Assembly (NCBI GenBank): GCA_965203805.1
Contig: OZ241917.1
Span: forward strand, 3,392,001 to 3,456,000
DNA length: 64,000 bases
Source: Candidatus Latescibacterota bacterium
GTDB lineage: Bacteria; Latescibacterota; UBA2968; GCA-2709665
Direction of reading: 5' to 3'
Each line of letters opens with the position of its first letter. Position 1 is the first letter of the stretch. The translations under genes and the position numbers were made by a program. Below the pieces are notes generated by a model. That model made no database searches. It worked only from the letters and a program-made list of their open reading frames with translations, and was not told the DNA's origin. Below, one piece after another: positions 1-64,000 of the stretch.

Positions 1-7
1 GCGAAGC

Positions 8-32
8 GGCAGACAGGAATGTCTGCCCCACC
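8..32. repeat. REP-like palindrome GGCAGACAGGAATGTCTGCCCCACC; second copy at 3531-3555
   Basis: Identical 25-mer at 8-32 and 3531-3555 with a GGCAGACA/TGTCTGCC hairpin. Confidence 0.7.
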
Positions 33-50
33 CTCACAGCGGATTCCTGA

Positions 51-2858
51 ATGCCCGGTCCACGAAATCTCATCGCAATCCTGAAGCGCCATATCGTGCC
101 GCCGGCTTCACGGTCGTTTCTCGTCGACCTGGGTCTCGCGGCCGGTTTTTTCTGCGCCTGGCTCGTCCTGTGCGGTTTTTCGCCCGTGGTCGCGGCAGCG
201 GCCGACGAGTTGCGCCTGGCCGTGAGGACCGGCCCATACCGCCTGCATTGGCCTCCCCTCGGACCGGCGGCCATTGGCGTTGCGGGCCTGGTCCTTGCGT
301 GGGTCCGACATCGCACGCCCTCTTTACGATTGGCCCTCCACGAACGCCTCCAACGCGCAACGTTACTGGCCGCCGCGCTGCTGGCCCTGCGCCTCCTCGC
401 CCTCTTTGATCCGCTCGTCTACGTATTCCCCTACTTGACCCTCCTCTGGTCCCCCCACGCGCTGTGGGCTATCGCGCTCGTCTTCCTCGGGTACGTACAT
501 CTGCCTCTCACGCGGGCATCCTGGTCCCCTCGAAAAACTCGTATCGCGGCGGGCGCCCTGTTGGCCGTGTGCCTGCCGATGTACGTACTCTACGCGCTCT
601 ACTTCTGCCAGGTCACGATGCTCCACAGCGACGAGGGCCAGTACCTGCGGGTGACGCAGAGCCTCGTTCACGACGGGGACATGGACTTGGCCAACAACCT
701 CGATATCGAACAGATCAAGGAATTCCACGTCACGAACTTCGGCGTCAACAAAGCCCCCGCGTCTCCCGAAGGCAAAGTCCATTCCACACATCCGATCGGC
801 CTTTCCATCGCCCTTGTGCCCGCGTACTGGTGGGGTCTGGAACAATGGGAGAACCCGCGCCTGGCTACGGCGCTGTTTATCGTATTGTTTGCCAGCATCT
901 GCGTCCCCCTGCTCTACATCTATCTGATACGGATTGGCGCCGAACCCTGGGCGGCGCTGGCGGCAACGTGCATGGTGGCCATTGTCGGGCCGTATTTTTA
1001 CTATTCCAACCAGACCTACCCGGAAATTCCGGCCATCGCCATCGTCCTGACCACCTTGATCGCCTTTTCTCACTGGCAGACCCCCGGTGGCCGGTACCGT
1101 TCCCTGGGACGATGGGAAAACCCACTGGTGGGACTGCTGACCTTGCTGCTTTGCGTTCTGCCCTTCTTGCATCCGCGCCTTGTTCCGTTGGGACTGTGCT
1201 GTGGCGCGCTCGTGCTTCTACAGGCCTGGCGAAGCCGAAGACGATGGTGCGCGTTCGCGGCAATCGGTCTTGTCGTCGCCGTCGGCCTTTACGCGCTCGT
1301 TGCATTCCATTTTGCTTTCAGCGAGGACTGGCTGGGGCCGCTCCGCCCCGGAAGCGGCGCATGGGACGAGGGCGCTCTCGATATAGGGATCTGGAAGATC
1401 TCCCTCCCCGGCCACTGGTTACACGTTGGCAGAGGCATTCTCAATACGTCACCCGTCTATTTCTTCGCCCTGTCCGGGCTGCTGACCCTGGGCAAATTGC
1501 GAGACCGGCGCGTGGCTATCGCCGTAGCGCTCTATGCGGCTACCGCCGGCATCAACGGCCTGCATGACAATTGGCTCTTCGGACACGACCTTCCCGGCCG
1601 CTTTATGATGACCGCCCTACCGGTGCTTGCCATCGGCCTGGCCTGGGGTCTTCCCCGGTTGATGAGAAGCGCGACGTCAAGTTTTTTCGTGGCGTTAGCC
1701 CTGGCGATCAGCCTTGAAAGCATTTTTCATACCTCCCTGCTTACCGAAGCCGGATATATGGGCGATAACCTGCTCGGACGGTCTATCAACCGCTTCTATC
1801 CGACTCATCTGCATTATTTCGGTCCGGAGCAGAAGGCACTGCCGTTTCTCGACCTTATCTTCTGGGCGGTTCTGGCGTCGGCGCTGTTTCTTCGCAGCCG
1901 TCACACGTGGCTGCGCGCGTCCGCCGTCGCCGTTGCAGCGTTCGCTCCGATTCTGTGGAGCAAGACCGACGTGCAGGCCGCACGCTTTCAAAGAAGCAGA
2001 TTGCCCTATATGCCCCTGCTCGCAGACGAAGTCAAGCCGTTACAGCTCAAATTCAAGGTCCCGTTAAAGCCCGTGGGCGAAAAGGCAGCGGATCCAAAGG
2101 GGGGCCTGCACGCCAGGCAGGGGCACACTCCCGCGGGAAGGGTCGGATACTCGCGAGTGACTTTGCCGATGCTGAACGTCCCGCACCGCGGCATCTGTCA
2201 GTTGAATTTTCATGGCCTGCGGGTCGAAGCGTCCGAAGGGGAGATTTCAGGCTATCTGACCCTTGCGCGCCGGTATACCGTTCCTGCTGTCTCCGGATGG
2301 AATACCAGATCCAATTATCCGCTCACCGGTGGGAAAGTGAAGGGAGACCAGTCCCTCACATTTGAAATCCACCGTCCCCAGATCTATAACATCCACGCCC
2401 TTTACACCGGAACGGGCGATCTGGCGCTCGGTGGCATTCGAGCCACGTTCTTCGCAACTCCCTACCCTCCAGAACCGAGAGTGTCGGAAATTCACCGCCA
2501 GTCGTACGAAACCCATGAGTACCCCATTCTCGCCGTCCGGCGGTTTCGAAACCTGCCCGAAGGGATTTACCGCGTACGTTTCAATCTCACGGGTTCTACG
2601 TTCGCCCGCTTGTTCGAGCGCAACCCCGAACCGATCCGGACTGCGGTCTATACCCTGCCGCCCCCCGCCCTCCCCCTGGTCCTGGGCGCGCATCCCCCCT
2701 GGTGGCTGTCAATCCCCTTCGCCGGCGACGAGGCCTCAGAGTTGCGCTTTATTCTGGACAAGACCCAGGACGTTCACGTGCTGCTCCAGTACGACGGTAA
2801 GTCCGACCTGGAGCTGACGGATATCGTACTGTATCGGGAGACCTACGGACACCGGTGA
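51..2858 (+). CDS. Polytopic membrane protein, GT-C-fold glycosyltransferase-like (ArnT/PMT-like) with C-terminal extracytoplasmic domain
   Basis: 935-aa ORF with many hydrophobic segments; HSDEGQY acidic motif after the first TM bundle, typical of GT-C enzymes; soluble C-terminal third. Confidence 0.65.
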   Translation: MPGPRNLIAILKRHIVPPASRSFLVDLGLAAGFFCAWLVLCGFSPVVAAAADELRLAVRTGPYRLHWPPLGPAAIGVAGLVLAWVRHRTPSLRLALHERLQRATLLAAALLALRLLALFDPLVYVFPYLTLLWSPHALWAIALVFLGYVHLPLTRASWSPRKTRIAAGALLAVCLPMYVLYALYFCQVTMLHSDEGQYLRVTQSLVHDGDMDLANNLDIEQIKEFHVTNFGVNKAPASPEGKVHSTHPIGLSIALVPAYWWGLEQWENPRLATALFIVLFASICVPLLYIYLIRIGAEPWAALAATCMVAIVGPYFYYSNQTYPEIPAIAIVLTTLIAFSHWQTPGGRYRSLGRWENPLVGLLTLLLCVLPFLHPRLVPLGLCCGALVLLQAWRSRRRWCAFAAIGLVVAVGLYALVAFHFAFSEDWLGPLRPGSGAWDEGALDIGIWKISLPGHWLHVGRGILNTSPVYFFALSGLLTLGKLRDRRVAIAVALYAATAGINGLHDNWLFGHDLPGRFMMTALPVLAIGLAWGLPRLMRSATSSFFVALALAISLESIFHTSLLTEAGYMGDNLLGRSINRFYPTHLHYFGPEQKALPFLDLIFWAVLASALFLRSRHTWLRASAVAVAAFAPILWSKTDVQAARFQRSRLPYMPLLADEVKPLQLKFKVPLKPVGEKAADPKGGLHARQGHTPAGRVGYSRVTLPMLNVPHRGICQLNFHGLRVEASEGEISGYLTLARRYTVPAVSGWNTRSNYPLTGGKVKGDQSLTFEIHRPQIYNIHALYTGTGDLALGGIRATFFATPYPPEPRVSEIHRQSYETHEYPILAVRRFRNLPEGIYRVRFNLTGSTFARLFERNPEPIRTAVYTLPPPALPLVLGAHPPWWLSIPFAGDEASELRFILDKTQDVHVLLQYDGKSDLELTDIVLYRETYGHR

Positions 2859-2920
2859 CGCGGCCGGGCGCAGAACGGCAATGCAGGCAGGCCCCACCCT
2901 CACAGACCCTAACAGCGGGT

Positions 2921-3425
2921 TCCTCTGGATGACAGGTTTGGCGAGGGCTCGACCGAAACACTTCGCTTATGACCATTGCAAACCATGTCATTCTGAGCGG
3001 AGCGAAGAATCTCCCGTCTTCAGGGCTTGACGTACAGCGAGAGCCTTCGCCAACCCGTATGCGCGGAGGCATGGTCTCCCTCGCGCCGCCTCAGCATGAC
3101 AGCGAGGGCGAAGACGTGCCGCCTGCCGGGTCACGGCGAATGACAGAACACGCTCAGACATCGAGCGATGCCGCAGTAGATCCTTCGTCAGCCTGCCTGC
3201 CGATGAACCGCTGGCAGGCACAGCGGCTTCCTCTGGATGACAGGTTTGGCGAGGGCTCGACCGAAACACTTTGCTTATGACCACTGCAAAACATGTCATT
3301 CTGAGCGGAGCGAAGAATCTCCCGTCTTCTCGACTTGACGTACAGCGAGAGCGTTTGCCGACCCGTATGCGCGGAGGCATGGTCTCCCTCGCGCCGCCTC
3401 AGGATGACAGCGAGGGCGAAGGCGT
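2921..3425. repeat. Two ~197-bp direct repeats (2921-3117 and 3229-3425) containing REP-like GTCATTCTGAGCGGAGCGAAGAATCT...CTCAG(C/G)ATGAC elements
   Basis: Near-identical units offset by 308 bp; a third partial start (TTCCTCTGGATGACAG) near 3567. Confidence 0.8.
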
Positions 3426-3612
3426 GACGGAACCATTTCGCCGTTCAATGACGTTTATTGAACATTTCCATACGTGGTCATTGAGCTTGTCGAAATGCCC
3501 GTATTCAGGAAGCCCAATTCACGCGAGGCAGGCAGACAGGAATGTCTGCCCCACCATCACAGCGGGTTCCTCTGGATGACAGTTCGGGCGAACGTCCGGA
3601 ACAGATAATTCA

Positions 3613-3642
3613 TTGACAAGAGAGCATGTGACGGGGTATTAT
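3613..3642 (+). promoter_or_regulatory. sigma70-like promoter upstream of the nuclease/helicase pair
   Basis: TTGACA-18 nt-TATTAT. Confidence 0.5.
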
Positions 3643-3688
3643 TCGCAGACGCAAAGTTCAGCCGGCCCGCGGAGACGAGAGAGCGGTT

Positions 3689-6394
3689 ATGCCTGCAATG
3701 AAACCTGACGTGAAGCCGCATGCAAAATTGCGAAGGACCGTGGTGGTGGAAGGCCGGTACGCGCGGCGATGGCATCAGACGCAAGCGGCCATTGAAGGTA
3801 AGCAGGGACTGCTGGTCATTTCCATGGAGGAGCTTGCGGCCCGTCTCGCCGGTGGATTCCTCCGGTCCATCCGGCCCGACTCCCTCAAGGCCGGTGTAAA
3901 GAAAGCCACGGCCGCGGGGTCGCTGGGCGCGCTGGACGCCATCAAGGACCTGCCCGGGTTCCAGCGCGCCGCCGTGGCCAGCCTGTCCAAAGTCTGGCGG
4001 GCCGGTCTCGCGCTGGATGGGAGCGGCGCGCCCGCGGCCGGTTCCCTGAAGATCCTTGAACGGGAAGTGCGTTCCAGGCTGCCGAAGAACCAATTGCCGG
4101 CCGGCGAGCTGGCGAATGCCGCGTTGGAGCGCGCGCACTACGCCCCCATCCTGTTCGGCCGTATCGAGATTCATGGGCGCACCGAATTGTCGCCCGTGTG
4201 GCGAAAACTCCTGTTACGGCTCAGCCGGGAGACGGACGTGGTCTGGGAGGCGGGCGCCAGGACGACGCCGGACTGGCTGGCAGGATCGGATGTATCGGTG
4301 ACATGCTCACCGCCGTCGGAACCCTGTCTCCGCGCGGTGTCGTGCGCCACCCCCCGTCACGAAATCCAGGAAGCCCTGCGGTGGGCCCGGAAGCATCTCA
4401 CGGAGGGAGTCCCCGCCCACGAAATCGCGATTGCCGCGGCGTCTCCAACGACGTGGGACGATCACATGGCGGCCCTGGCCGAGGCCGCGGACCTGCCGGT
4501 CCACTTCATCCACGGCCGAACCGTGCTGGGCAGGCCGGAGGGCCAGCTTGCCGCGGCGCTCGCGGAAATCCTCCTGCGCGGATTGTCACGGAGTCGTATG
4601 GTCCGGCTCGTGAGACTGCTCCGCCTCTGCGTCGAGGCCTTCCAGCCCTTGCCGAAAGACTGGCGGGAAGTCCTTCCGGACGATGCCCCTCTACTGTCCG
4701 CCGACCGATGGGACAACGTGTTGAACGCCCTGGCGCCCGGGGACTTCTCCGACGGAAGGGATCATCGGCCGCTTCTGAGGCGTATCATCACGACTCTAAG
4801 ACTGGGTCTGGATCGGGCGCCTGAGATCGGCGAAGCCCTCTTCGAGGAATCGAGTGCGCTGGAGATCTGGGAAAAGGCCCTGGAGGACGGACCTCCGGCC
4901 GCCCTGGACGTGACGCTTGCAGGCCTCCGCGTTCACGACGACGAGGAACCGGGCGGGGCCATCGTCTGGGGGCCGGCATCGGCCATCGCCGCGGCGCCTC
5001 GCCCGTTCACCTGGCTGGTGGGCCTGACGTCGCGCTCCTGGCCCAGACGCGCCAGCGAAGACCCGTTGCTCCCCAATCACGTCATACCGCAGAAACGCCT
5101 GGACCCGTTGCCTATCCACGAATCCGACCGCCGGGACTTCCATTCCATCCGCAGCATGACGGACCGGCAGGTCGTCTGTTCACGGGCGCGGCGCGACAGC
5201 GAGGGACGGCTCAACGGCGTTTCGCCGCTGTATCCTCAGGACGTCGCCGAGAAACGTCTCGGGCAGAGCCGGGTTCCCGAACATGCCGCAAGCTGCAGCG
5301 ATCGTTTGATGGCCAGGCCCGGCGACTTCGCCGCGCTGCCGCTGGCGCGGTCCGCCACCCGGGCCTGGATCGACTGGCGGAGCGAGAACCTCACCGCCCA
5401 CGACGGTCTGATCAGACCGGGCCATCCCGTTCTGCTCAGGGCCCTGTACCGCACGCAGTCCGCCAGTTCGCTGGTCAGGCTGCTTTGCGATCCCCTCGGA
5501 TATCTGTGGACCTATGGGTTCCGGTGGAAGGCCGCCTCGGAAACGGAAGAGCCCATGACGCTGGACGCGCTGGCGTTCGGCAAGTTGCTGCACGAGATCC
5601 TTCAGGAGGCGGTTACCCGAATGGAGGACACCGGATCCGGAGGGATCGCGGGCGCATCCAGGGACAGGATTATACAAGCTGTAGAGAAGGCGGCATTCTC
5701 GGTCGCGCAACGATGGAGCGCCGTGCGCCCGGTGCCGCCGCCCGTCATCTGGCAGAGAAAGTGTGACGAGGCGCGGGAACTGGCCGTAACCGCATTGACG
5801 CGGGACGAAACCCCGCTGCCCGGGCAGCGCACCTGGTCCGAAATTCCGTTCGGCAGCGTTCGCGAGGATGATTCCCCTGAAGCCGCGCGTACCGGTCTGC
5901 CCTGGGACCCGTCCGCGCCGGTTTACATTGACGGTACGCAGATTCGTATCAGGGGTTTCATCGACCGGCTCGATCTGTCGGCGGACGGAGGCCTGGCGCG
6001 CGTTACGGACTACAAATCGGGACGGGCGCCCGGCAAACCGATCCAGATGAACGGCGGCGCGGAATTGCAGCGGTGCCTCTACGGCTTTGCCGTGCAGTCG
6101 CTCATCGAGACGCGGCCGGACGTGGAAGCGCGCCTGGTCTATCCGCGCGGCGGCGGCCAGGCGATGGTCCTCGACGACACGCAGGAAAAACTCAGGGAAC
6201 TCGCGGCGTTTCTTAAAGCGGCCGCCACCCATTTTGTCGAAGGAAAGACGTTATCGGGTCCGGCCGCGGAAGCGCGGTGGTACGACCTTTCCTTCGCGCT
6301 TCCCGCGGGCGCGAAGGAGAGCTATCTGGATACCAAACGACCGTCGGGCGGGCGGGCGCTGGCCCCGCTGCCGATTCTGTGGGAGGCGCCCTGA
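3689..6394 (+). CDS. AddB-like protein with C-terminal PD-(D/E)XK (RecB-type) nuclease
   Basis: GKLLHEIL, IRGFIDRLD, VTDYKSG, ELQRCLY motifs; degenerate helicase-like N-terminus; no Fe-S cysteines at C-terminus. Confidence 0.8.
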   Translation: MPAMKPDVKPHAKLRRTVVVEGRYARRWHQTQAAIEGKQGLLVISMEELAARLAGGFLRSIRPDSLKAGVKKATAAGSLGALDAIKDLPGFQRAAVASLSKVWRAGLALDGSGAPAAGSLKILEREVRSRLPKNQLPAGELANAALERAHYAPILFGRIEIHGRTELSPVWRKLLLRLSRETDVVWEAGARTTPDWLAGSDVSVTCSPPSEPCLRAVSCATPRHEIQEALRWARKHLTEGVPAHEIAIAAASPTTWDDHMAALAEAADLPVHFIHGRTVLGRPEGQLAAALAEILLRGLSRSRMVRLVRLLRLCVEAFQPLPKDWREVLPDDAPLLSADRWDNVLNALAPGDFSDGRDHRPLLRRIITTLRLGLDRAPEIGEALFEESSALEIWEKALEDGPPAALDVTLAGLRVHDDEEPGGAIVWGPASAIAAAPRPFTWLVGLTSRSWPRRASEDPLLPNHVIPQKRLDPLPIHESDRRDFHSIRSMTDRQVVCSRARRDSEGRLNGVSPLYPQDVAEKRLGQSRVPEHAASCSDRLMARPGDFAALPLARSATRAWIDWRSENLTAHDGLIRPGHPVLLRALYRTQSASSLVRLLCDPLGYLWTYGFRWKAASETEEPMTLDALAFGKLLHEILQEAVTRMEDTGSGGIAGASRDRIIQAVEKAAFSVAQRWSAVRPVPPPVIWQRKCDEARELAVTALTRDETPLPGQRTWSEIPFGSVREDDSPEAARTGLPWDPSAPVYIDGTQIRIRGFIDRLDLSADGGLARVTDYKSGRAPGKPIQMNGGAELQRCLYGFAVQSLIETRPDVEARLVYPRGGGQAMVLDDTQEKLRELAAFLKAAATHFVEGKTLSGPAAEARWYDLSFALPAGAKESYLDTKRPSGGRALAPLPILWEAP

Positions 6395-6395
6395 A

Positions 6396-9300
6396 ATGCG
6401 GTGTGAGAAGCAACAGGCGGCGCCTGCCGACGTGGATGCGCGCATCCAGGCGCTGACCCACCACCACCGAACCCTGCTCGTCGAGGCGGGCGCCGGCAGC
6501 GGCAAGACGGCGCTCATGGCCGGTCGGGCGGCGCTGCTCGTGGCCGGAGGCGTCGCGCCGAAACGCATCGCCGCCATCACCTTTACAGAAGCGGCCGCCG
6601 CCGAGCTCCTGGAACGAATCGAACGCATCGTGAAGGACCTGTTGTCCGGCAAAGAGCTCCCCGAACTCGAACCGGCCCTGCCGGAGGGACTGCGCGAGTC
6701 CCAACGCGCCAACCTGAAAGAAGGCGCCGATTCGCTCGACGAATTGACCTGCACCACCATCCACGGCTTCTGCCAGAAACTGATCGCGCCGTACCCGGTG
6801 GAGTCGGGCCGGGACCCGGGCGCAACCATCCTGGATCCCGGCGCGGCGGACCTCGTCTTCGAGGACCTCGTGAACGCCTGGCTCTCGGCGCGGTTCGGAC
6901 GGGACCCCCGCCGGGACGGCCTGGGACGCACGCCGCCTGTAACGCCCGCGAGCCCGGACGGCGAGGACCTCTTCGCCGCCATGATGCTGAAGTCGCCGGA
7001 CGAAACCCTGAAGCTGATCGGGGAAACCGCGCATTTTCTCAAGGAGCACCGGACGGCCGGGGCGGCCGTTTCAAACGTCGATCGGGAAGCCCACGGGCGG
7101 TTCGTGAGCGCCGTCCGCGATTTCGCCCGGTGGTATCGCGAGTCCGGCATCGAAGAGCCCGGCACCGCTGCAATCGTCGACGATCTCCTGGCCGTTGCGG
7201 AAGCGCTGGGCGAATCCCGCGCCCGTACCGTGTCCGGTGAACGCCTCACCCGTCTGCTGCACCATCGACGGCCGGCGGCCTGCAAGAAGAACGAGACGAA
7301 ATTCAGACGGTGGCGGGCCCTTGGGAAATGGAAGACGGCGGCGAAGACCGCCGGGTTGAGCGCGTCGCTTGGAGGACAACGTTTCGAAAGCGGACTCGGC
7401 CTGTACGACGCGTGCGGCGAGGCGTACGTCGCATTTTGCAACAGTCTCGGCAGTATCGCGTTCGAGCGCTTCGTTGCCGAATTCGACGAGATCAGGAAGC
7501 TGTACCGGAACTTCAAGCGCGACGCAGCCCTGCTCGACTTCGACGATCTGCTGTACCAGGCGCGGGACCTCCTCCGGGACCATGAACCGGTCCGCGCGGC
7601 GCTTGCCGCGCGTTATTCCCACGTTCTGGTCGACGAATTTCAGGACACGGACCCGCTGCAGGCCGAAATCATCTGGCGACTGGGCCGCGAGGGGCCTCCG
7701 CGGGAACCCTGGCAGGACGGTCCCATTCGTCCGGGCGCGCTGTTTCTGGTTGGAGATCCCAAACAGGCCATTTACAGGTTCCGCGGCGCGGACGTACAGA
7801 CCTACCTTGCGGCGAGGCGCGCGCTGTCGACGAGGGATCCCGCCTCGATCCTGAGAATCACGGCCAACTTCCGGTCGCGGGCGCCCATTCTGGACTACGT
7901 CAACACCCACTTCGAGGGCCTGTTGCGATCGTCGGAGGGGCAGCCCGGCTTCACGCCGCTGTCCGCAACGCGCGAGGCCGGCGACGACGCGGCTGTCGCT
8001 GCCTTCGATATTGAACCCGGTGAGGGCCAAAGTACCGGGAATCAACGAGTGTCCGCCCATCGAGTACGCGAACTGGAAGCCGGCGTCGTCGCGGACGTGG
8101 TCGAGAGTTTGATCGGCGCCTTTCCCGTCTTCGACAACGAAGCGGGCGGGTCGAGAACCGCGCGGCCGATAGATATCGCGCTGTTGGCCCCCACGGGTGC
8201 GAGCCTCTGGATCTACGAGCGCGCCCTCGAGGAACGCGGCATTCCCATCGCCACGCAGGCAGGCAAGGGGTTCTTCCGGCGGCAGGAAGTCCAGGACCTG
8301 ATCGCGGTTGCCAGGGCTATCTCGGACGCCAGGGACACGCTGGCGTTCGGCGCGTTGATCCGGGGACCCCTGGTGGGTCTTTCCGACGAGCAGATTGCCG
8401 ACGAAATCCACACGCTGCGCGTCGAATCGGAACGCGCCGTCCATCTGGACGTCAGAACCGATCCATCGACTGTCAGGAGCCCGGTCCTGCGGGACACGCT
8501 GGAGGTCCTGCAGCGCCTGCGCGAGAAACGCCACCGAGCGACGCCCTATCAGATCCTCGCGGAGGCGATCGAGGCGCTTCACGTGCGCCCGATTCTAGGG
8601 GCGCGCCACCGGGGGGGCGCCGAGCGGGCGCTGGCCAACGTCGAACTGACCCTGGAGATGTCGCGGCACTACGCCGGGAGAGGCATCGAAGACTTTGCGC
8701 GGGCGCTCTGGCAGAGGTGGGAAGACGAGGAAGCCCAGGTGGAAGGCCGTCACGACGCCGCGACCGATGCCGTTTCGATCATCACCATGCATTCGGCCAA
8801 GGGCCTGGAATGGCCCATCGTCATTCCGATCAATTCAGCTACCGGCCGCCAACACCCTGAAAAATTCCTGTACCGGCGGCGGGACGACAGCGTACACTTC
8901 AAGATCTTCGGCTACGCCGGCAGCGAGCATGCGGAGGCCAGGCTCGAGGAGCTGGAGGAGCAGGACCGGGAACGCGTGCGGCTGTGGTACGTTGCCCTGA
9001 CCCGGGCGCGGGACCTGCTGCTGCTGCCCAGGCAGCGCGAGCGCAGCCGGTCGGACTGGTGGAGCCTGATCGATATCGACGTGGATTCCCTCCCGGCGTT
9101 CGATACCGGGCGTTACACCGGCTCTGACGTGACTCCCGACGACCCTGAATCCAACCTTCAGGACGGGGCAACGTGGGAACGGGAGCGTGAGGCCATCGCT
9201 GCGCACAGGCGCACGATATCCTGGCACAGGCCCAGCCGGCCTGAGGACACGGGTGCGCGGGAGGATGAACCGGCGACCGTGTCTTCCGGCCACGAATCTG

Positions 9301-9836
9301 TCGACGAGACCACTGACGAATGGGATGGCTGGAGTAACGGACGGGAACGGCTGAAACGCGGCCTGATCCTGCACAAGCTGATGGAGGAAGTGCTCACCGG
9401 TGAAACGCCTGAAGAGGAATGCGCGTTACGGGGCCGCGCCGCGGAACTCATCGACCAGCAGGACCTCGACGACGCCGCGGACCCGTCGTCCGATATTTCG
9501 AGCGTCCGGATGGCGGCCATGGTCGTCCGGACCCTGAATCGCCCGGAGATCGCGTCCCTTCGGCCGAGCCTCGTGCCCGAATGCTGGGTCTACGGCCGCA
9601 CGGTCAACGGGAAGGAGATTTCAATCACGGCGGGCATCGCCGATGCCGTTGCCGTTGACGAGGAAGGCCGCATCGAAGTGGTGGTGGACTGGAAGAGCGA
9701 CACATTTGTCCGGGAGAACCAGGTCTTGCTGTACCGTGAACAGGTCCGGGATTATCTGAAGGCCACCGGCGCGAAAACCGGGCTTATCGTGTTCCTCAAT
9801 TCGGACCGCATCGAGACGGTTGTGCGGGAAAACTGA
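6396..9836 (+). CDS. AddA/RecB-like UvrD superfamily helicase-nuclease
   Basis: AGAGSGKT, TIHGFC, VDEFQD, VGDPKQAIYRFRGA, TMHSAKGLEW, YVALTRA and C-terminal GIADAV...VDWKSD...QVRDY nuclease; ATG at 6396 is 1 nt after the upstream stop. Confidence 0.9.
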   Translation: MRCEKQQAAPADVDARIQALTHHHRTLLVEAGAGSGKTALMAGRAALLVAGGVAPKRIAAITFTEAAAAELLERIERIVKDLLSGKELPELEPALPEGLRESQRANLKEGADSLDELTCTTIHGFCQKLIAPYPVESGRDPGATILDPGAADLVFEDLVNAWLSARFGRDPRRDGLGRTPPVTPASPDGEDLFAAMMLKSPDETLKLIGETAHFLKEHRTAGAAVSNVDREAHGRFVSAVRDFARWYRESGIEEPGTAAIVDDLLAVAEALGESRARTVSGERLTRLLHHRRPAACKKNETKFRRWRALGKWKTAAKTAGLSASLGGQRFESGLGLYDACGEAYVAFCNSLGSIAFERFVAEFDEIRKLYRNFKRDAALLDFDDLLYQARDLLRDHEPVRAALAARYSHVLVDEFQDTDPLQAEIIWRLGREGPPREPWQDGPIRPGALFLVGDPKQAIYRFRGADVQTYLAARRALSTRDPASILRITANFRSRAPILDYVNTHFEGLLRSSEGQPGFTPLSATREAGDDAAVAAFDIEPGEGQSTGNQRVSAHRVRELEAGVVADVVESLIGAFPVFDNEAGGSRTARPIDIALLAPTGASLWIYERALEERGIPIATQAGKGFFRRQEVQDLIAVARAISDARDTLAFGALIRGPLVGLSDEQIADEIHTLRVESERAVHLDVRTDPSTVRSPVLRDTLEVLQRLREKRHRATPYQILAEAIEALHVRPILGARHRGGAERALANVELTLEMSRHYAGRGIEDFARALWQRWEDEEAQVEGRHDAATDAVSIITMHSAKGLEWPIVIPINSATGRQHPEKFLYRRRDDSVHFKIFGYAGSEHAEARLEELEEQDRERVRLWYVALTRARDLLLLPRQRERSRSDWWSLIDIDVDSLPAFDTGRYTGSDVTPDDPESNLQDGATWEREREAIAAHRRTISWHRPSRPEDTGAREDEPATVSSGHESVDETTDEWDGWSNGRERLKRGLILHKLMEEVLTGETPEEECALRGRAAELIDQQDLDDAADPSSDISSVRMAAMVVRTLNRPEIASLRPSLVPECWVYGRTVNGKEISITAGIADAVAVDEEGRIEVVVDWKSDTFVRENQVLLYREQVRDYLKATGAKTGLIVFLNSDRIETVVREN

Positions 9837-9957
9837 ATCGTGGGTCCATTCGTACGCTCCGTAATGTCGTGAAGGTGTCGGAGCGGAACGGTAGAGAAGG
9901 GGTTCCCAGGCGTTTCTCCATCAGTAATTGTTGTTATCCATCCCGTTGAGAAACCAC

Positions 9958-11142
9958 ATGCGAATTGTCCACGTCAATCAATTCTATATCCCGGGATTGA
10001 GCTACCAGGAGAACATCCTGCCGCATGAACAGGCGAAACTTGGACACGAAGTGTGGATCCTCACAAGCGATCGCCTTCCTCACCCGAAGAAATACCCCGA
10101 ATCGAGGGATCGGCTTCCCCAGGGTCTATTCCGGGAAGATTCCGTTCGGATCTGGCGGCTGCCCTCGTTTGTACCCATCAAGAGCCGGGGGCAGGTGTAT
10201 ATCCGGAACCTGAACCGTACCATCTACAGACTCCGTCCAGACGTTGTTAACACCCATGGGTTGAGGTTCTTTCCCGTACTTCAGGTCTTATCCAAACGCC
10301 CGTTTTTCGTCCACGTGGGCGATGACCATTCGGACAACGGCAATCTGCCCGCGGGACCCGGCAACGTCATCCGGTTCGGAATTGGAAGACAGGTGTGCAG
10401 AAAAATCGGCCGCCTCGGCAGCAAGGTCTTTGCGTCCAATCCTTTCGCTGAATGGTTCGTGAAGCAGGTGTACGACGCGAAGCCGGAAAGCGTTCATCTT
10501 CTCCCGCTGGGCGTCAATACGTATACATTCTATCCCGATTCCGTGAAACGCGAGGCATGGCGTGCCAAATTGTCAATCCCGGACGATGCGTGCCTGTTCA
10601 TCACGTCCGGTCGGCTGACGCACGGCAAGGGATTCGAGCTCCTTTTCAGGTCCTTCGCGGAGGCCCACCGCCAATACCCGGCCGCAAGACTCGCGATCGC
10701 GGGATCCGGTACTCAGGAATACGAAGCGCAACTGCGCGCCCTTGCCAAAGCCCTGGGCATTGCGGACGTTGTGACCTTTCTCAAGTGGATGTCGGAAGGC
10801 GATCTCTGCGCCTGTTACAACGCCTCGGACGTGGGGGTGATGCCCGGCAAGCTGGGCGGAATGAAGGAAATCCTCGGCGTCGGCCGCCCCCTCATCGCGC
10901 CCAACCATCTCGCGACAGCCTACCTGGTTGAAAGCAAGAACGGCATTGCTTTCACACCCGACGATCGCGCGAGTCTTGCCAGTGCGATGCTGGACTATGC
11001 CGGGAACCCTGAACTCAGGAATCGGCATGGTAAGGCCTCTCTTCACGTGTCCGGACACCATCTCTCGTGGGCCGAGATTGCGCGAGACAGCATTCGGGTG
11101 TACGAAGAGTTGCTGGGCGGTGCTGAAAACACAGAGCCGTAA
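9958..11142 (+). CDS. Glycosyltransferase family 4
   Basis: MRIVHVN start, LGHEVWILT, SGRLTHGKG, YNASDV, LSWAEIA motifs. Confidence 0.85.
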   Translation: MRIVHVNQFYIPGLSYQENILPHEQAKLGHEVWILTSDRLPHPKKYPESRDRLPQGLFREDSVRIWRLPSFVPIKSRGQVYIRNLNRTIYRLRPDVVNTHGLRFFPVLQVLSKRPFFVHVGDDHSDNGNLPAGPGNVIRFGIGRQVCRKIGRLGSKVFASNPFAEWFVKQVYDAKPESVHLLPLGVNTYTFYPDSVKREAWRAKLSIPDDACLFITSGRLTHGKGFELLFRSFAEAHRQYPAARLAIAGSGTQEYEAQLRALAKALGIADVVTFLKWMSEGDLCACYNASDVGVMPGKLGGMKEILGVGRPLIAPNHLATAYLVESKNGIAFTPDDRASLASAMLDYAGNPELRNRHGKASLHVSGHHLSWAEIARDSIRVYEELLGGAENTEP

Positions 11143-11170
11143 GCGGTCATAAGGCGATCTTCGCACCCGA

Positions 11171-12043
11171 ATGCGATGGCAATCCATACCCATTCCACCA
11201 TCCGAGGCGCCGGTTTTGCCCGATAACGCACCATCGCTTTCCGTCATCATCGTCAACGTCGACACCGCGAAGTGGCTGAAGCCATGCCTCGAATCGCTGC
11301 AGGAACAGGATATATCCGAATCGATTGAAGTGGTGGTGGTGGACAATGGATCCGGTGACGGCTCCGCGGACATGGTGCGGCACAATTTCCCGGCCGTCAG
11401 ACTGATACGGCTGGAAAGGACCGTCGGATTCGGTACGGCCAACAATTTTGGCGCGAAGCGCTCCGCGGCGCCGGTGCTTCTGTTTCTGAATCCGGATACC
11501 AGATTGGGTGAAGGCAGCCTGTCAGCGCTGTTGCCGAGGTTCGCGGAACGTACGGACTGTGGAATCGCGGGGGGTGTTGTCTTCGACGGCAAGGGCGTGT
11601 TGGAGCGTTCAACGGGATCGTTCCCGACACTGTGCAGTATGGCATTGGGGCGTTTTCTCAAAACCCTTCCGCCTGCCCGCCCATTGCTGGGACGTCTTAC
11701 GCATCAGCATTGGACCGGCTACGATAAACCCCGCCGGGTGGACTGGGTTACCGGCGCCTATCTCTGGATTCGCCGGGAGGTATTCGAAAAGGCCGGGGGA
11801 TTCGACCCACGGATTTTCATGTACTGTGAAGACGTGGACCTCTGCTATCGGGTCCGGCAGCTTGGGTTCGAGGTCCGGTTTTATCCTGAAGCGTCGATCG
11901 TTCATTACGGCGGCAAATCCCGGGTGCCGCGCCCGCGCAAGAAGATGCTGTACGAAAGCCTTCGCTACTTCGCCGACAAACACTACAGGTCTCCCAGATA
12001 CTGTCTGACACGATGCGCCTTCCGGATATTGTCGAAACGATAG
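11171..12043 (+). CDS. Glycosyltransferase family 2
   Basis: VVVDNGSGDGS, GFGTANN, FLNPD, GGFDPRIFMYCEDVDLC motifs. Confidence 0.9.
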   Translation: MRWQSIPIPPSEAPVLPDNAPSLSVIIVNVDTAKWLKPCLESLQEQDISESIEVVVVDNGSGDGSADMVRHNFPAVRLIRLERTVGFGTANNFGAKRSAAPVLLFLNPDTRLGEGSLSALLPRFAERTDCGIAGGVVFDGKGVLERSTGSFPTLCSMALGRFLKTLPPARPLLGRLTHQHWTGYDKPRRVDWVTGAYLWIRREVFEKAGGFDPRIFMYCEDVDLCYRVRQLGFEVRFYPEASIVHYGGKSRVPRPRKKMLYESLRYFADKHYRSPRYCLTRCAFRILSKR

Positions 12044-12047
12044 CGCC

Positions 12048-14324
12048 ATGTCCGATCTCCAAAAGTCTCCTTCAATAGAGCAGTCCCGCCATACGCTCAT
12101 CCGACCCACGATCGTCGCCGCCGTGTTCCTTGCGCTGCATCTCCTGCCGCTTTTCTGGCGGCCCAACCCGTTGTGGGGCGTGGACTTCCTCTTCTATCTG
12201 CCCGCGCCGGTCCAGGCGCTTTTCGTCCTTCTTTCCGTCCTCCTGTTTGTTCCCGGGTTTCGCCGGCAGGTCCGCGCTGCGGCATCCACCCTTCCCTTCT
12301 CGCTATGGGGTCGGGGCCGCAGCGTCCGGATCACGCGGATCCTGCTTCTGTTCGTCGCCCTCGCCGCCTTTGTCGCATTGTCTTCCGCCCGCCATTTTCT
12401 GGGCGACGGGTACCACGTTCTGGAAAAATTGGACGCGGAAACGTGGCACGACGCTTATCGGGCCCCGTTCACAAACACCGTCATAGGTGCGCTGCACGGC
12501 CTGGGCAGCGCTTTGTGGCAAACTCCCGAGAACACCTACCGCGTATACAGCTACGTTTCCGGGATTCTCTACGTCTTTCTTTCCTTCCCGGTTGCCGCTG
12601 TCGTTGGAAAAAACGCCCTGGAGAAATCCATCGTCCTGGCGTTTCTCCTGACTTCGGGATTCATACAACAATTCTTCGGATACGTAGAGAATTACGCACT
12701 GTACATGCCCTGCCTGCTAATCTACCTCTACCTGGGAATACGAACACAGGAATACCGTATACCGCTTTTCGTTCCCGCGCTTGTGATGGGCGTGATGCTT
12801 GCTCTTCACCCGGCTCTCGCTGTGTTCGCACCCTCCCTGCTCTTCCTCGCCTACCGCACCTATCGCCACGGGAAAAACAGCGCCACCCCCTGGAAAAACG
12901 TCGCGAACACCCTGGCCGCGCTCTGCTGCGTTCCTGCCACGACCGCACCGCTTCTGGTGTTAAGCGGCGTGGGATTCAGAGCTTTTCTGTTGAGCATGAG
13001 CAGCGGGGACGTGCTTCCCGTGTTTGCCGAACCCGGCTTCTATGCGCAATACCGCCTCTTCTCTATTGCGCATGTGTTGGACTTTTCCAACCAGCAGCTG
13101 CTGGCGGCCCCTGCGGCATTCATGGTCCTGTTCCTTTGCCGGAAGAGGGATCCGGGCCGCCACGCCTTCCTCGTGTTGTGCGCCATCGTCCCTCTCTTCT
13201 TCACGTTTACTGCAAGAGCCAACATCGGCGCTTTCCGGGACTGGGACGTTCTATCTTTGTCCGCGCTGCCGTTCACGGTGTTGATGGCCGCGGCATTCCT
13301 GGAACGAATACGCAACCGCGAACAACGCTTCCACAGCGCATTTCTTGTCTGTGGGGCGGCCGCTCTCCATACTGTCCTCTGGATTGGTCTAAATGCGAGC
13401 GCCGGACCCGCGGAAGCACGGTTTACCACTCAGTTGGGAAGACTCACCGGCCACGCGAGCGCCACCGGCTGGGTTACCCTTGCGAAATTTCACCGTGGGC
13501 AACAGAATCTTCCAGCAGCCCTCGTTGCATACAAACGCGCGTTGGACGCCGATCCCTCAAATCCCAACCGATCGTTGGCCTATGGCGCGGCTCTTAGAGA
13601 GATGGGCCGGCATACGAGCGCCGTAGAGAACTTTAAAAAAGCCATCGCGCTCCGACCGGATCACGCCGTCCCGTATATGAACCTTGGCGCGGCGTTCAGC
13701 GATCTCGGCCAATTCGATAAAGCCATCGAATACACGAGGAAAGCGATCGCTTTACAGCCGGGCAACGCCACGGCGCACCGGAACCTGGGCGGGATGTACA
13801 GGATGACAGGGCAGGTCGCGAAAGCGATCGAAGCCCTCGAAAGAGCCGCCGCGCTGCGACCTGGCCACGCCGCTACTTTCGGCAATCTCGGCGCCATGTA
13901 CCAGGAGGCCGGGAAATCCGCAGAGGCAATCGAGAATTTCGAAAAATCCATCGCGTTACGACCTCACCATATCGGCACATTGGTGGACCTCTCCGTCGCG
14001 TACAGCGATGCGGGACAGTACACCCGTGCGATCGCGGCTCTCAAGAGAGCAGTCGCGCTCCAGCCAAACCACTTCACGGCGTACCTGAACCTCGGCGCCG
14101 TTCATAACAGAATCGGCGAGTTTGCCACAGGCATAACGTACCTCAAGAAATCCCTTGAAATTCAGCCCGACCATCCGGTCGCTCACGTGAATCTCGGACT
14201 GAACTATCGGGCCCAGGGCCTGTACAAACAGTCGATCGAACATTTCGAGAAAGCGCTGGAACTCGAGCCCAACCATCCACAAGCGGCGCAGATCAAGCAA
14301 TGGATGGAGCAAATCCGCGAATAA
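12048..14324 (+). CDS. Membrane protein with C-terminal TPR array (TMTC-like architecture), paralogue 1
   Basis: Hydrophobic N-terminal ~450 aa (HFLGDGY, GYVENY) followed by ~8 TPR repeats (AYxNLG...A..Y.KA..L.P). Confidence 0.8.
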   Translation: MSDLQKSPSIEQSRHTLIRPTIVAAVFLALHLLPLFWRPNPLWGVDFLFYLPAPVQALFVLLSVLLFVPGFRRQVRAAASTLPFSLWGRGRSVRITRILLLFVALAAFVALSSARHFLGDGYHVLEKLDAETWHDAYRAPFTNTVIGALHGLGSALWQTPENTYRVYSYVSGILYVFLSFPVAAVVGKNALEKSIVLAFLLTSGFIQQFFGYVENYALYMPCLLIYLYLGIRTQEYRIPLFVPALVMGVMLALHPALAVFAPSLLFLAYRTYRHGKNSATPWKNVANTLAALCCVPATTAPLLVLSGVGFRAFLLSMSSGDVLPVFAEPGFYAQYRLFSIAHVLDFSNQQLLAAPAAFMVLFLCRKRDPGRHAFLVLCAIVPLFFTFTARANIGAFRDWDVLSLSALPFTVLMAAAFLERIRNREQRFHSAFLVCGAAALHTVLWIGLNASAGPAEARFTTQLGRLTGHASATGWVTLAKFHRGQQNLPAALVAYKRALDADPSNPNRSLAYGAALREMGRHTSAVENFKKAIALRPDHAVPYMNLGAAFSDLGQFDKAIEYTRKAIALQPGNATAHRNLGGMYRMTGQVAKAIEALERAAALRPGHAATFGNLGAMYQEAGKSAEAIENFEKSIALRPHHIGTLVDLSVAYSDAGQYTRAIAALKRAVALQPNHFTAYLNLGAVHNRIGEFATGITYLKKSLEIQPDHPVAHVNLGLNYRAQGLYKQSIEHFEKALELEPNHPQAAQIKQWMEQIRE

Positions 14325-14465
14325 CAGACCGTCCGATTCCATTTCATCGAGAGCAGGCCGGAGCAATAATCCTAACGTGTTTCAGACCTGGCAGAGTTCA
14401 GCCTCTCCAGGTTCGTCCTCGTCCTCTATCGCCAATACTACGCTCGCGACAAGAAAGACCGCGAC

Positions 14466-16859
14466 ATGAGCATCAATCCCACCGCAGATTCGAGCCAGGA
14501 AACAAGCCCCGTTTCTTTGAAACCCACGGTCATCGCCGCTATTTTCCTCGGGCTCCACGTCCTTCCGCTTTTCTGGCGGCCCAACCCGCTGTGGGGCGTG
14601 GACTTCCTCTTCTACCTGCCCACCACCGTCCAGGCGCTTTTCGTCCTTCTTGCCGTCCTCCTGTTTGTTCCCGGATTTCGCCGGCAAGTCCGCGCCACGG
14701 CGGCCACCCTTCCCTTCTCGCTGTCGGGCCGGAGCCGCCGGGTATTGGTCACGCGGACCCTGCTTCTGTTCATTGCCGTCGCCGCCTTTATCGCATTTTC
14801 CTCCGCCCGCCATTTCCTGGGCGACGGTTATCACGTCCTGGAGAAATTGGATGCGGATACGTGGCACGACGCTTACCGGGCGCCGTTCACCTATGCCGTA
14901 ATTGGTACGCTACACCGCCTGGGCAGCGCCCTGTGGGAAACCGCCGAAAACACGTACCGCGTTTACAGCTACGTTTCCGGAACTCTTTACGTTCTGATTT
15001 CCTTCCCTGTCGCAGCGGTTTTGGGAAAAGACGATTTGGAGAAATCCATCGTCCTGGCGTTCCTCCTGACAACGGGTTACATACAACAATTCTTCGGATA
15101 CGTGGAAAATTATGCCGTCTACCTGCCGGGCTTACTCATTTACATTTTCCTTGGACTACGTAACCTCGAACAACGTATGCCCCTCTTCGTTCCCGCACTG
15201 GCGCTGGGCATGCTCGTCTCATTCCATCGCGTCCTCGCAATTATCGGGCCATCCCTTCTATTTCTGGCCTACGATGATTTTCGTCGCAGACAGGATAGTA
15301 TCTCTACAGGAAGAAACATCCTTGTTACCGCGGCCGCCCTTTGCTGCGTCCCTCTGAGTACCGCGCTTTTCCTGACGTTGAGCGGAGTCGGGTTCGAGGC
15401 CTTTTTCGGCCGAACGGGTAGCGGCGAATTCCTGCCACTCTTCCGGGAACCCGGATTCTATGCGCAGTATCGCATGTTCTCGTTTCCTCATCTTGTTGAC
15501 TTTGTGAATCTGCTACTGCTCTCGGCGCCTGCGGCATGTCTGGCCCTATTCCTTATGCGGAAGGAAATATTGGGCCGCCACGCCTTCCTCGTGTTGTGCG
15601 CCATCGTCCCTCTTTTCTTCACGTTAATTGCAAAAGCCAACATCGGCGCTTTCCGGGATTGGGACGTTCTCTCCCTGCCCGCCCTGCCGTTGACTTTGTT
15701 GGCGGCCGCCGCATTCCTGGAACGAATTCCCAACCGGGAGCAACGCTTTCACAGCGCATTTCTTGTCTGCGGGGCGGCCGGACTCCATACTGTCCTCTGG
15801 ATTGGTCTCAATGCGAGCGCCGGGCCCGCGGAAGCACGGTTTGCCAGTCAGTTGGGCAGACTCACCGGCCACGCCAGCGCCACCGGCTGGACCACCATGG
15901 CGAAGTTCCATCGACAGCAGGGAAATACGTCATCGGCGATCGAGGCATATAAACGAGCGCTGGGCACCGATCGGACCAATCCCTACCGATGGTTGAGTTT
16001 TGGTGCGGCTCTTAGAGAGATGGGCCGGCATACGAGCGCTATTGAGGCCTTCAAGAAAGCCATCGAACTCCGACCGGACATGGCGGCTTCATACATGAAC
16101 CTGGGAGCGGCATACAGCGATCTCGGCCAGGTCGAAAAAGCCATCGAATACACGAGGGAAGCCATCGCTATACAGCCGGGCAACGCCACGGCGCACAGCA
16201 ACCTCGGCGCCATTTACAGCAAGGCCGGGCAAGTCGCGAAGTCGATCAAACACCTCGAAAAAGCCGCCGCGCTGCGACCTGACCACGCGGCCACTCTTGG
16301 AAATCTTGGCGCCATGTACCGTGAAGCTGGTAAATATACAAGAGCGATCACGGCCTTGAAGAAAGCGGTGACGATTCAGCCTGAAGATGCCACCGACTGT
16401 TTGAATCTCGGCGTCGTTTACTGCGACGTCGGGCAGTTCGACAACGCCATCGAATACCTGAATAAGGCCCTCGAAATTGACCCAAGCTACGTGTTGGCGT
16501 ACGTGAACATCGGCTATGCATACAAACGCCAGGGAAAGTATCCTTTGGCCATTGAATACTTTGAGAAAGCGCTCGAACTTCAGACAGGCCGCGCACAATT
16601 TCAGACCTTTCTGGTCATTGGCGACACGTACTACAAGATGAGCGAACTCGAAAAAGCGATACCCTATTTTCAAAAGGCCATTCGACTGAACCCCGGCCAC
16701 GGAAACGCACATCTGCTCCTGGGCCTGGCCTACCGAGACCTGAAACGTGGTGACGAGGCCAGGGTTCATTTCGAGAAGACCCTGCAACTCGAGCCCGAAC
16801 ATCCGCAGGCGGCGCAGATCAAACTGTGGATCGAGGGAGTTGGCGAAGGAAGGATATGA
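14466..16859 (+). CDS. Membrane protein with C-terminal TPR array, paralogue 2
   Basis: Highly similar to 12048-14324 over the membrane domain; about one extra TPR. Confidence 0.8.
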   Translation: MSINPTADSSQETSPVSLKPTVIAAIFLGLHVLPLFWRPNPLWGVDFLFYLPTTVQALFVLLAVLLFVPGFRRQVRATAATLPFSLSGRSRRVLVTRTLLLFIAVAAFIAFSSARHFLGDGYHVLEKLDADTWHDAYRAPFTYAVIGTLHRLGSALWETAENTYRVYSYVSGTLYVLISFPVAAVLGKDDLEKSIVLAFLLTTGYIQQFFGYVENYAVYLPGLLIYIFLGLRNLEQRMPLFVPALALGMLVSFHRVLAIIGPSLLFLAYDDFRRRQDSISTGRNILVTAAALCCVPLSTALFLTLSGVGFEAFFGRTGSGEFLPLFREPGFYAQYRMFSFPHLVDFVNLLLLSAPAACLALFLMRKEILGRHAFLVLCAIVPLFFTLIAKANIGAFRDWDVLSLPALPLTLLAAAAFLERIPNREQRFHSAFLVCGAAGLHTVLWIGLNASAGPAEARFASQLGRLTGHASATGWTTMAKFHRQQGNTSSAIEAYKRALGTDRTNPYRWLSFGAALREMGRHTSAIEAFKKAIELRPDMAASYMNLGAAYSDLGQVEKAIEYTREAIAIQPGNATAHSNLGAIYSKAGQVAKSIKHLEKAAALRPDHAATLGNLGAMYREAGKYTRAITALKKAVTIQPEDATDCLNLGVVYCDVGQFDNAIEYLNKALEIDPSYVLAYVNIGYAYKRQGKYPLAIEYFEKALELQTGRAQFQTFLVIGDTYYKMSELEKAIPYFQKAIRLNPGHGNAHLLLGLAYRDLKRGDEARVHFEKTLQLEPEHPQAAQIKLWIEGVGEGRI

Positions 16860-16960
16860 ATGCGTGACGGATCGGGCTTACCGGGATGGGCGCGCGGGCT
16901 ACCGGGTTGGGATCGTGCCGGCGACGACCCGCGACCGCGCAAGGTGTGCGGACCTCTTAA

Positions 16961-17151
16961 CCTCAATACGACAAAAGCAGCAACGCTCCACCGCGACAAG
17001 ACCTTCCGAATTGGGCCGAAAAGGTCGTCAGGAAGGGAATTTTTTCCGTTCACGTCCAGTGACCTGAAGGATCATGGAAATCAGCAGTTAAATCACCTTT
17101 AATCACTTGCGTATATTCGATTTAACGTCACCGAAGAATGACGAATCATAG
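16961..17151 (+). mobile_element. 191-bp MITE-like element, copy A, flanked by TTAA
   Basis: TTAA at 16957-16960 and 17152-17155; same-length homologues at 31255-31445 and, inverted, 44331-44521; imperfect terminal inverted repeats. Confidence 0.7.
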
Positions 17152-19542
17152 TTAAACACCAGCCCCCAATCGATAACCGACACGCGGCTGGTTGAATATG
17201 TACGTGGGCCTTCTCGCGTCGTCACCCAACTTGTGGCGGAGGGACCTTATCGCCGAGCGCAACGACCTCGTATCGACGCTTCCTCTCCTGCGCCAGACCG
17301 TTCCCAACAGATGTTCGTGCGTCAATATCGTGCCTGCGTTCATTGAAAGTTCGACCAGCAGCCGATACTCGATAACGGTCAACCTTACGTCGCGGCCGCC
17401 AAGGGCAACCCGACGCCGTGCGTAGTCAATGGTCAACTCGCCCAGAACAAGGGGCGTCTTCGGCAGACTCTGGACGGTCACCATCGACTTACGCAGCGCC
17501 ACCCGGATTCGGGACACCAGTTCCGTCGGAGAAAAGGGCTTGATTATGTAGTCCGCGGCGCCTGCCGATAACGCCCGGTCAATGGCTTCTTCGTGAGCGT
17601 ATGCCGAAAGAAAGACGACCGGTATGTCCGCGTCATTGAAGACAGTCCGCATCATCTCAATACCGTCGGTCCCCGGCAGAACCAGACCGAGCAGGACAAG
17701 CGAGGGACGGTGTTGTTCCACGAGCCCCGGTACTTCCTCCGGGTCGCCCGTTGTCACCGGCACGAAGCCCACTTTTTTCAGGGCTTCCCGTACGTTGCGC
17801 AACACCTGCGGGTCGTCGTCCACGACCAGGATGGGCGTTCGCCCCGTGCGGTTTCCGCCGTTCAACGCCTGAGGCCGATTCCGACACATGGCGTGGGCAA
17901 TGTCTCCCGCGTTCTCAGCGATGGGTATGGTAAACGTGACGCTGGTTCCCAGACCCACGCCGTCGCTTTCAACCCATATTCGTCCCCCGTGGGCTTCTAC
18001 GATTCCCTTGCAGATGGCCAGTCCCCACCCTGATCCCTCGGCGTTGCGATGCCCCTCCTCCGTGTTGTAAGGGACAATGTTGCGAAATATGTGCGGCAGG
18101 CGCTCGGCTGAGATTCCTCGTCCCTTGTCAACCACGCAAAAAGCCACGTGCATTCCCTTCTGCGAGGCAGTTATCCGTAGCGGTGAATTCTCAGGTGAAT
18201 GCCTGCCCGCGTTCGAAAGCAGATTCACAAGAACCTGCCTGACACGCATCCGGTCCGCGTTCACCGGCGGGAGTTCGGGCGGCAGCTCAATCAGAATGTC
18301 GTTCTCGCCGCCACTGCTCAAGAACGTGTTACGGGCGCTGTCCACCAGTATGGTAACCGGCATGGGTTCGGGATTGACCTGAAGGGTACCCGTCCTGATA
18401 CGTCCGACGTCCAGCAGGTCGTTGACCATTTCGCTCATCTGATCGGCGTGTTGATTTATGATGCGGAAAAACTGGTCGATCTCGGACCTGCCCAGAGCGA
18501 GACGATCACCCAGCACCATTGCGGCGGATCCCTTGATGGCAGCAAGCGGCGCCATCAACTCGTGGCTCACAATGGCCAGAAAATCGGACCGCTGCCGTTC
18601 CAATTCCTCCAGGAAAGTTGTGTCCTGTACCGTCACGACAATGGATTCCACGCCCCCATCTTCCAATAAGATGGGGGTAAAATTGAGCAGAGCCGTGACC
18701 CGATCCCCGTTCGGACCTTCGACGATGATTTCTTCGGAACGCACTGACGCGGCGCTACCAAGCACTTTGGTTACAGACATCTCCGCGGAAGAAAGCTCAC
18801 GTCCGTCGGCGCGGCGAACCTTTACATTCTTGAGAATTTCTTCAAGCGAACGATTCTGTATCTGCAGGACATGCATGATCCTTGCCGACTCGCGGTTGGA
18901 CGAGATCACGTCTCCGGTCCTGGCGCTGAAGACCGTGACACCGATCGGCGACGTCTTGACCAACGCTTCCAGGTCCGCCCTCGCACGCTGTTCGTCCCGG
19001 TATCGCCGCACGTTGGTAATCATCAACGCCGCATGGGTGGAGAACATCACCAGCATCGTTTCATCTTCAGGAGTGAACGCCCTGCCTCCTTGCTTCTCCG
19101 CAAGAAAGAAAGTACCGACTCGCTCGCCACGGTGGTGCATCGGCACCGCGAGAAACGTCAATGAAGAACTCGCCGGCATTGGCGGACGGAACTCGGGCAG
19201 ACCCAAACACCGAATATGGCTGTTTAAATCCTGCAATCGCAGTGGCTCCTCAATAAAACCGAAGTGTCTGAAGAGTACCTCGTTCTCCCGCGACTTGCAT
19301 ATCTGTTGGGCTTGACTGCGAGACAGTCCGGACACAAGACAGTCCTTAACCCGCCCATCGTCTTCCAACAGTGTCATCATCCCGTACCTGGCGTCAGTCA
19401 AGGATCGGGTGCTGTCCAGAATGGTCTGCAATATGGCCGTGGAGTCGATGTCTTCGTTGATATGGGAGAAGGTCTCGACAATGCGGTCCAAGCGTTCTTG
19501 CAGTTGCTCTACCTCTCGTTCCAGGTCCCTTGGTGCGATCAT
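17152..19542 (-). CDS. Cytoplasmic hybrid sensor kinase/response regulator GAF-PAS-HisKA-HATPase-REC-OmpR wHTH; receiver Asp replaced by Gly
   Basis: SHELMAPL, NLLSNA, DKGRGI, GSGWGL, VVDDD, LVLLGLVLP, KPFSP, LTVIEYRLL, RVGYRL; AGGAG RBS. Confidence 0.85.
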   Translation of the reverse strand: MIAPRDLEREVEQLQERLDRIVETFSHINEDIDSTAILQTILDSTRSLTDARYGMMTLLEDDGRVKDCLVSGLSRSQAQQICKSRENEVLFRHFGFIEEPLRLQDLNSHIRCLGLPEFRPPMPASSSLTFLAVPMHHRGERVGTFFLAEKQGGRAFTPEDETMLVMFSTHAALMITNVRRYRDEQRARADLEALVKTSPIGVTVFSARTGDVISSNRESARIMHVLQIQNRSLEEILKNVKVRRADGRELSSAEMSVTKVLGSAASVRSEEIIVEGPNGDRVTALLNFTPILLEDGGVESIVVTVQDTTFLEELERQRSDFLAIVSHELMAPLAAIKGSAAMVLGDRLALGRSEIDQFFRIINQHADQMSEMVNDLLDVGRIRTGTLQVNPEPMPVTILVDSARNTFLSSGGENDILIELPPELPPVNADRMRVRQVLVNLLSNAGRHSPENSPLRITASQKGMHVAFCVVDKGRGISAERLPHIFRNIVPYNTEEGHRNAEGSGWGLAICKGIVEAHGGRIWVESDGVGLGTSVTFTIPIAENAGDIAHAMCRNRPQALNGGNRTGRTPILVVDDDPQVLRNVREALKKVGFVPVTTGDPEEVPGLVEQHRPSLVLLGLVLPGTDGIEMMRTVFNDADIPVVFLSAYAHEEAIDRALSAGAADYIIKPFSPTELVSRIRVALRKSMVTVQSLPKTPLVLGELTIDYARRRVALGGRDVRLTVIEYRLLVELSMNAGTILTHEHLLGTVWRRRGSVDTRSLRSAIRSLRHKLGDDARRPTYIFNQPRVGYRLGAGV

Positions 19543-20033
19543 CGAATTCTCCTACGACGGTGGCACGGCTCCTGTCTCGCGAGCCTTCAGCAGACAGGTC
19601 ACGAGACCTGCTGCCTCCACCCTTCCGGTTTACAATCATTCCCGCCTGGCGAAATTTCACTCATAAATAACCGTTATCGGCCAACTTTCAACAGATGCAT
19701 CACGCGTTTATGTGTAAGTTTGTTCTTATAGAAATCAATCGCGGCGATTCAGGCGTAAAAGCCTGATCAAGCGTGATGGATCTATTGAAATAATATAGCA
19801 TTGCGGATTCCACATGTCAATTGGAACGCCAGGAAGCGAGTGCTCTCCGGTTTGCCATTTGGATCGTATGGGTGTTCTCGAAATCGTGTCAGCATCAAAC
19901 GATGGATGAAGGAGGGTTTGTATTCTTTAGGGTTGGATTTCTGGTCCTTTGCACTACCCGATGAGAGAGTTCATTTGGCGTTCCACGAACGGTAGAGAAA
20001 TGTCAATAACGTCGTAAGTGGAGGTATCGTTGC

Positions 20034-20276
20034 ATGTTTAAAACGTTGACCCCAAAACCACTTCCCGTAGTACTGCGCACTCAAGCGTGGCCCACGGGAA
20101 CGACCGATCGGCAGAATGTCATTGTGCTGACGTTAGGGACAATTGATCCCGCAAATGAGGAAACTGAAATCAAGGATATCGTAGTTGCGATGACCCTACG
20201 GGAAGCAGCAGGGCTGATTAAAACGCTGGCGGGGGAGATATACGGGGTGGTGAGTCACTACGGGAAAGCAAGGTAG
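20034..20276 (+). CDS. Small hypothetical protein (80 aa)
   Basis: GGAGGT RBS upstream; protein-like composition with C-terminal helix MTLREAAGLIKTL. Confidence 0.5.
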   Translation: MFKTLTPKPLPVVLRTQAWPTGTTDRQNVIVLTLGTIDPANEETEIKDIVVAMTLREAAGLIKTLAGEIYGVVSHYGKAR

Positions 20277-20670
20277 CGAATGCACTGGTAGACTCGCTGT
20301 GCATTATTCGCCGACGACACTAAAGCAGGGCAGGCAGGTTGACGAACAAGCACGGATTCCTGCTCCGGGGCGGTCAAGCGGTGTGACGCGCATGCAAAGG
20401 GCAGCCGACAGTAACGCATACTTCGGCTACACCTGCTTCAACGGCAAGTTGGGGTTGTGATCGTCTTGGAGCTTCCAACTATCGTGCTGAAAGTTCGGGC
20501 GAGCCCTTAGGGTCCATCTCAGGAAGTGGAAAGACGGAATGAGTTTATGGATAAGTCGTATATCAGCATTGGCCGAAAGCCATGGCCAACAATCATCCTT
20601 GTGATTGGTGCGGTTTTAATTCCGATCTCGCGAATTGGAAATCAATCAACTCCGGAGGTAAGGTGGCATT

Positions 20671-21660
20671 GTGTTCTTGTTTTATCTGTTATTGACGCTT
20701 GATGTTCATGCTCAACTCCCCGAAAGGGAACTACCGATTCTTCGATTACCTGATGGTCAACCGATCATGGTCCGCATGGCCGAGGATAAGAGACTCTGGG
20801 TATACAACACGACTACGGGCGCCGCAATTAGCCCCTTGCAGGATTTTCGTGAGCAGGTCGCCGGACGACAACCCGGTGGCACTACCGTGTTGAACGAACG
20901 CCCTCGGGACATGGTTGGAAGGTGGGAGTATAAGCCGCATTCCACCAGGGACACTGTTAGTGTCTTAAAGCTATGGGAGGATGGACGTTATCAAAAATAC
21001 TTCCGAACCGTTTCTACTTTATCGATACGACGTGTTTTAATTGATACGTGGGGGGCTGATTCAATACGAATGGATATTGTGGCTGACTCATTGGCTCTGG
21101 AGGATTCAAAATTCGATGAATTTCTCAGGGGAGAGGGTCAGATATTTACGCTGGAGTCTGTCGGTACCTGGGGTGTTGAAGATGATTCACTTCGTGCTTT
21201 CCCCAAGCGATATGACTTGTCGGTAAATAATCTACAGAAGGCCAAAGTGGGAGAATTCTGGTCTGAAGTTGTTCCACTTGTTATGCCTGAAGATGGTGAA
21301 GACTGGACAGGTTTTGTTGCGCTCTTCTATACGCTGTTGAACCTCAGTTATGAACTGAATGTCCTATTTGAATCCTCAAATAATCTGGGCGCACCTTCCG
21401 TGGGAGAATCTAACAGAACCGTATTGATACTGACAGATGCCGAAGGTGGCGAACAGTGGCTGACACAGACTCATTGGAACCCGGCTTCGGCAGATGTTAA
21501 TGCGGATCGCGAAGTTAATTTCACTGACTTTGTGATATTTGCTCGAGGGTTCGGCCAGGAAATCGAGAACCTGGTATTTGATGAACGTTTGGATCTTGAC
21601 GGAGACGGGAGCATCGCATGGAATGACTTTCTGATTTTCGCTCAACAAATGGGTCGGTAA
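20671..21660 (+). CDS. Secreted protein with C-terminal dockerin-like double EF-hand
   Basis: Signal peptide-like start; ADVNADREVNFTDFVIFARGFG and LDLDGDGSIAWNDFLIFAQQMG. Confidence 0.7.
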   Translation: MFLFYLLLTLDVHAQLPERELPILRLPDGQPIMVRMAEDKRLWVYNTTTGAAISPLQDFREQVAGRQPGGTTVLNERPRDMVGRWEYKPHSTRDTVSVLKLWEDGRYQKYFRTVSTLSIRRVLIDTWGADSIRMDIVADSLALEDSKFDEFLRGEGQIFTLESVGTWGVEDDSLRAFPKRYDLSVNNLQKAKVGEFWSEVVPLVMPEDGEDWTGFVALFYTLLNLSYELNVLFESSNNLGAPSVGESNRTVLILTDAEGGEQWLTQTHWNPASADVNADREVNFTDFVIFARGFGQEIENLVFDERLDLDGDGSIAWNDFLIFAQQMGR

Positions 21661-21782
21661 ATGAGGCAGGAAAGACGATTCTGGTTCTTTGAGAGAGGAT
21701 CGTCTCTCGAGTCTTCAGCAGGCAGGTAACGAGGTCTTGCCGCGTCCAGCCTTTTGCGGTTCACGAACATTCCCGCCTGGCG

Positions 21783-22460
21783 ATTTTCCACGAACAGGTA
21801 GACCTGAATGGGGATGGGGTTATAGATTTCGCTGATTTTTTGTCCTTTTCAAAGTTATTCGGAACAACGGTTACTGATACCGGCCAGCCGGATTTAACCA
21901 TAACCATGCTCTCGATCGATTTTATAGTTTCCGATCCTGATTCTTCAGCCAGTGTGATTGGTATTGATGTACACAATCGCGGTGACAAAAATTCGCCTCC
22001 CGCCACGGTACGATTTTATCGCTCAAATGATGAAACCATTAATCGAGAAGATACCGAACTCGGAGAAGCCGAAGTTCCTGCTCTAGCGGCTCACGATTCC
22101 ATCTATGTAGGTTTCGATACAAAGCCTCTGGACCCAGGGGAGTATTATTTCGGCGCCTGTGTGGACGCTGTAGACGATGAATCAAATACCGAAAACAACT
22201 GTTCAACCTCATTCAAGATCACCGTATCCAGGAAGACCGATCCCACCGAACCCAGGAGCCTGGGCAAGTGTGAAGCCCGAATGGTAGTAAAACCCAATGA
22301 GGAATGTACGCTTACCAACGGGGTATTTCGCAATATTGGTGGAGGTTGCTATAACTACACACCGTTTGGTTCCGGACGATTCTGCTCTGCCAGTTTTAAC
22401 TTGAATGGGTTCCAGGGTACCCGGGTTGGTGATGATTTTCGAATTGACGTTGTGCCGTAA
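21783..22460 (+). pseudogene. 5'-truncated dockerin-CARDB protein
   Basis: In-frame VDLNGDGVIDFADFLSFSKLFG begins upstream of the TTG at 21840; no signal peptide; in-frame stop at 21690-21692; CARDB motif GEYYFGACVDAVDDESNTENNC. Confidence 0.6.
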
Positions 22461-23515
22461 TTTTGTGCCCGGAAGCGGCAGACAACCGGCGTTCGCTGAT
22501 TTCAAACAAAGGATCACTGCGGCATCTTAAGGTGATACCGCACTCAGATCAGAAATCGGCGCGTTTTTGTTGATGAAAAGGAATTGGCTATAGCCACAGT
22601 TGAAGAACTCACTAATCTGCTAAAGAAACACAAGACAGCACCGATCGTTAACCAAACCCGTTATCTATATAAGCAGACAGTCGTTCGCATTGGGGAATAC
22701 AATGGAGGTTCTGGACAAATACGGAAGTAGTTACAAACACCAATCCACTGACCTTGGTGAACATATCCTTGATTAGCCTTAATTCGATACGTGCGCCGTG
22801 AAAAGGCGCGTAACTCCAGTGGGTGAGAATCCCGCCCGACGAAATTTGCTGCCGCCTACCTCCGCCGGATGCTCGGCAGGCATCTCCGTAACAACCGGAG
22901 AGGGGACGCGGGTAACGACATCTCCGAAGCTTCCGGTGTAGAGGGTCGCAATGCGACTTGACGAGTATGTGCGTCGTCAATGTCGGCTTTTTGGACCTGG
23001 ATACGGGGAAATGAGACCTTTAGCGGCGATTATTGCCAAAAGGGCGGGATCCGGTCGGGCGCTGAAACGAGCAACGGCGCCGGGCGCTTCGCTCCAGGGC
23101 TACCGGACTCCGTGGCCTGGCCGAGATCCCGTCCAGGGCGCGAGGGGCAGACATCCGGGTCAGTATCAAGAACCGCACGGGTCGTCATCCGGAGATTAGC
23201 TGTGGCTCAAACCTGGTTCCGCGGCCTGGGCCGCACTATTCATCGTTCGCCACCGTGACCGTCGTATATGGCTATTGACGTGTTAATTTGTCTTGAAAAG
23301 AGATGAAACGCGGCATTGCGGGTAGAAACGGCTAATTTAGCGTGATGTATCTGTTGAAATAATGTAGCAATTCTGATTCTACGACTTCAGGGATAGTCTA
23401 CCCGGGAACTCAATTCGCCTTTGATCTTCGGGGAAAATTCGATTTCAGGCTGCCGAAGAATGAAGAATCAAATTTGGAGTGTGTTTTATGCCATTTTATA
23501 GTCCAGGAGGGCAAA

Positions 23516-24610
23516 ATGTCCAATAAAATCTCCGCGTTATTCTTTCTTGTCTTCGTCTTTGCCGCTCATACGTACGCGCAATCCGACTATCTGGTCTATA
23601 CCGTTGGGGAAAAAGCGGAAATCCCGCTGCCCGAAAAGATCGATCTTATCGAGACGAAGTATCTGGTGAATTTGAAGTGGGGATCGTATTCTGGGCCGCA
23701 ATCCAGAGTTATGGTGTTGCCGATAAAAAATCTCGCCGCGCGGCGAAGGGTGTCCGTGAACGAAATCGAAGCGATAGTTATAGACGTGATCAATCAGACG
23801 AACCGTTTTCGCCTGGTCGAACGTCAGGTTCTCAACTCGGTCCTCGGTGAGCAGGACCTGGGAGAATCCGGACGCCTCGCCACGCCATCGGCGGCAAAAA
23901 TCGGCAAGGTGCTTGGAGCGCAATATATGATGAAGGTCGTCATCACGGACTATGAAGAGAACGTATCGGGCGGTAGCGGTGGCGGCATCGGTGGCGTATT
24001 AAAAAAAGCGGCGGCGGTGGGTGGCGTCGGGATTTCGAAATCCGAAAGTCGAGTCGGAATGGCATTTCGCCTGATCGATGCAGAGACGAGCGAAGTGTTA
24101 TTCTCGAAACAGATTGAATCGAGAATCAAAAAATCCGGACTGAAAGTCGGTGGCGGCCTTCTATTTGGAAGGCGAGCATTCGGTGGCGCCGTATTCTCCA
24201 AATACGCCAAGACACCCATTGGTCAAGCGGTCATTGCCGGGGTTAACAAGGGCGTCTTTGAGCTGGTCAAACAGATTGGCAGCCTGCCCGCTACCGGTCG
24301 CGTTATCAAGGCCGCAGGCAACAAGGTCTGGATAAACATCGGCAATGAGGTCGTTTCGTCGGGCGACGTGCTCAAGATCGAGTCAAAAGGCGAGGAATTG
24401 ATCGATCCGGATACCGGAATCAGCCTGGGCAGCGACGACACGGAAATTGGCACGATACGTGTGAATATGGCTCAGGAGAAGTTCAGCATCGCCGAAATCG
24501 TCTCCATCAGTGGGACGGTGAATCGCGGAGACAAGGTGATTTCTACGGTACCTCCGCCGCGTATCGAGTTTGCAGATCGGTGGGAGAAACCGAAACGGGG
24601 CCAATTCTGA
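23516..24610 (+). CDS. CsgG/HfaB-family protein with FlgT-like C-terminal domain
   Basis: Signal peptide; RFRLVERQVLNSVLGEQDL, AAKIGKVLGAQY, FRLIDAETSEV; ELIDPDTGISLG; AGGAGG RBS. Confidence 0.8.
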   Translation: MSNKISALFFLVFVFAAHTYAQSDYLVYTVGEKAEIPLPEKIDLIETKYLVNLKWGSYSGPQSRVMVLPIKNLAARRRVSVNEIEAIVIDVINQTNRFRLVERQVLNSVLGEQDLGESGRLATPSAAKIGKVLGAQYMMKVVITDYEENVSGGSGGGIGGVLKKAAAVGGVGISKSESRVGMAFRLIDAETSEVLFSKQIESRIKKSGLKVGGGLLFGRRAFGGAVFSKYAKTPIGQAVIAGVNKGVFELVKQIGSLPATGRVIKAAGNKVWINIGNEVVSSGDVLKIESKGEELIDPDTGISLGSDDTEIGTIRVNMAQEKFSIAEIVSISGTVNRGDKVISTVPPPRIEFADRWEKPKRGQF

Positions 24611-24659
24611 GGGCTTATAATCCCTACGACTTCAGTTTCAAAAGCAACCTCCAATTTGC

Positions 24660-24930
24660 AGTGAATGATTGGGCAAGTACTATTTTTAGTTGAAAAACGA
24701 GAGGCGGTTTGGTCGGCGGAGTAGGCCTCTTGAGCGTCATGATCGAGTTGGATCTGAGTGTGGGAAGAAATCGGTATCCTTTGATTCTTCGCAATCGTGG
24801 CTGTATATCCAACAGCGCGGCTGCCAACCACCGATATCGCTGATCGGAGTTGTTCCATCGTTTTACATTCCGTTTGCGCTGTGCGACCATAGCGTTGAGG
24901 GATTCGATACGGGTAGCAATTGGCCCTCTT
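24660..24930 (-). pseudogene. IS256-family transposase C-terminal remnant
   Basis: IESLNAMVAQRKRNVKRW...RWLAAALLDIQPRLRRIKGY motif; no N-terminus; boundaries approximate. Confidence 0.7.
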
Positions 24931-25113
24931 GTACGTCCATATTCAATCATTAGCTTTATTTCGTCAATGCGGCGTGAAAAGGCGCATTGACGAAATATGG
25001 TCTGAAGGGAGGTAGTGATGTAGAAGCACAAACAGGACACGTGGCCTTTGGTTTAGCCTGGCTGCCCGATGTTGGCACAGCAGATGCGGATGTTGATAAA
25101 TAAGGAGAATAGT

Positions 25114-25857
25114 ATGCGATGGTTTGTTCTAATAGTGCTGGTGGTGTTTGCATCAGTTTTAATCGCCCAGGAATCGACGGTTGAACACATCCCCGGAGAT
25201 ATAAACCGTGACGGAACGGTTGACTTTCAAGACTTTCTTGAATTGGCGAAGAATTTTGGCAAAACTGGCCCCCCACCAACACCTGTGACGCCTGATACGG
25301 TTACAGTCGAAGTCGAGGTAGAAGTAATTGTACGAGACACAGTTCGTATTCGGGAGACTATCCAAGTCCCCGGTCCGAGCGCACGGGTACAACGGGCTCA
25401 GAAGATGTTTGGTTATTGGACGTTTTATTGGGCCACATTAGAAGATCATTATCTCTTTGGACACACCTTTCAGGAAGATGAAACCGACAAGACAAAAGAA
25501 GTATTATACAGCGGTGTGAGTGATTTAGGGACAGTCGCTTTTGGCCGGTGGAATACGGACAGACAGCAGTATGGTTTTCTGCACCGTATAATTCAAGACG
25601 GGCAAAAGTACTATTATCTGTTTGACTGGGAAACCGGCAATGGTGCTATATACTCGATCGACGGCGATAATTCATACAAGATTAGTGATTTCAAAGCTGG
25701 TAGTGGCCGAAAACCGGCATACGGGGGATTCAAAGAATGGGTCACTGCGGCCAGCAAAGTGGTACCACAGACGAACCATGGACCAGCTCCACCTGAAGTT
25801 ATCGCCGAGGCGATGGATCTTCAGAGAGAACTAGAGGCAATGGGAGTCAATTGGTAG
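25114..25857 (+). CDS. Secreted protein with N-terminal single dockerin-like EF-hand
   Basis: AAGGAG RBS, signal peptide, GDINRDGTVDFQDFLELAKNFG, Pro/Thr linker. Confidence 0.7.
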   Translation: MRWFVLIVLVVFASVLIAQESTVEHIPGDINRDGTVDFQDFLELAKNFGKTGPPPTPVTPDTVTVEVEVEVIVRDTVRIRETIQVPGPSARVQRAQKMFGYWTFYWATLEDHYLFGHTFQEDETDKTKEVLYSGVSDLGTVAFGRWNTDRQQYGFLHRIIQDGQKYYYLFDWETGNGAIYSIDGDNSYKISDFKAGSGRKPAYGGFKEWVTAASKVVPQTNHGPAPPEVIAEAMDLQRELEAMGVNW

Positions 25858-25888
25858 AATACCAATGGCTATTCAACGGGAGGGTGAG

Positions 25889-26386
25889 ATGAAACGGTTT
25901 CTCGTAGTAATGTTGTTGCTTGCAGGTATTCCGAAATTCGCAATGGCTCAAGAATCAACGGAAGTGGCTATGGGCGCTCGTCTCGGCTTAAGTAATGTCT
26001 CTGGCCTTTTTGCCTTGGAACTACAAGGGGCAAATATAATGGGCAGTGTGGGTTGGATGCCTGCTTTCGGCGATGGAGCAGAGAGTATATTCAGACCGCT
26101 ACGCATTGCTTTGGCTCTGCGTGCTAAAGTGAAGAAAATCGGACACAGTCCGGTTCTGAGTATTTCGTTTATGACAAGGTATGCCGGTTATAATTACGGT
26201 ACCGGGGTCAAGGCCTTTCCTTTCTTATCTGCATCCGTTGGCTATCGAATTCTAATCGGTGATAAGGCAGATCTGATCATTGGCGGGGGACTTGGTTTAA
26301 ATGTGGGTCTTGATGAATTGGGAAAGGTTGCCGGACTAAAACGTCTCTGGCCGGCGATTGACCTGACCGTTGGTATTTTGCCTTGA
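25889..26386 (+). CDS. Putative small outer-membrane beta-barrel protein
   Basis: Signal peptide; alternating hydrophobic/Gly strands (ASVGYR, GGGLG, IDLTVG). Confidence 0.55.
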   Translation: MKRFLVVMLLLAGIPKFAMAQESTEVAMGARLGLSNVSGLFALELQGANIMGSVGWMPAFGDGAESIFRPLRIALALRAKVKKIGHSPVLSISFMTRYAGYNYGTGVKAFPFLSASVGYRILIGDKADLIIGGGLGLNVGLDELGKVAGLKRLWPAIDLTVGILP

Positions 26387-26403
26387 GTTGAGGAGAACCC
26401 GCA

Positions 26404-27381
26404 ATGCGAATACGCAGTATATCCATCGCGATATTATTGGTGAGTTGCGGACCGGCAACCCATGTCACTTTGTCCATAAAACGACCTGCCGAAATACACC
26501 TTGAAGGGATAGATAACCTGGCGATTGCAGAGATTAAAGGACGTGGTGAAGGCAAACTGGCAACGCTAGGTGATTTATTGCGGATTGGTGCTGGCGGCGA
26601 ATCTAAACGCGCTGGGAAAGAACGGTTGGTCGCGGAATTACGTACCGCTCTTGTTGCGTCTGAACGGTTCAGGTTGTTGAGTCTTCACGCACAATTGGAC
26701 TCAACTGCCAGACAACGAACGGCGGCGATTTACGGCGAAATCGTGCGCTACGATTATGATGAAGATTTAGACTGGAAGGACGAAAAGCGCACAAACAAGA
26801 AAACCAAAGTGACGAGAACTGTGCGAAAGTTTACTCGTACTGGTACTGTAGATGTTGGAATCACACTTCGTGTGTTGGATCTGACTACCTCGCGCATTCT
26901 GGCTGAACGTCATTTCCGTGACCGAAATAGTACCACCAACAAGAGTGAGGACACGAAACCCAATGCAATTCGCTCAGGTCCTCTATTCGATAGAGCCCGT
27001 GCAAAAATTGTCCGAAATTTCGTACGTATGATATCTCCGTATGTAGAATTCGTACGGGTTTCTTTCGAGACGGACAAAGAAATACCCGAATTGGCCCAAG
27101 GGTACGCATTGGCAAAGGTCAATGATTGGGATGGGGCGATCGATATCTTTAGATCGGTAGTAGCGACTCAGCCCCATTCTCCCAAGATTCATACAGCACA
27201 TTACAATTTGGGCCTCTCCTATATGTACACGGATCGGTTCGATGAGGCCAGATCATCTTTTCGCAATGCGCTCCTGGGCAAGTCTTCCGATAAGTACGAA
27301 CGGGCAATGACAGAGTTGACAAAGCGTATTAGTGACAAACAACGGCTCATCGAACAGGGTGAAGTTCCAATCGAACAATAA
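26404..27381 (+). CDS. Lipoprotein with CsgG-like fold and C-terminal TPR
   Basis: Lipobox LVSC; LRVLDLTTSRIL; AHYNLGLSY TPR. Confidence 0.65.
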   Translation: MRIRSISIAILLVSCGPATHVTLSIKRPAEIHLEGIDNLAIAEIKGRGEGKLATLGDLLRIGAGGESKRAGKERLVAELRTALVASERFRLLSLHAQLDSTARQRTAAIYGEIVRYDYDEDLDWKDEKRTNKKTKVTRTVRKFTRTGTVDVGITLRVLDLTTSRILAERHFRDRNSTTNKSEDTKPNAIRSGPLFDRARAKIVRNFVRMISPYVEFVRVSFETDKEIPELAQGYALAKVNDWDGAIDIFRSVVATQPHSPKIHTAHYNLGLSYMYTDRFDEARSSFRNALLGKSSDKYERAMTELTKRISDKQRLIEQGEVPIEQ

Positions 27382-27449
27382 GGGGGTGTCACGGATCGCC
27401 CTGCGCGCAATCGGAGAAGGGTAATTTTCATCTTGAACGTGGGTTAGGT

Positions 27450-28018
27450 AGGCCATGTCTGGCTTGCCGAACTCCCGTCACCTTTACCGGATGCCGCGAC
27501 CATTGCCAGTGATCAAACCCGCAACAACGACGACCGCCCCAGCAGTTTCGGGCGGTGGGGAAATACAAACTCATCATGGATGGCAAACCCCGATACTTTA
27601 AAGAACAGGCCATCGACAACTACATCAAACGCAAACAGAGTGAAGCCCTGCCTGAACACATCAGAAACCGACGCAATAACGTCGAAGCCAGCCTCTTCCA
27701 GTTGAGCTATTACACCCGAAACGGCAAAACTCGCTATCGTGGATTGATGCCACATCAGCTGTGGGCGCACTGTCGTGGCTTATGGGTCAATCTCGTTCGG
27801 ATCCAGAATTACCTCACCTCACCCACGATGCTCCCCGCATAAGATGCGACTTTTTTATGCATATCCTTGCCCCAAAACCACGCGAGCAACCTCGTAAACC
27901 GCCTCTGTGTTGATGGGCCGCAACCCGATGCACTTTCACCACGCAACGCGACCTCTCAATACACAACACTGACACCTACACACGAAATCTTCCTGAACCC
28001 CCTTCTCGGAGGGGACTC
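27450..28018 (+). pseudogene. IS5/IS1182-like transposase C-terminal remnant with right end
   Basis: RNRRNNVEASLFQL...KTRYRGL in ORF 27555-27842; TTCTCGGAGGGGACTC terminal-repeat-like end near 28003-28018; left boundary approximate. Confidence 0.6.
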
Positions 28019-28268
28019 AAGGGTGGGAAAGAAAGTTGGATAAGGAAGCAAATAAGACTCGAAGGCGAAGAATCGGTAATGCCCACCAAAGAGATTTTAG
28101 ATAGAGTCACGGGCGAATTGGATTGGCATTTCGCCGAAGACCATACAGTAACAGAGAGATTCTCCAAAGCCCATGTCGAGTCGGTTCGCTACTAATCTCG
28201 TGAACATCCAGAATAGTCTTCATTGAAAAGTGCAGGGCCTGTCACATCACATCAAAAGGAGGCTCAAC

Positions 28269-28916
28269 GTGTTGCGATTCCTGGTGTTCTCGCTGTGTTT
28301 ATCGCCTGTCATCGCTCATGCAGGATCCACGGTCTGGCCGCACCTGGGCGTGGCCCGTTCTACGATGACCAATATACCGGATGAGGCTGGTGTAACAGTC
28401 AAAGGTCGGACTGCAGCGTCGCTCGGTCTTGCCATCGAGAATTCGGCGTTGCCAGTGTTATTTGGCATCTCCTACACACAGAAGGGGATGTCTGCCGTGA
28501 GTACTGGCGATGACGATTCCTTATTCGGTGAATTTGGAGGCGGCTGGCGATTGGGTTATCTGGAAATCTCGGCACTTGGGAAGTTAGGCACGCCTTTTGG
28601 AACCCAGGCGGAAGGCTACTTGTTGTTCGGTGGGTATGGAGGATTGCAGACCGATTGTGAGTTAAAGATCACAATCGAGGATGCCACGATTGACCTGCCT
28701 TGCGACTCTCCCGACGTTGAGATGGACCACCGCAACAAGAATCGCTTTGGGTTAGTGGTGGGCGCCGGCGCCTCTCAACAGGTCAGCGGTGTGCGCGTGG
28801 CGCTCGCTCTGACCTACGCGTTCGATCTGACGTCTATGTCTCTCGACGATGAGAAGTCGAAGCATCGGACACTTGGAGCCAAGTTGGGGATAGGGATTCC
28901 GTTCGGGAGTCAGTGA
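28269..28916 (+). CDS. Outer-membrane beta-barrel (porin family) protein
   Basis: AAGGAGG RBS before GTG; signal peptide; YTQKG, LGYLEIS, FGLVVGAG, C-terminal LGIGIPF. Confidence 0.7.
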   Translation: MLRFLVFSLCLSPVIAHAGSTVWPHLGVARSTMTNIPDEAGVTVKGRTAASLGLAIENSALPVLFGISYTQKGMSAVSTGDDDSLFGEFGGGWRLGYLEISALGKLGTPFGTQAEGYLLFGGYGGLQTDCELKITIEDATIDLPCDSPDVEMDHRNKNRFGLVVGAGASQQVSGVRVALALTYAFDLTSMSLDDEKSKHRTLGAKLGIGIPFGSQ

Positions 28917-29112
28917 AACTCTGGATGTTCAGGTCGGCCTGGTGGTGTCATGCATATAAACCCTTTTCAAGTTGGAGTTTGGCATTGGGGAATGTACCTA
29001 CCTTTAACGCCCTTGATGTGGAAACAACATAGCAATTCTGATTCAGATGTCAATTGGACCGACACGAAAGCGCGTCCAGCAGGTTGAAGAACAAGTACAG
29101 ATACCCACTCCT

Positions 29113-29208
29113 GGGCGGTCAAGCGGTGTGACGCGCGTCCGTAAAGGGCAGCCAATGGCGACGCATACCTTCGTTATTCCTCCATCGGTCGCCGCTGTCC
29201 TGCCGCCC
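29113..29208 (+). ncRNA. Candidate structured RNA motif (homologues at 41353-41449 minus strand and partial at ~20316-20425)
   Basis: Nested stems GGGCGG/CCGCCC, AGGGCAGC/GCTGTCCT, GGCGAC/GTCGCC with a CAAT bulge; compensatory changes in the homologue. Confidence 0.5.
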
Positions 29209-29366
29209 GGAAAAAACGGGCGTGTGCGGAGCAAACCGGCGAGGTTTTTCGGCCGAGTGATTTTTCCGCCGCTGGCTATGGCTCACCACAGCCGAAGAAG
29301 ATATAAAATCTGCCTGAGAATCAACAGCAGGAAACATCTGCTTTTTTTCAAACGAGGGTTTCTAAG

Positions 29367-31136
29367 TTGGCATCCCAAAACGCAACGACGTTGATCGCCG
29401 CCCTCGCGTTGCTGACATTCGTGTCCCGCGCGGCCATCGGCGCCGGCTCAAACGGTGGTACTTTGACAGCGCAGGCGATCCCCGGTAATGCCATTGCCGA
29501 TGACACTTCGACTCTGCCCGACTTCGATGGCGACGGGACGGTCGGTTTTGGCGACTTCGTAAAGTTCGCGGCGAAGTTCGGCCTGGGTCAGGGCGATGAC
29601 GGATATGACGCGGATTACGATCTGGATAGCGATGGCAGTATCGGGTTTTCAGATTTTCTGATCTTTGCGCGTGCCTTCGGTAAAAAAACGCCGCCCTCAA
29701 ACGGCGGTCCATCGGACGACCCCTTTGCCCGGCGTTGGAACAACATCCCGGCCCAACCGTGGTGGCGGGAGTCTGCGCCGTATTCATGTGCCTCAGAGGC
29801 AAAGACCACGTCTCCGTGGATTGCGAACGGGCTGCAGGACCTCGGCGGGGCCGACTCTCTATCGTTGATCCGGTACTTCGGGAACGGGAGCTATTTGCGG
29901 TATGGCCACATGGGCTTTTCCGGGTGCACACCGCTGGACAAATACCCCGACCGCTTCCACAGGGACCCACCCGCAGACCCGACCTACTACTCCCTGGGTA
30001 ATCTGGACATATGGGTAGACGTTGCCCGGGTGCCGTCGGATGCCTCGGGATGGTCCGATGACGATGGGACTCGTGTCGATATGACTATGAAGAAAGCCGT
30101 CCAACTTTTGAATCAGTACGTCGCTCCCTATTTCAGGAGAATCTCGCAGGACAATCTCCGCATGACCTTTCATGAAGGCAACGAATTCAACGTCGGGGGT
30201 GACGGTGGGCCGGGCAATGCACAACTGCAGCAATTTAAACTGGTCGGAGCCTGTTTGGACGGCTGCGAGTACGGGGCCCCGGGGGGATTGAACCGCATCC
30301 TGCTCAATGACGTAGCCTCCGATTCCGGAGGCGAGGCGTACAATGGTTGGGCTCGCTTTGGGCTCGCAAGCTTCCGGAGCGCCTACATGGAAACGATCGT
30401 CCATGAGATGGGTCACGGGTGGATGGCGTGGCCGCACTCCTATTCGGAGGTGCGATTGCGGGAAAATCCCAGTGATGAAATTGACCCTCCCAACCCCTAT
30501 TCCAACCTGTTCGACATTATGTCGAGCCTGGCCTTGAACCCGATATCGAGCTGGGACCATGAGATGATGCCATCGACCCTGGCCGTCAATCGCTACGCCG
30601 CGGGCTGGATCAAACCTGAAGACGTGGCGTTGCACCTGGTTGAAAACGCCACCTACACCTTGGTCAAACCGCGGGAAAGCGGGTATCAATTCCTGGTTGT
30701 GCATTCCGGGCGTCCCAACGCTTTCACGACGTTGGAGGTTCTGGAAGAACGTCCCTCTAAATTTGCGGCGAATATAGACGTGTACGACCCCTCCATCTCC
30801 GGGTATCGGCCCCGCAGGTACGACGGTGTGCTGGTCAGCCGTTACGATCAGACCGCCGGCACGGGCACCGAAGCCCGGCTCGGTCCGGCGCTCTATCATA
30901 AGGATAATCCGAACTTATTCGAAGACATGCAATTTGGTAAGGATGACTACTCGCTCATCGCGGACGGCGAGAAACGGGACATCGGCGGCGGTGTCACCGT
31001 TTCCGTTAGCAAGAACGGGGACGGCAGCTATGATGTCAACGTGAGCGGAGGAAGAGTAGCGAATTTTGAAGTATGGTGTTCACCCTTCTGGTGGTCGGGC
31101 GAATACGACACCGGATGCTATCTGGACGACGGCTAA
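29367..31136 (+). CDS. Secreted dockerin-containing zinc metallopeptidase (M6/M11-like HExGH)
   Basis: Signal peptide; DFDGDGTVGFGDFVKFAAKFG and DLDSDGSIGFSDFLIFARAFG; HEMGHGW...PHS; FDIMS Met-turn; AGWI. Confidence 0.75.
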   Translation: MASQNATTLIAALALLTFVSRAAIGAGSNGGTLTAQAIPGNAIADDTSTLPDFDGDGTVGFGDFVKFAAKFGLGQGDDGYDADYDLDSDGSIGFSDFLIFARAFGKKTPPSNGGPSDDPFARRWNNIPAQPWWRESAPYSCASEAKTTSPWIANGLQDLGGADSLSLIRYFGNGSYLRYGHMGFSGCTPLDKYPDRFHRDPPADPTYYSLGNLDIWVDVARVPSDASGWSDDDGTRVDMTMKKAVQLLNQYVAPYFRRISQDNLRMTFHEGNEFNVGGDGGPGNAQLQQFKLVGACLDGCEYGAPGGLNRILLNDVASDSGGEAYNGWARFGLASFRSAYMETIVHEMGHGWMAWPHSYSEVRLRENPSDEIDPPNPYSNLFDIMSSLALNPISSWDHEMMPSTLAVNRYAAGWIKPEDVALHLVENATYTLVKPRESGYQFLVVHSGRPNAFTTLEVLEERPSKFAANIDVYDPSISGYRPRRYDGVLVSRYDQTAGTGTEARLGPALYHKDNPNLFEDMQFGKDDYSLIADGEKRDIGGGVTVSVSKNGDGSYDVNVSGGRVANFEVWCSPFWWSGEYDTGCYLDDG

Positions 31137-31254
31137 CCGAGTGTCCTCCCAATCCTTCAGATGAACCGGTTGTCCAATTCCGCGACTTTCTGAAAGGACA
31201 AAGAACAGCCGCCGGCGACGACCCGCGACCGCGCAAGGTGTGCGGACCTCTTAA

Positions 31255-31445
31255 CCTCAATACGACAAAAGCAGCAACGCTCCACCGCGACAAGACCTTC
31301 CGAATTGGGCCGAAAAGGTCGTCAGGAAGGGAATTTTTTCCGTTCACGTCCAGTGACCTGAAGGATCATGGAAATCAGCAGTTAAATCACCTTTAATCAC
31401 TTGCGTATATTCGATTTAACGTCACCGAAGAATGACGAATCATAG
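31255..31445 (+). mobile_element. 191-bp MITE-like element, copy B
   Basis: Identical to 16961-17151 including flanks. Confidence 0.7.
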
Positions 31446-33833
31446 TTAAACACCAGCCCCCAATCGATAACCGACACGCGGCTGGTTGAATATGTACGTG
31501 GGCCTTCTCGCGTCGTCACCCAGCTTGCGGCGCAGGGTTTTTATCGCCGAGCGCAAGGGCCGCGTATCGCCGCCTTGCTTGCGCCAGACGGTTCGCAACA
31601 GATAGTCGAGCGTCAGAGTCGCGCCGGCGTTTGCTGAAAGTTCGACCAGCAGCCGGTACTCGGTGTCGGTCAATCTCAAGTCGCGTTTGCCAATGGCAAC
31701 CCGGCGGCGCGCGTAGTCAATGTACAAATCGTCCAGAACAAAGGGTTTCTTCTGCACATCCTGCCGGGTCAGTGTCGCCTTTCGCAGCGCCACCCGGATT
31801 CTGGATACCAGTTCGGTTGGAGAAAAGGGCTTGACCACGTAGTCCGCGGCGCCTGCTGCCAACGCCCGGTCAATGGCCTCTTCGTGGGCGAATGCGGAAA
31901 GAAAGACGACCGGTACGTCCGAGTTTTTGAGGAAATTCCGCATAATCTCGATACCGTCGGTTCCCGGCAGGACCAGATCGAGCAGGACCAGTTGGGGACG
32001 GTGTTGTTCCATAAGCGTGGGTACTTCATCCGGGTCGCCGGTCGTCACCGGCACGAAGCCGACCTTCGACAGGGCTTCCCGAACGTTGCGCAATGTCTGC
32101 GGGTCGTCGTCCACAACCAGGATGGATGTTCGAATGTGCCGCCCGGAGCGTCCATCACCGGCGTCCGATTCCGACCGGATCCGGGGACTATCTCCTGCGT
32201 TCTCCGCAATGGGCAGGGTAAACGTCACACTCGTTCCCCGACCCACGCCATCGCTTTCAACCCGTATCCGGCCTCCGTGCGCTTCGACGATGCCCTTGCA
32301 GATGGACAGGCCCCAGCCGGATCCCCCCTCCTTGCCGTGTCCCTCCTCCACGTCGTGCAGCGCCATTCTCCGGCAGAGGCGCGGCAGGCGTTCTGCAGAA
32401 ATTCCGCGCCCCCTGTCAACCACGCGGAACGCCACGTGCATCCCCTCGTGCGAGGCCGTAATCCGCAGCGGTGAGTTTTCCGGTGAATGCCGGTCCGCGT
32501 TCAAGAGCAGGTTTACCAGAACCTGAGCGATACGCCTCCGGTCCGCGTTCACCGGCGGAAGCTCGTGCGCCAGCTCGATCAGCACGTCGTTCTTGCCGCC
32601 GCCGCTTGCAAACGTCTCCCGCGCCCGGTCCACCAGTGCGGTAACCGGCATGGGTTCGGGATTGACCTGAAGGGTTCCCGTCCGGATGCGCGCAACGTCC
32701 ATCAGGTCGTTGACCAGGCCGCTCATCTGATCCGCGTGTTGGTTGATGATGCGGAAAAACTGGAGCATCTCGGACCGTTCCAGAGCAAGACTGTCACCCA
32801 AAACCGTCGCGGCGGAGCCCTTGATGGCGGCAAGAGGCGCCCTCAGCTCGTGGCTTACGATGCCTAGAAAATCGGATCGCTGCTGTTCCAATTCCTGCAG
32901 AAACGTCATGTCCTGTACCGTCACGACAAGAGATGCGACAGCGCCGTCCTCATCCGACATGATCGGGGTAATGTTGAGCAGGGCCGTGACCCGGTCGCCG
33001 TGGGGACCCTCGATGGTGATTTCTTCGGCGCGCACCAACTCGCCGCTGCCAAGCACCTTTGTCGCGGATAACTGTGCCGAAGACAGCTCACGCCCGTCGG
33101 CGCGGCGAACCCTGACCGCTTTCAGGAAATCTCCAAGGGTACGACTCTCCAACTTCAGGACCTGCATGAGCCGCGCCGACTCGCGGTTGGACGAGATCAA
33201 GTCTCCGGTCCTGGCGTTGAAGACCGTGACACTCACGGGAGAGGTCCTGATCAGCGCTTCGAGATCCGCTCTGGCCCGCTGTTCGTCGCGGTATCGCCGC
33301 ACGTTGGTTATGGCCAACGCCGAAAATGAGGCGAACATCACCAGCGTCTCTTCGTCTTCCGGTGTGAACGCCCTGCCTCCTTCCTTCTCCGCCAGAAAGA
33401 AAGTCCCGACCCGCTCGCCGCGGTGGCGGATCGGCACGGTCAGAAACGTCAGCGAAGAACTCACCGGCATTGGCGGTCGGAACCCGGACAGACCCAAACA
33501 ACGAACATGCCTGTTCAAATCCTGCAACCGCAGCGGTTCCTCGGTCAAACCGAGGTGTTTAAAGAGTTCTTCGTTATCCGGCTCCGTCCGTATCTGTTGC
33601 GCTTGACCGGGAGACAGCCCGGAAATCAGGCAGTTCTGCGTCCGCTCCCCGTCTTCCACCAGTGTCATCATCCCGTATCGGGCTTCCGTCAATGACCGGG
33701 CGCTGTCCAGGACGCTTTGCAAGACCGCCGTGAAATCCGGGTTTTCGTTGATTTGCAAAAACGCCTTGCCCATGCGGGTCAGGCGTTGTCGCAGTTGTTC
33801 GACCTCTCGTTCATCGTCCCTTGCTGAACGCAT
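31446..33833 (-). CDS. Cytoplasmic hybrid sensor kinase/response regulator GAF-PAS-HisKA-HATPase-REC-OmpR wHTH (intact receiver Asp)
   Basis: SHELRAPL, DRGRGI, VVDDD, LVLLDLVLP, KPFSP, RVGYRL; GGAGGA RBS before ATG at 33833; paralogue of 17152-19542. Confidence 0.85.
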   Translation of the reverse strand: MRSARDDEREVEQLRQRLTRMGKAFLQINENPDFTAVLQSVLDSARSLTEARYGMMTLVEDGERTQNCLISGLSPGQAQQIRTEPDNEELFKHLGLTEEPLRLQDLNRHVRCLGLSGFRPPMPVSSSLTFLTVPIRHRGERVGTFFLAEKEGGRAFTPEDEETLVMFASFSALAITNVRRYRDEQRARADLEALIRTSPVSVTVFNARTGDLISSNRESARLMQVLKLESRTLGDFLKAVRVRRADGRELSSAQLSATKVLGSGELVRAEEITIEGPHGDRVTALLNITPIMSDEDGAVASLVVTVQDMTFLQELEQQRSDFLGIVSHELRAPLAAIKGSAATVLGDSLALERSEMLQFFRIINQHADQMSGLVNDLMDVARIRTGTLQVNPEPMPVTALVDRARETFASGGGKNDVLIELAHELPPVNADRRRIAQVLVNLLLNADRHSPENSPLRITASHEGMHVAFRVVDRGRGISAERLPRLCRRMALHDVEEGHGKEGGSGWGLSICKGIVEAHGGRIRVESDGVGRGTSVTFTLPIAENAGDSPRIRSESDAGDGRSGRHIRTSILVVDDDPQTLRNVREALSKVGFVPVTTGDPDEVPTLMEQHRPQLVLLDLVLPGTDGIEIMRNFLKNSDVPVVFLSAFAHEEAIDRALAAGAADYVVKPFSPTELVSRIRVALRKATLTRQDVQKKPFVLDDLYIDYARRRVAIGKRDLRLTDTEYRLLVELSANAGATLTLDYLLRTVWRKQGGDTRPLRSAIKTLRRKLGDDARRPTYIFNQPRVGYRLGAGV

Positions 33834-34251
33834 CCAATTCCTCCCGCCACGGCGGCGCGCCTCCCGTCCGGCCAAGTCTTCAGCAGACGGTTAAGGCGAT
33901 CTCCCGCGTCTACCCCTCTGATCCACAGACATCCCCACCCGGTGAAATTCCACTTATAAAGCACTGATACAGGTCGAAATACCACAGCAGCGTCACGCAT
34001 AGGCATGTTATATTGGTAATAAAAGACAAAGCGTGGCGTTGCGGTCGCGACAGGTCTGTTCATGCGTGATGGAACTGCGGAGGCAATATAACAATTTCTT
34101 ATTCTACATGTCAATTCGACCTGCACGCAGCGATCGGCTCTCTCACTTTTCGATAAAAAAACGGAAGATGGACGTCCGCGAATTCGCGCCAACACCCTGT
34201 GCCGGCTGGTTCGGAACGCCCGATCCTGAACTGCGAGAAGGGTCTTGATAG

Positions 34252-34496
34252 CCTGAATAATTCACTAAACATGAACTTACATGGATGGACAGGATGAACA
34301 GGATAAAGACCAGGAGCAGGACAAATACTCACGATTCCGGGCCAAACCGATGGATCCGTACCTCCGTGGGCAACGAAACATCACCCTGACCAATCACTAT
34401 CGTAATTCATGAAATGCTGACGCGTAATATTTCGCAGAATCTATTGAAAAACAATCCTTTATACATCAAAACCAGGGTTTTCGTGAATAATACACC
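34252..34496. mobile_element. 245-bp MITE-like element flanked by ATAG, copy 1
   Basis: ATAG|CCTGAATAATTCAC...GTGAATAATACACC|ATAG; second copy at 40519-40791 with different outer flanks. Confidence 0.65.
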
Positions 34497-34511
34497 ATAG
34501 GAGGTAACGCC

Positions 34512-35123
34512 ATGAAGTACCGAAATGGTCTCATGTTGTTGGGAGCAGTCGTCGTTTTCCTGCTGGGCCGTGCGGTAGCTGAGGAGGAAATGCTTTCCGT
34601 CCGCAATATCCAAATCGTCAATGGGGCTGGCGAGCCGGTCGTTGTTCTGGGTGTTGACGATCAGGGCCGCGGACAGATCTTCATTAACTCCGAGAATTCG
34701 GGACAAACCGTAATCGGTTTTCATGAAGGTCCGGTTATTCAACAAGATACGGCGGACGGTCTCTCGACACATCTGACAGGCGGCGGCGGCTTCGCACACC
34801 TGAATGAGGAATCAATCGACGTTGTCACCCTGGGCTTGAATGACGAGGGGACGGCGAGTCTGCGCCTGGGCGGTCACAACGGCGGGGTGAGTATCAACTC
34901 AAGAGAAGTCGCAGTGAACACCTTTGGTGAAATGGGAGATTTGCAGAACCTGGCGGTCGCGGGAACAAATGCGCAGGGTGACGGGATCTTCAAGAGTTAT
35001 ACATCCGACGGCGCGCCCGCGTGGGCAAGCGACGGATTGGTGGGGGACCTCAACGCGGACGGCGAGGTGGATTTTTCTGACTTTACCATTTTCGCGAGGC
35101 AGTTCGGGAAGTCGAGGCAATAA
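34512..35123 (+). CDS. Secreted protein with C-terminal single dockerin-like EF-hand
   Basis: AGGAGG RBS; signal peptide; GDLNADGEVDFSDFTIFARQFG. Confidence 0.7.
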   Translation: MKYRNGLMLLGAVVVFLLGRAVAEEEMLSVRNIQIVNGAGEPVVVLGVDDQGRGQIFINSENSGQTVIGFHEGPVIQQDTADGLSTHLTGGGGFAHLNEESIDVVTLGLNDEGTASLRLGGHNGGVSINSREVAVNTFGEMGDLQNLAVAGTNAQGDGIFKSYTSDGAPAWASDGLVGDLNADGEVDFSDFTIFARQFGKSRQ

Positions 35124-35441
35124 GCGCGTGCTCATCGATCGCAAGAAAGCCTGCAGCCTGTCTGCAACCTGATCGGCGGGGCCGGCAGGGGCTATGGATT
35201 GGAATCGGACAAGCGGGGGTATGCGGATGACGCGGACTCACTATCTGTTTCGCATGACAAACAAAGGGGGCTGAATGAAGGGACTCGATTGATTGCGTTA
35301 CCTGGCAATGGCTGAACCGGTTGCCGCCGTCGTGCTTCTTGCCCGCCGGTTGTCGCGCAAGAACATAGGGTGAATCCGAAAAGCCCAGGATGACTGATTC
35401 AGGTCACTTTAGTGACGATATCTTTCAAGGGGGGAACTGCA

Positions 35442-37214
35442 ATGATCAAATTTGGTAAACTGTTCACTTCGGCATCCATGATTCCGGTTGTCTTCCTCTT
35501 CGTGCTGAGCGGCATTTTTTGCGGTACGCGCCACGCCGCGGCGCAGTCCCAGGAAGTTTGTATTCTCCCTGCCGGAGTGACGCCTCCCGCCGATCCGGAC
35601 GTAACGGCGCAACAGGTGGAAGACGGCAGCGCTACACTCAGGGAATTTGCGCTGTCCGCAAGAAACAATTATTGGGTACTGCATGGGGAATTTGATGAGT
35701 CACCCTACCTTACGCTGCACCTCCAATGTCTTACCAGGCAGGAAGGCAGCGCCTACCGTTCCGGTTCCACTTATCTTGTGTACATAGGGCCTGACGGCAG
35801 AGTCTTTCAACACGGGAAAGACATGGCATTGTCAGGCAGGCTGATCAAACCCGCAATTCATTTCGCAATCCTTCGGGCGTTGGGAATCAACCCTTCCGAC
35901 CTGGCCGATCACGCTTCCGCAGCCGCCGCTTTCGCGTCCATCGCAGACGGGGACGGCGGACCGTTTAACGTTCCGGATATTCCCGGCGCTTCCGGTTATG
36001 CCGTTCCGTTTTCAGCTTCGAATTTCTGGTTGGTCGGGTTCGACCTCGATGAAACTCACCTGATTCCCATTGCCGATGAAAACGTTGACTACGGCAACCC
36101 GTCCGTCACTGCCAGTGACGTCGTAGACCGCGAAAGCCTGAAGGCATTCGTTACAGCAGCGCAGGATCACATTCTCTCGTTGACCGACTTGAGCGCCCTC
36201 TCAAAAGTCAGGATTGCCTTCCGGGATGAGAACGGACCCTGGCGGCACGGTTCCGTGTATCTGTACGTCCTTGATACCGCTAGAAACGTCATCATGTTTC
36301 ACGCGGTTTTCCCGAACAGATTCGAGCTGAAGCCTCTGATACCGACGGTACGAGACGCGGTTACCGGAGAGCTCGTTCTGCCGCAGGTTATCGAAGCGGC
36401 GAAGAGCAGCCCGGAAGGCGGGTTTTTGGAATATTACTGGGATGATCCAACGGACGATACAGATCGCGCCGACGTCCCCAAAGTGGGTTATGCCCGCGAA
36501 TTCAGCGTTGCGGGATTACACCTCATCATTGGATCGGGTTTCTATGGGCGCGCCGCCGACGTCGGCCCGGGTCCCAGCACGGTCGTTGAGGCCACGGTCG
36601 TGGGAGACGCCGTCGAGGGGCTGACCGTCGAATTTTCCCGCGCTGTATCGGGCCGCCCGTCCAACTGGGCATGGAACACCGTGACCGATGCCGCCGGGCT
36701 GTTTTCCCTCTCCATTTCCGATATGGGCGGCGTAAGCGGCTACTATCGGGCCCGGGCTACCAACGCCGAAGGCGAAGTTGTGGGCAGTTGGAGCAGCATT
36801 GCGCTCAATCGCAATCATCGCCAGGTCCTGGAACTGACATTGGGCGGCGGCGCAAGGGTTGTGCGCGTCCAACCGTTGGCCGCATCCAGTCCCGAGGCCG
36901 CGGCCAAGCCCGCGTTCGCGGCGGAGACCTTGCCGGAAGCCAGCGGTCTGTTGCCGAATTCGCCCAATCCCTTCAACAGCGCCACACTGATCACGTACCA
37001 ACTGTCCAGCGCGGGTCCTGTGAAGCTGGTAATCTACAATGTACTGGGCCAGCCTGTGCGGACGCTGGTAAACGAGTCTCAGGCCAAGGGCTTATATCAA
37101 ATTCGTTGGGATGCGCGTAACCAGGCGGGCGTTTCGCTGTCGACGGGGGTGTACGTTGCCCGGCTGAGTTATCCGGGCGGCGTGGCGACGCAGCGGTTGC
37201 TCTACCTCAAGTGA
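35442..37214 (+). CDS. Secreted Cache-domain protein with C-terminal FlgD-Ig/T9SS-like sorting domain
   Basis: Signal peptide; two Cache-like repeats (GSVYLYVLD...HA; GGFLEYYWDDP...KVGYAR); NSPNPFNSATLITY...IYNVLGQPVRTLV...WDARN...GVY. Confidence 0.75.
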   Translation: MIKFGKLFTSASMIPVVFLFVLSGIFCGTRHAAAQSQEVCILPAGVTPPADPDVTAQQVEDGSATLREFALSARNNYWVLHGEFDESPYLTLHLQCLTRQEGSAYRSGSTYLVYIGPDGRVFQHGKDMALSGRLIKPAIHFAILRALGINPSDLADHASAAAAFASIADGDGGPFNVPDIPGASGYAVPFSASNFWLVGFDLDETHLIPIADENVDYGNPSVTASDVVDRESLKAFVTAAQDHILSLTDLSALSKVRIAFRDENGPWRHGSVYLYVLDTARNVIMFHAVFPNRFELKPLIPTVRDAVTGELVLPQVIEAAKSSPEGGFLEYYWDDPTDDTDRADVPKVGYAREFSVAGLHLIIGSGFYGRAADVGPGPSTVVEATVVGDAVEGLTVEFSRAVSGRPSNWAWNTVTDAAGLFSLSISDMGGVSGYYRARATNAEGEVVGSWSSIALNRNHRQVLELTLGGGARVVRVQPLAASSPEAAAKPAFAAETLPEASGLLPNSPNPFNSATLITYQLSSAGPVKLVIYNVLGQPVRTLVNESQAKGLYQIRWDARNQAGVSLSTGVYVARLSYPGGVATQRLLYLK

Positions 37215-37330
37215 TGGCTCAGAACCGGAAACCAGGGAATGAGTAATCGATATTTTCCGCAATCTCTCCGGGTCGTGATGTATTACGGAATGAATCGGCG
37301 GACCCGCGAATTCTCCGGTCCTGCCGGAGC

Positions 37331-40300
37331 CTATTTTCTTCTCCCGTCCAATCCGTCCATCCTGATTGTGGCGACACCGCGGGTCGCTTCGTGGAAATTG
37401 TAGGTGCGCCCGTCGCCGTCCTCCGCCTCCATGGAGAACCAGGACACATCGGCGCTTACCGCATCCAACTGCTCACGAGTGGCGGGATGGTCCCGATCGA
37501 TGAGAAAGATTGCCGCGGCGCGGAAATCCTTCTGCGATTCGGTGAGACGGGGGTTCCGCACCCCGTACTCCCGCACGACGTCTTCGATCGTATAGGTCCT
37601 GATTCCCGTTGCGGTAAACACGGGTAACCCGTTTTCCAGAACCGGCCGCCCGTCCTGCCGCAGCCAGGAGGCGCCCTCTGCAACCAGCAGGTCCGGGACC
37701 CGGTCTGCTGCCAGGAAGCCTGCCAGGTATAATTCGATGGGACTGTAGGTCACGGTGTTATCCGCATATCCGGCCGTCACAACGTGGCCGGCCGTATAAC
37801 GGCCGTTGCCGAGTTCTACCAGGTCCTCGGCCGCGAATCCTCCCAGTTGTCCGTTTGCGCTGCTGAACCCCCAGTGTCCGCCGAACCCGGTGACGACGAC
37901 GTAGGCCGCCCATTGATGCATCAACTCGTGCAGCATCGGCCCATTTCTGATCCCGTCCCGCTCCTTCAGAAACAGAACACCTTTCAACATGCCGTTCGAA
38001 CCGAAGGTCCGTTCTTCATCCGAATGAAGCTGCAGGCCGATGCCGCGCACATGATTGCTGATCGGATAATTAGCCCCCAAAAAGGGATATTGCCCTTCGC
38101 CGGCGTGCAGATTGACAATGATAAACAGGAAGTCGAATTCGTCTCTGAAGCCTCCGTAAAAATCGTTTACGACTTCTCTCAGCCTGTCGCCGGTGAAGGA
38201 AGCAAAGGTCCTGAGATCGACCCCGGGCACGGGAACGACAAACACATTGTCGTTGTAAACCTGCGGTTCGGAATTGACCGTAATCAGGACTTCGTCGTAC
38301 AGGATGCGCACGCTTCTCGCCTGCAATGCCGGGATGTGTTCACGTATCGAGGTCTCGTTGAGCGGATTGCCCTTGAGATCGATCCTATCGCCCGCGCCCG
38401 TCAAGCCCGCGTTGGCAACCAGGGGCGAGATATCCGCTATTTCGTTTTGCCGGAGATTGACAATATCCAGTCGCGTCAGCCCCGCCAGTGGCGACAGACC
38501 CGTGATGAAGTTTGACGCCACGTCGAGTTCCCGCAGGTTTGCCAGCGATGCCAGCGGGGATATGTCGGACAGGCCGCTGCCGATGAAAAAGAGGCTCTCG
38601 AGATGGACCAATCCCGATAGGTGCGTGACAGCCGACGCGTGGTCCGCAAATCCCAGGTATAGCCTCTTAAGATTCGTCAGAGAGGCAAGCGCCGAGAAAT
38701 CCGTAACGGGGGTACTCTGCAGGTGCAGGTCCTCCAGAGCGGTAAGCCCGGTCAGCGCGGAAATTCCGCCGGAAGCGTCGCTGATCGGATTACCGTTGAT
38801 CCACAATATTCTGAGTCCGGTCAGGCCGGACAACGGAGAGATATCGCTGATGCGGTTGTAACCGAGATACAGGTGCTTCAGGTTGACCGCGTGTTGCAAG
38901 CCTTCCAGGTTCGCTATATTCGGATCGCCAGACCCAGTGGCCAGGCCTGTCAGCGAAGCCATTTCCTCGGCGTAAATTGGGGACTGTGAGCCCTTTTTCC
39001 CGAGAGCGGCCGCCAGAACGGAACGCAGGCCGCTGTCGGGGACGGCGATTTCACCCGTTGCCAGCGGGGTTCCTTCGGCCGGCGGCGACCAATCGCCGGC
39101 CCCCTCATCGCTGAGCGCGCGTACGCGCACGTAATAGGCCTTTTCGTTTGTCAGGCCCGTGAGAACGACGCTGGTATCCGCGGAATCCTCAGTGATCGGT
39201 CCCGGCGTCCAGTTCGCGTTGTCACTTCGGCGATACGAGACCTCGTATCCGATCACCGGGGGCTTGCCCGCTTCCCCGGGCGCCGCTTCCCATAAGATCG
39301 TCAGTGAACGGTAACCGGGTTTTGCGACAACTATTGCGCGCGGCGCCGAGGGGGGCTCGTCAACGTCAGTGACGGCTATGCCCACGCCAATGGAAGCGCG
39401 TCCCCCGCGTCCGTCGCTGGCGCGGACGTTTACCGAGAATCTCTCGCGCGCTTCATGGTCGTAGAAGATTCCCTCCTTCGTCCTGATCTGCCCCGTGGCT
39501 GCATCGATCGCGAAGTGCTCCGCGTCCGCGCCCCAGAGACTGTACGTCAACGTATCGCCGTCGGGGTCCCGGGCTGAGACCGGACCGCTGACCGGCCTTC
39601 CCGCGGGGGTGTTCTCGGGAACGGAACGGGTTACGGGCGGCGCCAGCGCGAAATTCGGCGCGCGATTGACCTCTTTGCCAAAGCTCCCGGCAAAGATCAC
39701 GAAATCTCCGAAGCCGACGTGGCCGTCTCCGTTCAGGTCGTATTTCGCCTCATATTTTCCGCTTCCCATCTCACGTCCGAACGCGCCGGCAAACAGGATG
39801 AAGTCGGCAAAACCCACGAGGCCGCTTCCGTCGAAATCCGCGGAAGGCGGCGCTGCACGGTGCAGGGCGACGCTGAGTGCGGGGACCAGAACCTCAATGC
39901 GATCCCTCCGGAGCAACTCTGTCCGGAACAGCCGGATCTCCGCTTCGGAAAACGCCTGGGTCACCCGAAAGCGCACGGTACCGATCAGGCCCGCGTTCAT
40001 CATTGCCGCTCGTCCAGGGGAGGAGAGCAGCCCGACCCAGACCCTTGCGGAATCCCATTCCGAAATCACAACTGCGCCGGGAAGGGCGGCGCCGCCTGCA
40101 TCGAAGCCTTCGTAGACCACCTGGATCGGGTCGTATTCGAAGTGCGCCTTAAAAAGGCTCGCGTCTTGTATCCCGGTACCGAAAACCTGAACGGCCACGA
40201 GCCGGCCGGCAGACACGTCGAGTGAAGAAACGGCCTGATTGCCATCGGCATCGTCCAGGTCCAGCGAGACGGTGTACGTGTCGGCAAAGGAGGATGCCGA

Positions 40301-40471
40301 CAACGGGTAGAGCAGCAGTACGAGGACCAGCAGACAAAAGGCGGCGGACGCACGGCCCGCGCATCGGGAACGGTGTTTGACACGCCCCGGTCGTCGGGTG
40401 TGTCGAAAACCGAAGGGATTGAATCGGCCGCAAGGGCGTGCGTTTACAACGTCAGGGAGTCTGTTTTCCAC
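37331..40471 (-). CDS. Large secreted multidomain protein: cohesin-like, dockerin, cadherin, Fn3, internalin-type LRR, zincin-like HExxH domain
   Basis: FEYDP...GLIGTVRFRV; two DxxGxGxVGFxDF motifs; VPENTPAG...DPDGD...YDHEAR; Fn3 LTGLTNEKAYYVRVRA; LxxLxLxxNxIxDIS repeats; HELMHQW; start uncertain. Confidence 0.75.
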   Translation of the reverse strand: MENRLPDVVNARPCGRFNPFGFRHTRRPGRVKHRSRCAGRASAAFCLLVLVLLLYPLSASSFADTYTVSLDLDDADGNQAVSSLDVSAGRLVAVQVFGTGIQDASLFKAHFEYDPIQVVYEGFDAGGAALPGAVVISEWDSARVWVGLLSSPGRAAMMNAGLIGTVRFRVTQAFSEAEIRLFRTELLRRDRIEVLVPALSVALHRAAPPSADFDGSGLVGFADFILFAGAFGREMGSGKYEAKYDLNGDGHVGFGDFVIFAGSFGKEVNRAPNFALAPPVTRSVPENTPAGRPVSGPVSARDPDGDTLTYSLWGADAEHFAIDAATGQIRTKEGIFYDHEARERFSVNVRASDGRGGRASIGVGIAVTDVDEPPSAPRAIVVAKPGYRSLTILWEAAPGEAGKPPVIGYEVSYRRSDNANWTPGPITEDSADTSVVLTGLTNEKAYYVRVRALSDEGAGDWSPPAEGTPLATGEIAVPDSGLRSVLAAALGKKGSQSPIYAEEMASLTGLATGSGDPNIANLEGLQHAVNLKHLYLGYNRISDISPLSGLTGLRILWINGNPISDASGGISALTGLTALEDLHLQSTPVTDFSALASLTNLKRLYLGFADHASAVTHLSGLVHLESLFFIGSGLSDISPLASLANLRELDVASNFITGLSPLAGLTRLDIVNLRQNEIADISPLVANAGLTGAGDRIDLKGNPLNETSIREHIPALQARSVRILYDEVLITVNSEPQVYNDNVFVVPVPGVDLRTFASFTGDRLREVVNDFYGGFRDEFDFLFIIVNLHAGEGQYPFLGANYPISNHVRGIGLQLHSDEERTFGSNGMLKGVLFLKERDGIRNGPMLHELMHQWAAYVVVTGFGGHWGFSSANGQLGGFAAEDLVELGNGRYTAGHVVTAGYADNTVTYSPIELYLAGFLAADRVPDLLVAEGASWLRQDGRPVLENGLPVFTATGIRTYTIEDVVREYGVRNPRLTESQKDFRAAAIFLIDRDHPATREQLDAVSADVSWFSMEAEDGDGRTYNFHEATRGVATIRMDGLDGRRK

Positions 40472-40518
40472 CGGGTTCTGAGGCCTTTGCTATCGGATTT
40501 CGCTTGCCGGGAACATAG

Positions 40519-40791
40519 CCTGAATAATTCACCTAAACATGAACTAACATGGATGGACCTGCCTGCTGAAGCAGGCGAGGCAGGCAGGATGAACAGGATA
40601 AAGACCAAGAGCAGGACAAATGTTCACGATTCCGGGCCAAACCGATGGATCCTTGCCTCGGTGGGCTACAAAACATCTCCCTGACCAATCAATTTCATAA
40701 TTCATGAAATGCTGACGCGTGATATTTCGCAGAATCTATTGAAAAACAACCCGTTATACATCAAAACCAGGGTTTTCGTGAATAATCCACC
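40519..40791. mobile_element. MITE-like element, copy 2, carrying a 27-nt palindromic insertion at 40559-40585
   Basis: Colinear with 34252-34496, flanked by ATAG. Confidence 0.65.
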
Positions 40792-41352
40792 ATAGAAGCT
40801 ACTTAGAAAATAACATTGGAAACTACGAAACACGCGAAAAAAACGAAAAAACCGTGGCTGATATTAATTGCCACAAGACGCGCAAAACCACAATGTTGCA
40901 GGTCAGCCTGGCAATGCAACGGTTTTCATCATTATGGGTGCCCCAAAGGGGCATGACAACTGTTTTAAAACTCCCAGCGGTCTTCGCGCCTGCCTGCTGC
41001 CGCAGGCAAGGCAGGCGGCTGCAGCCGTCTTCTGTTGAGAATTTCACGTAAAGACCATCCACTGTCAAGATGCCTGGCCCGTTGCGCACGACGCGGGCGG
41101 GCGGGAGAGGTTGTGGCGCCATCCGGACCACGAGGTTGTGCGCCGCACACGCCTCCGCCTGTAATGACCGGATGGACCGCAGGACGACGACCGGGTTCGC
41201 ACGGAGGAGCACCGGTCCAGGGTCGCCCGTTGCGGTCTTTCAACACGCTTTTGACGGTCCATCCGGCGTTTCGGGAGGTCGAGTCTCGACGGTATGATCT
41301 CATTGCCATCGAATAGCTTGCGGCATATCTTGCCCGAGCGAGAAAGACAAAA

Positions 41353-41449
41353 GGGCGGCAGGACAACGGCAGCTCCCAAAGGAGAACGTAAGGGGGCGCC
41401 GCCATTGGTTGCCCTTGGCGCCGGGTATGTCGTGCGCGTTTGACCGCCC
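41353..41449 (-). ncRNA. Candidate structured RNA motif, homologue of 29113-29208
   Basis: GGGCGG/CCGCCC, AGGGCAAC/GTTGTCCT, GGCGGC/GCTGCC, CAAT bulge, followed by a T-rich tail. Confidence 0.5.
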
Positions 41450-41839
41450 TGGCCGCAGGACGATTTCGTCGACGGCGGCGCGTTGGGCCCCCCTCCTCGG
41501 CATCCGGGAGAGCCATCCGCCCGATGGAAGGCGGCACGGAATCATCTTCGGACTTCGCTCAGGCCTTCCGTCGAGGCGTAGCGCCGGGAATCCGGCCGCC
41601 GGTTCTTACCATCCTGGTGTGGCTGCTTCTCTATCTTACATCGCCCCGGTCGTCTTTCGCCGAGAGCAAAGTTTCATTTTCGACAAATTGAAGGGGCTGT
41701 TGCGAGTGAAACCGCGCGCACGGTCCTTTCTCAATCAAATTTAGCATTCTATGCGCGACACTTCTGTGGTATTTCGATCTCTATCAGTGATGCATGAGTG
41801 AAATATCGCCAATTATTCGACAGGTGGCGGGTACGGGGA

Positions 41840-41868
41840 TTGACAATTCGTGTGAATCGGTTTAATGT
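41840..41868 (+). promoter_or_regulatory. sigma70-like promoter of Cys-rich microprotein 1
   Basis: TTGACA-17 nt-TAATGT. Confidence 0.5.
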
Positions 41869-41908
41869 ACGAATAACCCAGGGATTCTTTTCCACAAGGA
41901 GGCATCAA

Positions 41909-42124
41909 ATGGCTACTCCGTTTAAGTGGTACTGTTGCCGCTACATGCTTCGGGTTGTTTGTGTTGATCTCAGTTTCGCCGATACGCTCGCCAATGTATT
42001 TCACCGGTGCAGTGACAGATGCTACAAGCCGGACCGTCCAGGTCGATTGTGTGAGAAGGACAGTTGCGTAAATCCGAGAAAGCTGCAAGGAATACCGAAG
42101 ACGATTCATAAACATTACGCGTGA
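41909..42124 (+). CDS. 71-aa Cys/His-rich microprotein, paralogue 1
   Basis: AAGGAGG RBS; about 43/70 ungapped identity to 43466-43678 with many synonymous third-position changes. Confidence 0.8.
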   Translation: MATPFKWYCCRYMLRVVCVDLSFADTLANVFHRCSDRCYKPDRPGRLCEKDSCVNPRKLQGIPKTIHKHYA

Positions 42125-42156
42125 GCGCCGTCGCGGCCACGAGATCCAGGCAAAAT

Positions 42157-42190
42157 TCAACCCCAGGGTTCAACAACCCGGGGGTTGTTC
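42157..42190 (+). terminator. Hairpin downstream of microprotein 1
   Basis: AACCCCAGGGTT-caac-AACCCGGGGGTT followed by a T-rich tract. Confidence 0.55.
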
Positions 42191-42336
42191 TTGTGATCCG
42201 TTTTGCGGATGCGCCCGTACGCCTGAAGCATTCCAACGTCCGGGTGGGCCGCGGCTGAACGAACTGAGCCCATCGGCGCAGGAGGTCCGATCAGGGTCTA
42301 CCTGTCATTCCCGATCTCAAAACTGCATTATTGATT

Positions 42337-42359
42337 ATTGTCGCGATAGCTGTGACAAT
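42337..42359. promoter_or_regulatory. Inverted repeat upstream of the WYL gene, candidate operator
   Basis: ATTGTCGC-N7-GTGACAAT. Confidence 0.5.
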
Positions 42360-42392
42360 CCTGTTGTACATTTCCACGGATGAAGATTTCAG

Positions 42393-43073
42393 ATGAGTCG
42401 CACGATGAGCCGCGCCGCGCGGCTGAAGGGCATTGAATCCTATCTCTATCGATCCTCGAGCGGAAGGACAGCGACCGAGATCGCCGCGCGATTCGGCGTC
42501 CATCGAAGTTCGGTGTATCGTGACATTCGGTCGCTGGAGGAAGGGGGATCGCCGATATGGGAGGAAAACGGCCGGTTCGGCGTGGTAAAGGACTGGTATC
42601 TGACCACGGTCCAGGTGAATCTGCACGAGGCGCTGTCGCTCTATCTTGCGGCGCGCCTCCTCTCCGCGCACAGCGACGAACACAATCCGCACGTGGTGTC
42701 CGCCCTTGAGAAGCTCGCAACCGCAATGCCGGAATCCATCGGCGAACACATCAATCGCACCGCCGCGGCTGCCGACCAGCGCAAGCCCGATCCCGACCGT
42801 ATCCGCATTCTGGAGACGCTGACCCGCGCCTGGTCGGAACGCCGGCAGGTGCGTATGGTCTATCACAATCCGGAAACCGGCGCGACCACCAAACGCACGC
42901 TGGACCCCTATTTCATCGAGCCCTCACCCGTTGGCTACGCCTGCTACGTCATTGGGTACGACCATTTGCGGCGGGACATTCGCGAATTCAAGGTGGAGCG
43001 CATCGAGCAAGCTGAATTGCTGCAGACGGCTTACGAACCGCGCGGCGGGGAGCGCGTATGGCGGGAACGGTAG
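42393..43073 (+). CDS. HTH-WYL domain transcriptional regulator, lacking the C-terminal WCX domain
   Basis: TATEIAARFGVHRSSVYRDIRSL HTH; RQVRMVY...RTLDPY...YVIGYD...IREFKVERI WYL; only 226 aa. Confidence 0.85.
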   Translation: MSRTMSRAARLKGIESYLYRSSSGRTATEIAARFGVHRSSVYRDIRSLEEGGSPIWEENGRFGVVKDWYLTTVQVNLHEALSLYLAARLLSAHSDEHNPHVVSALEKLATAMPESIGEHINRTAAAADQRKPDPDRIRILETLTRAWSERRQVRMVYHNPETGATTKRTLDPYFIEPSPVGYACYVIGYDHLRRDIREFKVERIEQAELLQTAYEPRGGERVWRER

Positions 43074-43410
43074 AGGAAAAACCGAACGGGCGCCCGAATC
43101 GTCTCCTTTGAAAAGCGCATCCCGCATCCCTCCCGCGCAATGGTTGTCGCATGTCAGTCCATCCGCCAAGGAGAGAGACCTCGACAAGATACAATACGTA
43201 ATAATGAGTCACCCAGGGCCTATCGTTCACGAGTTCATGACACTCCTCCGGCGATGGCGTCCTGGTCGGCCCCGGAGGACTACGGCTGGTCCGAAGGGGC
43301 CATTTTCACGTTTTTACACGATGCTCCACACCCCGCCCCGCCGGAAAATTTCCCACCATCACTTTAGTGGTTAGTCTGTCCTACGCTGCCCGTCATTCCG
43401 GATCGGTCAA

Positions 43411-43449
43411 GGAAAAGGCCCAGGGGTGTTTTGCCCCTGGGCCTTTTCC
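43411..43449. terminator. Intrinsic terminator downstream of microprotein 2
   Basis: GGAAAAGGCCCAGGGG-tgttttg-CCCCTGGGCCTTTTCC perfect hairpin. Confidence 0.7.
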
Positions 43450-43465
43450 TTCCAGTGTTCCTGGC

Positions 43466-43678
43466 TCAATAATACCGATGCGTTGTCTTTGGCAACCCAT
43501 GTTCCTTGTAGGTATTCGTACACACGCCCTTTTCACAAAGCAACCCCGGCCGATCCGGTTTGTATCTCCCGTCACGGCATTTGTGGAACACGTTTGCGGG
43601 TTTGTCGCCATAGCTGCAATCAACGCAGACAATGCGCAGGAGATAACGGCAACACCACCACTTGAACAGACGGTTCAT
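43466..43678 (-). CDS. 70-aa Cys/His-rich microprotein, paralogue 2
   Basis: AAGGGGG RBS; paralogue of 41909-42124. Confidence 0.8.
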   Translation of the reverse strand: MNRLFKWWCCRYLLRIVCVDCSYGDKPANVFHKCRDGRYKPDRPGLLCEKGVCTNTYKEHGLPKTTHRYY

Positions 43679-43703
43679 TTTACACCCCCTTGTGTGTTCG
43701 GGG

Positions 43704-43732
43704 ATGTTAAGACAATTAGCGGAAATTGTCAA
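43704..43732 (-). promoter_or_regulatory. sigma70-like promoter of microprotein 2 overlapped by a palindrome
   Basis: TTGACA-17 nt-TAACAT on the minus strand; GACAAT-N8-ATTGTC at 43711-43730. Confidence 0.6.
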
Positions 43733-43826
43733 CCCTATAATTCAGATATATTGAAATTTCTGAATTTCTACTTGACAGATCTTCTCATTATTCAAATGAT
43801 AATGAGAAGAAAAGACCGGGCCAACG

Positions 43827-44288
43827 CTACTCGGTGAATTCGTACACGAGGTCCTCGCCGGACACGCCCGTGATCCGCAGCACAACCTCTCCCGGACCGG
43901 GACCGTAGAACGTCTGGTAGCGGGTCCTGACCAGGCCGAGATCAAAACTGATGGATTCCGTCGGATATGCCTCGCAGGGATCACCGTTCCCGTGATGGGC
44001 GAGGACGGCCGAAAGCTGCACCGGATCCGACTCTCTGAAGGACTTCGAGATCACCAGGGTGAAGACGTGTTTTCGGCACCCGCCGGAGTACGAGACCGAG
44101 AGGTTCAGTTGGTCTCCTTCAACGGCTGCCGAGTTTACGACGTAGGGGTCGTCACCGTAGTCCCGACCGTCGTCGACCACCACGCTGTTTTCAGAGACGA
44201 CCGGCTCAGTCGGAGATTCGCGGCAGCCCGATGCGGCGAGCATTCCGAGCAGGAGTGCGGGCAGGATGGCGCGGTTGAGATCGATCAT
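43827..44288 (-). CDS. Lipoprotein, NigD-C-terminal-like
   Basis: Lipobox ASGC; SVSYSGGCRKHVFTL...DPCEA motif; GAGGAG RBS. Confidence 0.65.
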   Translation of the reverse strand: MIDLNRAILPALLLGMLAASGCRESPTEPVVSENSVVVDDGRDYGDDPYVVNSAAVEGDQLNLSVSYSGGCRKHVFTLVISKSFRESDPVQLSAVLAHHGNGDPCEAYPTESISFDLGLVRTRYQTFYGPGPGEVVLRITGVSGEDLVYEFTE

Positions 44289-44330
44289 GTCGGTCTCCTC
44301 TGTGGTTTGATACGTATCCTGGAAAGTTAA

Positions 44331-44521
44331 CCTTGATTCGTCATTTTTCGGGGACGTTAATTCGAATTTGTGCAAGTGAATAAAGGCGATTTAACTGCTG
44401 ATTTCAATGAACCTTCAGGTCACTGGACGTGAACGGAAGAAATGTGCTTCCGGACGACCTTTTCGGCCCAATTCGAAAGGTTTTGTCGCGACGCCGCGTT
44501 GCTGAATCTGTCGCATTAAGG
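44331..44521 (-). mobile_element. 191-bp MITE-like element, copy C (diverged, inverted)
   Basis: TTAA|CCTTGATTCGTCA...TGTCGCATTAAGG|TTAA; colinear with the reverse complement of copy A. Confidence 0.7.
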
Positions 44522-44646
44522 TTAAATTACGTGCATTACAAATAGTAATTAACGGCATATTTGCAAGTAAGACAAGCGCAGATGCTGTTGTCTGCTTATA
44601 AGTATGCCGTAAACCATTAATTATAAACCACGGCGGATCATCAAGG

Positions 44647-47166
44647 ATGCAGGCGCCCAAAAAAGGTGGCAGATCCGGCTTACTCCGATGGCCGCGCGAC
44701 GTCATTGCCGTCATATCGGCGCTTGCCGCGTTGCTGATCTACTTTCAGTACACGACGCTCTTCAAGTTCGCCGTACTCGGCCCAAGCCATCGGTACGAAA
44801 GCCCGGGCGCATTTCTGCAGGCCGTAAGAATGCAAGTCCCGCTGGATATCGCAGATGCGATTGTGGCGGGCCTGATCCTTGCCGCATTCGTCAGCATCAT
44901 CGTACTGGAACTCCGGAAGAAGCGACTTTCTACGTTTCTTGACAAGGTATTTGAAACCGAGAAACGGACACGCTTCGCGTTGTTTCTGATCTGCCTGTTT
45001 TGCGCCCGGTTCTATTTTGCCCGCGGAGGATTGGCATGGGCCGCTGATGCGAACTTCCATATCGGCTATGCCTGGATTGCCTTTCAGGCCTTCTCACAGG
45101 GCGAAATTCCCATCTGGACGAATTACTTCGGCACAGGAAGTACCTATTGCCAGTTCTATGGGTTTCTCTTCTTCTATCTGACCGGCGCGGTCAATCTGCT
45201 TTTTTCCGATCTGGAGTTCTCGCTGAAGTTCGTGATGGGCGTGAGCCATGTGCTTTCGGGGATCGGGATGTACCTGTTCGTAAGGACACTCTTCAACAGA
45301 CAGGCAGGCTTTATAGCGGCGCTGGCGTACGTGATGTGTGTCTGGCACACGCAGCAGGTCCTCATCATGGGGCGTTACCCGCTCTCGTTGTTTTATGCCG
45401 TGCTTCCCTTTCCGTTCTACTTCTTCGAGAGTCTGAGGATACGTTCGCATAAGTTGGCGTACGCCATGGGAGGCGGGCTGACCCTGGGCATGCTGGCCTT
45501 CACGCATCCGGGCTACGCTTTTTGGGCGACGGCGCTGTTAGCGCTTTACGTGTGCATTCGGCTTTGGATGGGCAGAGGCCGTCACGCGAACCGCCACGTT
45601 TGGCGGCACAGCTTCCTGCTGTTGATGGGAGGCCTGGCCTTCGGAGCGTATCTCACACTTCCGATGTGGTTGGAACGGGAAAACGTCGGACTGGACTCAG
45701 GGGTCAACCTGTCGGGCCTGCCGGATCCAACATGGAGTCAGCTTCTCGTCTGGTCCAACTATCGCTTCAGGCTGTTCTTCATTGAGACCAGACACTGGTA
45801 CGGCGGCTATCTGGGGCTGTCGCTCATCGCGCTGTCCCTGGCGGGTTTGGGTGGTTCGCTGCTGTTGAGAAGGCGTCACGGGAGCCCGCATCCGCACGGG
45901 TCCGCGGAACAGGCAGATTTCAAGATGACGTTGGCTGCAGACCTGCCATCGAAAACGTGGCCGGCAGTTGCATGCCTGGCGGTCTCCTTTTTCCTGGTTT
46001 TCGGGTATCGGTGGCCGTTGGGTTCCCTGAGCGTCGTTCAGGCATTCAACGCCGGACGATACCTGCTCTTTGTTGTCTTCTTCCTGTCCGTGACCGCCGG
46101 CGCGGGTACCGTCGCCCTCGTCCACCTTTGTCGCGGTCGGGGAACGGGCTTCCGAATTTTCACGGTTCTGCTGTTGGTCGTGGTCGCAGATCTGGCGCCG
46201 GCAACCTTTCAACAGCCCTATCTCCCCTACAGTGAGCTGAAACGACCTCAAATCGTTGGTGCCAAAGCAACCCATCTGCTGCGAAGCGAGGCTGCTCAGT
46301 TCCCGAACGGCGAAATTCCCAACTACCGGATCTTCTTTGCTACGGACACTGAATATCGTCCATTTTCCATCTCGTATCTGTCGATCAAGACGGGCCTGGT
46401 GACACTTCTGGGCCTATATAACGAAGCGCCACTCGCCACGAAATTCTTCTGTCATCCTCTGGAGAGATCTTTGAATTCCGCAATCAGGGAGGCGGAGAAA
46501 CTCGAATCTCCAGCAGCTTATGAATTCGGTCCTCTTGGAGATGGGCTTTACCTGTCGAACACAAAGCGCATCATGGCTCACGACGCCACTAAGAAAACAC
46601 TGTTGAACTGGACGATATCGGCTTCTTCCCCCGTGGTCGTCTCCTCGAGGATCGTGAACCGGGATCTCTCGGACTCGAACCATGCAGAGGATCAGGCTCA
46701 GATGGAATTATCGCTTCTCATAGAGGCGATGGGCGTTAACCAGCTGGACAACACATGTGACCGGATTCTATTGACAGGGTATACGGGCAGCTAAGACCTG
46801 GGGACATCGCCTTCCGTGCAGGTAGCTGAGCACCGAACGTGGAATCAACGCGTGGAGATGGTCATCCGCACCTCCAGCCCCTGCTTTGCCCGCCTGGCCT
46901 ATGCCTATTATCCCTATCTCAACGTTACCGTCAGCGGCGAGAAGGTCATGCCATACCAGACGGCCGGGGGGTTTATCGCTCTGCGTTTGAGCGAGGGAGA
47001 GCACCGCATTGTTCTGAATCCGGTCCTGTCTCCACTGAGACGTGGATTGCTCGTGCTGAGCCTGGCGTTCGTTGCCGCCTGCCTTACATGCTTCGGATGG
47101 AGGGCTCGCCACAGTGGGGTCATCCGACGACTCCTCCATAACAACGGCACGGCCCGGCGGAAGTGA
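44647..47166 (+). pseudogene. Polytopic membrane protein (PTPS-related/YfhO-like GT-C type) interrupted by an in-frame TAA at 46792-46794
   Basis: DANFH, GEIPIWTNYFGTG...FYG motifs; ORF 46816-47166 continues in the same frame with a YfhO-like C-terminus (AYYP...V.V.G...GEHRIVL plus TM). Confidence 0.7.
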
Positions 47167-47189
47167 GGGTGCCTGCCGGACAGCAAGAA

Positions 47190-47750
47190 GCTTTCAGCGG
47201 TCAGCATTCGGCAGTCAGCCGTCAGCAATCAGCTTGAGTCAAAAGCGAGAATCAAAAACAAGAGTCAAATTCAACTCACACAGAGACACGAAGGCACGAA
47301 GAAAACCAAAGCGGCCAAGAGCGAACCGCCCCCAGCCCCGCAAACCTCTCCCCCCGGCCCCCTCTCCCGGGGGGAGAGGGGGAGACAACCTGCTTCAACG
47401 GGGCGACGATAAGGCCTGGCGACATGGCCTCCCTGATGCGCAGACCTATCCCCCCTGCCTGCCGAAAAACCACCGCCAGGCAGGGACCCTTTCCTATAAG
47501 GAAAGGGTAACGAACGCCACGTGATAGGATCCGGGGGTGACCCTTCCGTCGGGAAGGGCGTAGGTCTCGAAAAGGGTAGACGTGAGACGGGAGATGATGT
47601 CAGTGCCCTATGGTTTTTCCAGTCGTTACCATTTCGGCAAAAAAACAGGCACGGTTAGCGTGAAAACACTGTGGTAACGTTATCATCTACCCTCTCACCG
47701 CTTTCAGGTTTTCATTCTTCCTTTTTCCCGTCTACCTTCTTACCGCCTTT
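47190..47750. repeat. Mosaic intergenic repeat block; related blocks at ~53930-54190, 54845-55870, 56870-57770, 60110-60985
   Basis: Shared modules: TCAGC heptad runs, CCCCTCTCCC...GGGAGAGGGG palindromes, GCGCAGACCT...GATAGGATCC, AGGCACGGTT...CATCTACC. Confidence 0.8.
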
Positions 47751-47867
47751 AGAATCGTCGCCGTAAGTGTCCCGTGCCTGAAATATGTCGCCCTTCATCC
47801 GCGGATTCATCCCGTCTCGCTACGATGGGCCGAATCCACAGATAGCCTCTTCATTATACGGATTTTC

Positions 47868-47896
47868 TTGACAGCATCTCTAGATTTAGTTACAAT
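47868..47896 (+). promoter_or_regulatory. Near-consensus sigma70 promoter
   Basis: TTGACA-17 nt-TACAAT. Confidence 0.7.
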
Positions 47897-47901
47897 CTGG
47901 T

Positions 47902-47964
47902 ATCCTCCCTCCAGAAGAATCACTCTGGAGCCCCCGGATTCCCAAGTGGGTCCGGGTTTTTTTT
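47902..47964 (+). ncRNA. Candidate ~63-nt sRNA with 5' anti-SD sequence
   Basis: Strong promoter, then ATCCTCC, hairpin CTCCAGA/TCTGGAG, terminator CCCGGAT...GTCCGGG-T8. Confidence 0.55.
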
Positions 47965-48212
47965 GTTATCCATCCGCGATAAGCCTCCCGGTGTCTCCAA
48001 TTCTCACTGCGCATAGCCACATGACGTGCCAGATCGGCGGCCGCATTATGCCTTTATGGCATCATAGGAATAATGATATGTCATTTTGGCATATATCGCC
48101 CGGTAAGTTATCCCTATTGCATCGTTCAAGTGGTTTGATTCTGCCGGTGGATTTTCCCTAACTATTTATAATATATTTGGTTATGTTCATTACACATTGC
48201 GTGGGGCGTAAT

Positions 48213-48227
48213 TGGCACGGGGCTTGC
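48213..48227 (+). promoter_or_regulatory. sigma54 -24/-12 promoter of hsp20
   Basis: TGGCAC-N5-TTGC exact consensus ~100 nt before the ATG; AT-rich tract and two palindromes upstream. Confidence 0.7.
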
Positions 48228-48328
48228 GAATAGTTGTTGGCACAGGCTCGAGGGCGAGCAGGCAGCTCTCGAGACCCGAAAAAACAACCGTTCGTCGGGA
48301 AAACCGTTCATCCAAAGGAGGATTTACC

Positions 48329-48763
48329 ATGACACTCACCAGGTGGCAACCCAGGCGGCGCTTTGGCTTCGTGCCCGAGATCGACCGGTTCTTCGACAGC
48401 TTCTGGAGAGGCCCGCAGCACGACTTTCGCGCGCTGTCCACGTGGAGCCCGGCAACCGACGTGCAGGAGACCGATACGGACCTGCTGGTCCACGTTGAGC
48501 TTCCCGGCTTGTCCAGGAAGGACATCAAGGTCAACATGGAAAACGGCGTGTTGTCGATTCAGGGCGAAAAGCAGAACGCGTCGGAGGAGAAGGAGCATCG
48601 GCATCACGTCTCCGAGCGGACCTACGGCCGCTTCGCCCGGTCGTTCACGCTCCCGTCCGAGGTGGACGCGGAGAAGATCAAGGCCGGATTCGAGGACGGC
48701 GTGCTCACGTTGACGCTGCCGAAAACGAAGGCGTCGGTTGCGCGGGCAATCGAAATCGCGTGA
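48329..48763 (+). CDS. Hsp20/alpha-crystallin small heat-shock protein
   Basis: WSPATDVQET, ELPG, GVLSIQGEK, ERTYGRFARSFTLP, GVLTLTLPK, IEI; AAGGAGG RBS. Confidence 0.95.
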   Translation: MTLTRWQPRRRFGFVPEIDRFFDSFWRGPQHDFRALSTWSPATDVQETDTDLLVHVELPGLSRKDIKVNMENGVLSIQGEKQNASEEKEHRHHVSERTYGRFARSFTLPSEVDAEKIKAGFEDGVLTLTLPKTKASVARAIEIA

Positions 48764-48784
48764 TCAGGCGTCACGTTGACAGAG

Positions 48785-48824
48785 AAAAAGAGACCGACGG
48801 AAACACTGTCGGTCTCTTTTTTTA
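48785..48824 (+). terminator. Intrinsic terminator after hsp20
   Basis: AAAAAGAGACCGAC-loop-GTCGGTCTCTTTTTTT. Confidence 0.8.
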
Positions 48825-49175
48825 TGCGCCTCGAGAGATCAGCCATCAGCTATCAGCCGTAAGCTGTCAGCTAAAGGCGAAAACCAAAATCAAGATCCAA
48901 CCCTCCTCCCTGCCCCAATGGGAGAGGGGGAGGAAAACCGGCCTCACACGGAGGCATGAGCTGTCAGAAAAAAACAAAAAACGAATCCCGTGACGTCAGC
49001 GGTATACGGACGTGCGGTTTTCCTGCATCCGGCTCTCGGACAAGGATTCATGCAGTCGGCCATGGGACGTTCTGTGGCGCCATCTCCAACTGGACCACGC
49101 GCACCCTATCGTAGATCGTCATGCAACTGCGAAACTGTCTATGAGTTGAAAACGAAGTCCAAAGTAACCCCCATT

Positions 49176-50228
49176 TTACCATTGACACTTTGCTGGATTC
49201 AAGTTCCTAATTCCTTTTGTTCCTGATTCACCAAGCACGACTTCGAAACAACCTCCATCCCCACTTCTCAGTAAAGGGTTTTCTATTTCTTTTCCATAGT
49301 GAAATCTATGTCTTGAGGCAAAGGTGTCAACTGGTCCCTCGACAAACCACCTTCCATGCCTTCTTCCATAATTCATCTCGCCCGAACCGATTCGTATCGT
49401 TGTATCCTCAATAGTGTGTCCCTCAACCAGTCGAATCTTACCATAAATGGTTGTGTGCAACTTTCCCTTGCCATGTGGTATCCGCCCTGGGCATTCACCA
49501 AACCAGGAAGCTATGATTTCTGCATTGTTATGATCCCACAAGTAACAATTGTCTGGTTCTTTTAATAACTTCCAACAAGGTTCCCGTTTATGTTCCTTTC
49601 CACAAATGTCCTCTGGACGAATGGTTAAGGGATTTATTAGTTTTCGTCCTATTTGAAGTGGGTCTTTCTGTCCCTTCTTTACAACCCGGACCGATTTTTT
49701 CGGCGTAGGTATTCTGTCAATTTCTAGTTTAAACCAAAACTGATACACTTCAAGTGCGCCATCTATCAAAAACACTGCTCGAAATCCCAATTCCGGTTCA
49801 TGAAATTTTCCGGTTGTTAATTGGCCTATCAACCATAGTCTACCAAATTCCCCAAAGGCCACTTTTTCATCTGGGTCTGATAAGTCCAATGCTTGACCAA
49901 CGGGGAGTATTCGAACGGGAAATAAGGTATCCTCAGTATCTCCGGTTTCGAACGGATCACCTGTAAAATCAGTCAGGTATGATTTTTCCTGAATATAGAA
50001 TATGTCTTGTTTTAAACGATTGCGAATTTCAATAGCCAATTGATCATTTTCTACCAAACGAAAACTGATGGTAAATGCTTCTGTTCTGAATCGCGGATAG
50101 ATCCCTTTTAAGATCTCACCCTTTTCCGGTAACGAAACAACTCGAATCAGATCCAAAGTTTGTACTGTATCTACAGTCGCACATCCGATTAATGTAAAAG
50201 CAGCCCACGCTCTTATCCAATAAGCCAT
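49176..50228 (-). CDS. AT-rich hypothetical lipoprotein with MORN-like C-terminal region
   Basis: Lipobox LIGC; WFGECPGRIPHGKG, GEMNYGRRHGRW. Confidence 0.55.
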   Translation of the reverse strand: MAYWIRAWAAFTLIGCATVDTVQTLDLIRVVSLPEKGEILKGIYPRFRTEAFTISFRLVENDQLAIEIRNRLKQDIFYIQEKSYLTDFTGDPFETGDTEDTLFPVRILPVGQALDLSDPDEKVAFGEFGRLWLIGQLTTGKFHEPELGFRAVFLIDGALEVYQFWFKLEIDRIPTPKKSVRVVKKGQKDPLQIGRKLINPLTIRPEDICGKEHKREPCWKLLKEPDNCYLWDHNNAEIIASWFGECPGRIPHGKGKLHTTIYGKIRLVEGHTIEDTTIRIGSGEMNYGRRHGRWFVEGPVDTFASRHRFHYGKEIENPLLRSGDGGCFEVVLGESGTKGIRNLNPAKCQW

Positions 50229-50353
50229 GCTCACATACCCCTTATCAGTACTGGGGGCTCTATCGGCCCCTCTCCTTTTTCTCCTCACTTTGGTTTATTG
50301 ACTTTTGTCCACTCTTCAATGAAAACATCCGATTCGGATGCCTCTAACCCGAA

Positions 50354-50728
50354 CTATTCACGAGTTGTAATATCTTCACCCGCATAGTATCCCAAAGGTC
50401 TTTGTCTATTATATCCGGAACCTGCTACAGCGATATCTAAACGCCCATCACCATTTAAGTCCCCAATATCGAAATCCTGGGCAGTGAAGAAAGTTGTATG
50501 GTCCTCCCAAACCTTTTCCAACTCATCATCAATAATTCGAAACTGGGTCAAACCCGCGAAGGTAGATGGATTAAATTCACGTTTCCAAAAACAGATCAGA
50601 TTTTCAAAACCATTTTCGTATTTCCAGGCTACCTTAATTGTCCCTTCCGGAACATTGAAATGATGTGTCTCGGCCGAAAGGGAAGTGCTCCAGAATATCC
50701 CAACGAGAGCCAACACGAGTCGCATCAT
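50354..50728 (-). CDS. Short secreted FG-GAP/VCBS-repeat protein, probably truncated
   Basis: AGGAGG RBS, signal peptide, single GDLNGDGRLDIAV repeat. Confidence 0.55.
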   Translation of the reverse strand: MMRLVLALVGIFWSTSLSAETHHFNVPEGTIKVAWKYENGFENLICFWKREFNPSTFAGLTQFRIIDDELEKVWEDHTTFFTAQDFDIGDLNGDGRLDIAVAGSGYNRQRPLGYYAGEDITTRE

Positions 50729-51228
50729 TAACCTCCTATATTAGTAATCTTAAGTAAATTCAGTTTTGTAATCAATAGACCGAACTGAAGCTACTGAGTC
50801 ATACGCTCAGGGGGTCGTCCTGGTAGCTGGTAAATCCGACTTATCGCCTGGGTGTCAAAATCGGTTTTAAATTAGACAGAAACGACGGTTTAAAAATGGA
50901 CACTTCCGTGTAAGATCGCTGCAATACGCAACGAAGCCCTGCCTGTGCTTATAGTAGGGATATCCACACATATCCCAAAAAGCACAGGAGGGCTCGTACC
51001 CATGATATTAAGGGAGATGTCCATGCAGATCAAGTATTTGAGTGATGTTAATGATCGCCCATATGCGGCCAATGCGGGATCGGCATAATGAGGCCAGCTG
51101 AAGATCGCCCTAATGGGGCCACTTCAGGATCGGCCTAATGAGGCCACCTGGGATGCGATAAAGGTTTCGGACTATCCGGCAACGGTTCTACCTTCTTTCT
51201 GTCTCCCCGACAGTCAGGAGGGAAGGAC

Positions 51229-52802
51229 ATGGCCAACCGGAGGTTTGAGATGTATCAGTATCGCCAGGTATTGACGCGTATGCGGTTGGGCGATTCGGAT
51301 CGTGCGATCGCCCGTTCCGGGTTGATGGGTCGGCGGAAGGCCGGCGCGCTTCGTGAAGTGGCAGGCCGTGAGGGATGGCTGGACGCTTCCAACGTGTTGC
51401 CCGATGATGCCACGCTGGTGCAGGTGGTTCAGGTTCCAACCTCGCGGCCTCAGTCGGCCTCGTCGGTTTTGCCCTACCAGGACAAGGTGACAGCTTGGTG
51501 GCGTGAGGGTATCCGGGGTACCGTCATCCACCAGGCGTTGGTGGACACCTACGGCTATGCTGGCTCGTATGCTTCCATCCGTCGTTTTCTCCAGCAGCTC
51601 AAAGACGCTCATCCCGACGTCACCACCGTGTTGGACTTCGATCCGGGCGACGTGGCGCAGGTGGACTTCGGGCGGGGTCCCACGATAGAGGACGTCTTCA
51701 CCCACCAGACCATCGCGACGTGGATCTTCGTGATGGTACTGGCCTGGTCTCGCCACCAGTATGCCGAGATCGTGCCGGACCAGAAGGTCGAGACGTGGCT
51801 TTCCTGCCACAGAAGCGCCTTCGAGTTCTTCGGCGGAGTCCCGGCACGCGTGGTGATCGACAACCCCAAAAACGCCATCACCAGGGCCTGCTACCACGAT
51901 CCGGAGGTGCAGCGCGCCTACGGCGAGTGCGCCTGCCTGCGTCCCTCGGACAGGCAGGCCGAAGGCTATGGCTTCACCATCTCCCCGTGCCCCGTGCGAG
52001 ACCCGAAGAAGAAGGGGCGCGTGGAGGCGGCCGTGAAGGTTGTCAAGCGCAGCTTTGTTCCCCTGCGCCAGTTCCGTGACATCAGAGATGCCAACCGGCA
52101 GTTGCAGGACTGGATCCCGGGGTGGCCGGTAACCGCATTCACGGCACCACCCACGAACGACCCCTGACACGCTTTGCACAGACCGAGCGCGAGTTCCTCA
52201 AGCCGTTACCCGCCATTCCACCTGAGCAGGCGGCCTGGGCCAAGGTGAAGGTTCACGGCGACTGCCACGTCCAGTTCGAGAAGTGTCGATACTCCGTGCC
52301 CTATGCCCTGGTGCGCCAACAGCTCTGGTTGCGGGCCAGCCCAAAAACCGTGAGGATCTACCAGAACCACAACATGGTGGCCGTTCATCCCCGTAAAAAC
52401 ACACCTGGTGCACGCGCGACCGTTACCGAACATCTGCCGCCAGAGGCGCGCGCTTTCCTGATGCGCGATCCACAATGGTGCCTCAAACAGGCACAGCGTA
52501 TCGGTCCTTCCTGCCACCGCCTCATCAAGACCCTCTTCTCCGATCGCGTGCTGGACAACCTCCGCGCGGCGCAGGGCATCATCCGACTTTCCGAACGCTA
52601 CGGCGCAAGGCGCCTTGAGGCCGCCTGCGACCGCGCCCTGGCCTATGACAACCCCCGCTACCGGAGTGTGAAGAGCATCCTCGAAAAAGGTCTGGACCAA
52701 CATAAGCATCCAGACGAGACGTCCACAGACCCGCACACCCTCGCGTCAGCCTATACGGGAGAGGGACGTTTCTGTCGCGATGCCACAACCCTCTTCAGCT
52801 AA
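51229..52802 (+). pseudogene. istA: IS21 transposase IstA, frameshifted near 52115 and carrying a 27-nt in-frame insertion
   Basis: AQVDFG, FGGVP, DNPK, KGRVE in one frame; NRIHGTT, YSVP in a second frame. Confidence 0.85.
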
Positions 52803-52821
52803 AAAACGGGAGAACAACAAA

Positions 52822-53601
52822 ATGAACCCCATGCCTGAACTTGCCCCCATGCTCATAAGACTGCGCCTGTCCGGCATCCTTGAGACTCTGCCTGCCAGAA
52901 ACCAGGAAGCCATCGACAACAAACTCGCTTACAGCGAGTTCCTCGCCCTGCTTGTCCAGGACGAGGTCGCACGCAGAGAACACAAAAAGTTCAACCTGCG
53001 CCTGCGACGCGCGGGCTTCCGCGGCGAGAAAACCCTCGAGGGCTTCGACTTCGCCTTCAACCCCGCCATCAATCAGGCCTTCATCAAGGACCTGGCCACC
53101 TGTGCCTTCATCAAGGAAAAGGTCGCGGTACTGATTGCAGGACCCTGCGGCACTGGCAAAAGCCACATCGCACAAGCCCTGGGACACCTCGCCGTCAGAG
53201 CCGGCTACGACACCCTGTTCACCACACAAACCAAGCTGTTGGGACAACTCCACGCAGCCCGCGCCACAGATACCTTCCAGCGGCGCTTCCACAATGTTGT
53301 CAAAACCCCGCTGCTCATCATCGATGACTTCGGCCTCAAACCCTTAACGCCGCCACACGACGAGGACTTCCACGACCTCATCTCTGAACGCTATGAACGC
53401 GCCGCCACCATCGTCACCTCTAACCTCGACTTCTCCGAATGGGGCGACGCCTTCACCAATCGACTCCTCGGTGCCGCCACCCTCGACCGTCTCAGACACG
53501 GCGCCTATCGCGTCATCCTCGACGGCGAAAGCTTCCGTGCACCTAAACCCCTACCACAATCACCAAAAAAACACCTTGGAAAGGAGGCCCAAGAACACTA
53601 A
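52822..53601 (+). CDS. istB: IS21 helper ATPase IstB
   Basis: GPCGTGKSH, LLIIDDFG, TSNL, LDRLRH, GESFR. Confidence 0.9.
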   Translation: MNPMPELAPMLIRLRLSGILETLPARNQEAIDNKLAYSEFLALLVQDEVARREHKKFNLRLRRAGFRGEKTLEGFDFAFNPAINQAFIKDLATCAFIKEKVAVLIAGPCGTGKSHIAQALGHLAVRAGYDTLFTTQTKLLGQLHAARATDTFQRRFHNVVKTPLLIIDDFGLKPLTPPHDEDFHDLISERYERAATIVTSNLDFSEWGDAFTNRLLGAATLDRLRHGAYRVILDGESFRAPKPLPQSPKKHLGKEAQEH

Positions 53602-54192
53602 TTATATGCCCCTTCCGAAACCCTGAAATCGACACTTCCAGGTGGCTCCATTATGCCGATCATGGGTGGCCTCATTAGGGCGATCCGTGACAAGTGAAGA
53701 CGGTGTTCCGAAGGCACGGATTGCCCGACAGTTGGGCGTCTCACGGCAGACGGTGTATAACCACCTGAACCGTGAGGGGGTGTTTCGCAAGGTGAGGGCG
53801 CCACGCGCCACGAAGCTGGATGCGTATAAGGGCGTGATCCGGACGCGTCTGGAGCAGTTCGATTTGCCCGGGACGGTGCTGTTGCGGGAACTGCGTTTGC
53901 AAGGCTATACCGGTCACCGGTCTTACGCGACCTCTCCCCCCGGCCCCCTCTCCCGGGGGGAGAGGGGGAGACAACCAGGAGACGCGTCCGGTGGTGTGGA
54001 AGGGGCTGTTGTTCGCGTCAAAAACCGCCGCTCACCATCAGCCACGAACGCAGTTCCAACGGGTGTATATCCGCCGGCAGGCGACCTGTCAGGACACGAT
54101 GGAAAAACCGCACGAGGACCAACCGGTTTCCATTCTTCCTTTTTCGTTCTTCCTTTTTCATTCTTCCCTTTCCCGTCTCACCTGGGAGAGGG

Positions 54193-54522
54193 TTAAGTCT
54201 CAATGTCCAACGCGACGGCGAGCGCATTGTCGAGTTCGCGGACCTTATTGGGAGACAGGGTGCCGATAAAGCGGGTCAACGCGGACTTGGGAATGCTGAC
54301 CAGTTGGTCGCAGAAGATGCTGCTGTCATGCTTCAGGCCTTCGTTCGCCCCCACGGGGACCTGGGAGGAAAGGCCGTCAAAGGAGGAAAAGACCGGAGCA
54401 CAGACAACGGTCGAGAACTTCGAATCGATGAGAGCCTGGCGGCTGACGATGACAAAGACGCGATAGTCCCGGGGGTCCTCGCGCGACCCCTTATAGACCC
54501 TGTAGAGTTCCCCGCGCGTCAC
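54193..54522 (-). CDS. PemK/MazF-family toxin
   Basis: [41 protein letters not shown]. Confidence 0.85.
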
Positions 54523-54758
54523 AGATGGGCCTGATAGGCAAGCACGTCATTCGCTTCATCGTTGAATTGCGACGCCTTGCGGTCGAGGATTTCCGCATCC
54601 CGGGAATCCCGAATCCTTCTTCTCAATAGAGCAACATATTGCTTCAACGCGGCCTCCAGGAACGCCGATCGGTTCGTCGGCGTATCGGGCGCACTCAAGA
54701 GGCTGTCCATCTCCCGGACCAGCCCTTCGGACAGGGTAATCGAGGTTTTGATTTTCAA
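54519..54758 (-). CDS. Ribbon-helix-helix antitoxin
   Basis: KIKTSITLS...[10 protein letters not shown]; AAGGAGG RBS before TTG; 4-nt overlap with the toxin gene. Confidence 0.75.
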
Positions 54759-55876
54759 CGGGACCTCCTTCACCAAATGCAATGGGTAGTATATTTATCT
54801 TACTAAAAGTAGTATAAATGGAGGCTTTTATCAAGAAGATTGGCTATCGGCTTTCAGCAGTCAGCCATCAGCAATCAGCTTGAAGCAAGAGCGAGAATCA
54901 GCTCACACAAAGACACGAAGACACAAAGAAAACCAAACCAGAATCCAGCAGTCAGCTAAAAGCAAAAACGAAGACCAACAAGCCGCAAATCAAATTCAAC
55001 ATCCACATCTCCCCAAATTCCCTGCCTACGGCGTGTTCCTTTTGAAGCGACCAAAAGGAACCAAAAGTCGCCACTGGGCGTGGGGCCTGCTATATGCATT
55101 GCGCGAACACGCTCACAGGATACACGGGATACGCTGGCCTGGCACCCTGCGTAGCACGTCGGGCCGCGTCGCTGGACGGAACCGCGCGCTCTGCTCTGGG
55201 TGCCCTCCGGTCGGGAAATGCTCTTCGTAGACCGATGAGTGCCTTGATGATGAGCACAGCGGTTAGCTCTCAGCGATCAGCGTGAGTCAAGAGCGCCCTC
55301 ACCCCCAACCCCGCAGACCTCTCCCCCCTGCCTGCCGAAAAACCACCGCCAGGCAGGGACCCTCTCCTGTGAGGAGAGGGTAACGAACGCCACGCGATAG
55401 GATCCCGCTATCCCCCTTCCTTGCAGGAAGGGGGATAGCGGGTAGGTTGGTGGGGGTGGGACCGGAAGCGCATAATTGTCAAGATCGCAAATGCATCAAA
55501 CCTCGCGCAGTTCACTCAAGCGCACGGCGGTGTGGAAGGGGCTTTTCCGCGCGAGTCCGTCCAGCAACGTCGTGCGGGAATGCCTGCGAGGGTTTCAGGG
55601 CAACGTCTCCCGGTGTCTCCACTGAAGCGGTTCGCGGAAAAGCAGCCCCGCGGCGTTTGAGCGGCACGCTTCTTTTTGGTCCTTTTTCTTACGTGGATAA
55701 GAAAAAGGACGAAGAGAAAATGAAAGTTGGTGGGAGAGGTTAAGTTTCGGTCCCCCAGGAGGTTAGTTCCAACGGGTGTATGTCCGCCGACGGGCATTTT
55801 TTCGGGATGTTATGGACAATCCCCACGAGGATCAACCCGTTTCCGTTCTTCCTTTTTCCTTCTTCCTTCTTCCCTT

Positions 55877-56851
55877 TTACGTCTCCCCGCCTTTAACCAT
55901 CGGTCCCATCGCCTGGATGTGCTCCGGGCCGGTCGCGCAGCAGCCGCCGATGATTTGCGCGCCCATGGCCTTCCACTGGCCGGCGTACGCGGCAAGCCGT
56001 TCGGGCGTGTTGTCGCCCCACTGCAGGATTTCGGCCGGCCCATCCGGAGATTCCGCGGATTCCAGGGGCGCGAGCGGACGATATCCGATATTCGGATACG
56101 CGCCAACGCAGCCGTCGAAGGCCTGCCTGAGTAGCGGAAGTCCGGCCGAAACCTCTTCCGGCGCCGTGCACATGATCAGGACCCCGGTGACGCCACGAAA
56201 GCCCAGCGCGTCGACGAGGTCCTCAAGGCGTTCTTCGTATTGCATGGTCCCGTCTTCCCGGATATGCCGGATACCCAGAAACACCGGCAGGCCTGTCTCC
56301 GCGCACGCATCCGCGGCCGCCACGCAGTCGGCGATATGTCCGATGTACTCCACCCAGATCGCGTCTACGCCGACCCCGGCAAGCAGCCTGGCATGGTCGC
56401 CGATCTCCTTCCGGTACGCCTCGGCTCCCATGATGTCCACGTCGGGCGGGGTTCCTTCGGCGCGCCGCTGAAGACACGGCGCCGAGATCCCGCCGGCGAC
56501 AAACGCACCCGGCTTGACCGCATCGCGCGCGGCGATCGCGTTTTCCCCTGCCGCGCGGGCGTACGCCTCCCACCGGTCCCCGAGTCCGATGGGCGTCATT
56601 CGGGCAGGGCTCGTCCAGAAGTTGTTGCTGATGATGATATCGGCGCCCGCGCGGAGGTAGTCGGCGTGGACTTCCCTGACCGACTCCGGCGCGTCGATAT
56701 TGGCCGTGGCCGACCAGGCCTGGAGTCCGCCCTCGGCCGTTGCGCCTTTCAACACGTCGACGCCTCTCCGTTGCAACTCGGAGCCTGTTCCTCCGTCCAG
56801 GAGAAGCGTCTCCCCGCTCTCGATCCGATCCGCAATTCGTTTTGAAGACAT
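55877..56851 (-). CDS. Homocysteine S-methyltransferase family protein
   Basis: LLDGGTGSEL, VHADYLRAGA, IMC, AYPN, IIGGCC..GPEHI. Confidence 0.9.
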   Translation of the reverse strand: MSSKRIADRIESGETLLLDGGTGSELQRRGVDVLKGATAEGGLQAWSATANIDAPESVREVHADYLRAGADIIISNNFWTSPARMTPIGLGDRWEAYARAAGENAIAARDAVKPGAFVAGGISAPCLQRRAEGTPPDVDIMGAEAYRKEIGDHARLLAGVGVDAIWVEYIGHIADCVAAADACAETGLPVFLGIRHIREDGTMQYEERLEDLVDALGFRGVTGVLIMCTAPEEVSAGLPLLRQAFDGCVGAYPNIGYRPLAPLESAESPDGPAEILQWGDNTPERLAAYAGQWKAMGAQIIGGCCATGPEHIQAMGPMVKGGET

Positions 56852-57768
56852 TTCTTCCTCCTTCTCGTAAGTCAGCGGTCAGCCATCAGCATTCAGCTTG
56901 AGTCAAGAGCGAGAATCAGCTCACACAAAGACGCGAAGACACAAAGGAAACCAAACCAGAAACCAGCAGTCAGCTTGAAGCAAAAGCGCCCTCGCCCCCA
57001 GGCCCGCAGACCTCTCCCCCCAACCCCCTCTCCCGGGGGGAGAGGGGGAGTAGAATCAGCCTGAAGCCGTCAGCATGAAGCGAAAGATTAGAATCAAATT
57101 CAACATCCACATCTCCCCAAATTCCATAAAGGCGGGGAGACGGGAGAGGTGAGACGTGAGATGATCACTCGCGGCCACGGGACGACGATATGGCCGGGCG
57201 AGACCTCCTCCCTGATGCGCAGACCTCTCCCCCCTGCCTGCCGAAAAACCACCGCCAGGCAGGGACCCTCTCCTATAAGGAAAGGGTAACGAACGCCTCG
57301 CGATAGGATCCCGCTTTCCCCCTTCCTCACAGGAAGGGGGTAGGTCTGAAAGGCGGGGAGAGGGAAGACGTGAGACGGGAGATGATATCAGTGCCTTATG
57401 GTTTTTCTTGATTGTTACGATATCGGTAAATAATCAGGCACGGTTTATGTAGAAACACAGCTGTAAATGTCTTCATCTACCGTCTACCCTCTTACGTCTC
57501 ACCGCCTTCAACTACCGTCTACCCTCTCACCGCTTTTTGAAAAGGACGAAGAAGAAAATAGTAAGTTAGAGATGTGAAGTTTGGGACCGCCCGGAACGCT
57601 GTTCCAACGGGTATCTGTCCGCCGCCAGGCGCCCTGTCAGGACATGATGGATAATCCCCACGCGGACCAACCCGTTTTCCTTCTTCCTTCCTCCCTCTCC
57701 CCTCTCACCGCCTTCAGGTTTTCATTCTTAATTCTTCATTCTTAATTTTTCCTTCTTCCTTTCCCGTC

Positions 57769-59031
57769 TCACCGCTCCTGCGCCGGATCGGTTGCCGGTA
57801 GCGTAAATCGCACCCGATCGAACCGCCGCGCCATGGCCATCGCGCGGTCCCGGGCGCCCTCGGGATCCCGTTCGCTGAGCACGTCCAGAATACAGCCGGC
57901 GATTTCGGGGGCGTCCGACTCCGTCATGCCGTACCGGGTCACCTCCTGCACGCCGATTCGCAGGCCGTGCCTGCCCAGCCCCTCCGGAGCGCCGGCCGCA
58001 TTGACGAGAATGTGGCACGCTTCCAGCTTTCTGACCAGCGGCCCGCTCTCGCCGAACGCATCCACGACTGGAAGCACCGTGTGCGATTCCGTATAGCCCC
58101 GGTCGGCGCCCACCAACGGCACGCCCTGTTCGTGGAAGGCCCGGCCCAGCGCTTTGGCATTGCCCACGATCGCATCCGCATGCGCCTCCCCGCACGCCAT
58201 CCACTCCAGGAACGTCCCCGCGAGCGACGGCAGGCGGCTCAGGTGATGGTTGGCGATCATCAGCGGGGATATGGCTTTCGCTATCCGCTCCGCGACGTCA
58301 CGGTCGTTGGTCAGGACCATCCCCCCCTGCGGCCCGGCCAGCGTTTTGTGCGTGCTCGTCACCATTGCGTCCGCGCCTTCCGCCAGGGGAGACTGAAACC
58401 GCCCGCCCGCAATCAGGCCCATCACGTGGGCCGCGTCGTAAACGAGGAACGAACCGGGACAATAGCGGTCCATCGCCTCCCTCAGCTCCCGGACGGGCTG
58501 GGGAAAGAGGAACTGCGCCGATCCGATGCTCACCAGCGCGGGACGGTGCTCGCGGATCAGCGAAACCGTGCGGTCCAGGTCGATATTGGAATTCAACCCG
58601 TCCCATGGGATCGGAATCGAATTCAGATCCACCTTCAAGCCGGAGTTCGCCAGCTTCGCGGCATACATGTGCCCGTTATGCGCCTCGAGCACCGTATCTC
58701 CAGGACCGGCAAGCGCAAACAGGGCGATCAGGCCGGCGATATTTCCGGACAGGGGTCGCAGGTCCACGTACGCGGCTCCGAAGAGCTGTTTCGCCAGGTC
58801 CTGGGCCATCTCTTCGATCTGCGTCAGAAACGCATTCCCCGGGTACCCCCGGTTTCGCGGATCGATACCGGTATAGGAGCCGTACCTGTGGTCCAGATCG
58901 TTCACGATCAGCCGCTCCACCAGCGGGCTCGGCCGGGTCTCCGACGCAATCAGATTCAGGCAGCGTTCCCGAAACGTCGTATGCGCTTCGACCAGCGTAT
59001 CGATTTCCCGGACCTTGCGGGCGAAATCCAT
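57769..59031 (-). CDS. Serine hydroxymethyltransferase-like PLP enzyme (atypical)
   Basis: LNLIASE, YDAAHVMGLIAGG, TSTHKTLAGPQGG, GLRIGVQEVTRYG. Confidence 0.8.
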   Translation of the reverse strand: MDFARKVREIDTLVEAHTTFRERCLNLIASETRPSPLVERLIVNDLDHRYGSYTGIDPRNRGYPGNAFLTQIEEMAQDLAKQLFGAAYVDLRPLSGNIAGLIALFALAGPGDTVLEAHNGHMYAAKLANSGLKVDLNSIPIPWDGLNSNIDLDRTVSLIREHRPALVSIGSAQFLFPQPVRELREAMDRYCPGSFLVYDAAHVMGLIAGGRFQSPLAEGADAMVTSTHKTLAGPQGGMVLTNDRDVAERIAKAISPLMIANHHLSRLPSLAGTFLEWMACGEAHADAIVGNAKALGRAFHEQGVPLVGADRGYTESHTVLPVVDAFGESGPLVRKLEACHILVNAAGAPEGLGRHGLRIGVQEVTRYGMTESDAPEIAGCILDVLSERDPEGARDRAMAMARRFDRVRFTLPATDPAQER

Positions 59032-59044
59032 GGGAATTTCCCTT

Positions 59045-60091
59045 CTATGTTAACGCATCGATCAGGTCGACTTCGCTGTAAAGCAGCGCCCGCGCAAAGG
59101 CGCCCTGCCCCAGATAGTCGGGCGCATTCCACGCTCCGGGCGCGCAGTAACAGGCCGTCACCAGCCGCTCTCCCAGCCTCACGCTCGAGGGGTACCCCAG
59201 GTCGCTGTCGCCCAGGTCGTCGCATACGATGAACGGACCGCTCCAGCTCCGCCCCCCGTCTTTGCTCACCCGGGCCTGCATGCCGAACGGGTCGTGCCGC
59301 ACGCCGTAGACCATCAGGATCCAGCCGTTGGATAGCAGCGTGAGGTCCGCCGGGTGTTCCCGTCCCCCGGTCACCTCAAGCGGCGCATCCCATGTATGCC
59401 CAAGGTCCGTCGAACGGCACACCGAGATCAAGCCCCCATCGTGGACCGAACGCATTGCGGCGATCAGAACGCCGTCGCCGGTCGAAAGCAGCGCCGTTTC
59501 ATTGTATCCATCGGCAATAAGCGATGGGCGATCCCACGTCCTGCCGCAGTCGTCGGAACGCAGAATATACGCGCAATCGCCCGTGTCGTCTCCTGAAGGG
59601 GTATCGGAGCCGTAAAGGGGCAGCAGCATCGCACCGCCCGGCAGGGTGACGATCCTCCCGAACGCGGAGTGCTTCTCCATCCCCGCGAAGTCCAGGGGTT
59701 CGGAGTCTTGCCAGGTTCGCCCTCCGTCGCGGGAGCGGGTCTGGCGCATCTGCACCCGGCACAACTGCGGCATCCAGCTTCCGTCATCGCCATAGGACCC
59801 CTGTGCGTGGTACGCCAGCACAACCGTGCCGTCGGGCGCCACCCCCACCGCCGGATTCCGGTCGTCCGCACCGGAGTCGACGATCACGACCGGCGCTTCC
59901 CAGGTACGGCCGGCGTCGGGCGAACGAATCGCTTCCAGGCGGCCGGTAACGCCCACGTGACCCGCACCGGCGCGCACTACGGCCAGGATTTCTTCGCCGC
60001 CCACGCTGGCGAGTACCGGGAAATAGCCCCGGTCGCGGCAGATGAGCACCTCGGCGGCCGAAGGAAACCGGCGAAAATCGATCGTGTTCAT
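59045..60091 (-). CDS. Sialidase-like BNR/Asp-box beta-propeller protein
   Basis: Five SxDxGxTW-type boxes; DLGYPSSV. Confidence 0.8.
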   Translation of the reverse strand: MNTIDFRRFPSAAEVLICRDRGYFPVLASVGGEEILAVVRAGAGHVGVTGRLEAIRSPDAGRTWEAPVVIVDSGADDRNPAVGVAPDGTVVLAYHAQGSYGDDGSWMPQLCRVQMRQTRSRDGGRTWQDSEPLDFAGMEKHSAFGRIVTLPGGAMLLPLYGSDTPSGDDTGDCAYILRSDDCGRTWDRPSLIADGYNETALLSTGDGVLIAAMRSVHDGGLISVCRSTDLGHTWDAPLEVTGGREHPADLTLLSNGWILMVYGVRHDPFGMQARVSKDGGRSWSGPFIVCDDLGDSDLGYPSSVRLGERLVTACYCAPGAWNAPDYLGQGAFARALLYSEVDLIDALT

Positions 60092-61081
60092 GGCAAAACC
60101 TCCAAAAGCGGGGAGAGGGGAATAGCAGCAGTCAGCGGTCAGCAGTCAGCCTTCAGCAATCAGCTTGAGTCAAGAGCGAGAATCAAAAACAAGAGTCAAA
60201 TTCAACTTCCACATCTCCCCAAATTCCCTGAAGGCGGGGAGACGGGAGATGATCACTCGCGGCCACGGGACGACGATATGGCCGGGCGAGACCTCCTCCC
60301 TGATGCGCAGACCTCTCCCCCCTGCCTGCCGAAAAACCACCGCCAGGCAGGGACCCTCTCCTATAAGGAAAGGGTAACGAACGCCTCGCGATAGGATCCC
60401 GCTTTCCCCCTTCCTCACAGGAAGGGGGTAGGTCTCGAAAGGGGTAGACGTGAGATGAATGCCCTATGGTCTTTCTCGTCGTTACCATAGTCGGTAAAGA
60501 AACAGGCACGGTTAGCGTGAAAACACTGTGGTAACGTTTTCATCTACCGTCTACCGTCTTACGTCTCACCGAATTTACGCGTGCCGGTCATCTATAGATA
60601 CTCTGATTGACAGGAAATCGCCACCCGGCACATTTGCATGCCCAGTCCATCGACCCGTCACCGTTCCCCCTTCCTCGCAGGAAGGGGGTAGGTTGGTGGG
60701 TCTTTAAACGCTCCAGCGCGCAGGAACATCGCCGTACGGTTCCTTGTAAGTTCCTATCAAGCGAACGGTGGTGGTGTGGGGGGTTTTTCCGTGCAAATCC
60801 GTCCAGCAACATAGTTCCGGCAGGGCTGGTCCGGTGACAGGGCACCCAAATTCCAATTGCGCCACTGAGGTGGTTCACGGAAAAACCGGCCCCGCGCCGA
60901 GCGGCCTGCCTGCGCCGAAGCCTGCTCGGCAGGCAGGCGCCGTTCTTTTTGGTCCTTTTTCTTGGGCGCACAAGAAAAAGGACGTAAGTATAATATTAAT
61001 AACAGGTTATTACGAAAAAAATGACCTCGCGGACCCTGAGCGAAAAATCCCGTTGGTTTTATCCCCGCGTTTTCGGAGACA

Positions 61082-64000
61082 TCAATGGTACCAAACGTCC
61101 GCTATTCGCCATGTGTCCCCGGGCGCGACGTCGTAGATGTAAAATGGTTGCCCCGAAAACGACGACGCCTCGGCGGAATCGGCGAGCGTGAGCTTTCCCT
61201 TCTCGGCGGTCTTCAATCGAGTCCCGGTCTGTCCGCGGGTATGCGAAATCGTCTTCCCATCGAACAGGTCACGCACCACCTCCAGCTTCAGCATCGGGGT
61301 ATCCGTCAACAGCGTCGCGCCCTCTGCACCGGTAATCCGTCCCTCGCTCAGCAGAAAGTCCAACCTGTCCACGGAGATCCGGTACCGGCCCTCGCCGGCT
61401 TGCGCTATGTCCGTGATCTCGTATGACGAATTGCAGATGTAGTCCGGATGCGCGAGCACGATTGTCTGCCCCGTCAATGAACCGTCCACCGGCAGGGGGG
61501 CGCGGGACGTGACGACGATCCGCCGATCCTCGATCTCCACGGCATCCAGCTCCCCCGCCCATTCTCCCGCACCCTCCATCCCGACGTCTCCGAACCGGAA
61601 CGCCTTTCCATTCACCACCTGCGCCCGCGTGATGGAATCGCCATCCCGCTCCACAAACGCCCAGTCGCCCTCGAATCGATACGGCAGGCCGTCCGCCTCG
61701 CCTGCCACCACCCCGTCCGTTCCGTGTACGATATAGTGGACCCGTTCGCCGATCGCCACCCTCAGGCCCATGTCCTTGCCGCCGGCACGAAGCGCCGCGA
61801 CACTGTCAATATACGGCGTTCCGCAATACGGCTCGAGTACGCCCGTGAACCGGTTCTCCCTTCCTTCCCCGCCCGGTCGTCTCACGATCACGTGCCGGTC
61901 CCAGGGACTGTGGCCCTGAAGACCCGTCCCTTCGGCGAGCCCGGTAATGACCGTCGAACCCGCCCCACCGGTCATGTGGAGCCTGATGCCGGCGCCCGTT
62001 GCTTCCGTCCGCCAGGTTGCGTTGAACCCGCCAGCCGTCCGGACCCTCGCCACGTCCTTCACGAACCCGTACCCGGGCGCCTCACCGAACGGGACGTCCG
62101 CCCCGGCCAGTGTCCCGTCCGCCTGCATGTCCGCGGACCCGCCATCCTCCAGTTCGATTTCGAACCGTTCCGCGTTGTCTCCCGCCCAGCTGTGGAAGGT
62201 GTAATCGTGTTCCGTCCCGCCCGCAATCCGGAATAGATCGACCATATATGCCCGCTCTTCGTCCACCGGGACGAGCGCCACCGCCCTGCGGTACAGGTCC
62301 GCGAGACCGGGGTAGGCCCGCTCGCCCGACGCATCGGCCAGGCGCACCCACGGTCCGTCCGCGAACAGATTCAGACTGCCCGTTGCGAACACCTGGTTCC
62401 GGCCGTCGATCAGCGCGGTGCAGTGACTGGCCGTATGGGTTTCCCATCCGTCCTTTTTAGGCGCCACCCAGCTCGGCGGATATCCCAGGTCGGCGGACAG
62501 ATCGTACCCGTACGCGATCAGATTCACCGCCAGTTTGTCCATATGTCCGTGACCCCGGTTCCCCTTCCCGTAGTTCAGGACCACGTGCCGGCGGCTGGAT
62601 TGTTCATCGCCCGCGCGCAAGATGCAAAATCCCGAATCGTGCAGCACGTCGCTCCCGGGCGATAGATCTTCCGGCGCCCGTGTTTCGCTCCACGGTTCGC
62701 AATGGAACAACAGGTAGAGGTCGCCGCCCTTGCGCGCGGCGTCCGGATCTCCGCCCGTGCCCGAAAGGATACGCCGGGCATAATGGTCGCGCGCCTCGGG
62801 CAGGCGCAGGTAGCCAATCTCGTCTTCCAGCGAATAGGGCGTCCGCAACACGCTGCTCCTTCCACCGCCCGTATCCCCGATCAGCGGGACGCGCCCGTCG
62901 CAGTCCACCGCGCGGGCGAAGTCCATCATCTCCCGCAGCCGGAACCCGGGATCGCGATACAGGTCTACCGGCGACGCAACGTCCTGAAACCCAAGGGTCC
63001 ATTCGGCGGCATTCAGCGCCCCCCGTATATTGCCCGCGCCGTAGCCGATCGAGTCGTACCAGAACTTCCCGTCCCGGAAGAAACTGTTGGACATCACGTT
63101 GTAGAGACCCGTCGGCGCCTCCAGGGCCTGTCTGATCATCGCCCCGTTCTGCAGGCAGGCCCCAACCTCGAGTAACGCGTAGAGCGACGACGTCAGGAAA
63201 TCGCCGCCAGCGAGGGGCAGCGTCCGGTCCAGAAACTCATAGGCATACGCGAACAGGTTCCGGTGGATATTAAATATGATATCTCCTGTTGTCGCCGGTC
63301 CGTTCGCGACGTCTCGCGTCTGGAAGAACCCCACGAGGTCCTCGTCCTCCCGCATCGCCTCGAAGACCAGATCGTACGTCACCGCCACGTTATGCAGGAA
63401 GGACTGCTCCCGCCCCGACGCCTCGCCAACGTACCCCCGGATCGGGTCCTTGCTCCGGTCGTAGGCCTCGTATCCCTCCTTGATGCCCCGCAACCTCCCG
63501 TAAACGTCGGCCAGACGGTTCAACAGGATCCCCGCCTTGTGCGCGTACTTCCGTTCGCCCGTAAATGCGTAGGCCAGGGCCAGCGCCTGCGAGGCCGACC
63601 GCCCCTGGTGGCCCTCCCCGGTCTGCGGGGCATACGGGCTGGAGAACAGACGGTAGAGCAGGTAGCACCGGTACGCCCCCGTGAAATAGTACGTGACGCC
63701 GGCGTTCGGAAACCCCTCGGGGGCCACCCACCCCGGCCCGTCGTCCACCATTTGTACTGGTTCTCCCGTGCCCGGATTGACGATCTCGACGCCCTGGTAC
63801 CACCATTCGTCCCCCAGATTGCACCGCCACTGGTATGGATGCAGAAGATCCGCCTCGAACGTGGACCGGTTGCCGCCGTGAATCGGACACCCGTCGTACT
63901 GGGCCACGGTCAGCGCCATCGGATTCTGCGTGGGCACCATCGCATAGAGCGTCTCATCGGAGAATCCCGCCCAGAAGTCGGCGTCCCTCACGATCTCGTC
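61082..64000 (-). CDS. Heparinase II/III-family protein (5' end beyond the window)
   Basis: SGFCILR, GHGHMDKL, DLGYP, TASHCT, HDYTFH motifs; frame open at the window edge. Confidence 0.8.
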   Translation of the reverse strand, partial: DEIVRDADFWAGFSDETLYAMVPTQNPMALTVAQYDGCPIHGGNRSTFEADLLHPYQWRCNLGDEWWYQGVEIVNPGTGEPVQMVDDGPGWVAPEGFPNAGVTYYFTGAYRCYLLYRLFSSPYAPQTGEGHQGRSASQALALAYAFTGERKYAHKAGILLNRLADVYGRLRGIKEGYEAYDRSKDPIRGYVGEASGREQSFLHNVAVTYDLVFEAMREDEDLVGFFQTRDVANGPATTGDIIFNIHRNLFAYAYEFLDRTLPLAGGDFLTSSLYALLEVGACLQNGAMIRQALEAPTGLYNVMSNSFFRDGKFWYDSIGYGAGNIRGALNAAEWTLGFQDVASPVDLYRDPGFRLREMMDFARAVDCDGRVPLIGDTGGGRSSVLRTPYSLEDEIGYLRLPEARDHYARRILSGTGGDPDAARKGGDLYLLFHCEPWSETRAPEDLSPGSDVLHDSGFCILRAGDEQSSRRHVVLNYGKGNRGHGHMDKLAVNLIAYGYDLSADLGYPPSWVAPKKDGWETHTASHCTALIDGRNQVFATGSLNLFADGPWVRLADASGERAYPGLADLYRRAVALVPVDEERAYMVDLFRIAGGTEHDYTFHSWAGDNAERFEIELEDGGSADMQADGTLAGADVPFGEAPGYGFVKDVARVRTAGGFNATWRTEATGAGIRLHMTGGAGSTVITGLAEGTGLQGHSPWDRHVIVRRPGGEGRENRFTGVLEPYCGTPYIDSVAALRAGGKDMGLRVAIGERVHYIVHGTDGVVAGEADGLPYRFEGDWAFVERDGDSITRAQVVNGKAFRFGDVGMEGAGEWAGELDAVEIEDRRIVVTSRAPLPVDGSLTGQTIVLAHPDYICNSSYEITDIAQAGEGRYRISVDRLDFLLSEGRITGAEGATLLTDTPMLKLEVVRDLFDGKTISHTRGQTGTRLKTAEKGKLTLADSAEASSFSGQPFYIYDVAPGDTWRIADVWYH

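Follow-up and report, generated by a model that had tools for sequence, protein, structure and literature searches.

Single-hairpin elements of 18-36 nt in a Latescibacterota-labelled lineage as candidates for very small non-autonomous mobile DNA

Background

The SDR4-6 sequences of Nostocaceae (Elhai and colleagues, 2008) are reportedly mobile repeats of 21-27 nt that nest in other repeats, and are said to combine conserved flanks with a variable centre; no enzyme is known for them. By this description, they resemble the elements reported here in being very small, mobile and nested, with conserved flanks around a variable centre, and differ from them in sequence and in having a cyanobacterial host.

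Several other systems share individual features with our elements. According to Bertels and Rainey (2011, PMC3116915) and Di Nocera et al. (2013, PMC3733652), the REP/REPIN sequences associated with RAYT proteins are likewise GC-rich imperfect palindromes of 20-40 nt with a high copy number, which are mostly extragenic and sometimes inside ORFs, and are non-autonomous and presumed to act as folded single strands; the genome studied here also has a RAYT. Rickettsia palindromic elements (RPEs), as described in PMC3733652, are palindromic too and occur in frame within genes whose function is probably retained; in R. conorii their sequences terminate in the tetranucleotide CGTC. Bacterial MITEs (Correia/NEMIS, Nezha and others) are given in the same source as 70-300 bp long, with terminal inverted repeats (TIRs) of 15-30 bp and target duplications; like our elements, they lack autonomy, possess inverted ends and are found inserted in other repeats and close to genes. 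Lastly, the Ssn system of small GIY-YIG nucleases with its NTS/SRM repeats (Chenal et al. 2025, PMC11893778) comprises dispersed hairpin repeats of ~30 nt across phyla and a partner enzyme that acts on single-stranded DNA, is encoded elsewhere and was linked to the repeats through gene-flank enrichment and co-occurrence; the corresponding enzyme of our elements is putative.

Hairpin elements and empty sites in the window

The window analysed here is a stretch of 64,000 nt from a Latescibacterota-labelled genome (contig OZ241917.1, positions 3,392,001 to 3,456,000), termed the source genome below. With both strands searched and overlaps counted, it contains 13 matches to CCTGCCTGC N5-30 GCAGG, which correspond to nine elements; shuffled sequence leads one to expect 0.02 matches, and 0 of 100 shuffles reached 13. 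The pattern CTGCCTGC has 20 matches in the window against 1.68 expected. Strand is assigned below only to the IS21 copy and its insert. The 27-nt hairpin element CCTGCCTGCCGATGAACCGCTGGCAGG (3192..3218) lies inside a larger repeat with four filled copies, for which 0 empty paralogs were found, and a further 27-nt element with a unique flank (40989..41015) likewise returned no empty paralog. The 27-nt element at 40558..40584, whose palindrome is extended to 40588 by a flanking CAGG, occupies the second copy of a MITE and has 7 empty and 3 filled paralogs. The first copy of this MITE presents the empty site (34281..34296), reading ATGGATGGA|CAGGATG over the junction 34289|34290, and its filled counterpart at 40549 carries the 27-nt insert.

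A 31-nt variant, CCTGCCTGCCGAAAAACCACCGCCAGGCAGG, is present in four identical copies. The copy at 47454..47484 lies within a 209-nt composite repeat and no good empty paralog was found for it; that at 55327..55357 has 4 empty paralogs, which are weak matches only (78% identity), and those at 57233..57263 and 60321..60351 have one empty paralog each, at only 71-73% identity. The 33-nt element CCTGCCTGCGCCGAAGCCTGCTCGGCAGGCAGG (60905..60937) has 8 empty and 7 filled paralogs; the repeat that it fills is seen in its empty state at 55659..55672, reading GAGCGG|CACGCTTC over the junction 55664|55665, and is filled at 60899 with the 33-nt insert. The remaining 27-nt element (51932..51958, plus strand) resides in the istA gene of an IS21 copy (istA and istB, 51103..53692, plus strand), where it adds whole codons encoding CLRPSDRQA, and has one empty paralog: a second IS21 copy elsewhere in the genome (5442057-5439494, 97.6% identical) lacks exactly these 27 nt. 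The element coordinates proposed in the initial annotation are all accurate to within 1 nt, and the three empty sites that it had claimed, in the MITE, in the repeat near 55660 and in istA, are all correct. Its remark that no mobilizing enzyme is visible is also borne out, as no mobilizing gene was found within the window.

Abundance, structure and insertion pattern in the source genome

Genome-wide, about 200 elements with lengths of 19-54 nt were recovered. The 9-mer CCTGCCTGC was counted 549 times, whereas 40 permuted 9-mers averaged 108; GCAGGCAGGC ranks fourth in abundance among the 10-mers of the genome, and CCTGCC N0-50 GGCAGG yields 414 matches, where five control pairs of hexamers gave 53-115. 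Each of the ten forms examined folds into a single hairpin (z-scores -1.7 to -4.8), with an 8-bp CCTGCCT(G) foot, a frequent bulge of 2-3 nt and an inner stem and loop; 2 to 4 CCTG units are found at the element ends. Among 26 distinct 33-mers the loops are variable within clades, and the stems change between clades with complementarity kept (GCGCAG/CTGCGC, GCCGAG/CTCGGC and GCCGCG/CGCGGC). No Rfam family matches the elements.

Two earlier proposals did not survive the genome-wide view. The cores, proposed to be made de novo, are multi-copy families common to several genomes, in which the loops vary and the stems covary: one 33-mer is present 17 times and the 27-nt form of istA 7 times, identical 33-mers recur in several related genomes, and identical units are found in 99 distinct flank contexts. 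Nor are lengths constrained to multiples of 3, which account for only 101 of the 204 strict-ended elements; forms of 19, 20 and 31 nt are common, and lengths of 19-20 and 28-29 nt are dominant in other phyla.

An empty paralogous site was found for 107 of the 208 element clusters, and the clean filled/empty pairs (at least 85% identity) represent 37 distinct flank contexts, in none of which was a target duplication detected. This upholds the view of the elements as non-autonomous, extremely short insertions that leave no detectable duplication of the target. The inserts in clean pairs measure 33 nt (13 contexts), 27 nt (7) or 63 nt (3), and also 19/20, 30, 36 and 45 nt. The 63-nt composites consist of nested 33- and 30-nt elements and, together with the IS, MITE and repeat hosts, they confirm that insertion into other elements takes place. 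Empty paralogs can greatly exceed the filled ones (up to 26 for one element). About half of the copies lie within larger repeats, and part of the copy number is passive; gene conversion among paralogs could be behind some of the filled/empty pairs.

The target flanks in the 99 contexts have a G at -1 in 69 cases, a C at +1 in 69 and the combination G|C in 55, and there is no CCTG seed at empty sites. An ORF of at least 300 aa spans 30 of these contexts, compared with 77% of random sites; the elements within ORFs include those in a 1246-aa TPR protein and in IS4-like, IS5-like and IS21 transposases. The TPR gene remains open with its insert, encoding 1246 aa versus 1232 aa in insert-free orthologs. 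The elements have no orientation bias with respect to the replichores (Fisher p = 0.65), which gives no indication of a single-strand mechanism tied to the lagging strand.

Distribution across genomes, phyla and phages

Matches were obtained in 23 of the 132 genomes of the class, in which the elements are confined to one family of Latescibacterota-labelled genomes. Five genomes of this family hold 129, 173, 121, 110 and 71 elements and most others 0-2; presence is patchy among close relatives. The minimal palindrome of 18-20 nt is multi-copy in genomes of CPR, Omnitrophota, Bacteroidota and Thermodesulfobacteriota and is also found in 35 viral stretches; in phage contigs it is situated beside unrelated genes.

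Comparison with described systems

In contrast to REP/REPINs, the elements lack the GTAG/CGTC tag (one lies within 8 nt of 20 of 204 elements, against 17% of random sites), have both ends symmetrically conserved and are single hairpins rather than inverted doublets (only 2 of 203 neighbour gaps measure 20-100 nt). They also differ in forming clean single-unit filled/empty pairs and in having the same ends across phyla and phages, and, unlike in REPtrons, the RAYT genes are rarely flanked by elements (see below). RPEs are much longer than elements of 18-36 nt; the latter have no CGTC tag and are mostly intergenic, and are set apart from RPEs on these descriptive features. With respect to MITEs, a TIR pair alone exceeds the entire element in length; assignment to this class was rejected on account of the absence of IS-matching TIRs, of target duplication and of a size of 70-300 bp. 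Finally, the published SRM pattern HGTCWY...RNCYNB (PMC11893778) fits 0 of 204 elements, and the NTS/SRM repeats are not known from that paper as precise insertions; moreover, no small single-domain GIY-YIG gene of the Ssn kind was detected in the source genome with PF01541, which retrieved only two UvrC-size proteins.

Candidate mobilizing enzymes

The sole free-standing RAYT of the source genome scores 104 bits on NF047646 (cut-off 80) and has an element 7 bp past its stop codon. Its orthologs in the family (RAYT-A) are 77-91% identical to it. The ten family genomes with a RAYT-A ortholog or a second RAYT type, including the source genome, hold 7-173 elements each and the twelve without either hold 0-10, a grouping that was made after the counts had been seen. 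An element is found in the flanks of one of six RAYT-A loci, on one side only, and of none of the five loci of the second type; the RAYT of the source genome is flanked by local hairpin repeats of its own (18 copies, of which 16 fall into the same 250-kb bin as the gene). In other phyla, a Y1 gene is present in four of five genomes with the palindrome, the fifth being without one, versus 6 of 14 control genomes. As for DUF559, all eight family genomes without it hold at most 2 elements and 12 of the 14 with it hold at least 6; among 22 small DUF559 genes, 6 lie no more than 700 nt from an element. In other phyla the palindrome is adjacent to 0 of 7 DUF559 loci, and DUF559 was not found in three of the five palindrome-bearing genomes. 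Small GIY-YIG genes, not detected in the source genome with PF01541, are uncorrelated with element counts across the 22 family genomes, and in other phyla a palindrome lies close to just 1-2 of 15 tiny GIY-YIG loci; a small GIY-YIG protein is not supported as the mobilizer here. RAYT and DUF559 co-occur with the elements, with weak adjacency, in counts drawn from related, non-independent genomes in which the two genes are confounded with each other and with the overall load of repeats. As a possible first candidate for the enzyme we consider a Y1 HUH transposase of the RAYT type, with a small DUF559/Vsr-like endonuclease as a more doubtful next one.

Proposed mechanism and alternative explanations

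The insertions, the lack of target duplication, a hairpin whose stems covary, the copying of whole units and the lineage-restricted bursts are directly apparent in the genomes compared. On balance, and with moderate confidence, we interpret the elements as non-autonomous, single-hairpin mobile DNA of 18-36 nt. Their constant part is the hairpin foot, CCTGCCT(G) paired with (C)AGGCAGG and usually followed by an asymmetric bulge of 2-3 nt, with the inner stem and loop free to change while pairing persists. The entire hairpin is copied or moved as a unit to new sites without duplication of the target, in the source genome preferably between G and C, landing in other repeats, IS elements, intergenic DNA and occasionally in frame within genes. 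The 27-36-nt forms look like the cross-phylum minimal palindrome of 18-20 nt with an acquired inner hairpin of 14-15 nt, and may then have spread as families in one lineage of Latescibacterota-labelled genomes. We infer that an enzyme whose gene lies elsewhere recognizes the element as folded single-stranded DNA and cuts and joins it at the foot of the hairpin.

More tentatively, the CCTGCCTGC...GCAGGCAGG hairpins might constitute one cross-phylum, phage-carried family and the smallest mobile DNA yet seen (18-36 nt, a single hairpin), transposing without a linked gene or target duplication; the enzyme would then not be a classical REP-flanked RAYT, and might be a small nuclease or HUH protein of wide distribution with an activity not recognized so far. 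If so, the Latescibacterota-labelled lineage would display growth of an element by uptake of an inner hairpin and bursts of more than 100 copies. Should a single hairpin of 18-36 nt suffice for precise, duplication-free insertion, the minimum size of mobile DNA would have to be revised downwards, and this would point to an enzyme that recognizes one short hairpin foot across many phyla and phages, and which could be put to use as a programmable tool for single-stranded DNA. The inserts reshape transposases, other repeats and occasionally host proteins, and the more than 100 filled/empty pairs in the source genome make the insertion rules directly testable.

A homing-like spread, in which the hairpin is the site of a nuclease (DUF559/Vsr-like here, small GIY-YIG/Ssn-like elsewhere) and break repair copies filled sites into empty homologues, mainly inside repeat families, would accommodate the roughly half of the elements that lie in repeats with both filled and empty paralogs, the agreement of DUF559 presence with element counts in 20 of 22 family genomes and the DUF559 genes with an element close by; moreover, Ssn nucleases cut single-stranded DNA beside their own hairpin repeats (PMC11893778). 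However, unique DNA and a host gene are represented among the 99 flank contexts, sites which repair from a homologous donor cannot create, and the GIY-YIG results for the source genome, its family and other phyla, as well as the palindrome-bearing genomes in which DUF559 was not found, render this scenario rather unlikely. Symmetrical ends conserved over 9-10 nt and the short, variable interior of these non-autonomous elements could also bring to mind minimal MITEs, namely two terminal inverted repeats of a DDE-IS placed nearly head to head and moved by the transposase of that IS. This reading is largely refuted and in our view highly improbable, given the 37 clean contexts without target duplication and the stem covariation, which indicates a folded single strand and not double-stranded ends; further, of the 390 pairs of ends spaced 300-6000 nt apart, a single one has ends that match beyond 14 nt, and the 413-aa gene between them is ordinary and revealed no features of a transposase when read.

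Generation de novo at each site, for instance by template switching or snap-back synthesis, would produce unrelated cores, and is in keeping with the hypervariable loops, the varying number of CCTG units at the ends and the 33-mers, in which a minimal palindrome and an additional inner mini-hairpin may be discerned. For the bulk of the copies it is contradicted by whole units that recur letter-for-letter in many unrelated flanks and in different genomes and by empty sites without a CCTG seed; we give it next to no credence in general, and it could survive only as a process from which new subfamilies originated. The stable, GC-rich hairpins and their scarcity in long ORFs might suggest immobile motifs with a function for the host, for instance in protein binding, termination or DNA uptake, that are kept by selection. 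Such motifs would sit poorly with insertion polymorphism within IS elements, MITEs and genes, with elements nested in one another, with palindromes next to unrelated phage genes, with the lack of an Rfam match and with the patchy presence among close relatives, and we consider this explanation very unlikely. Mobile single hairpins remain our preferred interpretation.

Short-read contigs and the istA frame

Short-read assemblies are broken by the inserts. In contigs of runs X1 and X19, 40547 is joined to 41015 via 11 letters equal to window positions 40977-40987, and exactly the 27 nt of 40989-41015 are therefore missing; a related population is without this element. The same contigs also lack the 429 nt at 40548-40976, including the 27-nt insert of the second MITE copy. 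In line with the suggestion that the inserts are tolerated in coding DNA, elements sit inside open reading frames of the TPR protein and of transposases; the insert in istA of the window may or may not be tolerated. In the empty IS21 copy at 5.44 Mb istA is one open frame of 537 aa, and relative to it the window gene has an additional 1-nt deletion near 52118-52123 that breaks the frame. Contigs of X16 and X1 have an extra G at 52118, so that the frameshift in the window may be an assembly error or stem from the other IS copy.

A family of hairpin elements in the window and its genome

The initial annotation had placed a family of short palindromes in the window, and all of them are present at its coordinates to within 1 nt. 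These comprise 27-nt elements at 3192-3218, 40558-40584, 40989-41015 and, inside the istA gene of an IS21 element (51103-53692, + strand), at 51932-51958, a 33-nt element at 60905-60937, and four identical 31-nt copies at 47454, 55327, 57233 and 60321, which are carried in a 209-nt composite repeat. In the window the pattern CCTGCCTGC N5-30 GCAGG has 13 matches against 0.02 expected, and the genome-wide motif search that the annotation had proposed returned a strong excess over permuted and control patterns. In the genome, a single contig of 5.87 Mb and 59% GC, CCTGCCTGC is found 549 times, compared with an average of 108 for 40 permuted 9-mers, CCTGCC N0-50 GGCAGG has 414 matches against 53-115 for five control pairs, and only three 10-mers are commoner than GCAGGCAGGC. 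The observation is real, and stronger than could be known from the window alone. An Rfam search of the window returned no family at its gathering score.

Insertion without target duplication

Each of 208 merged element clusters was removed computationally, and its flanks, once joined, served as query against the genome. For 107 of these clusters at least one paralogous site was continuous across the junction, and with an identity cut-off of 85% or more for clean filled/empty pairs there were 64 clusters, which represent 37 different flank contexts. The insert measured 33 nt in 13 of these contexts, 27 nt in 7 and 63 nt in 3, each of the last consisting of a 30-nt unit nested within the loop of a 33-nt one; sizes of 19/20, 30, 36 and 45 nt were each found in fewer contexts. 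No target duplication was seen across the clean pairs of these 37 contexts. Across 99 distinct contexts a G precedes the insert in 69 and a C follows it in 69, the two meeting at the insertion point in 55. All three empty-site examples of the initial annotation are correct, and the empty paralogs, together with the lack of target duplication in clean pairs, support a reading as mobile micro-insertions without duplication; the annotation's interpretation as a whole was right in part. Contigs from two public sequencing runs (X1 and X19) cover the orthologous locus at ~96% identity and lack exactly 40989-41015; all runs were compared as contigs, which places rare empty/filled alleles within one sample below reach.

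A 429-nt MITE copy (copy 2, 40548-40976) is likewise missing from the orthologous X1 and X19 contigs, so that the MITE, too, differs in presence between populations. In a contig of another run (X2), 54 nt of the window (47169-47222) are replaced by the 11 letters TGCCTGCCTGA, which contain the element end motif. Two further ideas were rejected, namely insertion into the loops of pre-existing hairpins (a flanking stem of at least 5 bp in 6 of 99 contexts versus 8% of random sites) and a strand bias against replichores (14/14 versus 24/31, p = 0.65).

Length and coding context

The suggestion that element lengths are held to multiples of 3 did not survive genome-wide counting: only 101 of 204 strict-ended elements have such a length (24 of 27 nt, 2 of 30 nt, 65 of 33 nt, 5 of 36 nt, 4 of 45 nt and 1 of 54 nt), and forms of 19, 20, 31, 37 and 43 nt are common. 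The excess over one third is not evidence for a frame constraint, because it is produced by two dominant families. Long ORFs are avoided, in that a stop-to-stop ORF of at least 300 aa spans 30 of 99 contexts versus 77% of random sites, such ORFs being a proxy for coding DNA that has low power at 59% GC.

Some elements nevertheless sit inside real genes, including those for a TPR protein and for IS4-like, IS5-like and IS21 proteins. The transposases of the IS4-like and IS5-like type contain 33-nt units. In the TPR protein (1246 aa; genome 3354456-3358193) a 27-nt unit adds LPADAGEAG; at the same site the orthologs of two relatives (G001 and G008) contain different, longer inserts likewise starting with CCTGCCTGCC, those of two more (G002 and G007) contain none, and the frames are open in all. 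At one site, then, this conserved protein of 1230-1260 aa carries a different insert load in each of three species, every load starting with CCTGCCTGCC; the site is a hot spot, or else it holds an old insert that was repeatedly re-invaded. For istA, where an in-frame insertion had been claimed, the 27-nt unit is indeed inside the gene; as assembled, the window copy also has a 1-nt deletion relative to the empty copy that splits the frame into 341 + 240 aa. At 52118-52123 the window has one G fewer than the other IS21 copy and the short-read contigs of runs X16 and X1 (extra G at 52118), and therefore the frameshift may be an assembly error in the G run.

Fold and cores

All ten forms tested fold as single-stranded DNA into one hairpin with a foot of 8-9 bp, (G)CCTGCCT(G)/(C)AGGCAGG(C), beside which most have a 1-3-nt bulge or small internal loop, and with an inner stem of 2-6 bp closed by a loop of 3-9 nt. 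The 26 distinct 33-mers found here and in related genomes form groups: the loops vary within a group, and the inner stems differ between groups with complementarity kept. This is the pattern expected if the fold, rather than the core sequence, is what matters. The variable cores had been taken to suggest generation de novo at each site. One 33-mer has 17 copies genome-wide, the 27-nt form seen in istA has 7, and the same 33-mers are found in several related genomes. The cores thus recur within the genome and among its relatives, which leaves their generation de novo at each site without support. The minimal form is present in the genome as 19-20-mers in 15 copies, and by inspection the 33-mers may be read as an 18-19-nt minimal palindrome holding a 14-15-nt inner hairpin.

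Distribution across genomes and phages

The pattern is present in 23 of 132 genomes of the class, nearly all of them belonging to the family of the window's genome, in which 15 of 21 genomes (that genome itself aside) have it. Element counts in the family are 129 in the window's genome and 173, 121, 110, 71, 31 and 17 in others, with the rest lower, and several members of the same genus have 0-2; such patchy counts fit bursts of a mobile family. In a collection scan several matched contigs were labelled Candidatus Latescibacterota, and the runs holding the window were labelled sponge, coral and marine metagenomes. Further matches fell in MAGs labelled Saccharibacteria, Berkelbacteria, Colwellbacteria, Peribacteraceae, Omnitrophota, Bacteroidota and Thermodesulfobacteriota. 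Five genomes from outside the phylum contain 2, 7, 8, 10 and 96 copies, with zero for a reversed control pattern, and these copies are intergenic with unique, mostly AT-rich flanks. Among viral contigs, 35 stretches hold the exact 20-mer CCTGCCTGCCGGCAGGCAGG; among the 104 ORFs within 400 nt of it no family appears more than about twice, a single ORF is GIY-YIG, and Y1 and DUF559 are absent. The elements form a diversified branch, specific to this lineage, of a micro-hairpin family that crosses phyla.

Within the genome, the 250-kb bin at 3.25-3.5 Mb accounts for 57 of the 204 elements. The region 3.24-3.47 Mb takes in positions 44000-64000 of the window, and its spacers between housekeeping genes (S6, L25, Pth, H+-PPase and others) are built as mosaics in which several palindromic modules, CCCCCTCTCCCCCCGGGAGAGGGGG and CCCCCTTCCCGGGGGGAAGGGGG among them, are nested.

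Relationship to described repeats

The elements behave like REPs, RPEs and SDRs. They do not fit the REP/REPIN-RAYT systems: the GTAG/CGTC tag of the REP class and the doublets of REPINs are both absent, and no REPtron, that is a RAYT flanked by cognate repeats, is formed. MITEs are far longer, and the elements are without target duplication. The SRM consensus published for the Ssn system fits 0 of 204 elements (PMC11893778). Concept and sequence searches of main texts found no published description of the elements. Among the matches listed, those for GCCTGCCTGC were eukaryotic or animal-virus work with no prokaryotic repeats, those for CCTGCCGGCAGG were zebrafish papers only, and none for palindromic repeats of Latescibacteria was on the subject by title or abstract.

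Candidate mobilising genes

Small GIY-YIG nucleases are not supported as mobilisers in this lineage, as a PF01541 profile search found no small GIY-YIG gene in the window's genome and such genes show no correlation with element counts in the family; in other phyla the palindrome lies beside only 1-2 of 15 tiny GIY-YIG loci. In two genomes of other phyla (G034 and G035), four tiny GIY-YIG ORFs with frames of 86-114 aa directly adjoin what by appearance are tRNA-like sequences and partial tRNA-like duplicates, with no CCTGCCTGC palindrome within ~260 nt of the gene.

Small genes for DUF559, a Vsr-like endonuclease, occur in 14 of 22 genomes of the family, 12 of these 14 having at least 6 elements, and all eight genomes without them have at most 2. 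One such gene lies at 3336187-3336648 in the window's genome. An element lies within 700 nt of 6 of 22 such genes, several of the six in repeat-dense DNA, against a chance rate of ~5% that is a rough estimate from element densities. Among the five palindrome-bearing genomes outside the phylum, DUF559 was not found in three and adjoins no palindrome in the other two, and none of the gene families tested is common to all five. An autonomous element with the same ends was sought among 390 end pairs and rejected, none being found. Most of the 27 ORFs scanned that have elements on both sides are ordinary housekeeping genes from the repeat-dense stretch at 3.24-3.47 Mb; a DUF559 ORF, a Uma2 ORF and two ORFs for transposases are also among them.

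The window's genome also encodes one free-standing RAYT (104 bits on NF047646, cut-off 80) that matches the TnpA-REP structure 4er8 in PDB. One element lies 7 bp past its stop codon, and its flanks are full of a different, local hairpin repeat, with 16 of 18 copies in the gene's 250-kb bin. Neither five orthologs in relatives, with no element within 1.5 kb, nor a second RAYT type present in five relatives has a flanking element. Genomes with either RAYT have 7-173 elements and those without 0-10, in groups that were set post hoc and comprise related, non-independent genomes.

The RAYT gene (4533512-4534114 in the window's genome, G000; locus G000:C1:4532312-4535533) is inside a local array of GTAG-type hairpin repeats with the core GGCAGGGATGCCC, and adjoins a helicase-like ORF. 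About 14 kb downstream (locus G000:C1:4546470-4549700) is a 1252-aa open frame combining DUF1156 with a match to a D12-class methyltransferase and with an embedded Y1_Tnp domain, the last sharing 47% identity with the RAYT. This pairing of a RAYT with a large Y1_Tnp frame recurs in two relatives (G008 and G011); in a third (G016) both Y1 matches are reported in a 1441-aa open frame and may be one and the same frame.
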